From contig NIVC01001765.1 in NCBI GenBank assembly GCA_002269645.1, positions 15,121 through 79,120 of the forward strand: a DNA stretch of 64,000 nt, in the 5' to 3' direction. Below, in pieces: positions 1 through 64,000 of this stretch. Both the position numbers and the translations under genes were made by a program. The notes below the pieces were generated by a model that saw only the letters and a program-made list of their open reading frames with translations, did no database searches and was not told the origin of the DNA. The DNA is from Macrostomum lignano (Eukaryota). Position 1 is the stretch's first letter. Every line of letters begins with the position of its first letter.

Positions 1-222
1 TCGCTTCTCTGATAGGTGCACAGGTTAGATCTAGTGGATCGCTTGGTCACTCGAGTCGTATTGTACAGCTCCTCGAGGATGTCGGTCTCAGCGAATTGAA
101 AATTGTCTTGCATTGACAATGGTGAACTGACAAAGTTGAGGTCATCTCCACCGATGTCAAACAGACTTTCTGTCGCATTGAAGCCATGACAGCCGCTGTG
201 GGAAGCATTTTCGATGGCGTGC

Positions 223-715
<493 letters not shown>

Positions 716-1544
716 TGTAAACTAATTAAGCGTACCGGTATTGGTTGAAGTGAAGTATACTAAGAACGAAAAATATCTGGATTCAAAAATCACTTCAACT
801 TATCAAGCCTCACCCGATCAGAAAGGCGACTAGAACCACTTGAGTCGTTAACATGACATTTGGCAATCGATAGTCCCGGTAACTAAAATGAGACTAATAA
901 TTAATGTTTATAATAGTATTTAAACAGTATTGCCAAATTTTGAGCTATAACTTTCCGAACTTCTTTGAGAACTTTATTTCTCTAAAGCTAAAAAATGTTG
1001 GCTCCTGCTTTTGAGCTTTGGCTTAGTCAAACTGATAACGTTATCGGTTGAACATACGCTCGTAAAAAATACAAAACTGGGCCTTTGCGTGCTCCTGTAT
1101 CCCTAGCCTATGGCTTAAGAGTGTTGATTAAAACAAGTTATGATGTTCCAAGCCAGTTATTGCGATAAAGAATTACACTGCTCAGGCGCTAAAAAGGATG
1201 CGTAATAAAAAATTGTTTAAATATTTCAGCTGCATAGAAATTGGCGTCCCAACAAGGGTCTAAGCAGTGCCAAGATTGATCTAGATGGTGCATGGTAAGA
1301 TAGGCGAAAATTGCACAATGATTGTTTAAAAAGCGACAGGATCGACACAAAGCGACATCATGGCTGACTAGATCACGGTCAGGGTGAATACTTTTTAATG
1401 TCCAGCAGTATATACGTTAATAGATATGTAGATAGGTATTTGTTGTTGGATATATACTATCAATATCCTCGCTTTATACGTTAAGATCTTATCGGTTGCT
1501 AAATGAATTCTGTCATTTTTTGCATCAATCATGTCGCTTTTTAA

Positions 1545-2705
1545 GACGTTCTCTGACTGTTTTTACCCTGGCTGCCTCTCTGGTAGCTTGTCTAAGGGTT
1601 GTGCGCAATCCGATTGGCCTGGCTTCGGCTAGCCCAATTTCTAAGGGTCCGCCCTGGAGGGGCTGTGCCCATTCTAAAAATAAACCTTTTTCATTCCAAT
1701 TATTTCGGCCCTCGGCCTGGGTTTAGGGGGGGGTGTACCTGGCGTGAGTGTGTACTCTGGACTGCAGTGTAGCTAGAACGGGACTTGAGCCCCCCGGTCG
1801 CACCCGCCCTGCAGGAAAGAAGAACCATTCACAAAGGTGTACGGTAGAGCCCAGTAGCATGTCAGCCCTGAGGCTGAGCCCCGGGTAGCAGGCTTGGGAA
1901 ACCTGCGGGTTGGGTTCAGGTGCTCCTCCCATTGTTTTTATTGTTTTTATTCCCTTTAATGTACGCACTGGCAGTGCCTGCCACTAAAACCGGCTTAGTG
2001 CCACTCTAACAAACCTGGAGTTTTGAGCGCTGCCCTCCCTGCCCGGTTTATCTTGCTCCGACCTTGGTCCATCTGCTGGCTCCTCTGGCTGTCTCCCTGC
2101 CCTTGTGTCTTGGCTCTCATCCTGACAGTGGACTGGAGTTCTGGGGAATGAGTTCGTCCCGAATCGAGGATACCGGCTGAGTCCGGGTCCTCTTGCGCCT
2201 TGTGCCCCTTTCCCGACCCCTTGGCCTTCCAATCTAAAGCTGGATAGGTGATACCCTTGTGGCTTGCAGCCCTATAGGAGGGTTTTTGTTCTTTTACCTC
2301 TTGATAGGAGACTCGCCCTTGGAAACAAGCCTTCCAGCCAAACTCCTAAGTCCCAAACCATTGCTTTTCCGTAGACTTCTGGAGTTTCCCCGCTCTCGGA
2401 CCGCTCTTAGTAGCAATCTAAGCTTTTTCAAACATTTTTCGCGCGCACTCCCGAGGACTTGTCTGCTGGGGGGTGGTCTGGGTGGACTCGGTCCTAGCAC
2501 CGTCCCTGATTCCACTGTTGGGTTGGCGGTGCCTTAGTCCATAGGCTTGGGTTAGTAGTGGTTCACACCCAGCCCTAGCCAAGACGTTAGGGTCTAACCA
2601 AGTCTAGTGGGTATCTCGGGCTTAGGCCCCTGGAAGTGCCCATCAGCGGCAGAGCCCCTCCCAGGGCTGATCCGCGGGTAGCAACAGCTCCCACCCCGTT
2701 TAACA
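1545..2705 (-). mobile_element. GC-rich segment present only in the left arm; possibly a decayed 5' part (UTR/ORF1) of a non-LTR retrotransposon
   Basis: Absent from the right arm; GC-rich with short low-complexity G/P/R/S ORFs on the minus strand broken by stops; no recognisable catalytic motif. Confidence 0.3.
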
Positions 2706-2709
2706 GCAA

Positions 2710-4892
2710 CAAGCCTTGACACCTCAGCAGTTCCGCTGAATCCTGACATCTCAGCAATCCCCCGTAAGCCTTGGCATCTTAACAGTTCTTCCCAAGAGTC
2801 ACAGCATTACAGCAATCCTAGCAGTTACCAATTAATCGGTGATTTTCAAAGCGACGCTTCTTTTATTTTGATCTGACGCTCCTGTTTCTTATTCATTTTG
2901 TTGATTTCTTTTAAAAAGCTTTAAATAAAAACAGATTATACAACTAAGATTCGAATCCCGGTCGCTGTATTAACAGTTCAGTCCGTTCACTTCCAGGCAA
3001 GCTCTCATCTAGTTGATGGCATGGGCTGTGAAACTTATAATTCGACACTCACACCAAATCGGTTAAAGTTTAAAGTCATGCAAAGCAGTTATAATGTAAT
3101 CGATTTCTCAGTCAATCAGTATCAGTCTCACATAAAAGTTAACAATATGGTTACGCAATCTCAATCAAGTGTTTTAACTAGATGATAACTCATTTGGGCT
3201 AATTAAGATAATACTTACCAAATTGGGAAAACACATGGTTGACTGGTACAAAATTTGTCTATTTGGGATATTCAATGATCGATTTTATTGTATCATGTAT
3301 TTTCACAAAAATACGCACAACTAGCAGACTGGAAGACCTAAAAGTAAGTTCTAAAAAATTAATGAATTTTCAGCCGATCCCACTTATTGGTCGCAGCTGT
3401 AAGGAAGGCTAGAGCAATGGAGACTTTGAATACAGCTTGCAGCAAAGTAGGAGACCAGAGACTTTTCAGAGACTTGAAACACTGGAACAGTTTGGATAGC
3501 TTGTGAGAGATTAAGAGAGATTAGAAGAGACTGGGAAAGATCTGAAGAACCGTGGAGAAATTGGGAGAGACCGGGGAACAGGAGAGACTGGGAGAGATAG
3601 GAATATTTTTAAATTGATCAGTAAAAATAAATATATTGAAGCAATAGGACCTTGCTTTGATATGTGCAAGTCTTTATTCATTCGTACATTTTCCTATCCA
3701 GTTGTCAATTGATTAACGAATGGATTTTTAAATGAATTAAGATTAAATTAGAATAAAGTATAAACTTGTTCACAGGGGCGTCGCCACCGGAGGGGGGACA
3801 AGGAGGACATGTCCCCCCCCTCAGTAAAAGCTATGGGGACATGACAATGCTTTGTCCTCCTCCATCCCACCTTGTGACCTGTTGTGGAGAGAAATAATTA
3901 TGTTTCAGGGCGCTTAAATATAGCACATATAATGAGCTAAAATGAGTGCCTGTGGCGCTAAAATGAGTGCCTGCAGCGCTAAAATGAGTGCCTGCGGAGC
4001 AAAAATAAGTGCCGGGGCGCCAAAATGAGTGCCTGTGGCGCTAAAATGAGTGCCTGCGGAGCAAAAATAAGTGCCGGGGCGCCAAAATGAGTGCCTGTGG
4101 CGCTAAAATGAGCGCTGGCAACACCGATTCTCAAAATATTGTACATGGAGGAATTTAGTCATGTCATGTACATGTAAAATTCTTTGCTTTGTCTCTCCAC
4201 CGTAAAATCCATGGCGACGCTCCTGTTTGTTGATATCGATAGCATAGCCCTGGTCGACAATTGATGGCCCCATGTTTGAAATTCCGGCGGTTTGCATCGT
4301 CAGCAAAGTAGCTCGTAGTTTATGGCATTCTGACACCCTGCCGTTGGCTCTGACTAAAAAGAACAGTCAACCACAACAGGCTTTATTAACGTCAGTGTAC
4401 TGGCTGAATGTGACTCTAAATTGAATTGGGTCACTGTGGAAAACATTTGATTGAGATTGCGTAACCATATTGTTAACTTTTATGTGACACTGATATTGAT
4501 TGACTCAGAAATCGATTACATCATAACTGCTTTGCATGACTTTAAACTTTAACCGATTTGGTGTGAGTGTCGAATTATAAGTTCCACAGTCCATGTCATC
4601 AACTAGATGTTAATACAGCGACCGGGTTCGAATCTTAGTTGTAAAATCAGTTCTTATTTAAAGCTTTTTTAAAATAAAAATCAACAAAATGAATAAGAAA
4701 CAGAAGCGTCAGATTAAAATAAAAGAAGCGTCGCTTTGAATATTACCGATTCATTAGTAACTGCTAAGATGTCGATTCTCGGGGGATTGCTGTAATGCTT
4801 TGACTCTTGGGGAGAACTGTTAAGATGCCAAGGCTTACGGGGGATTGCTGAGATGTCAGGACTCAGCGGAACTGTTGAGGTGTCAAGGCTTA
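2710..4892. repeat. Local inverted repeat pair of ~460 bp (2710-3172 and 4445-4892)
   Basis: ttcaaagcgacgcttcttttattttgatctgacgct at ~2845 vs agcgtcagattaaaataaaagaagcgtcgctttgaa at ~4705. The right arm keeps only one copy (about 29445-29890). Contains ~19-bp sub-repeats and a degenerate tRNA-like stretch. Confidence 0.85.
3773..4225. mobile_element. hAT-like MITE with a short internal 21-bp array (about 8 units)
   Basis: TIRs caggggcgtcgcca / tggcgacgctcctg; 8-bp flanks cttgttca / tttgttga (6 of 8 match, degenerate TSD); no ORF. Confidence 0.7.
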
Positions 4893-5959
4893 CGTCGATG
4901 ATGGCTGCGATGTACAGGCTAATGGGGGAATGGGGAGATTGATGAGATGCCAAGACTGAAAGGTCAGAAGCTACATGTAGTTTAGTCAATAATTTTTATT
5001 TCATCCCTTGTAAGCTTCTTAACGGTGGGCGCTGATTTCTGGTACTGAATCTCTAATTGCAACATTGAAAAGTCGTCACTCTATGCGCCAGTGAGAACTT
5101 TCTGTTGGACTATTCTGAAATAAAAGATGCGAGAAAACTGATCGGGGTAGCTTTAATCCGTCCAACCCTCGCACACCGCTCCCCTCACTTCATTCCTCAA
5201 CTCAAGTCTGCCGCAGTGTAGCTAAGTTGCGTCACTCACAAAGATTGAGAGACTTTACCTGCACTCTCAAAAGTGGCGACCACAGATGGAATCTTCTGTG
5301 ATGGCAACTTTTCGATGTTGCTGAGTATATGTCTGTCCGTGTGCAATGCTCCACAGACTGATAGCCTCAACCAATTTAACCGCGTTTTGACTAAGAAATT
5401 CAAATCAGTCCAAGATTTTTTTAGTCGTTTCTGTCTTCCGTTGAGAGATTTTCAAGGCGGTAAACACAATACCCGCGTTATTCGATAGGCAGTTTTAAGA
5501 ATGCGGTACATTTGAAAGTTTCAATTGATTATTTTTTAAATCAGCAAAGGGGTTTATTTTGGGTACGTGAACCTCGACTTTATCTTCGCTCCTCAGGCGC
5601 TCATTCTTTAACTTTAATCAGCTAATAGATTCCTACGGGTTAAATTACAAGTTTCGATCAGCCACTTGACCATGCAATTTTTCAGATAAGCAATTCAAAG
5701 TATTCTTTCATCCATGGAAGTGACAATCAAAATGCGGGCGTAAAGGTCTGTGCTTCATCCCACAACGGTCTTTTGAGCCTTGTTTGCTTTTGTTCGAAGC
5801 TTTCTAAAAAAATTAATTGTTTTCATGTGTGCACCCACGGCTTTGTTCATTTAAATTCGAAGTTACAAGTGTTAAACGTAAAAATCGACTTGTTTACAAA
5901 GAATCAAAAGTGCACCGAAAAGTCAACGTCAAATGTCAAATTGGCGTGTCCAGAGTCAG

Positions 5960-8900
5960 CTAAACCAGCACCTCCCGGTAGACGGACGAAGCCAGGCCGG
6001 CCTCGCTGATGGCCGAAAGCCTGACGAACAGCCTCTGCTTGCTCGGGTCGATGGCCTTCAGCAGCAGACTCGGCTCGCGGGTCTCCAGCCAGCGCTGAAG
6101 GTCGCCAGCTGCCGGCTTGGTCTCGACCGTCACTTCGAACAGCAGCGAGCTGTCGGAGCGGAACATCCCGGACCAGTCCAGCAGCAGCTGGCGCTTAGCG
6201 GGGTCGAAGCTGACTTGCCACTGCCTGCCTGTGGTGCGGTTTGCGGGTTTAGGTTTGTGCTTGCATTTGGGTTTGTGGTTGCATTTGGGTTTGTGGTTGC
6301 ATTTGGGTTTGTGGCTGCATTCGGGTTTGTAGTTGCATTTGGGTTTGTGGTTGCATTTGGGTTTGTGGTTGCATTTGGGTTTGTGGTTGCATTTGGGTTT
6401 GTGGCTGCATTCGGGTTTGTAGTTGCATTTGGGTTTGTGGTTGCATTTGGGTTTGTGGTTGCATTTGGGTTTGTGGTTGCATTTGGGTTTGTGGCTGCAT
6501 TCGGGTTTGTGGTTGCATTTGGGTTTGTGGTTGCATTTGGGTTTGCGGTTGCATTTGGGTTTGTGGTTGCATTTGGGTTTGTGGTTGCACTCGGGTCGAA
6601 CTCGGAATTGAAAACAAGTCACAATGTCCACTCTTACCAGTCAGCGCTGGAAACTGCGAGTCCACCGAGAACTCGCGCTCAACAATGCTGCTCAGCTTCC
6701 CCAGAGCGTTCACGGCTCGCACCTCAGCTCGGTAGCGCTGCCCGCTCGCTAGCGACAGACCGTGCAAAGCTGCCGCCTGAACGAAGGCGCCCTTCACCCG
6801 AGTCCAGTCCGGCACTACGGCGTTTCGAGTCACTTCTCTCAGTCGAATATCGTAGTCTCGAATCGGAATTCGATCGGTGAAGCCGCTCCAGCTCAGCTGC
6901 AGGTCTGTGGCGTTACCGAGCACGGAATTCGTTTGACCGAATGGCGTGACAGAGGTGCTGAGCAGTCGCAGCTTCGCGTGTGCCGCATCGGGAGCTCCGT
7001 TGTAGATGAGCACGCCTGCTGATATGCTGAAATGGTATTCGAGTTTTAAGCATGTCATCCTGCTGCGATGCACCTCTGAACCGACTGTGACTCACCCTGT
7101 AGACACCAGTCCGACTCCGTTCGAGCACCTCACCAAGCTGAACACTCGCTGGCCGAGAAGCTTCTCGGGCTCGTTGATGAGCCGTGTTGCTGACAGCTGG
7201 CCCTGTGCCAGCTTCACATACTCCGCTACGTCGCAGGTTACTGCAGAAGTTCCCGAGCACCAGAAGCACTCGCTCAGTCCCGACTCCGGATCCTCGACTC
7301 CGAATCGAACGGACAGCTCGCGCGCATTTTCCTGCAGATCGGTGTGGCCAGCGCTTGAGCTTCCGTCATGCACAAAGTCAAAGGCCGGCGGAGTCAAGTC
7401 GATCAGGTCGGGTTGCGAGTGGAAGAGTCGCGGAATTCCGGCACCGTTGATAGCCAGCACCGACACGTAGACATTGATTCCGTGAGTGAGCCTCACATCC
7501 GCCTTTGCCTCGTTGGCCGGTCCGAGCTGAGTAAACGGCAGAAGCTGCGTCCCACCACGAACTGTTCCGATGACCCATAGAACTTCGCTGATGCCACTCT
7601 CGGAATCAGAGACGTCCCAACTGGCGTGCACAGTGCCGCTGTCTCTGACGCTCACCGAGTCCACATGAACGGGTGCAGCAGTTGAGTTGTAGTCAGCAAT
7701 TCCCACGTTGAGCACGGATACTGAGACCATGTCGATGGCTGACGATTGATATTGAACTTTTTGTGAAGAGGCAAAACTAAAGCATAAGCAAAACAAATGA
7801 AACAAATGACTAACGAGAGGAAACTCACCCAGACCGGTGTGAGGTGACAGGGACTCAATGGAAACGGTTGATTCCGCTGACTCGGCAGTAAAGTAGAATA
7901 TCTGCTTGTACCACTCTACACCGGAGCTCACTCCGCCTAGATCGGTGAACAACCGGAACGTCTGCAGCATTCCCGGACCCGAGACGAGACCGCCGACCGT
8001 AACTGATAGCGGGTCAGAGACGGGAAGATGAGACGCAAACAGTTGCATCCGATATCGACGTCCAGCTTCGGTTGTCAAAGTCTGCGATACCCGACCGAAC
8101 AGCAGCAGCACAGATTCTCCGTCCACGGCCATGGAATGTCCAATGCGGACTGCGATCGCTCGACCATCTTGCAAAGTCCAGCGTGGCGAAACAGACTCGA
8201 GTCCAGCTAGAACTATGTGGCTGAGTGGCGCTGAGCTCGGAGGTCGGAGCGCTCCTTCTTCGAAGCTCGGGTTACCGACATTAATCGACCGGTGTCCAAT
8301 TCGGTTTGCCGCAATAGCCGGTGTCGTGTCGATAGTCACTCCAGGAGAAGTGATTGACTCTGAGCTGCGATTTGCCGCGTCGACCGCCTTTGCACGGCAG
8401 AAATAGGTGCTTCCATGATGCCAAGGTCCTTTCCAAGTAGCTCTCTGCTCGAACTTAACATTCTTCCAGTCGGCGATGTCGCATTTGCTGGCATCATTGC
8501 TGGAAGTAATGCAAGCAGAGTACGACTTGATGTAGGATTCTCGATCAAAGAAGCTGTGCCAACTGCATGAAAGAGTCGTTTGGTCGCTTGAGTACTTTGA
8601 GTTGCTGTGACCTGTGAGAAATTGTTTATCTTGATTGAACTTGTTTAGGATGATACTATAAATAGTTAGATAAATAATTTGGGTTGACATAGGCAACTTA
8701 CCAATACTATTAAACACCAATCCTGTAGACGGATTATCCAAGTCCAGTATGAACCCATCAGATGATACCGAAACAGAGAGTCCGTTCTCATCGAGAGCGG
8801 TCACGGTAGAAAAGTACCGTTGACCTGGCTCAAGTTGCAGCCCATTGAATGTATAGGTGATGTTTCCAGGTGGTATGACGACGTTTGCAACATCGTCCAT

Positions 8901-11900
8901 TCCGATCTCACTGCCAATAGACACGCGGAATGTCAGCGGCGGTGCTTCGTTTAGACTCGTGAACTTATTTCGCCACCCTACAGTCAGACTGTCATTACTG
9001 GTTATGAAATCGGTATCCCGTCGACTATCTGGTGACAACAGGTCCTTGACGCCGACACCGTAGTGTCGATTCACTCGCGGAAAGGTCGGGTTGACCAGTA
9101 CACCGTCCGAGCTGAACACGACGTACGTGTTGTGATCAAACCAAGCCCGAACAAACACCTTGTATGATCTAAATACATTGAGGCGACGCCCAGCTGTGAT
9201 ATTCAATGCCAAGAACGTCCTTAGACCGACGTCATGCCATACACGCTCGTGAACAGCGTCGTAGATACCCTTCGGCTCACTGTACTCAGCCAGACCTGCA
9301 CTCACTTCATAACGAACAGGTGGTCGTCCCATTGCTCGACGGACTCGCCAAGTCGCTGCCAACAGAGACCTAGTCGGAGTTGTTTCTGCATCAGTTTGAG
9401 ATTCTCCTCGAGGACCGAAGGCGGACACATCTAGAACCTCTACTTCGTTGTCGACGTTATCCACTACATCGACGGCTCGACACTCAGTTCCTCGGCAGGT
9501 CTGATGCTGCGGAGCGCACGAGCAGTGCCCGTAGCAAGTAGCTGCGCCAGCACACCGACGAAGGAGCCACAAGTGACCACTTTCCAGCACGGACAATGCC
9601 GCTTGAACTGGTTGACTGTGGAGACCGGCCTGAATCAGTAAATTACACACTTTCAAGTTTAAATAGTAGCTTCACAGTAAATATCCAACTGACTATTACC
9701 TTGTTGACTGCAACAATGTGCACAATCAAGGACGTGCCCTCAGTTAGACTTCTCTTCAGTTCAAAGCTGGCCATCTGAATTGGACCTTCGTGAGGATTTA
9801 GCGGTAGACCAACTCCTTCGTCACTGTGCGGAACCTCTGTGACCTAAATAACAAAAACAGGCAATGCAGTTTTGTGATAACTATTTCGCGGTAACTTTAA
9901 AATTCTTTGTGGTTCACAACCTACCGACAAAAGCTCCGATCCGAACCATGTTGTGCCCATCTGAATGGTGTAGCGATTGATTCCCGAGTGAGGATCGTGG
10001 AATCCCACCCAGCTGATGTTGACTTCGTTTCCGTCCCAAGTGAGGCCATCCTCGATGTGTCTGCCCAGCTGCACGGCCGACTCTGTCTCGGCGGCTACGT
10101 GTCTGTGATCGGAGGCGAAGTGTCCACAGCCACTGAGGCCGTCTGACGAGTGCATGCGTCCGCCAGGTTGCACGACACGAGGTGAACAGTGTAGTTGGCT
10201 CCGTCTTTCAGATCGAGATCGCCGAATGTAAAGTTGCTCAGCAGACCAGGAATCTGCGATGTCAACAAGAGGTGCGCAGCATTAGTTTACGTCTAAAAAT
10301 TGAATAAATCAGCTGCAAAACTAGGTCAGATACCTTTACGGGCTCGAACGTCACTCGTCCGTTATCATGGTTAGACAGAGAGATCCAGTGTTCTTTGATG
10401 CCGCTCTCCTTGTCAAAGACGCTCCACTCTACCACCATGATGTCGTCCAGGACGAGCCAGTTCGGCTCAATCTGACCGAAAGTCTCGCTTGCTGAGAGAG
10501 CAGTCTCGATCTCGGGAGGTGTGTCGTCAATCAGAAACTTGCTCGACTCAGTCAATGTCGTAAGACCTAAATGGTTGTAAAAATGTTATTCAAATCTTTA
10601 GCAAAGTTTAGCACGATCGACGCTATGATTGCGTCATGCCCGCCGCTCACCTGCTTTATTCACAGTTTCCACAAACACCTTTAGACGTATGCCCGTTGGC
10701 AAGCTTCCAGAGTGTCGCACAAACTTCCTTTCGAAAGTTTTGATCCAGGCTATAACATCCGGCGAGTCAGACTCTTCGCGACCGACTCCCCAACGGTGAT
10801 ATGCAATGTCGGACTCTGGATCGTTGAAACCGTATAGCGAAAACTCTAGCGATGAGCTACACATGTAAAAGTACAGCATGCATGTTTAGGCTATGAGTGG
10901 CTTTCAGCGTATCAAGTCATTATGATAAAATTGTTACTAAAAACACATTTACTCACCTTGATCGCAGGTACTGTTGGTTTGCGTCGCTTGAACCAATCAA
11001 GATGATTCCGTTCAACGGAGGTGTGGAATCCAAAATGACACCATCGGAAGACGCCACAGAACAGAGATCCCCCGCGTTGCAGCCTTTGACATTGACAAAG
11101 TACCTCTGTCCAGGTTGCAAACGCAGGTGGTCAATCTTTATACCTGAAGTAAGCAAAGTACGTCTGTATTCTTTGTTTAGAGTTAGTAATGAGCATAATT
11201 AGCTTCGTTTGACTTACTGTGTCGAACACCGACGTGAAGATACGGCATCACGTCTTGGCAACCTGGACATGATCCGATCGCCACCGAATAGTCCCTCACG
11301 TGACTGTGAGGATCATGGAAGTCGGTCCATTTTGCTGAGATGCCGTCCATATTGAACCGAAAGTTACAGTCGGTGCTGTTTGATACGGTCGGGTCGATAT
11401 CGATCACCGATCCAGCTACTGGTGGACTTCTGTCTACGAGCACTGGCTTCGAGTGGTCGCTCGATATAAGTCCGGCAAAGTTCTCAGCTCTCAGCAGCAC
11501 CCAGTAGTGCTGTCCGTCTCTGGAGTATGACAGCTGCTTGGTTGTCCACCAAACACACTCGCCATCTGATTCAGTGTACGGAATGACATCAGGACGACCG
11601 GGCGAAGATCCGAGACCGACCCAGTAGCGACGAATGCCCGCGACGGGGTCAGAGAATCTACCGTTCCAGCAACTTCTTGGCCATTGCTGTTCGAGATTAC
11701 ATGCCGCAGACCCACAGAGATAGCTGCTGAGTGATTGGACTTAGGACCGTGCAGCACCACTCGGATCGACCGGGGCTTTGACCGACTCTCGCGACCGATG
11801 AAGTCGACAGCTGGAGCATAAGGCACAAGTCAATAGAAGCTCAGTAGTTTATTTGCGAAATTCAATTCTTCACTTACCTCTCACCGAGACAAAGTAGACG

Positions 11901-14900
11901 TGACCTTCCTGAAGGACTCCCTTGAGCTGAGTAACAATCACACTGCGAGCACCGCCGACGTTTTTCCAATCGATTAGGTCACAACCGGAGGCGAATGATC
12001 CAATGCAGTATTCGTAGTACTTTATGTCAGTCACGTGCGGCATGTCCGTAGACGTTCCAGACTCGAATCCTGACCACTCGAGAAGAAACTCAGTCACAGA
12101 TGACTGCAAACAATGAATGAATTCATTAAAACATCTACTTTGTAAAACTTACTGCAAAATCGACATTCAACTTACCAGCATCTGATTGGCAAATCGTCCA
12201 TTCACTGCGATCCTGCCTTCGGTTGCTACATCTCCAAGCACAGTGACGCCATCGCTGCACTCGCTCAACTCAGGCAACAGCTGAGTGAACTTCTCAAATT
12301 GCAGCAAAGTTTCGTTAGCGTGAATGCACACGTGATACCGAGTCCCTGGTTGAAGCTGAACTCCGGGAACGTTTACGAACTCATCCCGAGTAAAGCCGCC
12401 TGCGATCGCATTCGCGTGACTCGTCGGCCGTTTTGGCGGCTCAAGCAGAATTCGGTCATAGTAACCGGAGCCTCCGGTCCCACTGGCTGCTAGAACAGCC
12501 CATTCGTAGTTCTGTAAGGATTATATCCTATTTTGGTAACCATGCATGTATGCTTTTAAAAAGCTTGTTTCTTATGGCGGCCTGTTCTCTCACCAAATAT
12601 CTCAGCTGGGGCCACACCGCTGCAAGTCGAGCGCTCGAGTTTGAGTAGTCCACGTCATCGACCATCCATTGGTCATTCTTCTCAAGCTTCACTGGCCCGA
12701 TCGCGTCCATCACGTTCGGATTACTTATCAGCTTCGGGTCGTACGCGCTGCAGTCTCTCAGCTCTCTACTGTCTACAGTCGACAGGCCTGCCTTGTTGAA
12801 GCAGCGAATCGCAAAACGGATGCATTTCGTCGATTTCAGAGGCCACGGTAGAGATACAGATTTAGTCTAAAGTTATAAATAGTCAAATTAGGAGGTAGCT
12901 ACATACCAGCATTGTTTCATTGTTTCAAGTGAAGCAGCCACCTACCGAGTTACTCGAATCAAGTTTCAATTCCGTCCATTGTACGATGTTGGCACCATCG
13001 TGTTGCAATGACCACTGGTATCCGCTGATAACACTGCTTCCTGCTGATCCTAGCTGCTTGAACTCGTCCATCTGCACTGTGATCTGAAAACAAAAGAAAA
13101 TATTCTTGTTTAGACGCAATAAATGCATTTGTAACAGAGTATGTTGTTCAGCATACTGTCTGGTTGTCAGCTTCAAGATTGACACTCCACGCTCCAGCCA
13201 CTGGGGAAGTGTGCAGGACCACAAAGTCTGGAGCAGTCTCGACCTCTGAGCAAACTTCACCATGACAGAGCTTCATTCTCGATCGGTAAGTGGCCCCATC
13301 GATGAGGTGCAAATTCGTGACGAGGACCGTCTCGCCCGAGTGCGAGACGCGTCTAAACTCTTCCACTGTGATCCAATCTAAAGCGAGTGGGTCAACACGG
13401 GAAGCAACTCAGTCTACTTGCAGATAAACAAGGAGAAATGATTTTTCTACCGTACCGTCTCCTCGCTTCAACTCGAGACCCCAACTGACGTCGTGAAACA
13501 GCAGATCGAGGGGTGATTTCGGCTTTGTCCACTTCAAACCAACCGTGGACAAAGAGCTTTGGAAATTATCCGTCAGCGACCCATCATTGTCGGGTCTCCA
13601 GTTCACAGGTCTCAATTCGAGGAGGGGCTCTCGAGACTCGACAGTAACACCGCTTGACTCTGCAGAGACGCTTCCGACCACATTCGATGCTGTTACTCGA
13701 GTAAAGTAGGTCTGAAGCGTAATCAAACAGAAGAGACATAATTTGAATGAATGAAACCATTTCGAGTCTGAATCGAACGACTGTGTATAAGCTTGCCTTG
13801 AATACATCCAACTTGAGTCCGTCAAACTGATGTCGAGTTGCATTTGAAGGGAGGGTCACAGATGCGAGCTCCTTGTGCTGAGAATCCACAACCGAAACAT
13901 GGAACTCGTTTGCGAATTTGAATCCGGTCCATCGCGACCTTAGCGAGTCCGATCGCAGCTGATACTGAATGTCGTGTGGTGTCTAAAATTGAGAATGTCA
14001 GTGTTTTCTTCGTGTACTCAGAATTCACGCTAAAAATACACAACTGGTATCTTTTAGGCTATCAAAGTACCACTTTACCCCGAGCATTGAGTCCGAGTCG
14101 ATACTCGGATCCTCGTCAGTAACGAAACCGACACTGGGAAGTCGGTTGTTATGTACAATTGGCTCAGCGAATGCAACAGTTCTTAGCTGAGCTTCATTGG
14201 TGCATCGATCGATGGACACGTAGTATGTGTGATCGCCGATTAAACTCCAGTCAAGCTGGCTCAGCTCCAGAGATGCGCAAGTCACTGGCGTGTGACTGTG
14301 ACTGCACTCAGGTCCTTGCTTGACCCTCTCGAAATGAACAATGTCTGTAGAGTGCTCCTTGCTGCCTATAAAATTAAACCATGAGAACTAAGCGATGCAT
14401 TGCCTTAATCTCCAGTATGAGATAACAGATTGACAGACACTAACCGACTCCGATCTCAAACTCGAGCGACTCGGACTCCGGATCTACGAAGTCGCCCGCA
14501 TCCCAACGGACTAACAAGTGCTCATTGTTGGTACTGACGGACAATGAGCCCGAGAAGCTCGGTGGACTGGTGTCTACAGTCAGTGGTCCGACACTCTAAA
14601 ATGATACGAACAAACATTCACCGTTTCATAGCAAGCAGTCTAGATAAGTTGCAGTGTAAATCTCACCATGTTTGACGACAGTCCCGCTCTGTTTACTGCC
14701 GCTATTGTCAAGTAGATCTGCTGACCATCTTTCAAATCAATGTGGTCGAGAATTTCGCTAGAGTGTGTCGTGACTACGCGATTGGCAAATCAGACACGGA
14801 GTCTCGTTGCTCATTACTGACACGATGGAGTGCCTCAGTCCGGAAACACTGTCGGAGGCAATCCAGCTTAGTTTCAGCTGAAATGCAGTGCCTGCTCTCT

Positions 14901-15097
14901 GATAAGAAGCTTCTTCTCAAAAATACTCAGCAATACACGCGCCTTACCCTGTCGTCCTTGGTGAGATAGAACTCGTTCCAGCTGGTCCGATTTGCTCACA
15001 GAACTCTCCTTCGTGAGTGAGCACTACAGTGCGATTGAACTTGCTGAGATCAAGTGCCAGAACTCCACTGTCCGCCATCACGGTTGCTCGAGCTCTG
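5960..15097 (-). CDS. Copy 1 (3' two-thirds, multi-exon) of the giant EGF/FN3-like repeat secreted protein; 5' end lost at the gap
   Basis: Repeated modules (VDRSPPVAGSVID, WSGFESG, FNDPESDI, VDTSPPITGHV, WVGFHDPHSGI, IDLTPPAFDFVHDG) separated by 50-80 bp GT-AG introns; stop after SSVYREVLV at 5960. Confidence 0.9.
6240..6592 (-). repeat. 18-bp minisatellite (aaatgcaaccacaaaccc), about 19 units, in the last intron (6229-6637) of copy 1
   Basis: Direct; donor ACTG/gtaaga and acceptor ccacag/GCAGG join in frame as P-A-L-T-G-R-Q-W. Confidence 0.95.
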
Positions 15098-15901
15098 NNN
15101 NNNNNNNNNNNNNNNNNNNNNNNNNNNNNNNNNNNNNNNNNNNNNNNNNNNNNNNNNNNNNNNNNNNNNNNNNNNNNNNNNNNNNNNNNNNNNNNNNNNN
15201 NNNNNNNNNNNNNNNNNNNNNNNNNNNNNNNNNNNNNNNNNNNNNNNNNNNNNNNNNNNNNNNNNNNNNNNNNNNNNNNNNNNNNNNNNNNNNNNNNNNN
15301 NNNNNNNNNNNNNNNNNNNNNNNNNNNNNNNNNNNNNNNNNNNNNNNNNNNNNNNNNNNNNNNNNNNNNNNNNNNNNNNNNNNNNNNNNNNNNNNNNNNN
15401 NNNNNNNNNNNNNNNNNNNNNNNNNNNNNNNNNNNNNNNNNNNNNNNNNNNNNNNNNNNNNNNNNNNNNNNNNNNNNNNNNNNNNNNNNNNNNNNNNNNN
15501 NNNNNNNNNNNNNNNNNNNNNNNNNNNNNNNNNNNNNNNNNNNNNNNNNNNNNNNNNNNNNNNNNNNNNNNNNNNNNNNNNNNNNNNNNNNNNNNNNNNN
15601 NNNNNNNNNNNNNNNNNNNNNNNNNNNNNNNNNNNNNNNNNNNNNNNNNNNNNNNNNNNNNNNNNNNNNNNNNNNNNNNNNNNNNNNNNNNNNNNNNNNN
15701 NNNNNNNNNNNNNNNNNNNNNNNNNNNNNNNNNNNNNNNNNNNNNNNNNNNNNNNNNNNNNNNNNNNNNNNNNNNNNNNNNNNNNNNNNNNNNNNNNNNN
15801 NNNNNNNNNNNNNNNNNNNNNNNNNNNNNNNNNNNNNNNNNNNNNNNNNNNNNNNNNNNNNNNNNNNNNNNNNNNNNNNNNNNNNNNNNNNNNNNNNNNN
15901 N
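15098..15901. other. Assembly gap (804 N)
   Basis: Run of n; ORFs crossing it are artefacts. Confidence 1.
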
Positions 15902-15919
15902 TCCTAACGATTTTTTCAG

Positions 15920-18900
15920 CACCGAAGGACGATGTTACAATTGACTTCCATAAATCACCAAACTCGGTGAACTATATTAATACTAAACCAGGTAAGTGAT
16001 CCAAAACCATAGCCATCTGATAGCCATACGCTAATGCAGTTATTTTTTCACTGAAATATTCACCTTGTCAGCTCCAAACAGGAAAATCCAGCTTGAGTGG
16101 ACAGCAACAAGCCGCTTCAAGCCCACAATATCCAGTCCGGGTCCTCGCGAACACTTCATCCCACCGTCCGGTTACAAGATCGGCCTTGTGCGAGAAAATT
16201 TTTTTTTGTCTGTCCGGAAACGTGAGTTTCACACACGTGGACATACAGTACCTAGCTATACTTTCGGCTAGGTAAGCTTAGTGCCGCATCTTCATTGCAG
16301 AGAATTTTCCCGACAACTCGATCGGTCCTCTGGAAGAGACTGGGATCAGTCCGTCTAACCCGAAGCTCGCAGAACGCGCCTTTACCGGACAGCTGAACCA
16401 GCTGCCTCCGGCCGGCTGGCAGCTGCAGTCCGGACACTCGCTCAAGTACACGTACTCGGTGTACAACGGCGGCTTCGTCACTGTCGCTGACCTGACGCCA
16501 GAGGAGCCACGCATCCGAGATTTCTCACCGGCAGAGTCGTTTACTCAGGCTGGAACATTCGTGTTTGACTACAGCCTGCCGTACCACTGCACAGTGGCGG
16601 GACACGGAGCTCGACCCTGCACTCAGCCATTCGACCAGCGAATGCTTGAGCTTAGCGAAGCCTTCACCAAGCAGGTATGAGGCTTGAAATGACATGATTT
16701 TGATCGTTGAAACATATCTAAGAATGCGCTAACGTACTTTTATAGAATCAAATCAACGGTAAATTCGGAGGCTGGAGAGACGATCACGCTGGAGTTCTGC
16801 AGTACGACATTGAGCTCAAGCTCATGCACAAAGTCGGAGAGGTGCTGAAGGAGAACGAGATGGCGGGCTCTGAGCACAAAATCATTGATTTGAATGGCGA
16901 GGGCGAGGAAGAGAGACGAAATGGCGGAAACCGAGAGTTCAGTGTTCACTTTGACTTGCCTCCCGACGAGCCGTCGGTCTACACTGTTGTGGTGACGGTG
17001 CGTGATGCGGTCAGGAACTCGATCAAGAATGTGAGACGCAGCAGACGCTTCTTTATCTTTGATAACTCGTCGAGCGTGGAAAGCAGGGACGAGCGCTATC
17101 CTCTCGGTGTAGACGATACCGTCAACAATAGAGGATTGTGGTGGCTTCGACGGCTGGACGGAAACGTCGCGTTCCGATGGACGGACAACCTGATCAACGA
17201 GTTGCACACAGGTCAAGGCTTTCTGCTACCGATCGAGCATGTGCCGGAGTTCTACGGTGACGGCTACGATCAGACTTCCGGACCTCGGAGCATCCACCCG
17301 ATCGACAACGTGCACGGAGTTGTGCGCTTCGCGTCCCAGTTCGGAGTGGACGCGGTCGGTGGTCGCAGTCTGCAACAGCCGGATCAAAGCCGGTGGCTCA
17401 CCACCACCGACATTCACGCCCAGATGCAGAGCTTTCGCTTCGATAGACGAGACGGCGAGTCAGCAAAGTTCTGGGTGATTGGCGAGGATGTGATGGGCAA
17501 CAGCCGTGTGAACAGCTTCCTCATGCACATCGACTCCTCACCTGCCGAGTTAGGGACGCTCAGTCTGACTAACAGAGGCGTCGATGGGCTCGTTGTGCAC
17601 CACAGCAGAAACCTACACAGTTTGAGGTGAGTCCGTTTGAATGCAAAAACTGCTGATATGGACTCGAGTGCCATGACATTTTTGCCCCGTTTGTAGAGCT
17701 CACTGGACCGCGTCCGACTTGCACAGCGGCTTGCACACTGTGCTGTGGGAGATCTTCGACAACCACACTGACGAGATTGTGCAGATGTACTCCAACATGG
17801 AAGGACGGAGACATTTCGACAGTCTCTCGGTAAGAAAGCTTATTAAAAAATGACTGTAGAAACAGGCAAATGATTTGTAAGTGCCGGATTGCTTCCAGCT
17901 GTGCCAAAGAGATTCCGAGAGACCAGACAACTGCTACTGCACTCAAGCTACTGGCTGCTACAACTCATTCTTTGCGGCATCGCCAAACACAAATGCCACA
18001 ACGGAGCACAACCACGATTGCACATTCGACTCACAGTTACAAACGGAGCGGAGTTGGTCGCGAGCAGCGTGATGAAGATTAGCATCGATTTGTCTGCTCC
18101 TCATCCTGGCCACGTGTTCGACGGCGCGCCTGGCGATGAAGAGGTCGACTTCCAGAACGGGCGACACCTAACGGCGCACTGGAGCGGCTTCTTTGATCCC
18201 GAGAGCGGAGTACGAATGTACAGATACGGCTTCGGAGTATCCTGTCAGTCAGAGTCGCAACTCATCCAAGAGACGACGGGTCTTGAGGCGAGCTGGGAGG
18301 CTCCTGGTCCTGGTCGGTACTTCGTCACGGTAGTCGCTTTCAACAACGCGATGGAGCCATCTGCCGCTGTGTGCTCTGACGGAGTCCTGATCACGGATCA
18401 AAGGCCAGAAGTGAGCGAGTGAGCATCGAGAGTCTTCGAGTCCGTCCAGGACTCATCCTGGACGCCAGCTCGCAGGAGCTCTGGTACCTGACCGACCTTG
18501 GTCGCAGACAGAAGCTTCTAAACGATAATGAGACGTGCAGGTAGAGCCAACAGTCTGCTAATTAGCTCCTGTGATCAGAGGTCTTTAATAATGGAAAGCG
18601 TCTCTTTTTCAGAGCTCGAGCAACCGTGATGGCGGACAGTGGAGTTCTGGCACTTGATCTCAGCAAGTTCAATCGCACTGTAGTGCTCACTCACGAAGGA
18701 GAGTTCTGTGAGCAAATCGGACCAGCTGGAACTGAGTTCTATCTCACCAAGGACGACAGGGTAAGGCGCGTGTATTGCTGAGTATTTTTGAGAAGAAGCT
18801 TCTTATCAGAGAGCAGGCACTGCATTTCAGCTGAAACTAAGCTGGATTGCCTCCGACAGTGTTTCCGGACTGAGGCACTCCATCGTGTCAGTAGTGAGCA

Positions 18901-21900
18901 ACGAGGACTCCGTGTCTGATCTTGCCAATCGCGTAGTCACGACACACTCTAGCGAAATTCTCGAGCACATTGATTTGAAAGATGGTCAGCAGATCTACGT
19001 GACAATAGCGGCAGTAAACAGAGCGGGACTGTCGTCAAACATGGTGAGATTTACACTGCAACTTATCTAGACTGCTGCTATGAAACGGTGAATGTTTGTT
19101 CGTATCATTTTAGAGTGTCGGACCACTGACTGTAGACACCAGTCCACCGAGCTTCTCGGGCTCATTGTCCGTCAGTACCAACAATGAGCACTTGTTAGTC
19201 CGTTGGGATGCGGGCGACTTCGTAGATCCGGAGTCGAGTCGCTCGAGTTTGAGATCGGAGTCGGTTAGTGTCTGTCAATCTGTTATCTCATACTGGAGAT
19301 TAAGGCAATGCATCGCTTAGTTCTCATGGTTTAATTTTATAGGCAGCAAGGAGCACTCTACAGACATTGTTCATTTCGAGAGGGTCAAGCAAGGACCTGA
19401 GTGCAGTCACATTCACACGCCAGTGACTTGCGCATCTCTGGAGCTGAGCCAGCTTGACTGGAGTTTAATCGGCGATCACACATACTACGTGTCCATTCGA
19501 TGCACCAATGAAGCTCAGCTAAGAACTGTTGCATTCGCTGAGCCAATTGTACATAACAACCGACTTCCCAGTGTCGGTTTCGTTACTGACGAGGATCCGA
19601 GTATCGACTCGGACTAAATGCTCGGGTAAAGTGGTACTTTGATAGCCTAAAAGATACCAGTTGTGTATTTTTAGCGTGAATTTTGAGTACACGAAGAAAA
19701 CACTGACATGCTCAATTTTAGACACCACACGACATTCAGTATCAGCTGCGATCGGACTCGCTAAGGTCGCGATGGACCGGATTCAAATTCGCAAACGAGT
19801 TCCATGTTTCGGTTGTGGATTCTCAGCACAAGGAGCTCGCATCTGTGACCCTCCCTTCAAATGCAACTCGACATCAGTTTGACGGACTCAAGTTGGATGT
19901 ATTCAAGGCAAGCTTATACACAGTCGTTCGATTCAGACTCGAAATGGTTTCATTCATTCAAATTATGTCTCTTCTGTTTGATTACGCTTCAGACCTACTT
20001 TACTCGAGTAACAGCATCGAATGTGGTCGGAAGCGTCTCTGCAGAGTCAAGCGGTGTTACTGTCGAGTCTCGAGAGCCCCTCCTCGAGTTGAAACCTGTG
20101 AACTGGAGACCCGACAATGATGGGTCGCTGACGGATAATTTCCAAAGCTCTTTGTCCACGGTTGGTTTGAAGTGGACAAAGCCGAAATCACCCCTCGATC
20201 TGCTGTTTCACGACGTCAGTTGGGGTCTCGAGTTGAAGCGAGGAGACGGTACGGTAGAAAAATCATTTCTCCTTGTTTATCTGCAAGTAGACTGAGTTGC
20301 TTCCCGTGTTGACCCACTCGCTTTAGATTGGATCACAGTGGAAGAGTTTAGACGCGTCCGCACTCGGGCGAGACGGTCCTCGTCACGAATTTGCACCTCA
20401 TCGATGGGGCCACTTACCGATCGAGAATGAAGCTCTGTCATGGTGAAGTTTGCTCAGAGGTCGAGACTGCTCCAGACTTTGTGGTCCTGCACACGTCCCC
20501 AGTGGCTGGAGCGTGGAGTGTCAATCTTGAGGCTGACAACCAGACAGTATGCTGAACAACATACTCTGTCACAAATGCATTTATTGCGTCTAAACAAGAA
20601 TATTTTCTTTTGTTTCAGATCACAGTGCAGATGGACGAGTTCAAGCAGCTAGGATCAGCAGGAAGCAGTGTTATCAGCGGATACCAGTGGTCATTGCAAC
20701 ACGATGGTGCCAACATCGTACAATGGACGGAATTGAAACTTGATTCGAGTAACTCGGTAGGTGGCTGCTTCACTTGAAACAATGAAACAATGGTGGTATG
20801 TAGCTACCTCCTAATTTGACTATTTATAACTTTAGACTAAATCTGTATCTCTACCGTGGCCTCTGAAATCGACGAAATGCATCCCTTTTGCGATTCGCTG
20901 CTTCAACAAGGCAGGCCTGTCGACTGTAGACAGTAGAGAGCTGAGAGACTGCAGCGCGTACGACCCGAAGCTGATAAGTAATCCGAATGTGATGGACGCG
21001 ATCGGGCCAGTGAAGCTTGAGAAGAATGACCAATGGATGGTCGATGACGTGGACTACTCAAACTCGAGCGCTCGACTTGCAGCGGTGTGGCCCCAGCTGA
21101 GATATTTGGTGAGAGAACGGGATTCCATTCGAAACAAGCTTTAAAAGGCATACATGCATGGTTACCAAAATAGGATATAATCCTTACAGAACTACGAATG
21201 GGCTGTTCTAGCAGCCAGTGGGACCGGAGGCTCCGGTTACTATGATCGAATTCTGCTTGAGCCGCCAAAACGGCCGACGAGTCACGCGAATGCGATCGCA
21301 GGCGGCTTTACTCGGGATGAGTTCGTGAACGTTCCTGGAGCTCAGCTTCAGCCAGGGACTCGGTATCACGTGTGCATTCACGCTAACGAAACTTTGCTGC
21401 AATTTGAGAAGTTCACTCAGCTGTTGCCTGAGTTGAGCGAGTGCAGCGATGGCGTCACTGTGCTTGGAGATGTAGCAACCGAAGGCAGGATCGCAGTGAA
21501 TGGACGATTTGCCAATCAGATGCTGGTAAGTTGAATGTCGATTTTGCAGTAAGTTTTACAAAGTAGATGTTTTAATGAATTCATTCATTGTTTGCAGTCA
21601 TCTGTGACTGAGTTTCTTCTCGAGTGGTCAGGATTCGAGTCTGGAACGTCTACGGACATGCCGCACGTGACTGACATAAAGTACTACGAATACTGCATTG
21701 GATCATTCGCCTCCGGTTGTGACCTAATCGATTGGAAAAACGTCGGCGGTGCTCGCAGTGTGATTGTGAGTCAGCTCAAGGGAGTCCTTCAGGAAGGTCA
21801 CGTCTACTTTGTCTCGGTGAGAGGTAAGTGAAGAATTGAATTTCGCAAATAAACTACTGAGCTTCTATTGACTTGTGCCTTATGCTCCAGCTGTCGACTT

Positions 21901-24900
21901 CATCGGTCGCGAGAGTCGGTCAAAGCCCCGGTCGATCCGAGTGGTGCTGCACGGTCCTAAGTCCAATCACTCAGCAGCTATCTCTGTGGGTCTGCGGCAT
22001 GTAATCTCGAACAGCAATGGCCAAGAAGTGTGCTGGAACGGTAGATTCTCTGACCCCGTCGCGGGCATTCGTCGCTACTGGGTCGGTCTCGGATCTTCGC
22101 CCGGTCGTCCTGATGTCATTCCGTACACTGAATCAGATGGCGAGTGTGTTTGGTGGACAACCAAGCAGCTGTCATACTCCAGAGACGGACAGCACTACTG
22201 GGTGCTGCTGAGAGCTGAGAACTTTGCCGGACTTATATCGAGCGACCACTCGAAGCCAGTGCTCGTAGACAGAAGTCCACCAGTAGCTGGATCGGTGATC
22301 GATATCGACCCGACCGTATCAAACAGCACCGATTGCAACTTTCGGTTCAATATGGACGGCATCTCAGCAAAATGGACCGACTTCCATGATCCTCACAGTC
22401 ACGTGAGGGACTATTCGGTGGCGATCGGATCATGTCCAGGTTGCCAAGACGTGATGCCGTATCTTCACGTCGGTGTTCGACACAGTAAGTCAAACGAAGC
22501 TAATTATGCTCATTACTAACTCTAAACAAAGAATACAGACGTACTTTGCTTACTTCAGGTATAAAGATTGACCACCTGCGTTTGCAACCTGGACAGAGGT
22601 ACTTTGTCAATGTCAAAGGCTGCAACGCGGGGGATCTCTGTTCTGTGGCGTCTTCCGATGGTGTCATTTTGGATTCCACACCTCCGTTGAACGGAATCAT
22701 CTTGATTGGTTCAAGCGACGCAAACCAACAGTACCTGCGATCAAGGTGAGTAAATGTGTTTTAGTAACAATTTTATCATAATGACTTGATACTCTGAAAG
22801 CCACTCATAGCCTAAACATGCATGCTGTACTTTTACATGTGTAGCTCATCGCTAGAGTTTTCGCTATACGGTTTCAACGATCCAGAGTCCGACATTGCAT
22901 ATCACCGTTGGGGAGTCGGTCGCGAAGAGTCTGACTCGCCGGATGTTATAGCCTGGATCAAAACTTTCGAAAGGAAGTTTGTGCGACACTATGGAAGCTT
23001 GCCAACGGGCATACGTCTAAAGGTGTTTGTGGAAACTGTGAATAAAGCAGGTGAGCGGCGGGCATGACGTAATCATAGCGTCGATCGTGCTAAACTTTGC
23101 TGAATATTTGAACAAAATTTTTACAACCATTTAGGTCTTACGACATTGACTGAGTCGAGCAAGTTTCTGATTGACGACACACCTCCCGAGATCGAGACTG
23201 CTCTTTCAGCAAGCGAGACTTTCGGTCAGATTGAGCCGAACTGGCTCGTCCTGGACGACATCATGGTGGTAGAGTGGAGCGTCTTTGACAAGGAGAGCGG
23301 CATCAAAGAACACTGGATCTCTCTGTCTAACCATGATAACGGACGAGTGACGTTCGAGCCCGTAAAGGTATCTGACCTAGTTTTGCAGCTGATTTATTCA
23401 ATTTTTAGACGTAAACTAATGCTGCGCACCTCTTGTTGACATCGCAGATTCCTGGTCTGCTGAGCAACTTTACATTCGGCGATCTCGATCTGAAAGACGG
23501 AGCCAACTACACTGTTCACCTCGTGTCGTGCAACCTGGCGGACGCATGCACTCGTCAGACGGCCTCAGTGGCTGTGGACACTTCGCCTCCGATCACAGGA
23601 CACGTAGCCGCCGAGACAGAGTCGGCCGTGCAGCTGGGCAGACACATCGAGGATGGCCTCACTTGGGACGGAAACGAAGTCAACATCAGCTGGGTTGGAT
23701 TCCACGATCCTCACTCGGGAATCAATCGCTACACCATTCAGATGGGCACAACATGGTTCGGATCGGAGCTTTTGTCGGTAGGTTGTGAACCACAAAGAAT
23801 TTTAAAGTTACCGCGAAATAGTTATCACAAAACTGCATTGCCTGTTTTTGTTATTTAGGTCACAGAGGTTCCGCACAGTGACGAAGGAGTTGGTCTACCG
23901 CTGAATCCTCACGAAGGTCCAATTCAGATGGCCAGCTTTGAACTGAAGAGAAGTCTAACTGAGGGCACGTCCTTGATTGTGCACATTGTTGCAGTCAACA
24001 AGGTAATAGTCAGTTGGATATTTACTGTGAAGCTACTATTTAAACTTGAAAGTGTGTAATTTGCTGATTCAGGCCGGTCTCCACAGTCAACCAGTTCAAG
24101 CGGCATTGTCCGTGCTGGAAAGTGGTCACTTGTGGCTCCTTCGTCGGTGTGCTGGCGCAGCTACTTGCTACGGGCACTGCTCGTGCGCTCCGCAGCATCA
24201 GACCTGCCGAGGAACTGAGTGTCGAGCCGTCGATGTAGTGGATAACGTCGACAACGAAGTAGAGGTTCTAGATGTGTCCGCCTTCGGTCCTCGAGGAGAA
24301 TCTCAAACTGATGCAGAAACAACTCCGACTAGGTCTCTGTTGGCAGCGACTTGGCGAGTCCGTCGAGCAATGGGACGACCACCTGTTCGTTATGAAGTGA
24401 GTGCAGGTCTGGCTGAGTACAGTGAGCCGAAGGGTATCTACGACGCTGTTCACGAGCGTGTATGGCATGACGTCGGTCTAAGGACGTTCTTGGCATTGAA
24501 TATCACAGCTGGGCGTCGCCTCAATGTATTTAGATCATACAAGGTGTTTGTTCGGGCTTGGTTTGATCACAACACGTACGTCGTGTTCAGCTCGGACGGT
24601 GTACTGGTCAACCCGACCTTTCCGCGAGTGAATCGACACTACGGTGTCGGCGTCAAGGACCTGTTGTCACCAGATAGTCGACGGGATACCGATTTCATAA
24701 CCAGTAATGACAGTCTGACTGTAGGGTGGCGAAATAAGTTCACAAGTCTAAACGAAGCAACGCCGCTGACATTCCGCGTGTCTATTGGCAGTGAGATCGG
24801 AATGGACGATGTTGCAAACGTCGTCATACCACCTGGAAACATCACCTATACATTCAATGGGCTGCAACTTGAGCCAGGTCAACGGTACTTTTCTACCGTG

Positions 24901-27900
24901 ACCGCTCTCGATGAGAACGGACTCTCTGTTTCGGTATCATCTGATGGGTTCATACTGGACTTGGATAATCCGTCTACAGGATTGGTGTTCAATAGTATTG
25001 GTAAGTTGCCTATGTCAACCCAACGTTATTTATCTAAACTATTTATAGTATTATCCTAAACAAGTTCAATCAAGATAAACAATTTCTCACAGGTCACAGC
25101 AACTCAAAGTACTCCAGCGACCAAACGACTCTGTCATGCAGTTGGCACAGCTTCTTTGATCGAGAATCCTACATCAAGTCGTACTCTGCTTGCATTACTT
25201 CCAGCACTGATGCCAGCAAATGCGACATCGCCGACTGGAAGAATGTTAAGTTCGAGCAGAGAGCTACTTGGAAAGGACCTTGGCATCATGGAAGCACCTA
25301 TTTCTGCCGTGCAAAGGCGGTCGACGCGGCAAATCGCAGCTCAGAGTCAATCACTTCTCCTGGAGTGACTATCGACACGACACCGGCTATTGCGGCCAAC
25401 CGCATTGGACACCGGCCGATTAATGTCGGTAACCCGAGCTTCGAAGAAGGAGCGCTCCGACCTCCGAGCTCAGCGCCACTCAGCCACATAGTTCTAGCTG
25501 GACTCGAGTCTGTTTCGCCACGCTGGACTTTGCAAGATGGTCGAGCGATCGCAGTCCGCATTGGACATTCCATGGCCGTGGACGGAGAATCTGTGCTGCT
25601 GCTGTTCGGTCGGGTATCGCAGACTTTGACAACCGAAGCTGGACGTCGATATCGGATGCAACTGTTTGCGTCTCATCTTCCCGTCTCTGACCCGCTTTCA
25701 GTTACGGTCGGCGGTCTCGTCTCGGGTCCGGGAATGCTGCAGACGTTCCGGTTGTTCACCGATCTAGGCGGAGTGAGCTCCGGTGTAGAGTGGCACAAGC
25801 AGATATTCTACTTTACTGCCGAGTCAGCGGAATCAACCGTTTCCATTGAGTCTCTGTCACCTCACACCGGTCTGGGTGAGTTTCCTCTCCTTAGTCATTT
25901 GTTTCATTTGTTTTGCTTATGCTTTAGTTTTTGCCCCTTTACAAAGAGTTTAATATCAATCTTCAGCCATCGACATGGTCTCAGTATCCGTGCTCAACGT
26001 GGGAATTTCTGACTACAACTCAACGGCTGCACCCGTTCATGTGGACTCGGTGAGCGTCAGAGACAGCGGCACTGTGCACGCCAGTTGGGACGTCTCTGAT
26101 TCCGAGAGTGGCATCAGCGAAGTTCTATGGGCCATCGGAACAGTTCGTGGTGGGACGCAGCTTCTGCCGTTTACTCAGCTCGGACCGGCCAACGAGGCAA
26201 AGGCGGATGTGAGGCTCACTCACGGAATCAATGTCTACGTGTCGGTGCTGGCTATCAACGGTGCCGGAATTCCGCGACTCTTCCACTCGCAACCCGACCT
26301 GATCGACTTGACTCCACCGGCCTTTGACTTTGTGCATGACGGAAGCTCAAGCGCTGGCCACACCGATCTGCAGGAAAATGCGCGCGAGCTGTCCGTTCGA
26401 TTCGGAGTCGAGGATCCGGAGTCGGGTCTGAGCGAGTGCTTCTGGTGCTCGGGAACTTCTGCAGCAACCTGCGACGTAGCGGAGTATGTGAAGCTGGCAC
26501 AGGGCCAGCTGTCAGCAACACGGCTCATCAACGAGCCCGAGAAGCTTCTCGGCCAGCGAGTGTTCAGCTTGGTGAGGTGCTCGAACGGAGTCGGACTGGT
26601 GACTACAGGGTGAGTCACAGTCGGTTCAGAGGTGCATCGCAGCAGGATGACATGCTCAAAACTCGAATACCATTTCAGCGTATCAGCAGGCGTGCTCATC
26701 TACAACGGAGCTCCCGATGCGGCACACGTGAAGCTGCGACTGCTCAGCACCTCTGTCACGCCATTCGGTCAAACGAATTCCGTGCTCGGTAACGCCACAG
26801 ACCTGCAGCTGAGCTGGAGCGGCTTCACCGATCGAATTCCGATTCGGGACTACGATATTCGACTGAGAGAAGTGACTCGAAACGCTGCAGTGCCGGACTG
26901 GACTCGGGTGAAGGGCGCCTTCGTTCAGGCGGCAGCTTTGCACGGTCTGTCGCTAGCGAGCGGGCAGCGCTACCGAGCTGAGGTGCGAGCCGTGAACGCT
27001 CTGGGGAAGCTGAGCAGCATTGTTGAGCGCGAGTTCTCGGTGGACTCGCAGTTTCCAGCGCTGACTGGTAAGAGTGGACATTGTGACTTGTTTTCAATTC
27101 CGAGTTCGACCCGAAACGCAACCGGGAACCCAAATGCAACTACAAACCCGAATGCAGCCACAAACCTAAGTGCAACCACAAACCCAAATGCAAGCACAAA
27201 CCCAAATGCAACCACAAATTTAAATGCAACCACAAACCTAAGTGCAACCACAATTTTTATTAGAGGCAGGGGGGTTTTGTGCACCCTGGCGCACTTTAAG
27301 CGACATAGGCACACAACCGGCGAGAGGCATTACGGCCCATTCCGCCGACTCCCCTGAGCAGGCATACAAGCGCGCGGATGCGTACGCAGGCAGACACTCA
27401 CACAGGAGTGTACAGCGGCCCTAACTTTATTTTATCGTTAGGCATGTACACTTTACTGCGCCTTAGGGGGTTGGCCTTCAAGGCCGTTAATTACACAAGC
27501 AGAGCCAAGCCGAGATTCCAATTCAGCCCCAAATTAATGTGACTGCACTTGGAATCGAACCTGGGTCGCTGGCACACCAGAGCAGCCGCGCTACCGCTGG
27601 GCTACGGCCCTCCAAGTGCAACCACAAACCCAATTGCAAGCACAAACCTAATCCGCAAACCGCACCACAGGCAGGCAGTGGCAAGTCAGCTTCGACCCCG
27701 CTAAGCGCCAGCTGCTGTTGGACTGGTCCGGGATGTTCCGCTCCGACAGCTCGCTGTTGTTCGAAGTGACGGTCGAGACCAAGCCGGCAGCTGGCGACCT
27801 TCAGCGCTGGCTGGAGACCCGCGAGCCGAGTCTGCTGCTGAAGGCCATCGACCCGGGCAAGCAGAGGCTGTTCGTCAGGCTTTCGGCCATTAGCGAGGCC

Positions 27901-27939
27901 GGCCTGGCTTCGTCCGTCTACCGGGAGGTGCTTGTTTAG
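15920..27939 (+). CDS. Copy 2 (multi-exon, first exons missing at the gap) of the giant EGF/FN3-like repeat protein
   Basis: Colinear with copy 3 from 45710 onward; same exon-intron layout. In-frame TAA at 19615-19617 (TCA in copies 1 and 3) and a few indels, so it may be a pseudogene or contain sequencing errors. Confidence 0.9.
27115..27660 (+). repeat. 18-bp minisatellite in the last intron (27068-27670) of copy 2, interrupted by a SINE
   Basis: Units aatgcaaccacaaaccca on both sides of a foreign ~360 bp insert. Confidence 0.9.
27254..27613 (-). mobile_element. tRNA-derived SINE (~360 bp)
   Basis: Minus strand starts GGAGGGCCGTAGCCCAGCGGTAGCGCG (A box TAGCCCAGCGG) followed by CCAGGTTCGATTCC (B box) and ends aataaaaatt; flanked on both sides by aagtgcaaccac(aa) (TSD-like, inside a repeat); absent from copies 1 and 3. 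Confidence 0.8.
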
Positions 27940-30135
27940 CTGACTCTGGACAGGCCAATTTGACATTTGACGTTGACTTTTCGGTGCACTTTTGATTCTT
28001 TGTAAACAAGTCGATTTTTACGTTTAACACTTGTAACTTCGAATTTAAATGAACAAAGCCGTGGGTGCACACATGAAAACAATTAATTTTTTTAGAAAGC
28101 TTCGAACAAAAGCAAACAAGGCTAAAAAGACCGATGTGGCATGAAGCACAGACCTGTACGCCCCCATTTTGATTGTCGCTTCCATGGATGAAAGAATACT
28201 ATGAATTGCTTATCTGAAAAATTCTATGGACAATGTAGCTGATCGAAACTTGTAATTTAACCCGTAGGAATCTATTAGCTGATTAAAGTTAAAAACAATC
28301 CCTCCGTAAGACTCGATTTGCTGTTCAATCAGTCTGTCAGATGCATCTTTGGACTCCTAGCAGTCAGTAAAGAGCATCGGGCTGTCGATGATGCAGATTC
28401 AACAGCAAATATTATCATAATTGGAGATTATTATGGTATTCTTGCGGAAGTAAATTCCAAGTTTCGATGAGCCAAATTGACCACAGATTATTTCATAAGA
28501 GCAATCCATAGATACGTTGATGTTAATAGTAGATTGTACATGTACGAGTATATGCATGGTTTTGGAGGTAAAAATGATGAATAATTATTGTGCCTAAGTT
28601 CAGTGAAGCCACAAAAGTTTTTTAAATATCGGAATCATTTTCTATGGCAAAACCATATGCACAAGCAAATTTTCTCACGAATGTATTTTAGAAGCCTTAA
28701 ATGACGTTTTCGAAGCGTTAAAGAATGAGCGCCTGAGGAGCGAAGATAAAGTCGAGGTTCACCTCAATACCCAAAATAAACCACTTTGCTGATTTAAAAA
28801 ATAATCAATTGAAACTTTCAAATGTACCGCCTTCTTAAAACTGCCTATCGAATAACGCGGATATTGTGTTTAACGCCTTGAAAATCTCTCAACGGAAGAC
28901 AGAAACGACTCACAAAAAATCTTGGACTGATTTGAATTTCTTAGTCAAAACGCGGTTAAACTGGTTGAGGCTATCAGTCTGGGGAGCATTGCACACGGAC
29001 AGACTTATACTCAGCAACATCGAAAAGTTGCCATCACAGAAGATTCCATCTGTGGTCGCCACTTTTGAGAGTGCAGGTAAAGTCTCTCAATCTTTGCGAG
29101 TGACGCAACTCAGCTACACTGCGGCAGACTTGAGTTGAGGAATGAAGTGAGGGGAGCGGTGTGCGAGGGTTGGACGGATTAAAGCTACCCCGATCAGTTT
29201 TCTCGCATCTTTTATTTCAGAATAGTCCAACAGAAAGTTCTCACTGGCGCATAGAGTGACGACTTTTCAATGTTGCAATTAGAGATTTAGTACCAGAAAT
29301 CAGCGCCCACCGTTAAGAAGCTTACAAGGGATGAAATAAAAATTATTGACTAAACTACATGTAGCTTCTGACCTTTCAGTCTTGGCATCTCATCAATCTC
29401 CCCATTCCCCCATTAGCCTGTACATCGCAGCCATCATCGCCGTAAGCCTTGACACCTCAGCAGTTCCGCTGAGTCCTGACATCTCAGCAATCCCCCGTAA
29501 GCCTTGGCATCTTAACAGTTCTCCCCAAGAGTCACGGCATTACAGCAATCCCCCGAGAATCGACATCTTAGCAGTTACTAATGAATCGGTAATATTCAAA
29601 GCGACGCTTCTTTTATTTTAATCTGACGCTTCTATTTCTTATTCATTTTGTTGATTTTTATTTTAAAAAAGCTTTAAATAAGAACTGATTTTACAACTAA
29701 GATTCGAACCCGGTCGCTGTATTAACATCTAGTTGATGACATGGACTGTGGAACTTATAATTCGACACTCACACCAAATCGGTTAAAGTTTAAAGTCATG
29801 CAAAGCAGTTATGATGTAATCGATTTCTGAGTCAATCAATATCAGTGTCACATAAAAGTTAACAATATGGTTACGCAATCTCAATCAAATGTTTTCCACA
29901 GTGACCCAATTCAATTTAGAGTCACATTCAGCCAGTATACTGACGATAATAAAGCCTGTTATGGTTGACTGTTCTTTTTAGTCAGAGATTATGTCGATGC
30001 TCCAGGAAGCCAGCCAACGGGCAGGGTGTCAGAATGCCATAAACTACGAGCTACTTGCTGACGATGCAAACCGCCGTAATTTCAAACATGGGGCCATCAA
30101 TTGTCGACCAGGGCTATACTATCGATATCAACAAA

Positions 30136-31533
30136 CAGGGGCGTCGCCATGGATTTTACGGTGGAGGGACAAAGCAAAGAATTTTACATGTACATGACAT
30201 GACTAAATTCCTCCATGTAGAATATTTTGAAAATCGGTGTTGTCAGCGCTCAATTTAGCGCCGCAGGCACTCATTTTAGCGCCACAGGCACTCATTTTAG
30301 CTCCACAGGGACTCATTTTAGCGCCACAGGCACTCATTTTAGCGCCACAGGCACTCATTTTAGCTCCACAGGGACTCATTTTAGCGCCGCAGGCACTCAT
30401 TTTAGCGCCGCAGGCACTCATTTTAGCGCCGCAGGCACTCATTTTAGCGCCACAGGCACTCATTTTAGCGCCGCAGGCACTCATTTTAGCGAAACAGGCA
30501 CTCATTTTAGCGCCGCAGGCACTCATTTTAGCGCCGCAGGCACTCATTTTAGCGCCGCAGGCACTCATTTTAGCGCCGCAGGCACTAATTTTAGCGAAAC
30601 AGGCACTCATTTTAGCGCCGCAGGCACTCATTTTAGCGCCGCAGGCACTCATTTTAGCTCCACAGGCACTCATTTTAGCGCCGCAGGCACTCATTTTAGC
30701 GCCGCAGGCACTCATTTTAGCGAAACAGGCACTCATTTTAGCGCCGCAGACACTCATTTTAGCTCCACAGGCACTCATTTTAGCGCCACAGGCACTCATT
30801 TTAGCGAAACAGGCACTCATTTTAGCGCCGCAGACACTCATTTTAGCTCCACAGGCACTCATTTTAGCGCCACAGGCACTCATTTTAGCGAAACAGGCAC
30901 TCATTTTAGCGCCACAGGCACTCATTTTAGCGAAACAGGCACTCATTTTAGCGCCACAGGCACTCATTTTAGCGCCACAGACACTCATTTTAGCGCCACA
31001 GGCACTCATTTTAGCGCCGCAGGCACTCATTTTAGCGCCGCAGGCACTCATTTTAGCTCCACAGGCACTCATTTTAGCGCCGCAGGCACTCATTTTAGCG
31101 CCGCAGGCACTCATTTTGGCGCCGCAGGCACTCATTTTAGCGCCGCAGACACTCATTTTAGCTCCACAGGCACTCATTTTAGCGCCACAGGCACTCATTT
31201 TAGCGCCACAGACACTCATTTTAGCGCCACAGGCACTCATTTTAGCGCCGCAGGCACTCATTTTAGCGCCACAGGCACTCATTTTAGCGCCACAGGCACT
31301 CATTTTAGCGCCACAGGCACTCATTTTAGCGCCGCAGGCACTCATTTTAGCGCCGCAGGCACTCATTTTAGCTCATTATAGGTGCTATATTTAAGCGCCC
31401 TGAAACATAATTATTGCGCTCTCCACAACAGGTCACAAGGTGGATGGAGGAGGGCAAAGCATTGTCATGTCCCCATAGCTTTTACTGGGGGGGGGGACAT
31501 TTCCCCCTTGTCCCCCCGGTGGCGACGCCCTTG
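30136..31533. mobile_element. hAT-like MITE, counterpart of 3773-4225, with an expanded internal array
   Basis: TIRs caggggcgtcgcca / tggcgacgcccttg; flanks tcaacaaa / tgaacaag. Confidence 0.7.
30250..31375. repeat. 21-bp minisatellite (cactcattttagcgccgcagg), about 54 units
   Basis: Direct; a few recurrent variants (gcgaaa, gctcca, agac). Confidence 0.98.
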
Positions 31534-33167
31534 TGAACAAGTTTATGCTTCATTTTTATTCAATCTTAATTCATTCAAAAATACTCCATTCGTTAATCAA
31601 TCGAGAACTGGATAAGAAAATTTACGAATGAATAAAGACTTGCACATATCAAACAAAAGGTCCTATTGCTTGAATATATTTATTTTTACTGATCAATACA
31701 AAAATATTCATATCTCTCTCTCAGTCTCTCCTGTTCCCCGGTCTCTCCCAATTTCTTCACGTTTCTTAAAATCTTTCCCAGTCTCTTCTTAATCTCTCTT
31801 AATCTCTCACAAGCTCTCCGCAGTCTCTCTCATTTTTTTCAGTTCCTTCCAAAAAACTTTCCCAGTGTTTCAAGTCTCTGAAAAGTCTCTGGTCACCTAC
31901 TTTGCTGCAAGCTGTATTCAAGGTCTCCATTACTCTAGCCTTACAGCTGCGACCAATTAGTGGGATCGGCTGAAAGTTCATTAAGTTTTTAGAACTTACT
32001 TTTAGGTCTTCCAGTCTGCTAGTTGTGCGTATTTTTTGTGAAAATACATGATAAAATAAAATCGATCATTGAATATCCCAAATAGACAAATTTTGTACCA
32101 GTTAACCATGCGTTTTCCAATTTGGTAGGTATTATCTCAATTAGCCCAAATAAGTTATCAAAATTACCAACCAAGTTATTATCTTGATTACAATGCTAAT
32201 TAAAAAAATGGATTCCTATAGTACTCATAGGTAAGCCGCCTCAAAGCCCAGACTAAAGTGTGCAATGGTGTGCAAGTGTTCCCAGCGCGGGATGCCAGTG
32301 GCGTAACTTGCAGTTGCAATCGGATCGGAGAGAAATGGCTGACTAGATCACGGTCAGGGTGAATACTTTTTAATGTCCAGCAGTATACATGTATACATTA
32401 ATAGATATGTAGATAGGTCTTATTATTTGTAAAGTTTTAAAGTTGAGCTAATTTGTTGTTGGATACGTACTATCAATATCCTCGATTTTTACGTTAAGAT
32501 CTTATCGGTTGCTAAATGAATTCCGTCATTTTTTGCGTCGATCCTGTCGCTTTTTAAACAATCATTGAGCAATTTTCGCCTATCTTACCACCATTTAGAT
32601 CAATCTTGGCACCGCTTAGACCCTTGTTGGGACGCCAATTTCTATGCAGCTAAAATATTTAAACTTTATTTTTATTACGCATCCTTTTTAGCGCCTGCGC
32701 AGTGTAATTCGTTATCGCAATATAAACTGGCTTGGAACATCATAACTTGTTTTAATCAACTCTCTTAAGACATAGGCTAGGGATACAGGAGCATACAAAG
32801 GCTCAGTTTTGTAATTTTTGCGAGCGTATGTTCAACCGATAACGTTATCAGTTTGACTAAGCCAAAGCTCAAAAGCAGGAGCTAACATTTTTTTGCGTTA
32901 GAGAAATAAAGTTCTCAAAGAAGTTAGGAAAGTTGTAGCTCAAAATTTGGCAATACTGTTTAAATACTATTATAAACATTAATTATTAGTCTCATTTTAG
33001 TTGCCAGGACTATCGATTGCCAAATGTCATGCTAATGACTAAAGTGGTTCTAGTCGCCTTTCTGATCCGGTGAGGCTTGATAAGCTGGAGTGATTTTTTA
33101 ATCAAGATATTTTTCATTCTTAGTATACTTCACTTCAACCAATACCGGTACGCTTAATTAGTTTATA

Positions 33168-33195
33168 TAGTAAGTTAGTTAGTTAGTCAGTTAGC

Positions 33196-33230
<35 letters not shown>

Positions 33231-33577
33231 CTAGTTAGTTAGTTAGTTAATTAGTCAGTTAGCTAGTTAGTTAGTTAGTTAATTAGTCAGTTAGCTAGTT
33301 AGTTAGTTAGTTAGTTAGTGTCGTGTAGCTACAAGTATGTGCATGCACTCAGTACGAGTATTTGTACTTTCCTATTATTTCTTTCTCTATTATTATCTAC
33401 GCAAGCTTGGCACGTTAGGTTTGAGTTATTGCTATTTGAGTTATGGGCAAATTGTGTACGCTTAAATTATGCCATCACTCTCGCGCACGTAGCATCGCTT
33501 TACAATATAAATACAGACATCAGAGCTCTCTCGTAGTCTTCAACCACTTTAAACAAGCAGCATAGCTGATTTACTAC

Positions 33578-33614
<37 letters not shown>

Positions 33615-33669
33615 TTTAGTTAGTTAGTTAGTTAGTTAGTTAGTCAGTTAGTCAGTTAGTCAGTCAGTT
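33168..33669. repeat. (TAGT)n microsatellite (mirror of 223-715) split by a solo LTR
   Basis: Direct. Confidence 0.97.
33319..33578 (+). mobile_element. Probable solo LTR (260 bp)
   Basis: TG...CA ends (tgtcgt...actaca), gttag on both flanks, TATA-like tataaata at 33506; absent from the left arm. Orientation is inferred from the TATA box only. Confidence 0.6.
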
Positions 33670-33915
33670 GCACGCCATCGCAAATGCTTTTCACAGCGGC
33701 TGTCTTGGCTTCAGTGCGACAGAAAGTCTGTTTGACATCGGTGGAGATGACCTCAACTTTGTCAGTTCGCCAGTGTCAATGCAAGACAATTTTCAATTCA
33801 CTGAGACCGACATCCTCGAGGAGCTGTACAATACGACTCGAGTGACCAAGCGGTCCACTCGATCTAACCTGTGCACCTATCAGAGAAGCGAGACGCAATA
33901 TTATCGATCGTAAGC

Positions 33916-34107
33916 ACGAACACTACTTTGCTTTTCCTACTACTATTTTTTCTAGCCTTTTCACTGACTCTGCTTTCGTTGCCTTTACACCAAACAGACG
34001 GAGCAGGTTGGGGCGGAGGAGGCAGAAGTCTCGAACTATTATAGTTAATTATCAGGACTGCTGTCCCGGTTGGGGTCGCTACGCTGGAGAGCCGTCCTGT
34101 TTACGCG
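33916..34107 (+). CDS. Putative exon 1 of copy 3 (signal peptide plus CCPGW)
   Basis: (ACG)NTTLLFLLLFFLAFSLTLLSLPLHQTDGAGW, then after one missing G, GRRRQKSRTIIVNYQDCCPGWGRYAGEPSCLR G/gtgagt; splices in phase 1 to ttccag/CAATCTGC at 44551, giving R-A-I-C. Confidence 0.75.
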
Positions 34108-37100
34108 GTGAGTTGCACCAACGAGTAGAATATTCACTTAATTAAAATTAAATATTTACGGTTTTAAGTTTTGGTTTCGTTCTGAAGACTTTCCTTTACG
34201 TCTGTGGCTATCAAAACTTGACCTACATGTACGAGCATTCAACATCAGACGTAAAACTTTCATGATGACCTTGACCCAACCATTAAACAATAATGTTAGG
34301 CTTATGTGGGCATCGCTGAGATGTCAAGGGGGTAATTGATATGTTAAGGCTTGTGGGGGGAATCCTCTATGTAGGGATGACAAGAAGAACAATGAGAGAT
34401 ACAATGAGCCAACAACAGGTCAAATATTAACAGAAGTCGTTACTTCGGGGTCAGCGCACTTTCTCACCCCCAACAACTCGATTGCAAATTTTGTCACCAT
34501 TGCCTCGTAACAAAATCAAACTAAGGGAAGAAATCTGGATAAAAAACTGAGGACTGACAAACTGCCGGGTACGAACATCAGAGTGGACAACCATCTTCTC
34601 CGACCCATCCTTCTGGTCCTTCATTTTCACCCATCTTCTGTCTGGCTCGCCAACGAGATTGCTAAAAACTTTTGTAAGACCGTGGGTTGAGTTGCAGTGA
34701 ATAACAAAACGTGAGGAGACCTCACTGGCTCACGCCAATATATTTATTGCCAAAGTTAGGGTGGGTGTAACCACCCTAAGCACACACGCTGCAGCGCTAA
34801 ACCCCAACCCCCAAACCAGCCAGACGTGCACATCTAAGTGCACGCGCACCAACAAGCCAGACTACACTAATTTCCCCCTAGAAGCAAAAGACAGTTACCG
34901 AGTCAAGCAAGTCCGCCATGTACAAGTCAGGTGGCCGCCGCTCTCTCGCCGACCTCCGCGGAACCGTGACCGGCTCGGCCGGTGCCGCCGGTGGCTCCTC
35001 TGGTGCCTCGTCTGCCTGCAGCTCGGGCCAGAAGGTCACCGCGTCGCCGCCAGGATCGGCTGCCTGCCCGGGCGGCTCTGCGGCGGTGCCGTCGTTGTCG
35101 TAGTCGGCGGCCGGCTCCAGTGACGCCCGCCGCTGCACGAAGCGCTTGAGACGGTTGTGGTGCACCACCAGCCGGCGCCTGCGGCCGGTCTCGTCCTGGA
35201 TGCGGTAATTGACCTCGCCCAGGCGCCTCAGGACTGTACGGCCCCTTCCACTTGGCGCTCAGGCACCGCGTCTGGCTGCGCTTGATGACTGAGTTGCGCA
35301 GCATCACGAGCTGGCCCTCTTCGAACGGTACGAACCGAGAGTCCTGGTTGGCCAGCCGGTTGCGCTCGACCTGGGCGCTCCGCGATCGGCCGTGCACCGT
35401 GTCGAAGGCGCTCTGCAGATTCTCCTGAGTCCTCCGCAGGAAGCCGTGATGTCCACAGTCGGCTGCCGGCCGGTCGCCACTTATCAGCCAGCTGTCAAGA
35501 GCCAGCCTCGGTGGCCAGCCGTAGAGGACCTGGTACGGACTGAGGCCGTTGGTGCTGTGCACGGAGGTGTTGTAGGCCCAGGCCACATACTGCAGCTTGC
35601 TGTCCCAATCCTGCTGGTTCTCCGCTGCTCGCCAGCATGTCGCCGATGGTCCGGTTTCCTCGCTCGACGATTCCCGATTCCGTTGCCGCTCGGATAAAAC
35701 GGTGACGTGCGCGTCTTCTCGACGCCCAGCTGCTCACAGAGCCGGCTGAAGACCTCGCTCTCGAATTGCCGTCCCTGGTCACTGTGCAGCACCCGAAGAG
35801 CGCCGTGACGCAGAACCACCAACTTGAGCAGGGCATCCGCCACCGTCACCGCGATGATCACCGCCAGGGCTGACGTCTCCATCCACTTGGAGAAGGCGTC
35901 GCGCATGCTCAGAATGTACGTCTTGCTATCAGTCGTACGCGGAAGCGGCCCTTTGATGTCGATCTGCACCAGCTGCCACGGAGCCGTCGGCTGGCACGTC
36001 GACTGCAGCGGCGCCTTCTGCGGCTTGGTTAGACTTTTCTTGGCCAGGCAGACCGCGCAGCTGGCCACCCAGTTCTCGACGTCCCGTCGCAGACCAGGCC
36101 ACCAGCAGCGCTCAGACAACCTCACCCTGGTCCTGTCGACGTCGAGATGTCCGCTCTGGTCGCACGAGTGCGCCTGCTGCAGGAAATGTGGCCGCAGGTG
36201 ATTACTGGCCGGCCACTCACCAGCAGGACACCCGCCGAGCTCACCGAGGCCTCGTCCAGCAGCTCGCGAACCTGCGCCGCCCATGAATCGGACAGGCTGT
36301 CAATCCCTTCGGTCAGCGCCTGGAACGCCTTGCTCAGCAATGGGTCTTGCAGTTGCTCCTCGTGCAGGCGGCTGTCGTCCCACCGAGGCAGTGGCCGGTG
36401 GTCCGAGTAGACTCTGAAGCTCGGGAAACACAGCAGGTACGTCCTGAAGTGCTTCAGACTCCACACCAGCGCCAACAGCTCGCGGTCTTGACTTACTTGA
36501 CTTAGCTGCAGGGCTGTCCCGGAGGGGACACAGCGGGAAGGCGCGAGCGCCCATTCCGCTAGTCCCTGAACGGCCGACGCGTCGCTATGGACGGAGGGTT
36601 GGCGCCGCCCAGGGAGGTCCCCCAGTGTCGCCAGCAGCTATAATGCTCTCTGGAAAGGAGAGTTCAGCCCTGCGGGTGGCCCGAAGGTAGCGCATGAGCT
36701 GATTAAAGTTTTCGGGTTTGCACGCTTCAGTAATAGATGTGTGTGGCCCGAGGTAAGTGAGTCTGGCCCGCGTGAAGGCGGGACAGATGCTGACGAAATG
36801 CTCAGCGGTTTCGTCACCTGAGTTGCAGAAACTGCAGGTGGCGTTGGTGGCGTTGCCCTGCAGGTACTGGTGCCTGGAGAAGCAGCCGTGACCAGAGAGG
36901 GTCATGGTGGCAGCCCGGATGTCTCTGCGCGAGAGGCGCAAGAGGAGCTTCCGGAGCTGGTGAGAGGGCTGAGGGACAGCGCCTCTGGATTGCCTGCAGT
37001 TCGTGCGGTTCGCCCAAGTCGAGCGGTGCTGAGTCCTGATCCACGCTTTGATGCGCGAGTCGATGACACAGCCAGGAATCGGGACAAGAGGTTCGGGGCC

Positions 37101-40100
37101 GAGAGAGGAGCCGGAGGCACCAACTTTTGCAAGGTGCCAACTCATTTCCTCGGATCCCCACATGCCCCGGAACCCACTTAAGGGTAATTTTGTTGGCGGA
37201 ACCCAACACGTTGAGAAGTTTGATACAGTCGAGGACTGTAGCAGAGTTGGTGCTGCAGCCACTGATGGCGTGCAAGGCAGCTTGGCTGTCCGAATGGAAA
37301 ATAATGTTCTTGCCAGTAACGCCAGTGGCGAGAAGCTCTGCAGTGCAGGAGCTGATGGCCAGAACTTCATTTTGGAAAACACTGGAGTTGACCCCAGTGT
37401 ATTGAGCGTGGGTAGCGATGACCCTCCCGTTCAGAAAGATTCCAACACCAAAGCCGGTGTTGGCTGACTGCTTAGAACCGTCGGTGTAGCAATGAAGCTC
37501 ACCAGGGTTCCATTGGTCATTGATGTTATCGCGCGGGTCGATAGCTACGGAGTAGCGCTGTCTCAGGTTGAGCGTTGAGGCAATGCCATCGGTGAAGACG
37601 CGATTGGCCTGACACTCGTTGAGAAAGTTGAGGCACAGATCGCTATGCGGGACAAGGTTCCGCTTAGCAGGTGCTCTCATGTAAATGAATTTGACGCCGG
37701 CATCAATTAGACGCCGCGTCGTTCTAGCCGCCTCACCCCTGATGAAGAGGTCAAGAGGCGGAAGATTAAGGAAGGCCCCCATGCCAGCAAAGGGCGTGGA
37801 CCTGGTGGCGTTGCAGATGAGCCTACACGCTCTGCCTTGGATCGTGTTGAGCAGGTCTGCATGGCTTTTGACCTGGGTAGCGCTAACCCAGACAACAGAG
37901 GCGTACGTAATGGCAGGTCTAACTACGGAAGTATAGATCCACCAAAGCCGCTTTGGGGATAGACCCCAAGAAGTGCCAAGTGCTCGTCGGAGCTGGGCCA
38001 GGATGGCTGAGGCACGCTTGGCTTTTGCTTTCACGTGGAGGACCAGTTGAGCCGGTGGTCAAGTATGACCCCGAGACATCTGGTCTGGTGCGCGAAGGCA
38101 ATATCTCTGCCGTAGAGCTGCAGAGGACGTATGTTCCAGCGTAGTCTGCTGGTAAACATAATGGCAACGGTTTTGGGCTCAGAGAGTTCCAGACCATTGT
38201 CATTGGCCCAGGATTCTGCTTTGCGGATAAAGCTCTGCATCAGATCCCTGAGCGTGCTGGGAGACGGTCCTGCCACAATGGCCGTGACGTCATCAGCATA
38301 CCCGACTTTGAAGACGGGGTCGGGTCGGGAGTCACTCAAAAGAGCGTCCATGACCAGGTTCCAGAGCGTCGGGGTGAGGACTCCGCCTTGGGGTCCACCC
38401 TTACAGACTCTGGTGGAGGCAGTTTGCCCAAGAAGTTGGGCAGTGACCGTACGGTTGGAGATCATGTACATGATCCACCGTATGAGGGTAGCATGAGCTT
38501 TGCGATTTTGAAGGGCCCTCTGAAACGCTTCAAAGATAACGTTGTCGAAGGCGCCAACAATGTCAAGAAAGAGAGCCAGAGCGTAACCGTCACCCAGTAC
38601 CGCCCTTTCAATCTTCTCGACAATCGCATGCAGGGCGCTGTCAGTCGACCTCCCGGTACGGAAGGCGTGCTGATTATTGCTGAGGGGCATCGCTGTCAGC
38701 TCGCAGGACAGCAGCCGCCAGAGAATAAGCCTCTCAGTGAGCTTAAGCATGCTGACGTTAAGCTAATAGGCCGGAAGGCCTTGACGCTTTGGTAGTCACC
38801 CTTCCCAGGTTTGGGAATAAAGACTACCCGAGCTTCAGTCCAGCATTTGGGAACGTATCCCAGCTGGATAGAGGCCGCATAAGATTGCGGGTGAGTCTCA
38901 GGAACGAGGGTATCTTGGCTGCTTCACGAAGGAGAACAGGGTAGATACCATCAGGTCCAGGAGATTTGAAGGGTTTGAAGGTTCTGACCGCACGAGCGAT
39001 TAGGTCTTCAGTGACAATGCCCGCCGCTAGGGTGGCTCCATCCATCGAATGGTTGGGCTCCGGTCTAGCAGTAGGTACCCTCGGGAAGAATGTGCTAAGC
39101 ATATGCTGAAGCACTTCTTCAGGGTCTTTAGTAAGAGAGCCATCATCTTTTTTGATCATGGCTAATTTGGACATTTTGTCCATTGTAAGGGCCTTGACAA
39201 GCCTAGAAGTAGGTCTGTCTTGATCCAATTCATTGCAGAATTGGCGCCACTTACATTCCTTGGCCTTGCGCACTTCAGATTTGAAATTGCGGGAGGCTTG
39301 CCGGAAAAGCTCCATGTCCTCCGGGTTTCCGGTCTTCATGGCACGGCGATGAAGGCTTTTGGCCTTCCGCCTGAGTTTCCCCAGCTCCGGGTTCCACCAC
39401 GGCGCCGAGGTCTTGCCTTTGTAGGCGCGAGCAGGACAAGCCGCTACGTAGGCTGCAATAATGCAACCTGTCAGCGTCTCAGCCATATGATCCACATCCT
39501 CGCAGGTCTCAATCGGACGTAAGTCCGTGAGTTCCTGCAGGTGCAGATCAAGGGCAGCCTTGTAGGCCGCCCAATCAGTGTTGCGGATATTGCGCCTCCA
39601 AGTGATCGGAGACTGGGTTTTAGTGTCCGCGATGTTAAAGGCGATAAAGCAGTGGTCAGACAGGGAGGGCTCCTCAGACCAGACTCTCCACTCCTCAACT
39701 CTGTCAAAGAGTCTTGGGGTAACGAGTGTGGCGTCGAGGACCTCGGTCCATCTGCCATTATTAAAGGTAGGAGTGTTGCCGCGGTTGCAGAGCATGAGGT
39801 TTGTGTTAGAGATGAGGGCCAGAAGCTCCTCTCCTCTAGTGTTGGTATCTTTGCTGCCCCAGTGCTTGTGGTGCGCGTTGAGGTCGCCCCCTAAGCACAG
39901 CTCAGCGTTCTGGGACTCGCAGTACTGCGCGAGGCGCAGTAAACTCTCAGGAGCAGGGTCTCTGTCGCCTGGGATATAAACCGAGGCAACAAGACACGTA
40001 CGCGGAGAGAAATGATTAGATTGGATGACGCAAAGGTCTCCATCAGAGAGATCAGTCCTCAGCCAAGCCTGGAGATGGCTAGCAGCGAGGATAGCCGCTC

Positions 40101-43100
40101 TAGGGCGGCTGTTCCCCGGGCCACACACATAAAAATCAGAGTAGCCAGAGGGAATGTTGGGCAACTTACCGTTGCGCATCCAGGGTTCCTGGATCAGGAT
40201 GAGGCCTGGCCTGTACAGCTCAGCAATCTTCATCAGATTTACTGACGCAGATACGCAATGCTGTAAATTAATTTGCAGACAGAATGTCGCTCCTTTGGCA
40301 GCGTGGAGCTTAGTCATACTGTATTAAATGCAATTTCTGGCTAGAGCCCAGGGCCATCAAGGAGACTTGGACAACAGATCGTCCTCGTCCCAGGCCGCTG
40401 GGGCTTGACTGGGAGATGGGAGTTGGTCGACGTCCATGGCCTCCTCACCCCCACCGGCCCCCCAGCAGAGTCCTCAGGCTCCGATGACAGGATGGAGGAA
40501 GCTTCCTCACCTGCATCTTTACCTTCAGACCCCACCAGGGTGGCCGAGGAGAGCTCGGATTCCGAAGACCCGGCCTCGTCCTCAACTCCTTCTCCGACTG
40601 GCAGGTTTGGTTCCTGGGGCTCGGCCGGAGCCGTTACCGCGGTCGCCGAACTGCTGCTAGCAGAGGGGCGAGACGCAGCTTTGGCTTTGGGATCGGCTTG
40701 CGCCTTTCCTTGGGCCTTAGACTGCGCCCCGCTCTTGCCGGAGATGCCGAGGTTGGCAGTAGCCTTCCCTTTGGCAGACTTTCCTCGGCGCATCTTGAGC
40801 TTGAGGGCACCCAGCTGGAAAGAAGATCCATTAGGGTACCGACTCGCCCAAGTGCTGGAAAGGCCGAGGACAATTGAGTTGCCCGTCTCCCCCCTGCGGA
40901 CTTTACGGTGATACACCAGTCCACTAGCAGGGAGGTCGGGGTTCAGACGCAGTAGGACCCGGCGAATAACGTCTGGTCCAGCTGCGGTGCTCTTAGCAGG
41001 GACGAAAACCACATAGGGTATCGTCTTTGGACGCTGGCCCTCGCGAAGAAAAAGAGCTCCGCCAAGGTCAGCATCTAAGGAGACCGTCGGTAGCCGCTGA
41101 AGCAGCTGCCGAGCGTCCTCCTCGCTGCTAGGAGCAATAAGAACGAATGTGCTTCGCAGCACCATCCGCTCAATGCCGATGGAGATTCCCTCCTCGACAG
41201 TCAGCTCAATCAGATAGGAGTCAACAGCACTCCACACTTTTTGAAGCTGATCAGTGGTCCAGTCCTGGTCGCGACCTTAGATGATCACTCCCGGGATTTT
41301 GGCCTTGGCCTACGCCGCAAAGGTAGCTCCCGAAGGAACCTCCTTGTTGGCAGTGGCCATTTGTTGCGCCGTGGTTTCGGCCTCAGCAGCCGCAGCAGCA
41401 TTTCCAGGGAGCGCCGCCGCTGAACTACTGGAGCTTCCACCGGCCGGCCCGTCTGGTTGCCTTGGGACGCCAGTCGCTTCAGCATCCATGGTGGACGCCG
41501 CCGCTTTGGCCCCCGCAGCTCCCTTCTTGGCCTGCCTTTTGGCGCGTTGTTTAGCGCGTTTGCGCTCAAGCCGAGCTCGCTGAGCTTCATCGGATCTGCC
41601 AGATTTGGCCGGTCCTTTAGGCTCAGAGCTCGCGGTTCCCTTAGATCCACCAGCGGAGCTGGCAGGTCTTTGGGTATTATGAGTTTGGTAGCTCTGGTCG
41701 GATCTGCCAGCAGAGCCAGCCGGTCCTTCCTTTGCCACAGTTGAATCAGTCGGTTGGGATCTGCCAGCAGGGCCGGCCGGTCCTTCGGACTGAGGTTGGG
41801 GTTTAGAAGGGTCCCCGTCCCTAGAATTAGTTTGGTTATCCATAGGCGGCTCGAAGGCCATGATAAAAGGTTGGTGGGCTACCCTCAAAGGGGCGCGGTA
41901 CCCACCCGGCCGCTCCACCTGACCGGGCAGTAGGCCAATAGCACCCTCAAGGCTGGCCCGACACCAGGAGGGGGACCGCTAGCGACCGGACTACTCCCCG
42001 GCCTTCCAGCCCATCGGCACGGTCAACACCTTAGGCATTAGAGAGTACGTTGAGCAGTACCACGGCCTGCAGGTTGGCGAGCCAGACCCGCATACCCAAA
42101 TTCGGCCGAAGCCACTGGATAGGGTCGCCAGCGCCGGAGCCCAGTCTGTCCAGCAGCCCTAGGGACTGCCTTGAACACACGCGGGGACGAGTACCCTGGG
42201 TCGACTTGCGAGACAGCGTGGGGGGGGGGTCTGCGGCTGCCAGAGGCAAATAGAGGGTGCAGACCTCCCACCAGCCTTGACCTGCTGAAGATAGGGGCAG
42301 GCGTGAAGCATCGCAGACCTTAGCCCATGGGCCTAGTCTGTCTCATACTTCACTGGCATGCTGAATACGCCTTCGCGTGCCAGCTCGCGGTCAGTCGCCG
42401 AGTAGTTGCGCTCGGCCTTGTTGAGGGTGCGCGAGGCGAACGCCACAGGCAGCTCGGCGTCACCGTGCAGCTGGCTGAGCACCGCGCCAACAGCAAACTG
42501 ACTGCTGTCGCAACTGAGCACGAACTGCTTGGTGAAATCCGGCAGCCTCAGCACCGGAGCCGTCGTCAGCCGGTCCTTCAACTCGCGGAACGCTCGCTCG
42601 CAGTCGCTGCTCCACGCGAAGTCCCTTGATGTCACGCTGACGTCGTGCAGGACCCTCGCCGTCTGGCTGAAGCCTGTGATGAACCGGCGGTAGAACCGCA
42701 GCATTCCGAGAAACCGCTTCACCTCCTTGATCTTCGTTGGGTTGGGCATGCTGCGAATGGCCTCGACCTTGCCGGGATCCGGTGCGATGCCCTGTTCGCC
42801 CTGTTCACGTCTGCCGGCTGCTCCCAGACGAAGATTTTTGCTTCTCCTATCACTAGCAGTTTCAGCTTCTTTGCCTTCTTCTTGTCGTCCCATTCGCAGT
42901 CGTCGGCGAAGTCCTCAAACGTGCCGAGCCACGTTCTCACGTTTTCGTCCCATTCGCAGTGGTCGGCGAAGTCCTCAAACGTGCCGAGCCACGTTCTCAC
43001 GTTGTCGTCCCATTCGCAGTGGTCGACGAAGTCCTCAAACGTGCCGAGCCACATTCTCACGTTGGAGTCGCCGCTAAACTTTGGAGGCAATAAACTGGCT

Positions 43101-43806
43101 TGCTCTGATTTGGCCATACTGAGACCGCTGCCACCAGTGTAAGACCGTGGGTTGAGTTATATTGGCTCACGCCAATATATTTATTGCCAAAGCTAGGGTG
43201 GGTGTAACCACCCTAAGCACACACGCTGCAGCGCTAAATTCCAACCCTCAAACAAGCCAGACGTGCACATCTAAGTGCACGCACACCAACAAGCAGAATA
43301 AACGTTGATAAACTACAACACGAACCAGGCTCCCACGTACTGCCCACATTTACACGGCAACGAAATTTACAGAGCCTCCTGGCTCCCAATAACTTTAAGT
43401 CTCAGCCAGGAAACCACTGAATCACTTTAACCAATGCGCTCATTTTACCTATATAATTACAATATTTATCACATTGTCGATTACTTTATTCAAACTTCTT
43501 GATTGTACGCGCAAATACGACGTATCGATTTTGAGGCTCCCACTTTCAATACGAGCGTACCTGCATTTAATTTAATTCAATCGTATAGTACTTGGAAAAA
43601 GAACAATTTTTAATATACTAAATATATTGTCGCCCAAACTGACTGGCTAAAAAGCCTCTGGGACAAGTTAGAGCTAGCCTGAAATTAGGGCTTTAAATGT
43701 ACATACATCATCCCTACAGATTTTTTGGCCTAACGTAGAGCCCAGAGGCTTGAAACCGGTAGCATTATAATCTAAAATTTTTTAACACGCTGTGACTTCT
43801 CTTCTT

Positions 43807-43865
<59 letters not shown>

Positions 43866-46800
43866 GGTTTGATGCAAACGTAATGAAACGTTTTATTCAC
43901 CATGCAGTAAACAGTTAGTCAAACCAATGCCTTGCCATTTAAAGAGTTGAATGTTATCTGTGTTCCGTGGTTAGATTGAAACCTACGAAGAAGTTTTTGT
44001 ACCTAATTACCGATATGAAGATTACTACATGTCAGGTGTAAATAAAAAAAAAGAAATAACATTTGCCTTTTTGTGAGCTTGTAAAAGTTATAGCCATGCG
44101 AGCTGAGAAATAGTTTCATATTTTAAATCCAAAAGTATAATAATAACTACATAACGCACTACTGTGCCCAGTAGTCAATGTCTCTCCAAAGCAGTGAACA
44201 GATAGTCAAGCAAACAAGCAAATATCTTGTCTATTTGAAAAGCTCAAGGTTTATTCAAGTTTTTCAGCTATATGTAAAGCCAAATTGGGATTAACGAAGA
44301 ATTGTTTTACCTGGATGCAGTATGCAGGTCATTAGAGTCAAGCCTTACTAATTATTGCCGTTGATACATTTTTAAGTAACCAAAATAGTAATAATAAAAC
44401 ATTGGTCATTGTTCGTGAACTTGTACAAGTTCCATCCATATTAGGTAATAAATAGTTTTATATTATAAATCGAAAGATATTGAAAGTACATAACGCACTA
44501 CTGTGCCCAGTAGTCAATGTCTCTAATCTAAACTGCATTATCTATTCCAGCAATCTGCTTCGGCCGCCTGCAGTACTGCCCCAATGGCGGCTCTTGCAAC
44601 AGTCCGGACTTCTGCTCCAACTGCAATCCGACTCACTACAGTCCCCGCTGCGACTGTGAGTGGTGGCTCATAGCTTGTGTAAAGCTTCATTTAAAAGCCA
44701 CAGAAACGTGCATGCAGAGACATACGATCCGTACGTAAACCCAATTTCAGTGTGTCCACAAGTTCCATTCTGCGCGCTGACTTACTGCACGCATTTGCCG
44801 AGCGCGATAGAGACGATGACCTGCCAGATTTGCATGTTCGATCACGGACCAAAGGGTCAGGCGTACAAGCTGAGTAGCGATCGGAAGGCTTGCATTGGTG
44901 AGTTAAAATTAGGCCTCGCTTTCACGGCTCAACCATGAGCTTGTTATAAAAAACTGAACATTGAGGGGACCTTTGGAGAGCTGCCAAAGAGCGAGACAGC
45001 AAGTATCTGATACGGTACTTTGATTGCGCTGAGTCCTGAGCACATATGAGACATACCTATAGTGGCACGTGCTCATACAGGCTGTTACAACTGCCAAGAC
45101 TTTCTCTGTCGTGAACACTGTCTGTGCCTTGAGGTTTCGCCCTCGTGATCCTTGTATGGAAACATGCGAAAGTCACGTATTAACACCTGAGCTACTCTGC
45201 CCCCTCCTGAGAAGAGACCTTCTAGTTCGGTCTGACACTTTGGGCTCGGATAAGTTCCGTATGGAATTCTCACCTATAGGTAATAGTTTACCAAAGCCTA
45301 AGACAAACATTTGAGGGTTAAAATAAAGTCGTCATAGATTCGAATTAAACTGCAGAAACCTGCTCGTGGAGGCGAGAGCACAACCTGTGCTTTCCAGGCG
45401 TGTGCAACGGGTATCACACGGAGTGCCAGTGCGATGCCGGCTTCACATCGACACCTGGAGCGAGGGACTGTCTAAAAAGTAAACAAACCGCAATAGAACA
45501 ACCTGGATTTGCAGAATTAAAACGTAAAAAAAGATTCATCTTGGATATACTAGCATACCGTATTGACTTTCAGTTGTCACGAAGCCAACGGTACTGACTG
45601 CCACAATGACAGTGAGAATTCCTCCGGATGGAACCAGTAGGTAGATGCCTGGAGCCTTAGAAATTCATAGTTTTTTTAAGATATAAAATTTCCTAACGAT
45701 TTTTTCAGCACCGAAGGACGATGTTACAATTGACTTCCATAAATCACCAAACTCGGTGAACTATATTAATACTAAACCAGGTAAGTGATCCAAAACAATA
45801 GCCATCTGACAGCCATACGCTAATGCAGTTATTTTTCACTGAAATATTCACCTTGTCAGCTCCAAACAGGAAAATCCAGCTCGAGTGGACAGCAACAAGC
45901 CGCTTCAAGCCCACAATATCCAGTCCGGGTCCTCGCGAACACTTCATCCCACCGTCCGGTTACAAGATCGGCCTTGTGCGAGAAAATTTCGTTTTCGTGC
46001 TGTCCGGAAACCGTGAGTTTCACACACGTGGACATACAGTACCTAGCTATACTTACGGCTAGGTAAGCTTAGTGCCGCATCTTCATTGCAGAGAATTTCC
46101 CCGACAACTCGATCGGTCCTCTGGAAGAGACTGGGATCAGTCCGTCCAACCCGAAGCTCGCAGAACGCGCCTTTACCGGACAGCTGAACCAGCTGCCTCC
46201 GGCCGGCTGGCAGCTGCAGTCCGGACACTCGCTCAAGTACACGTACTCGGTGTCCAACGGCGGCTTCGTCACTGTCGCTGACCTCGACGCCGGAGGAGCC
46301 ACGCATCCGAGATTTCTCACCGGAGAGTCGTTTACTCAGGCTGGAACATTCGTGTTTGACTACAGCCTGCCGTACCACTGCACAGTGGCGGGACACGGAG
46401 CTCGACCCTGCACTCAGCCATTCGACCAGCGAATGCTTGAGCTTAGCGAAGCCTTCACCAAGCAGGTATGAAGCTTGAAATGACATGATTTTGATCGTTG
46501 AAACATATCTAAGAATGCGCTAACGTACTTTTATAGAATCAAATCAACGGTAAATTCGGAGGCTGGAGAGACGATCACGCTGGAGTGCTGCAGTACGACA
46601 TTGAGCTCAAGCTCATGCACAAAGTCGGAGAGGTGCTGAAAGAGAACGAGATGGCGGGCTCTGAGCACAAAATCATTGATTTGAATGGCGAGGGCGAGGA
46701 AGAGAGACGAAATGGCGGAAACCGAGAGTTCAGTGTTCACTTTGACTTGCCTCCCGACGAGCCGTCGGTCTACACTGTTGTGGTGACGGTGCGCGATGCG

Positions 46801-49800
46801 GTCAGGAACTCGATCAAGAATGTGAGACGCAGCAGACGCTTCTTTATCTTTGATAACTCGTCGAGCGTGGAAAGCAGGGACGAGCGCTATCCTCTCGGTG
46901 TAGACGATACCGTCAACAATAGAGGACTGTGGTGGCTTCGACGGCTTGACGGAGACGTCGCGTTCCGATGGACGGACAACCTGATCAACGAGGTGCACAC
47001 AGGTCAAGGCTTTCTGCTACCGATCGAGCATGTACCGGAGTTCTACGGTGACGGCTACGATCAGACTTCCGGACCTCGGAGCATCCACCCGATCGACAAT
47101 GTGCACGGAGTCGTGCACTTCGCGTCCCAGTTCGGAGTGGACGCGGTCGGTGGTCGCAGTCTGCAACAGCCGGATCAAAGCCGGTGGCTCACAACCACCA
47201 ACATTCACGCCCAGATGCAGAGCTTTCGCTTCGATAGACGAGACGGCGAGTCAGCAAAGTTCTGGGTGATTGGCGAGGATGTGATGGGCAACAGCCGTGT
47301 GAACAGCTTCCTCATGCACATCGACTCCTCACCTGCCGAGTTAGGGACGCTCAGTCTGACTAACAGAGGCGTCGAGGGGCTCGTTGTGCACCACAGCAGA
47401 GACCTACACAGTTTGAGGTGAGTCCGTTTGAATGCAAAAACTGCTGATATGGACTCGAGTGCCATGACATTTTTGCCCCGTTTGTAGAGCTCACTGGACC
47501 GCGTCCGACTTGCACAGCGGCTTGCACACTGTTCTGTGGGAGATCTTCGACAACCACACTGACGAGATTGTGCAGATGTACTCCAACATGGAAGGACGGA
47601 GACATTTCGACAGTCTTACGGTAAGAAAGCTTATTAAAAATGACTGTAGGCAAATGATTGTAAAGTGCCGGATTGCTTCCAGCTGTGCCAAAGGGATTCC
47701 GAGAGACCAGACAACTGCTACTGCACTCAAGCTACTGGCTGCTACAACTCATTCTTTGCGGCATCGCCAAACACAAATGCCACAACGGAGCACAACCACG
47801 ATTTGCACATTCGACTCACAGTTACAAACGGAGCGGAGTTGGTCGCGAGCAGCGTGATGAAGATTAGCATCGATTTGTCTGCTCCTCATCCTGGCCACGT
47901 GTTCGACGGCGCGCCTGGCGATGAAGAGGTCGACTTCCAGAACGGGCGACACCTGACGGCGCACTGGAGCGGCTTCTTTGATCCCGAGAGCGGAGTACGA
48001 ATGTACAGATATGGCTTCGGAGTATCCTGTCAGTCAGAGTCGCAACTCATACAAGAGACGACGGGTCTTGAGGCGAGCTGGGAGGCTCCTGGTCCTGGTC
48101 GGTACTTCGTCACGGTAGTCGCTTTCAACAACGCGATGGAGCCATCTGCCGCTGTGTGCTCTGACGGAGTCCTGATCACGGATCAAAGGCCAGAAGTGAG
48201 CCAGTTGAGCATCGAGAGTCTTCGAGTCCGTCCAGGACTCATCCTGGACGCAGCTCGCAGGAGCTCTGGTACCTGACCGACCTTGGTCGCAGACAGAAAC
48301 TTCTAAACGATAATGAGACGTGCAGGTAGAGCCAACAGTCTGCTAATTAGCCCTTGCTACGAGCTCTTAATAATGGAAAGCATCTCTTTTTCAGAGCTCG
48401 AGCAACCGTGATGGCGGACAGCGGAGTTCTGGCACTTGATCTCAGCAAGTTCAATCGCACTGTAGTGCTCACTCACGAAGGAGAGTTCTGTGAGCAAATC
48501 GGACCAGCTGGAACTGAGTTCTATCTCACCAAGGACGACAGGGTAAGGCGCGTGTATTGCTGAGTATTTTTGAGAAGAAGCTTCTTATCAGAGAGCAGGC
48601 ACTGCATTTCAGCTGAAACTAAGCTGGATTGCCTCCGACAGTGTTTCCGGACTGAGGCACTCCATCCTGTCAGTAGTGAGCAACGAGGACTCTGTTTCTG
48701 ATCTTGCCAATCGCGTAGTCACGACACACTCTAGCGAAATTCTCGACCACATTGATTTGAAAGATGGTCAGCAGATCTACTTGACAATAGCGGCAGTAAA
48801 CAGGGCGGGACTGTCGTCAAACATGGTGTGATTTACACTGCAACTTATCTAGACTGCTTGCTATGAAACGGTGAATGTTTGTTCGTATCATTTTAGAGTG
48901 TCGGACCACTGACTGTAGACACCAGTCCACCGAGCTTCTCGGGCTCATTGTCCGTCAGTACCAACAATGAGCACTTGTTAGTCCGTTGGGATGCGGGCGA
49001 CTTCGTAGATCCGGAGTCCGAGTCGCTCGAGTTTGAGATCGGAGTCGGTTAGTGTCTGTCAATCTGTTATCTCATACTGGAGATTAAGGTAATGCATCGT
49101 TTAGTTCTCATGGTTTAATTTTATAGGCAGCAAGAGCACTCTACAGACATTGTTCATTTCGAGAGGGTCAAGCAAGGACCTGAGTGCAGTCACAGTCACA
49201 CGCCAGTGACTTGCGCATCTCTGGAGCTGAGCCAGCTTGACTGGAGTTTAATCGGCGATCACACATACTACGTGTCCATTCGATGCACCAATGAAGCTCA
49301 GCTAAGAACTGTTGCATTCGCTGAGCCAATTGTACATAACAACCGACTTCCCAGTGTCGGTTTCGTTACTGACGAGGATCCGAGTATCGACTCGGACTCA
49401 ATGCTCGGGGTAAAGTGGTACTTTGATAGCCTAAAAGATACCAGTTGTGTATTTTTAGCGTGAATTCTGAGTACACGAACAAAACACTGACATTCTCAAT
49501 TTTAGACACCACACGACATTCAGTATCAGCTGCGATCGGACTCGCTAAGGTCGCGATGGACCGGATTCAAATTCGCAAACGAGTTCCATGTTTCGGTTGT
49601 GGATTCTCAGCACAAGGAGCTCGCATCTGTGACCCTCCCTTCAAATGCAACTCGACATCAGTTTGACGGACTCAAGTTGGATGTATTCAAGGCAAGCTTA
49701 TACACAGTCGTTCGATTCAGACTCGAAATGGTTTCATTCATTGAAATTATGTCTCTTCTGTTTGATTACGCTTCAGACCTACTTTACTCGAGTAACAGCA

Positions 49801-52800
49801 TCGAATGTGGTCGGAAGCGTCTCTGCAGAGTCAAGCGGTGTTACTGTCGAGTCTCGAGAGCCCCTCCTCGAGTTGAAACCTGTGAACTGGAGACCCGACA
49901 ATGATGGGTCGCTGACAGATAATTTCCAAAGCTCTTTGTCGACGGTTGGTTTGAAGTGGACAAAGCCGAAATCACCCCTCGATCTGCTGTTTCACGACGT
50001 CAGTTGGGGTCTCGAGTTGAAGCGAGGAGACGGTACGGTAGAAAAATCATTTCTCCTTGTTTATCTGCAAGTAGACTGAGTTGCTTCCCGTGTTGACCCA
50101 CTCGCTTTAGATTGGATCACAGTGGAAGAGTTTAGACGCGTCTCGCACTCGGGCGAGACGGTCCTCGTCACGAATTTGCACCTCATCGATGGGGCCACTT
50201 ACCGATCGCGAATGAAGCTCTGTCATGGTGAAGTTTGCTCAGAGGTCGAGACTGCTCCAGACTTTGTGGTCCTGCACACTTCCCCAGTGGCTGGAGCGTG
50301 GAGTGTCAATCTTGAGGCTGACAACCAGACAGTATGCTGAACAACATACTCTGTCACAAATGCATTTATGGCGTCTAAACAAGAACATTTTCTTTTGTTT
50401 TCAGATCACAGTGCAGATGGACGAGTTCAAGCAGCTAGGATCAGCAGGAAGCAGTGTTATCAGCGGATACCAGTGGTCATTGCAACACGATGGTGCCAAC
50501 ATCGTACAATGGACGGAATTGAAACTCGATTCGAGTAACTCGGTAGGTGGCTGCTTCACTTGAAACAATGAAACAATGGTGGTATGTAGCTACCTCCTAA
50601 TTTGACTATCTATACTTTAGACTAAATCTATATCTCTACCGTGGCCTCTGAAATCGACGAAATGCATCCGTTTTGCGATTCGCTGCTTCAACAAGGCAGG
50701 CCTGTCGACTGTAGACAGTAGAGAGCTGAGAGACTGCAGCGCGTACGACCCGAAGCTGATAAGTAATCCGAACGTGATGGACGCAATCGGGCCAGTGAAG
50801 CTTGAGAAGAATGACCAATGGACGGTCGATGACGTGGACTACTCAAACTCGAGCGCTCGACTTGCAGCGGTGTGGCCCCAGCTGAGATATTTGGTGAGAG
50901 AACGGGATTCCATTCGAAACAAGCTTTAAAAGGCATACATGCATGGTTACCAAAATAGGATATAATCCTTACAGAACTACGAATGGGCTGTTCTAGCAGC
51001 CAGTGGGACCGGAGGCTCCGGTTACTATGACCGAATTCTGCTTGAGCCGCCAAAACGGCCGACGAGTCACGCGAATGCGATCGCAGGCGGCTTTACTCGG
51101 GATGAGTTCGTGAACGTTCCCGGAGTTCAGCTGCAACCAGGGACTCGGTATCACGTGTGCATTCACGCTAACGAAACTTTGCTGCAATTTGAGAAGTTCA
51201 CTCAGCTGTTGCCTGAGTTGAGCGAGTGCAGCGATGGCGTCACTGTGCTTGGAGATGTAGCAACCGAAGGCAGGATCGCAGTGAATGGACGATTTGCCAA
51301 TCAGATGCTGGTAAGTTGAATGTCGATTTTTGCAGTAAGTTTTACAAAGTAGATGTTTTAATGAATTCATTCATTGTTTGCAGTCATCTGTGACTGAGTT
51401 TCTTCTCGAGTGGTCAGGATTCGAGTCTGGAACGTCTACGGACATGCCGCACGTGACTGACATAAAGTACTACGAATACTGCATTGGATCATTCGCCTCC
51501 GGTTGTGACCTAATCGATTGGAAAAACGTCGGCGGTGCTCGCAGTGTGATTGTTACTCAGCTCAAGGGAGTCCTTCAGGAAGGTCACGTCTACTTTGTCT
51601 CGGTGAGAGGTAAGTGAAGAATTGAATTTCGCAAATAAACTACTGAGCTTCTATTGACTTGTGCCTTATGCTCCAGCTGTCGACTTCATCGGTCGCGAGA
51701 GTCGGTCAAAGCCCCGGTCGATCCGAGTGGTGCTGCACGGTCCTAAGTCCAATCACTCAGCAGCTATCTCTGTGGGTCTGCGGCATGTAATCTCGAACAG
51801 CAATGGCCAAGAAGTGTGCTGGAACGGTAGATTCTCTGACCCCGTCGCGGGCATTCGTCGCTACTGGGTCGGTCTCGGATCTTCGCCCGGTCGTCCTGAT
51901 GTCATTCCGTACACTGAATCAGATGGCGAGTGTGTTTGGTGGACAACCAAGCAGCTGTCATACTCCAGAGACGGACAGCACTACTGGGTGCTGCTGAGAG
52001 CTGAGAACTTTGCCGGACTTATATCGAGCGACCACTCGAAGCCAGTGCTCGTAGACAGAAGTCCACCAGTAGCTGGATCGGTGATCGATATCGACCCGAC
52101 CGTATCAAACAGCACCGATTGCAACTTTCGGTTCAATATGGACGGCATCTCAGCAAAATGGACCGACTTCCATGATCCTCACAGTCACGTGAGGGACTAT
52201 TCGGTGGCGATCGGATCATGTCCAGGTTGCCAAGACGTGATGCCGTATCTTCACGTCGGTGTTCGACACAGTAAGTCAAACGAAGCTAATTATGCTCATT
52301 ACTAACTCTAAACAAAGAATACAGACGTACTTTGCTTACTTCAGGTATAAAGATTGACCATCTGCGTTTGCAACCTGGACAGAGGTACTTTGTCAATGTC
52401 AAAGGCTGCAACGCGGGGGATCTCTGTTCTGTGGCGTCTTCCGATGGTGTCATTTTGGATTCCACACCTCCGTTGAACGGAATCATCTTGATTGGTTCAA
52501 GCGACGCAAACCAACAGTACCTGCGATCAAGGTGAGTAAATGTGTTTTTAGTAACAATTTTATCATAATGACTTGATACGCTGAAAGCCACTCATAGCCT
52601 AAACATGCATGCTGTACTTTTGCATGTGTAGCTCATCGCTAGAGTTTTTGCTATACGGATTCAACGATCCAGAGTCCGACATTGCATATCACCGTTGGGG
52701 AGTCGGTCGCGAAGAGTCTGACTCGCCGGATGTTATAGCCTGGATCAAAACTTTCGAAAGGAATTTGTGCGACACTCTGGAAGCTTGCCAACGGGCATAC

Positions 52801-55800
52801 GTCTAAAGGTGTTTGTGGAAACTGTGAATAAAGCAGGTGAGCGGCGGGCATGACGTAATCATAGCGTCGATCGTGCTAAACTTTGCTGAATATTTGAACA
52901 ACATTTTTACAACCATTTAGGTCTTACGACATTGACTGAGTCGAGCAAGTTTCTGATTGACGACACACCTCCCGAGATCGAGACTGCTCTCTCAGCAAGC
53001 GAGACTTTCGGTCAGATTGAGCCGAACTGGCTCGTCCTGGACGACATCATGGTGGTAGAGTGGAGCGTCTTTGACAAGGAGAGCGGCATCAAAGAACACT
53101 GGATCTCTCTGTCTAACCATGATAACGGACGAGTGACGTTCGAGCCCGTTAAGGTATCTGACCTAGTTTTGCAGCTGATTTATTCAATTTGTATGTAAAC
53201 TAATGCTGCGCACCTCTTGTTGACATCGCAGATTCCCGGTCTGCTGAGCAACTTTACATTCAGCGATCTGGATCTGAAAGACGGAGCCAACTACACTGTT
53301 CACCTCGTGTCGTGCAACCTGGCGGACGCATGCACTCGTCAGACGGCCTCGTTGGCTGTGGACACTTCGCCTCCGATCACGGGACACGTAGCCGTCGCGA
53401 CACAGTCGGCCGTGCAGCTGGGCAGACACATCGAGGATGGCCTCACGTGGGATGGAAACGAAGTCAACATCAGCTGGGTGGGATTCCACGATCCTCACTC
53501 GGGAATCGATCGCTACACCGTTCAGATGGGCACAACATGGTTCGGATCGGAGCTTTTGTCGGTAGGTTGTGAGCCACAAAGAATTTTAAAGTTACCGCGA
53601 AATAGTTATCACAAAACTGCATTGCCTGCTTTTTGTTATTTAGGTCACAGAGGTTCCGCACAGTGACGAAGGAGTTGGTCTGCCGCTGAATCCTCACGAA
53701 GGTCCCATTCAGATGGCCAGCTTTGAACTGAAGAGAAGTCTAACTGAGGGCACGTCCTTCATTGTGCACATTGTTGCAGTCAACAAGGTAATAGTCAGTT
53801 GGATAATTACTGTGAAGCTACTATTTAAACTTGAAAGTGTGTAATTTACTGATTCAGGCCGGTCTCCACAGTCAACCAGTTCAAGCGGCATTGTCCGTGC
53901 TGGAAAGTGGTCACTTGTGGCTCCTTCGTCGGTGTGCTGGCGCAGCTACTTGCTACGGGCACTGCTCGTGCGCTCCGCAGCATCAGACCTGCCGAGGAAC
54001 TGAGTGTCGAGCCGTCGATGTAGTGGATAACGTCGACAACGAAGTAGAGGTTCTAGATGTGTCCGCCTTCGGTCCTCGAGGAGAATCTCAAACTGATGCA
54101 AAAACAACTCCGACTAGGTCTCTGTTGGCAGCGACTTGGCGAGTCCGTCGAGCAATGGGACGACCACCTGTTCGTTATGAAGTGAGTGCAGGTCTGGCTG
54201 AGTACAATGAGCCGAAGGGTATCTACGACGCTGTTCACGAGCGCGTATGGCATGATGTCGGTCTAAGGACGTTCTTGGCATTGAATATCACAGCTGGGCG
54301 TCGCCTCAATGTATTTCGATCATACAAGGTGTTTGTTCGGGCTTGGTTTGATCACAACACGCACGTCGTGTTCAGCTCGGACGGCGTACTGGTCAACCCG
54401 ACCTTTCCGCGGGTAAATCGACACTACGGTGTCGGCGTCAAGGACCTGTTGTCACCAGATAGTCGACGGGACACCGATTTCATAACTAGTACTGACAGTC
54501 TGACGGTAGGGTGGCGAAATAAGTTCACGAGTCTAAACGAAGCACCGCCGCTGTCATTCCGCGTGTCTATTGGCAGTGAGATCGGAATGGACGATGTTGC
54601 AAACGTCCTCATGCCTCCTGGAAACTTCACTTATACATTCAATGAGCTGCAACTTGAGCCAGGTAAACGGTACTTTTCTACCGTGACCGCTCTCGATGAG
54701 AACGGACTCTCCGTGTCAGTATCATCTGATGGGTTCGTACTGGACTTGGACAATCCGTCTACAGGATTGGTGTTCAATAGTAATGGTAAGTTGCCTATGT
54801 CAACCAAAATTATTTATCTAACTATTTATAGTACTATCCTAAACAATTTCAATCAAGATAAACAATTTCTCACAGATCACAGCAACTCAAAGTACTCCAG
54901 CGACCAAACGACTCTGTCATGCAGTTGGCACAGCTTCTTTGATCGAGAATCCTACATCAAGTCGTACTCTGCATGCATTACTTCCAGCAATGATGCCAGC
55001 AAATGCGACATCGCCGACTGGAAGAATGTTAAGTTCGAGCAGAGAGCTACTTGGAAAGGACCTTGGCATCATGGAAGCACCTATTTCTGTCGTGCAAAGG
55101 CGGTCGACGCGGCAAATCGCAGCTCAGAGGCGATCACTTCTCCCGGAGTGACTATCGACACGACACCGGCTATTGCGGCAACCGCATTGGACACCGGCCG
55201 ATTAATGTCGGTAACCCGAGCTTCGAAGAAGGAGCGCTCCGACCTCCGAGCTCAGCGCCACTCAGCCACATAGTTCTAGCTGGACTCGAGTCTGTTTCGC
55301 CACGCTGGACTTTGCAAGATGGTCGAGCGATCGCAGTCCGCATTGGACATTCCATGGCCGTGGACGGAGAATCTGTGCTGCTGCTGTTCGGTCGGGTATC
55401 GCAGACTTTGACAACCGAAGCTGGACGTCGATATCGGATGCAACTGTTTGCGTCTCATCTTCCCGTCTCTGACCCGCTATCAGTTACGGTCGGCGGTCTC
55501 GTCTCGGGTCCGGGAATGCTGCAGACGTTCCGGTTGTTCACCGATCTAGGCGGAGTGAGCTCCGGTGTAGAGTGGCACAAGCAGATATTCTACTTTACTG
55601 CCGAGTCAGCGGAATCAACCGTTTCCATTGAGTCTCTGTCACCTCACACCGGTCTGGGTGAGTTTCCTCTCGTTAGTCATTTGTTTCATTTGTTTTGCTT
55701 ATGCTTTAGTTTTGCCCCTTTACAAAGAGTTCAATATCAATCGTCAGCCATCGACATGGTCTCAGTATCCGTGCTCAATGTGGGAATTGCTGACTACAAC

Positions 55801-58800
55801 ACAACGGCTGCATCCGTTCATGTGGACTCGTGAGCGTCAGAGACAGCGGCACTGTGCACGCCAGTTGGGACATCTCTGATCCGAGAGTGGCATCAGCGAA
55901 GTTCTATGGGCCATCGGAACAGTTCGTGGAGGGACGCAGCTTCTGCCGTTTACTCAGCTCGGACCGGCCAACGAGGCAAAGGCGGATGTGATGCTCACTC
56001 ACGGAAGCAATGTCTACGTGTCGGTGCTGGCTATCAACGGTGCCGGAATTCCGCGACTCTTCCACTCGCAACCCGACCTGATCGACTTGACTCCGCCGGC
56101 CTTTGACTTTGTGCATGACGGAAGCTCAAGCGCTGGCCACACCGATCTGCAGGAAAATGCGCGCGAGCTGTCCGTTCGATTCGGAGTCGAGGATCCGGAG
56201 TCGGGCCTGAGCGAGTGCTTCTGGTGCTCGGGAACTTCTGCAGTAACCTGCGACGTAGCGGAGTATGTGAAGCTGGCACAGGGCCAGCTGTCAGCAACAC
56301 GGCTCATCAACGAGCCCGAGAAGCTTCTCGGCCAGCGAGTGTTCAGCTTGGTGAGGTGCTCGAACGGAGTCGGACTGGTGTCTACAGGGTGAGTCACAGT
56401 CGGTTCAGAGGTGCATCGCAGCAGGATGACATGCTCAAAACTTGAATACCATTTCAGCGTATCAGCAGGCGTGCTCATCTACAACGGAGCTCCCGATGCG
56501 GCACACGTGAAGCTGCGACTGCTCAGCACCTCTGTCACGCCATTCGGTCAAACGAATTCCGTGCTCGGTAACGCCACAGACCTGCAGCTGAGCTGGAGCG
56601 GCTTCACCGATCGAATTCCGATTCGGGACTACGATATTCGACTGAGAGAAGTGACTCGAAACGCCGTAGTGCCGGACTGGACTCGGGTGAAGGGCGCCTT
56701 CGTTCAGGCGGCAGCTTTGCACGGTCTGTCGCTAGCGAGCGGGCAGCGCTACCGAGCTGAGGTGCGAGCCGTGAACGCTCTGGGGAAGCTGAGCAGCATT
56801 GTTGAGCGCGAGTTCTCGGTGGACTCGCAGTTTCCAGCGCTGACTGGTAAGAGTGGACATTGTGACTTGTTTTCAATTTCGAATTCGACCCGAAATGCAA
56901 CCGGAAACTTAAATGCAACCGCAAACCCAATGCAACCGGGAACCCAAATGCTACAGGAAACCCAAATGCAACCTTAAACCCAAGTGCAACCTCAAACCCA
57001 AATGCAACCGCAAACCCTAATGCAACCTCAAACCCGAATGAAACCACAAACCAAAATGCAACCGGGAACCCAAATGCAACCTTAAACCTAAGTGCAACCA
57101 CAAACACAAATGCAACCACAAACCCAAATGCAACCTTAAACCTAAGTGCAACCACAAACACAAATGCAACCACAAACCCAAATGCAACCTTAAACCTAAG
57201 TGCAACTAAAAACACAAATGCAACCACAAACCCAAATGCAACCTTAAACCTAAGTGCAACCACAAACACAAATGCAACCACAAACCCAAATGCAACCACA
57301 AACCCAAATGCAACCGAGAAACCGAAATGCAACCACAAACCCAAATGCAACCACAAACCCAAATGCAACCTTAAACCTAAGTGCAACCACAAACACAAAT
57401 GCAACCGCAAACCCTAATGCAACCTCAAACCCGAATGAAACCGGGAACCCAAATGCTACAGGAAACCCAAATGCAACCTTAAACCCAAGTGCAACCTCAA
57501 ACCCAAATGCAACCGCAAACCCTAATGCAACCTCAAACCCGAATGAAACCACAAACCAAAATGCAACCGGGAACCCAAATGCAACCTTAAACCTAAGTGC
57601 AACCACAAACACAAATGCAACCACAAACCCAAATGCAACCTTAAACCTAAGTGCAACCACAAACACAAATGCAACCACAAACCCAAATGCAACCTTAAAC
57701 CTAAGTGCAACTAAAAACACAAATGCAACCACAAACCCAAATGCAACCTTAAACCTAAGTGCAACCACAAACACAAATGCAACCACAAACCCAAATGCAA
57801 CCGGGAAACCGAAATGCAACCGGGAAACCGAAATGCAACCACAAACACAAATGCAACCACAAACACAAATGCAACCACAAACACAAATGCAACCACAAAC
57901 ACAAATGCAACCACAAACACAAATGCAACCACAAACACAAATGCAACCACAAACACAAATGCAACCACAAACACAAATGCAACCACAAACACAAATGCAA
58001 CCGGGAAACCGAAATGCAACCACAAACCCAAATGCAACCACAAACCCAAATGCAACCTTAAACCTAAGTGCAACCACAAACACAAATGCAACCACAAACC
58101 CAAATGCAACCGAGAAACCGAAATGCAACCACAAACCCAAATGCAACCACAAACCCAAATGCAACCTTAAACCTAAGTGCAACCACAAACACAAATGCAA
58201 CCACAAACCCAAATGCAACCTTAAACCTAAGTGCAACCACAAACACAAATGCAACCACAAACCCAAATGCAACCGAGAAACCGAAATGCAACCGCAAACC
58301 CGAATGCAACCTCTGTAGTGACTTGGCTTGTGTTTTGTGGGGTGCTGAGGGGGTTGCTGCGTACACTTTACCATTGTGCTCTTTTAACTCTCTCCTTCGC
58401 CTGTTTTTGTGCGTACGTGCACGTGACTAATATGTATAGTTTACAGTCCCCAAATTATTGATCGGTTAAAATACTATTTCGACAAATACATATATGAATG
58501 ATTTTATCAGCCTATCGCTAAGCATCTTTCTGCCACACAAACTAAAAAAAAGTGAAGTCTTTACAACCTCAAACCCAAATATGCAAAACCGCACCACAGG
58601 CAGGCAGTGGCAAGTCAGCTTCGACCCCGCTAAGCGCCAGCTGCTGCTGGACTGGTCCGGGATGTTCCGCTCCGACAGCTCGCTGCTGTTCGAAGTGACG
58701 GTCGAGACCAAGCCGGCAGCTGGCGACCTTCAGCGCTGGCTGGAGACCCGCGAGCCGAGTCTGCTGCTGAAGGCCATCGACCCGGGCAAGCAGAGGCTGT

Positions 58801-58868
58801 TCGTCAGGCTTTCGGCCATCAGCGAGGCCGGCCTGGCTTCGTCCGTCTACCGGGAGGTGCTGGTTTAG
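33916..58868 (+). CDS. Copy 3, near-complete giant secreted protein gene: signal peptide, EMI-like motif, EGF-like exons, FN3/Ig-like repeats, DUF642-like module; no C-terminal transmembrane segment seen
   Basis: Exons reconstructed by hand: 33916-34107, 44551-44655, 44751-44897, 45356-45478, then many short-intron exons to the last exon 58600-58868. Several single-base indels occur in homopolymers. Confidence 0.85.
34673..34866 (-). repeat. 3' LTR (194 bp)
   Basis: tgtaagacc...gactaca; adjacent to polypurine tract (aggggga aa on the minus strand, 34871-34879). Confidence 0.9.
34878..36487 (-). pseudogene. Gypsy RNase H C-terminus and integrase, frameshifted
   Basis: LVWSLKHFRTYL, GHLDVDRT-WWPGL-CAVC, WQLVQIDIKGPLP, VLHSDQGRQFES, PFYPSGNG, AWAYNTSVHST, split over several frames. 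Confidence 0.9.
36585..40317 (-). pseudogene. LINE ORF2: APE endonuclease, reverse transcriptase, RNase H, C-terminal CCHC finger (frameshifted)
   Basis: QINLQH/LIQEPW/GDLNAH/SDH (APE); PQGGVLTPTLW/GYADD (RT); YTDGS/SDSQAAL/WVPGHVGIRGNE (RNase H); CSFC-ETAEH-C. Confidence 0.95.
40341..41861 (-). pseudogene. LINE ORF1 with two in-frame stops near 41270-41310
   Basis: One frame from the ATG at 41861 to 40341; low-complexity N-terminus and a globular core (VRRVLLRLNPDLP) reminiscent of LOA-clade ORF1 (family assignment from recall). Confidence 0.7.
42393..43117 (-). pseudogene. Gypsy gag N-terminus (with a 60-bp triplication) fused directly to RT thumb/RNase H
   Basis: MAKSEQASLLPPKFSGD, three copies of NVRTWLGTFEDFADHCEWDD, then PDPGKVEAIR...FLGMLRFYRRFI...LPDFTKQFVLSCDSSQFAVGAVLSQ; protease and RT core absent. 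Confidence 0.85.
43124..43136 (-). promoter_or_regulatory. Primer-binding site, complementary to a tRNA-Leu 3' end
   Basis: TGGTGGCAGCGGT on the minus strand 1 nt inside the 5' LTR; eukaryotic tRNA-Leu(AAG/TAG) ends ACCGCTGCCA-CCA. Confidence 0.8.
43138..43317 (-). repeat. 5' LTR (180 bp)
   Basis: Aligns with 34673-34866 apart from two block indels and a few substitutions. Confidence 0.9.
43810..43865. repeat. (CT)n microsatellite in intron 1 of copy 3
   Basis: Direct. Confidence 0.98.
44551..45478 (+). CDS. Three symmetric phase-1 Cys-rich EGF-like exons (105, 147, 123 bp)
   Basis: ICFGRLQYCPNGGSCNSPDFCSNCNPTHYSPRCD; CPQVPFC...AYKLSSDRKACI; TCSWRREHNLCFPGVCNGYHTECQCDAGF; canonical ag/gt boundaries. 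Confidence 0.85.
55203..55760 (+). other. DUF642/galactose-binding-like (CBM-like) module of the giant protein (also at about 25421-25960 and 7740-8285)
   Basis: NPSFE ... SQTLTTEAGRRYRMQLFAS ... WHKQIFYFTAESAESTVSIES resembles the DUF642/CBM4-9 pattern; recognised by eye, not by HMM. Confidence 0.6.
56893..58313 (+). repeat. Expanded 18/19-bp minisatellite (about 78 units) in the last intron (56847-58599) of copy 3
   Basis: Direct; higher-order blocks such as NATLNLSATTNTNATTNP recur. Confidence 0.97.
58314..58565. mobile_element. Solo LTR (252 bp)
   Basis: tgtagtgac...gtctttaca with a 5-bp TSD acctc (58309-58313, 58566-58570); ends resemble those of the Gypsy LTR in this window. Confidence 0.75.
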
Positions 58869-60512
58869 CTGACTCTGGACAGGCCAATTTGACGTTTGAT
58901 GTATGATTTGACGTTTTAATTTTTCTTTGTAATTAAGTCGTTTGTACTTGTAATATTCATTCTAAAAATAATACTTGTCTCTCTTATTGGAATTAATCAC
59001 TATTTTCTTGATTTTTTTCTGATGGAATTGGTATGCTCGATATTATTAATTTTGATTTTTTATTTCCGTCAAGAGATGAATCAGTTTTGTTATAATTTAT
59101 CTGGAACACTTAAATGCTGTTTTACTGATGAAAAAATTGCGAGCGTATTTCTGATGAAGCCAGGTTTTCGGAATTATAATTTCTGGTAATCTAAGCTATA
59201 TAATATTTGCATCGATATGAGGCCTCTATATTTTTACAGAAGGTATAACTTTTATTGTTTTAAAGCATCGACGAGAGTTAACTAAATCACATGTTCTAAT
59301 TTCTCAAATTTGGGTAGATAAGCTGCGCAGTTTTTCAACTACGTCGTTTAAAACTTTTGTTTATTTTCTAGTTCAGTCAAATACATTTAGTACGTACGGG
59401 CAAGACAATGGAGAGTCTTAAGTACGTTGAGAAGTTTTACGATATTAACATAACAGACAGTCCAATTAGACAGTTTTGAAGTCTCTGATGTCTGATGCAC
59501 AATTGATGCATTGACAATCCATAAACTCTCATGTGTAGGTTCCTCTTTTTCTTGAAAACAATTTGACGGACATGCGGGATTTCTTGGTGCAACAATTGGC
59601 CTACCTATGACAATAATTTAGAACTTTCGCCTAAGTCAATAACTAATACTACGAAGTAGTTAGTGACGTGACAGGATTAAGTAAAATTAGTTTTTGAAAC
59701 CTAATTTGAAGATTTTATTTTCTAATCTGAAAAACATACCCACGACAAGCCGGACGTCCGATGTACGGACGTAACTGACAAATTCGTCTTTTTACATTAC
59801 ACTGACGTTCAGCCGACCTATGACGTCGTTATCCGTAGGTTGTCGTCTATTTCGGATTGCTGTATGGATTTAAATCAAGCGCACTGTTTCTTAATCTACA
59901 CTGGTTACAATTTTCATGTATTAATTAGTCTGTTACCAGTTTTAGAAAGTCTTGACAAACTTGCAAACGAGACAGTTGATTTAATTACAAGTCAATGCAC
60001 ATTCTTCGCGGCTAGAACTCGTTATTAATTTTAGCAATTTTGTGATTCTCTAGAATTTAGTCAAATATTATATCTTTACTTTGGCCTCGATACTGATTTA
60101 CGGACCAGGCAATAATTAACTGAAATAATCTAACAGCTCTGCAGGTTATCAGTAGTAAAGAACTTACATAATAGATTGATCGAATGGCTTGTTTCTGAAT
60201 TGCGCTAAAAAACTCGATACTATAATGCATATATTTAAAAACATTATACTTCGTATGATCAGCAATATCTTTCTGCAAGTAGAAATCTTATAACATTTTA
60301 CCAAAACCGAAACCTAATTCGTTGGGAAATCTTTTTAAAAGTAGACTAAAATCAAAATATACAGAGAGTAATATAAAGGACTTTATTGACAGGCATAGCA
60401 TCACTTGAAGTTACCGTTGCACTTAATCATAAATGTAACCCTGTTATGCTGAAAAATGGCTTCAAGTTTTGAAGTACAGAGAACAGCCATGGGTGGGGTA
60501 ATCTTTGCGCTG

Positions 60513-60738
60513 CATTGGCGTTCGCAAAGGGGGGGGTTCAGGGGGTCGCGGCCCCTCCAATCACCCCTCGAAAAGCTAAATGCGAGAAGACTTGTAACCA
60601 AACTGGAAGAATGACGGGCGCCCAACTTTAGTCTCCTCTTGGACTTCGCATCCATTGGCTCAAGAGAAGAAACGCATACCAAGAAATCAAATATGGCCAA
60701 GGGGTTGCGGCCCTTCAAACTACCTGCGTACTCTACTG
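60513..60738. mobile_element. Possible decayed hAT-type MITE
   Basis: Imperfect TIRs cattggcgttcgca / tgcgtactctactg; 8-bp flanks match at 5 of 8; G-run subterminal motifs. Confidence 0.3.
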
Positions 60739-60905
60739 CTTCACTGTTACCTGTGAACTATTTGTAGTGCTACACAAAAAATATATTAAACTAGCCAACA
60801 GTGCTATGTATTCGTACGTCCAACGGTATCTTCTTATACAGTGGCTCTCGTAATATAAACAATCATAAAGTGTCATAATGGCAATTAGTTATTCTTAGAA
60901 ATTGT

Positions 60906-63110
<2,205 letters not shown>

Positions 63111-63287
63111 TCACGCGCACGCGCAACTGCACAGTGAGAATATGATTCGGATTGCAGCCCTTACCTACTGCTAGGGCTGAGCTCTTCTCTTCCCTCTATG
63201 CCTAAAAACGGTATAGGGAGTAGCGTGAGCAGCCAGAGAGGGAGGAGGGAGCAAAGCGAGGAAAAATAAGAAATCCAGATGGCTCCG

Positions 63288-63295
63288 TTCTCACG
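63288..63295 (-). promoter_or_regulatory. Consensus CSL site CGTGAGAA about 185 bp upstream of the Su(H) ATG
   Basis: ttctcacg on the plus strand matches YGTGRGAA; function untested. Confidence 0.35.
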
Positions 63296-63802
63296 GGTGG
63301 CCTAGTAAGGCTTATTAAGGTAAGGCTTAGTAGCTCTCTTGGAGTGATTTTACGTGGCACTGGCAGACCAGTATATTATATTCTATATGCAATATCCACG
63401 TGTCTTTCACTAACAAATGGTTTGGCTAGGAGCAGAAATTAACGGGCAGAGAGGCGACCCTATATGATAAGTTTCCCTACAGTAATTGGATAGCATCTAT
63501 TTAAGTCTTGCTCTTGAGCCAGGCTTGGGTAGGGGTGGGGCTGCGGTAACTGTTTCTTACCAATCAAGCGACTTCCGCAGCCCCGGCCCCTCACCCAGTA
63601 GGCAGCAATTTCGAATCCCAAAACACGACAACGGGAGCACGCGTGAAGACGCGGAGCATTAAACTTCGTTAAGCAAAATTCTGGAAAGGCAACTCTTCTT
63701 TTATTTTTTCTGCGCCGGTCACGATATTTGGAGGTTTGAGTTTAAAATTTTCACTCTGAAAATTCCTGTCAGCACCGATTTCGGCGCTATGGCGCGATTT
63801 AA

Positions 63803-64000
63803 ACACTAATTTTGGCGTTTTTTAGACACTAATTTTGGCGTTGTTTGGACACTAATTTTGGCGTTGTTTAGACACTAATTTTGGCGCTGTTTAGACACTA
63901 ATTTTGGCGTTGTTTAGACACTAATTTTGGCGCTGTTTAGACACTAATTTTGGCGTTGTTTGGACACTAATTTTGGCGTTGTTTGGACACTAATTCTGGC
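63803..64000. repeat. 23-bp minisatellite (gacactaattttggcgttgtttg), runs off the window
   Basis: Direct; at least 8 units. Confidence 0.97.

Follow-up and report, generated by a model that had tools for sequence, protein, structure and literature searches.

A 35-exon Macrostomum lignano gene predicted to encode a giant secreted protein with an EMI-like/EGF head, an FN3-type array and a DUF642 module

SCARF1 (SREC-I), MEGF10/PEAR1, the EMILINs/multimerins and TGFBI/periostin share a CCxGW...C motif followed by x-I-C and an EGF-like module, and continue as EGF-rich membrane receptors, coiled-coil/C1q or FAS1 proteins. The EMI heads of EMILINs and multimerins mediate multimerisation or docking. 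Fibronectin, the tenascins, usherin and anosmin are built around a rod of tandem FN3 beta-sandwiches, which in the tenascins likewise follows EGF modules. In plants, DUF642 proteins are small components of the cell wall that carry one or two DUF642 domains; together with their bacterial counterparts they belong to Pfam family PF04862.

Here we analyze a 64,000-nt stretch of the Macrostomum lignano genome (the window). In the reading that we favor, with a probability of roughly 0.6, positions 33029-58868 of the forward strand (copy C) hold a gene of 35 exons whose predicted product is a secreted glycoprotein of ~3,375 aa and 370 kDa, which runs from an EMI-like/EGF head through FN3-type modules to DUF642 and would act by the mechanism proposed below (Table 1). 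The predicted protein shares the tandem FN3 rod of fibronectin and its like and the Pfam family of the plant and bacterial proteins. With the EMI/EGF-headed proteins it has in common the CCxGW...C motif leading straight into x-I-C and an EGF-like module, its own short cysteine-rich head closing with CCPGW...C. It differs from the EMI/EGF-headed proteins in having an FN3 array and DUF642, both absent from them, and in lacking most EMI cysteines, and Pfam EMI does not score its head. Unlike other long FN3-array proteins it has no fibrinogen globe, laminin/collagen-binding modules or transmembrane segment, and its single DUF642 copy sits within a 370 kDa putative animal matrix protein rather than a small plant one.

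Table 1. Predicted features of copy C and its surroundings, in window positions (a slash within a sequence marks a splice site)
Feature	Position	Strand	Remarks
Copy A (inverted)	5961-15097	-	C 48392 equivalent to stop; cut by scaffold gap
Run of N, scaffold gap	15098-15901		804 nt, between copies A and B
Copy B	15902-27939	+	exon 8 equivalent to stop; 5' part missing, contig starts at 15902
Exon 1	33029-33069	+	41 nt; ATG at 33029; signal peptide MLMTKVVLVAFLI; donor CG/GTGAGG
Intron 1	33070-33696	+	(TAGT/TTAG)n microsatellites inside; acceptor TTTTCACAG/CGGCTGTC matches L001 acceptor
Exon 2	33697-33909	+	...GCLGFSATESLFDIGGDD...NLCTYQRSETQYYRS; EMI-like head begins
Intron 2	33910-33997	+	88 nt, GTAAGC...AACAG
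Exon 3	33998-34107	+	RSRLGRRRQKSRTIIVNYQDCCPGWGRYAGEPSCLR; RRRQKSR and CCPGW
Intron 3	34108-44550	+	10,443 nt
Integrase ORF (Integrase_H2C2, rve)	35484-36284	-	retroelement, intron 3
LINE-type retroelement ORFs	36814-40317	-	intron 3
RNase H ORF	36814-38034	-	LINE-type, intron 3
RVT_1 ORF	38031-38750	-	LINE-type, intron 3
AP endonuclease ORF	38824-40317	-	LINE-type, intron 3
LTR-type RT-RNaseH ORF	42333-42893	-	intron 3
Exon 4, EGF-like 1	44551-44655	+	105 nt, phase 1-1, six Cys
Exon 5, EGF-like 2	44751-44897	+	147 nt, phase 1-1, six Cys; internal Met is P0006 start
Exon 6, EGF-like 3	45356-45478	+	123 nt, phase 1-1, six Cys
Exon 7	45574-45636	+	63 nt, phase 1-1; in P0004, skipped by P0006
Exons 8-11	45709-45780, 45860-46012, 46092-46465, 46537-47417	+	family-specific N-terminal beta-rich region
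Exons 12-31	47488-54785	+	FN3-type array
Exons 12-15	47488-47620, 47683-48325, 48395-48542, 48613-48825	+	
Exons 16-19	48897-49047, 49127-49409, 49506-49682, 49777-50032	+	
Exons 20-23	50111-50331, 50405-50542, 50621-50893, 50975-51310	+	
Exons 24-27	51384-51609, 51677-52270, 52345-52531, 52632-52836	+	
Exons 28-31	52921-53153, 53232-53561, 53644-53787, 53858-54785	+	
Conserved Cys knot	53910-54023	+	interrupts FN3 array
Exon 32	54876-55657	+	end of one FN3 module, most of DUF642 jelly roll
Exon 33	55748-56388	+	DUF642 end, FN3 modules
Exon 34	56458-56846	+	FN3 module, Pfam fn3 match; donor ACTG/GTAAGA
Last intron	56847-58599	+	contains 18-bp minisatellite
18-bp minisatellite, ~79 copies	56888-58311	+	far shorter in copies A and B; skipped by P0006 protein
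Exon 35	58600-58868	+	last FN3-type module; stop TAG 58866-58868
1-nt deletions, copy C	near 48253, 49133, 52762; 55179/55180; near 55829, 55879		

The 5' exons and the predicted splice across intron 3

We located exons 1 and 2 by comparison with a paralogous locus (L001), whose called protein (P0004) has a signal peptide, the EMI-like head, EGF and body, and reads through an intron of ~0.55 kb. Exon 1 of copy C aligns with that of L001 (ATGCTGACGAATCGACTG...ATCGG/GTGAGG), and the signal peptide that it encodes is the highest Kyte-Doolittle 19-mer of the entire copy C protein. Exons 2 and 3 join in frame as ...YYRS-RSRLGRRRQKSR..., matching P0004, and exon 3 ends in a phase-1 donor (...TTA CGC G/GTGAGT). 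The initial annotation had placed a hidden first exon at 33916-34107, opening on a signal-peptide-like stretch. Its RRRQKSR patch and CCPGW motif do prove to be coding, both within exon 3; the letters read as a signal peptide (33916-33997) belong instead to the pyrimidine tract of intron 2. Coding sequence continues upstream in exons 2 and 1, and the predicted signal peptide lies ~0.9 kb further upstream.

At the far end of intron 3, the acceptor ...TTCCAG/CAATCTGC at 44550/44551 is also phase 1, and the 34107/44551 junction reads ...EPSCLR-A-ICFGRLQYCPNGG.... Compared with L001, where intron 3 is ~549 nt, ~10 kb of this intron (34138-44184) is an insert, which indicates that nested retroelements inflated it from ~0.55 to 10.4 kb with the reading frame unbroken. 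The join is backed by the read-through of L001/P0004 and by an amphioxus orthologue (P0007) with matching head-to-body order. The predicted phase-1 splice of exon 3 onto the EGF-like exons, across 10.4 kb filled with retroelements, thus holds as first proposed; all splice junctions, 34107/44551 included, are predictions from sequence and homology.

The insert also marks a break in identity to L001, from 81% in exons 1-3 to 97.8% in the body, which means that the 5' exons and the body differ in history. That the fall comes exactly at the insert would fit exons 1-3 (33029-34107) being the remnant of an old head no longer spliced to the body, with a transcript that begins within the insert or beyond it (through trans-splicing, say, or at an internal Met) and yields a headless protein without a signal peptide. 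A UniProt relative (P0006) begins MTCQICMF in EGF2, and spliced-leader trans-splicing is described as common in M. lignano (PMC8629364). We nevertheless regard a remnant head as quite improbable, as exons 1-3 still form an intact ORF with an ATG and a good signal peptide, their splice sites are canonical and in the right phase, and they share 79% ungapped amino-acid identity with P0004 over the first 121 residues. The inverted flank beyond copy A carries this diverged head too, at 95% identity (inverted copy of the exon 2 region at window 1-314; the exon 2 region of copy C itself has 81% DNA identity to L001), so the head has been kept in two copies of the array. Nor would it make sense for an EGF/FN3 body with 67 cysteines to lack a signal peptide, and introns of 10 kb can be spliced.

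Modules and proposed role of the predicted protein

The three EGF-like exons are symmetric, as had been noted, and carry six cysteines apiece; exons 7-9 (63, 72 and 153 nt) are likewise phase 1-1. Pfam calls neither EMI nor EGF on the window protein; both names are based on motifs, cysteine counts and the family head profile, which matches the SCARF1 N-terminus (residues 16-67) at E 6e-7, with marginal matches to the TGFBI EMI domain (E 0.022) and periostin (E 0.39).

Downstream, the initial annotation counted more than a dozen modules with D-x-T/S-P-P and W-x-G-F motifs; a self-trained HMM finds 20, and two further gaps resemble diverged modules; the copy C protein is put at about 23 fibronectin-III-type modules. 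D-x-T/S-P-P is the family version of the FN3 interdomain linker, and W-x-G-F-x-D-x-E-S-G-I..Y that of the FN3 B-strand Trp/C-strand Tyr signature. Pfam fn3 scores 63 bits over the whole protein, on which Pfam finds no family beyond fn3 and the Ig-like Ig_Rha78A_N, and by sequence the modules resemble bacterial Ig-like/Big families more than classical fn3. An AlphaFold model of the FN3-FN3-DUF642-FN3 segment matches the FN3 arrays of fibronectin, anosmin, Robo2, Dscam and titin (top Foldseek matches: fibronectin FN3 4-7 and 7-10, and anosmin-1); confidence in the structure models is moderate, as they were built from shallow alignments of 4 to 8 sequences.

A single predicted DUF642 jelly roll lies ~600 residues before the C-terminus. 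On the window protein Pfam DUF642 falls below cut-off (E 5e-4, 20 bits), and seven of eight orthologous segments match it, the best at E 3.5e-9, in line with the carbohydrate-binding-like module suggested earlier. Its model (pLDDT 72, pTM 0.69) matches CBM22, CBM4, CBM6, CBM16 and CBM61, as well as porphyran-binding and hyaluronan-binding modules. Over the full protein, Kyte-Doolittle 19-mers reveal no strong hydrophobic segment except the signal peptide, and no transmembrane or GPI signal is predicted up to the stop codon. The copy C 5' part together with the majority consensus of the copies gives an uninterrupted reading of 3,371 codons, and the reconstruction comes to 3,375 aa. In size, domain order and want of a C-terminal membrane anchor, the expectation of a secreted protein of 3,000+ aa is thus borne out at the level of prediction.

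Most likely, the product is a secreted, multimerising, glycan-binding rod of the matrix or surface coat. Once exported, it would extend on the order of 80-100 nm; the EMI-like/EGF head may, by analogy with EMILINs and multimerins, mediate multimerisation or docking onto other matrix proteins, and the DUF642 module may bind glycan. Between them, head and DUF642 could cross-link or organise a glycan-rich extracellular layer, be it matrix, mucus or surface coat.

Copies, frameshifts and selection

On one gap-free contig (15902-64000), copies B and C form a tandem pair separated by ~5 kb, and further near-identical copies occur elsewhere in the genome. Copies A and B are truncated by the run of N, not by biology, and the flank downstream of copy A (1-5960) is a mirror image of 27940-33891 in which exons 1-2 are also copied. 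The assembly, made from PacBio reads with Canu, is known to be redundant (PMC5730564), and the local amplification may be largely its product, with A, B and L001 being haplotypes or homeologues of one or two loci, mis-scaffolded or unmerged. We consider this a serious possibility, if somewhat short of even odds. A and B stand head-to-head across the N gap, and L001, which runs up to a contig end, shares 99.2% identity with A in their overlap. Duplicated blocks of at least 95% identity make up 180 Mb of Mlig_3_7 (PMC5730564), and the DV1 line is described as having extra large chromosomes (PMC5730564; PMC10733133). Against this, B and C share a gap-free contig, and the copies differ by ~1-2% substitutions and form a clear tree in which A and B pair to the exclusion of C. 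At least two distinct genes are thus present here. "Amplified here" stands for the B-C tandem pair and is less secure for inverted copy A, joined across a scaffold gap.

As assembled, copy C is not an ORF: compared with its paralogues, its exons have lost single bases at about six places. It could be a decaying duplicate, perhaps along with A and B, with real frameshifts and uncoupled 5' exons, leaving other copies to make the protein. Measured against P0006, exon frameshifts number about six in C, 6-7 in B, four in A and 6-7 in L001; B also shows one substitution that creates a stop codon, and intron 3 took up the 10 kb nested retroelement insert. With many redundant genome copies (PMC5730564; 15 members in the P0006 cluster), one loss would be cheap. 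We find decay unlikely, however. Substitutions since duplication affect 1.7% of exon and 4.4% of intron positions, making exons 2.6 times less diverged, and they favor third codon positions. The dN/dS ratio comes to ~0.2-0.4, and in copy C the synonymous:nonsynonymous count is 39:27, against a random synonymous fraction of 0.24. Neither C nor A has a nonsense substitution, GT-AG is kept in 34/34 introns, and indels private to copy C are enriched in introns. Nearly all exon frameshifts are single-base deletions, mostly short-homopolymer contractions, the pattern of uncorrected PacBio consensus error. Since these substitution patterns, read from the aligned copies, show purifying selection since duplication, the copy C exon deletions are probably long-read assembly errors.

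Relatives across Metazoa

UniProt already holds a member of the same family, A0A1I8JEP6 (P0006), an M. lignano "EGF-like domain-containing protein" of 3,128 aa without functional annotation, which matches 95% of the reconstruction at 94% identity. Its exon content is the same from EGF2 to an identical C-terminus (...SSVYREVLV). The entry is 5'-truncated, starting at the internal Met in EGF2; it lacks signal peptide, EMI-like head and EGF1, and leaves out exon 7 as well as part of exon 20.

Searched exhaustively with HMMER, the exons 8-11 region returned 253 cluster representatives. Molluscs, annelids, brachiopods, echinoderms, hemichordates and amphioxus have relatives of 3.0-3.4 thousand residues, and in a sponge the head region finds a shorter match, of 1,383 residues; all of these carry the label uncharacterised. 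By these matches the gene belongs to an old, widespread, uncharacterised metazoan family. The view that the assembled protein has no named or characterised orthologue is thereby confirmed, and the searched literature yielded no experimental study of the invertebrate orthologues; the further suggestion of an undescribed system falls, given A0A1I8JEP6 and the uncharacterised orthologues annotated in many invertebrate genomes.

Orthologues in Branchiostoma (LOC144927586 / LOC118405866, ~3,412 aa), Lottia (LOTGIDRAFT_168990, 3,932 aa), Owenia, Saccoglossus, Acanthaster and Octopus are colinear, with 30-31% identity over 58-79% of length, and share the N-terminal beta-rich region, the FN3 array, the Cys knot LVRRC..C.GHC.C and DUF642 at a matching relative position. 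The amphioxus orthologue has the EMI-like/EGF head in common with the flatworm protein and keeps the same order, including FCCPGY, EGF trio, Cys knot and a DUF642 that, at 33.5 bits, exceeds the Pfam cut-off. N-terminal extras vary among orthologues; that of Lottia adds F5/8C-like and trefoil modules and has an expanded DTTPPVVIYIHDGTV repeat.

The gene model of copy C and its 5' end

Copy C, the 35-exon gene under study (33029-58868, forward strand, with a product of ~3,375 aa), is a real gene and is largely as the initial annotation described it, with a 5' end that needs correcting and an open reading frame whose state carries a caveat. De novo exon chaining under four penalty settings proved unstable, skipping small exons or splitting real ones; the final exon map comes from protein-guided mapping to two M. 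lignano proteins, P0006 (UniProt A0A1I8JEP6, a 3,128-aa model of the same gene family) and P0004 (759 aa, the called protein of the paralogous locus L001), together with splice sites read by hand. This mapping gave 35 exons separated by mostly short (62-100 nt), AT-rich introns. Joining the 5' part of copy C to the majority consensus of the copies yielded 3,371 codons with no interruption. A search with the whole model recovered P0006 at 94% identity and 95% coverage, with an identical C-terminus, and 15 cluster members.

The initial annotation had proposed a first exon at 33916-34107, spliced across a 10.4-kb intron onto EGF-like exons at 44551. Direct reading bears out the exon at 33998-34107, whose coding sequence reads RSRLGRRRQKSRTIIVNYQDCCPGWGRYAGEPSCLR and runs up to a phase-1 GTGAGT donor, and the phase-1 acceptor at 44550/44551 is also correct: the spliced reading ...EPSCLR-A-ICFGRLQYCPNGGSC... 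enters three EGF-like exons. These are 105, 147 and 123 nt long, all of phase 1-1 with six cysteines apiece, and are followed by three more 1-1 exons. The signal peptide assigned to 33916-33997 is non-coding: this stretch is the 3' portion, rich in pyrimidines, of an intron of 88 nt (33910-33997, GTAAGC...AACAG), excision of which links ...NLCTYQRSETQYYRS in frame to RSRLGRRRQ.... Nor is the exon the first: comparison with L001 makes it exon 3 of copy C and places exon 1 further upstream. L001 has a 41-nt first exon encoding MLTNRLILLAVLIG and a (TTAG)n repeat inside intron 1; the copy C counterpart of this exon lies at 33029-33069, encodes MLMTKVVLVAFLI and ends in the donor CG/GTGAGG. Two other starts, considered because the frame upstream has no start codon, were discarded on the same comparison, an out-of-frame ATG at 33684 (once L001 had revealed the proper exon 1) and a spliced-leader acceptor at the AG following (TTAG)n, which L001 identifies as part of intron 1. 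Microsatellites of (AACT)n/(TTAG)n, several hundred bases long, occupy intron 1 of the gene head in inverted (223-715) and direct (33168-33660) copy, and are present in L001 too.

In a protein search, P0004 was 96% identical to the N-terminal 757 aa of the copy C model, running uninterrupted through signal peptide, EMI-like head, EGF trio and body. The amphioxus (Branchiostoma) orthologue P0007 has the same order: a signal peptide, ...YFCCPGY...C.PVC, the same three EGF-like modules and the body. L001 aligns to the window at 33593-34137 and then from 44185 onward, and it acts as an "empty site" for the insert because its intron 3 is ~549 nt long, as opposed to 10,443 nt in copy C. As had been proposed, the long intron is filled with transposons: minus-strand LTR-type integrase and RT-RNaseH ORFs enclose a LINE with AP endonuclease, RVT_1 and RNase H. 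The insert also contains a 132-nt direct repeat (34726-34857 and 43163-43294; 8.4 kb apart, 95% identical), which may mark element termini, and a 60-bp triplet at 42882-43064. At its right edge is a 41-nt direct repeat (44145-44185 and 44484-44524), where ~128 nt of intron sequence appears to be duplicated locally. For annotation, the lesson is that a 10-kb retroelement-filled intron conceals three upstream exons; the public 3,128-aa model, which takes an internal Met of EGF2 as its start, is missing the true 5' end.

At the other end of the gene, the P0006 C-terminus confirms 58600-58868 as the last exon. The last intron contains an 18-bp minisatellite with ~79 units in copy C (56888-58311), ~19 in copy A (6248-6589) and ~10 in copy B (about 27100-27250). 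In the consensus of the copies this repeat is in frame with the preceding exon, allowing an NATTNP reading that can mislead gene prediction. We rejected it as a glycosylation-rich tail, since it lies behind a GTAAGA donor and is absent from P0006, and since a perfect module start results from splicing to 58600. Similarly, 53910-54023 was rejected as an intron, having a GC content of 0.62 (real introns have about 0.3-0.45) and encoding a Cys knot kept in amphioxus and Lottia.

Copies, assembly and reading-frame integrity

A 480-aa ORF of copy C is 90% identical to an M. lignano hypothetical protein, with further matches on contig NIVC01001764.1 of assembly GCA_002269645.1 (Mlig_3_7). Self-comparison of the window showed one large unit present three times at 97.7-98.7% identity.

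Copies of the gene and the neighbouring RBPJ-homologue ORFs in the window
Feature	Position	Strand	Evidence
Copy C	45691-57031, continuing to 58947	+	Self-comparison
Copy B	15902-27253, flank to 33891	+	Self-comparison
Copy A, inverted	1-15097, mirror of 18610-33891	-	Self-comparison
RBPJ-homologue ORF	61743-63104	-	LAG1-DNAbind E 2e-48; BTD E 8e-46
RBPJ-homologue ORF	60906-61247	-	TIG_SUH E 6e-26

The sole gap in the window, an 804-nt run of Ns at 15098-15901, separates copies A and B, and the ends of these two copies are therefore contig edges. We accordingly rejected their interpretation as biologically truncated duplicates, as the gap cuts both. The head-to-head palindrome that they form is a scaffolding join and not a sequenced junction. 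The Ns also produce, as an artefact, the low GC of 15098-15901 in the composition profile. The local amplification suggested by the initial annotation thus holds for the tandem pair B and C, which is contiguous in sequence, but the third copy is joined only across the scaffold gap. Mlig_3_7 is a PacBio/Canu assembly with SSPACE scaffolding, containing 180 Mb of duplicated blocks at at least 95% identity (PMC5730564). The 5 kb that separate copy B from exon 1 of copy C hold a 21-bp minisatellite of 53 copies (30249-31372), and a short inverted counterpart (3936-4112) lies downstream of copy A.

Every assembled copy carries several exon frameshifts relative to P0006: those in copy C fall near 48253, 49133, 52762, 55180, 55829 and 55879, and there are 6-7 in copy B, 4 in copy A and 6-7 in L001. 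Almost all are single-base deletions, most of which shorten GG, TT, CC or AA runs. Substitutions amount to 1.7% in exons versus 4.4% in introns and favour the third codon position in copy C (17, 9 and 40 at positions 1, 2 and 3). The ratio of synonymous to nonsynonymous changes is 39:27 in copy C, 11:6 in copy A and 12:13 in copy B; the synonymous fraction expected at random is 0.24. The copies are clearly under purifying selection, and most of the frameshifts are probably long-read consensus errors. A second annotation lesson would then be that such putative single-base errors disrupt the ORF in all assembled copies.

The head and body of copy C have separate histories, because identity to L001 is 81% in exons 1-3 (33593-34137) but 97.8% from 44185 (compared to 53226), and the shift falls exactly at the retroelement insert. 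The 97.8% stretch begins 366 nt before exon 4, and ~155 nt of the L001 intron have no counterpart in the window. The same diverged head is found downstream of copy A at 95% identity. In copy C, the ORF, phases and splice sites of the head are intact, and its first 121 residues share 79% ungapped amino acid identity with P0004. These data suggest gene conversion, or a rearrangement joining an older head to a recently duplicated body. The copy C head would belong to the second gene of a tandem array, as a 5' end of its own that has been maintained, the bodies of the array having apparently been homogenised or recently duplicated.

Downstream of copy C, on the opposite strand, lies a CSL/Suppressor of Hairless/RBPJ homologue (60906-63104) whose protein has long polyglutamine tracts.

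Domain architecture of the predicted protein

The copy C protein has 67 cysteines, 22 N-glycosylation sequons and a predicted mass of 371.5 kDa. Its hydropathy peak, 1.9, is MLMTKVVLVAFLIRGCLGFSA, with a maximum elsewhere of 1.35. The hydropathy scan of the model, in which only the N-terminus is strongly hydrophobic, agrees with the earlier proposal of a secreted protein with no predicted membrane anchor.

An EMI domain had been proposed for the head. Copy C does contain a CCxG[WYH] motif followed by a cysteine and an EGF-like module (QDCCPGWGRYAGEPSCLRAIC..., direct reading), and the motif is kept as CC.G[WYH] in orthologues. The family head profile matched the SCARF1 N-terminus (E 6.3e-7, the CCxGW and EGF part only) and, marginally, the EMI domain of TGFBI (E 0.022) and periostin (E 0.39). 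Pfam EMI (PF07546), however, had no match at E<=1 on the window N-terminus and matched one of 15 family members (E 1.4e-4). Because Pfam is silent while the profile matches SCARF1 and, marginally, TGFBI and periostin, we call the head EMI-like rather than EMI. The EGF-like assignment stands in a similar position: exons 4, 5 and 6 each encode one module with six-Cys spacing (direct reading), and the SCARF1 EGF aligns with exon 4, but Pfam EGF models had no match at E<=1 on the window N-terminus. Family members gave weak single matches to EGF_PEAR1L (5.4e-4), EGF_CA (2e-3) and EGF (3.5e-3).

The body is an FN3 array. The whole protein reached 63.1 bits with Pfam fn3 (PF00041), for which the cut-off is 25, and aa 3191-3263 matched best; single modules matched weakly (16.8-21.8 bits), and seven of 15 family members were matched. 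Full-protein Pfam returned fn3 plus an Ig-like family. A self-trained HMM delineated 20 modules between aa 459 and 3372, with two more gaps resembling diverged modules. In our own reading of the alignment, the repeated motifs noted in the initial annotation appear to be the family form of the FN3 linker and the B-strand Trp/C-strand Tyr signature. An AlphaFold model of an FN3-FN3-DUF642-FN3 segment was all-beta at moderate confidence (module pLDDT about 70-85, mean 61.6), and its top Foldseek matches were the FN3 arrays of fibronectin, anosmin, Robo2, Dscam, titin and neogenin (E 5e-8 to 1e-5). A PDB sequence search with a four-module segment returned nothing useful. Tenascin carries a C-terminal fibrinogen-like globe after its EGF and FN3 arrays, whereas the copy C protein ends in an FN3-type module, with no fibrinogen_C or other C-terminal domain detected by Pfam or the self-trained HMM; we therefore rejected a tenascin identity. 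An identity as an adhesive protein was set aside as well, there being no sequence that ties the protein to any named adhesive. A 61%-identical M. lignano paralogue, P0005 (UniProt A0A1I8G1H5), is named "Alpha-L-rhamnosidase" in UniRef; an FN3-type module that weakly matches Ig_Rha78A_N is the probable source of this name, which is likely a misannotation.

Embedded in the array is a DUF642 module (PF04862), which in the window protein scored 20.1 bits (E 5.8e-4, profile positions 4-139 of 157), below the 27-bit gathering score. In amphioxus P0007 it exceeded the cut-off at 33.5 bits, and seven of eight orthologous segments matched at E<=0.1 (best 3.5e-9). A model of the domain (pLDDT 72, pTM 0.69) matched CBM22, CBM4-2, CBM6, CBM16, CBM61 and a porphyran-binding CBM in Foldseek, with target-normalised TM-scores of about 0.5-0.68 for stand-alone CBM chains and 0.22 for CBM6, a larger chain. 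Searching PDB sequences with the DUF642 profile was equally unproductive. The model thus points, with moderate confidence, to a galactose-binding-like/CBM-type beta-jelly-roll fold.

An uncharacterised family and a proposed role

With the N-terminal 759 aa as query, an exhaustive HMMER search returned 253 cluster representatives at E<=1e-3, 129 of them at E<=1e-10, several being 3.0-3.4 thousand residues long. The copy C protein shares with members such as Branchiostoma LOC118405866 colinear full-length similarity, the N-terminal region, the Cys knot and the position of DUF642. Of the 30 clusters looked up, nearly all bear an uncharacterised, hypothetical or generic domain label, and "D-galactoside-specific lectin" is the automatic name of one Octopus vulgaris member. 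The clusters came from Branchiostoma, Saccoglossus, Ptychodera, sea stars, crinoids, Lingula, Owenia, Lineus, bivalves, gastropods, Octopus and the sponge Ephydatia (1,383 aa). Vertebrate, arthropod and nematode members were absent from these 30 clusters, which are a sample and not proof of absence. Nothing relevant emerged from literature searches on the accessions or on DUF642 in animal matrix proteins. The earlier suggestion of an undescribed system does not hold, as the truncated P0006 is already in databases and the family, though uncharacterised, is widely annotated. The copy C product is a modular secreted matrix protein of a kind already known.

We regard the architecture, secretory signal, lack of an anchor, cross-phylum conservation and purifying selection as established, and the FN3 and CBM-like folds as predicted with moderate confidence. 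On this basis the protein might form an extended extracellular rod whose head multimerises or docks to matrix partners, while the DUF642 module could bind a glycan and so organise a glycan-rich layer. Our tentative reading, to which we give a probability of roughly 0.3, is that copy C encodes the flatworm member of a pre-bilaterian family of giant glycan-binding extracellular scaffolds, full-length in lophotrochozoans, ambulacrarians and amphioxus and shorter in a sponge, whose lack of study is explained by its absence from the classical model animals. The lectin-like DUF642 module and multimerising head would make the protein a core organiser of a glycan-rich surface coat, mucus or adhesive layer, and the gene would be tandemly amplified in Macrostomum.

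If the model is right, a ~370-kDa matrix protein of fixed architecture (EMI-like head, EGF trio, ~23 FN3 modules, Cys knot and DUF642) extends from molluscs to amphioxus, plus a shorter sponge relative, with no studied member; since no member is evident in vertebrates, flies or nematodes, the family has probably gone unnoticed. M. lignano is open to transgenesis, RNAi and in situ methods (PMC5730564), and the flatworm gene is therefore a practical entry to the function of the family and to the ligand of animal DUF642.

The Lottia orthologue P0008 (LOTGIDRAFT_168990) contains, at about aa 3370-3650, ~20 tandem copies of a 15-residue unit, DTTPPVVIYIHDGTV, an expanded FN3 linker/first-strand segment that may be either a true expansion or a gene-model artefact.
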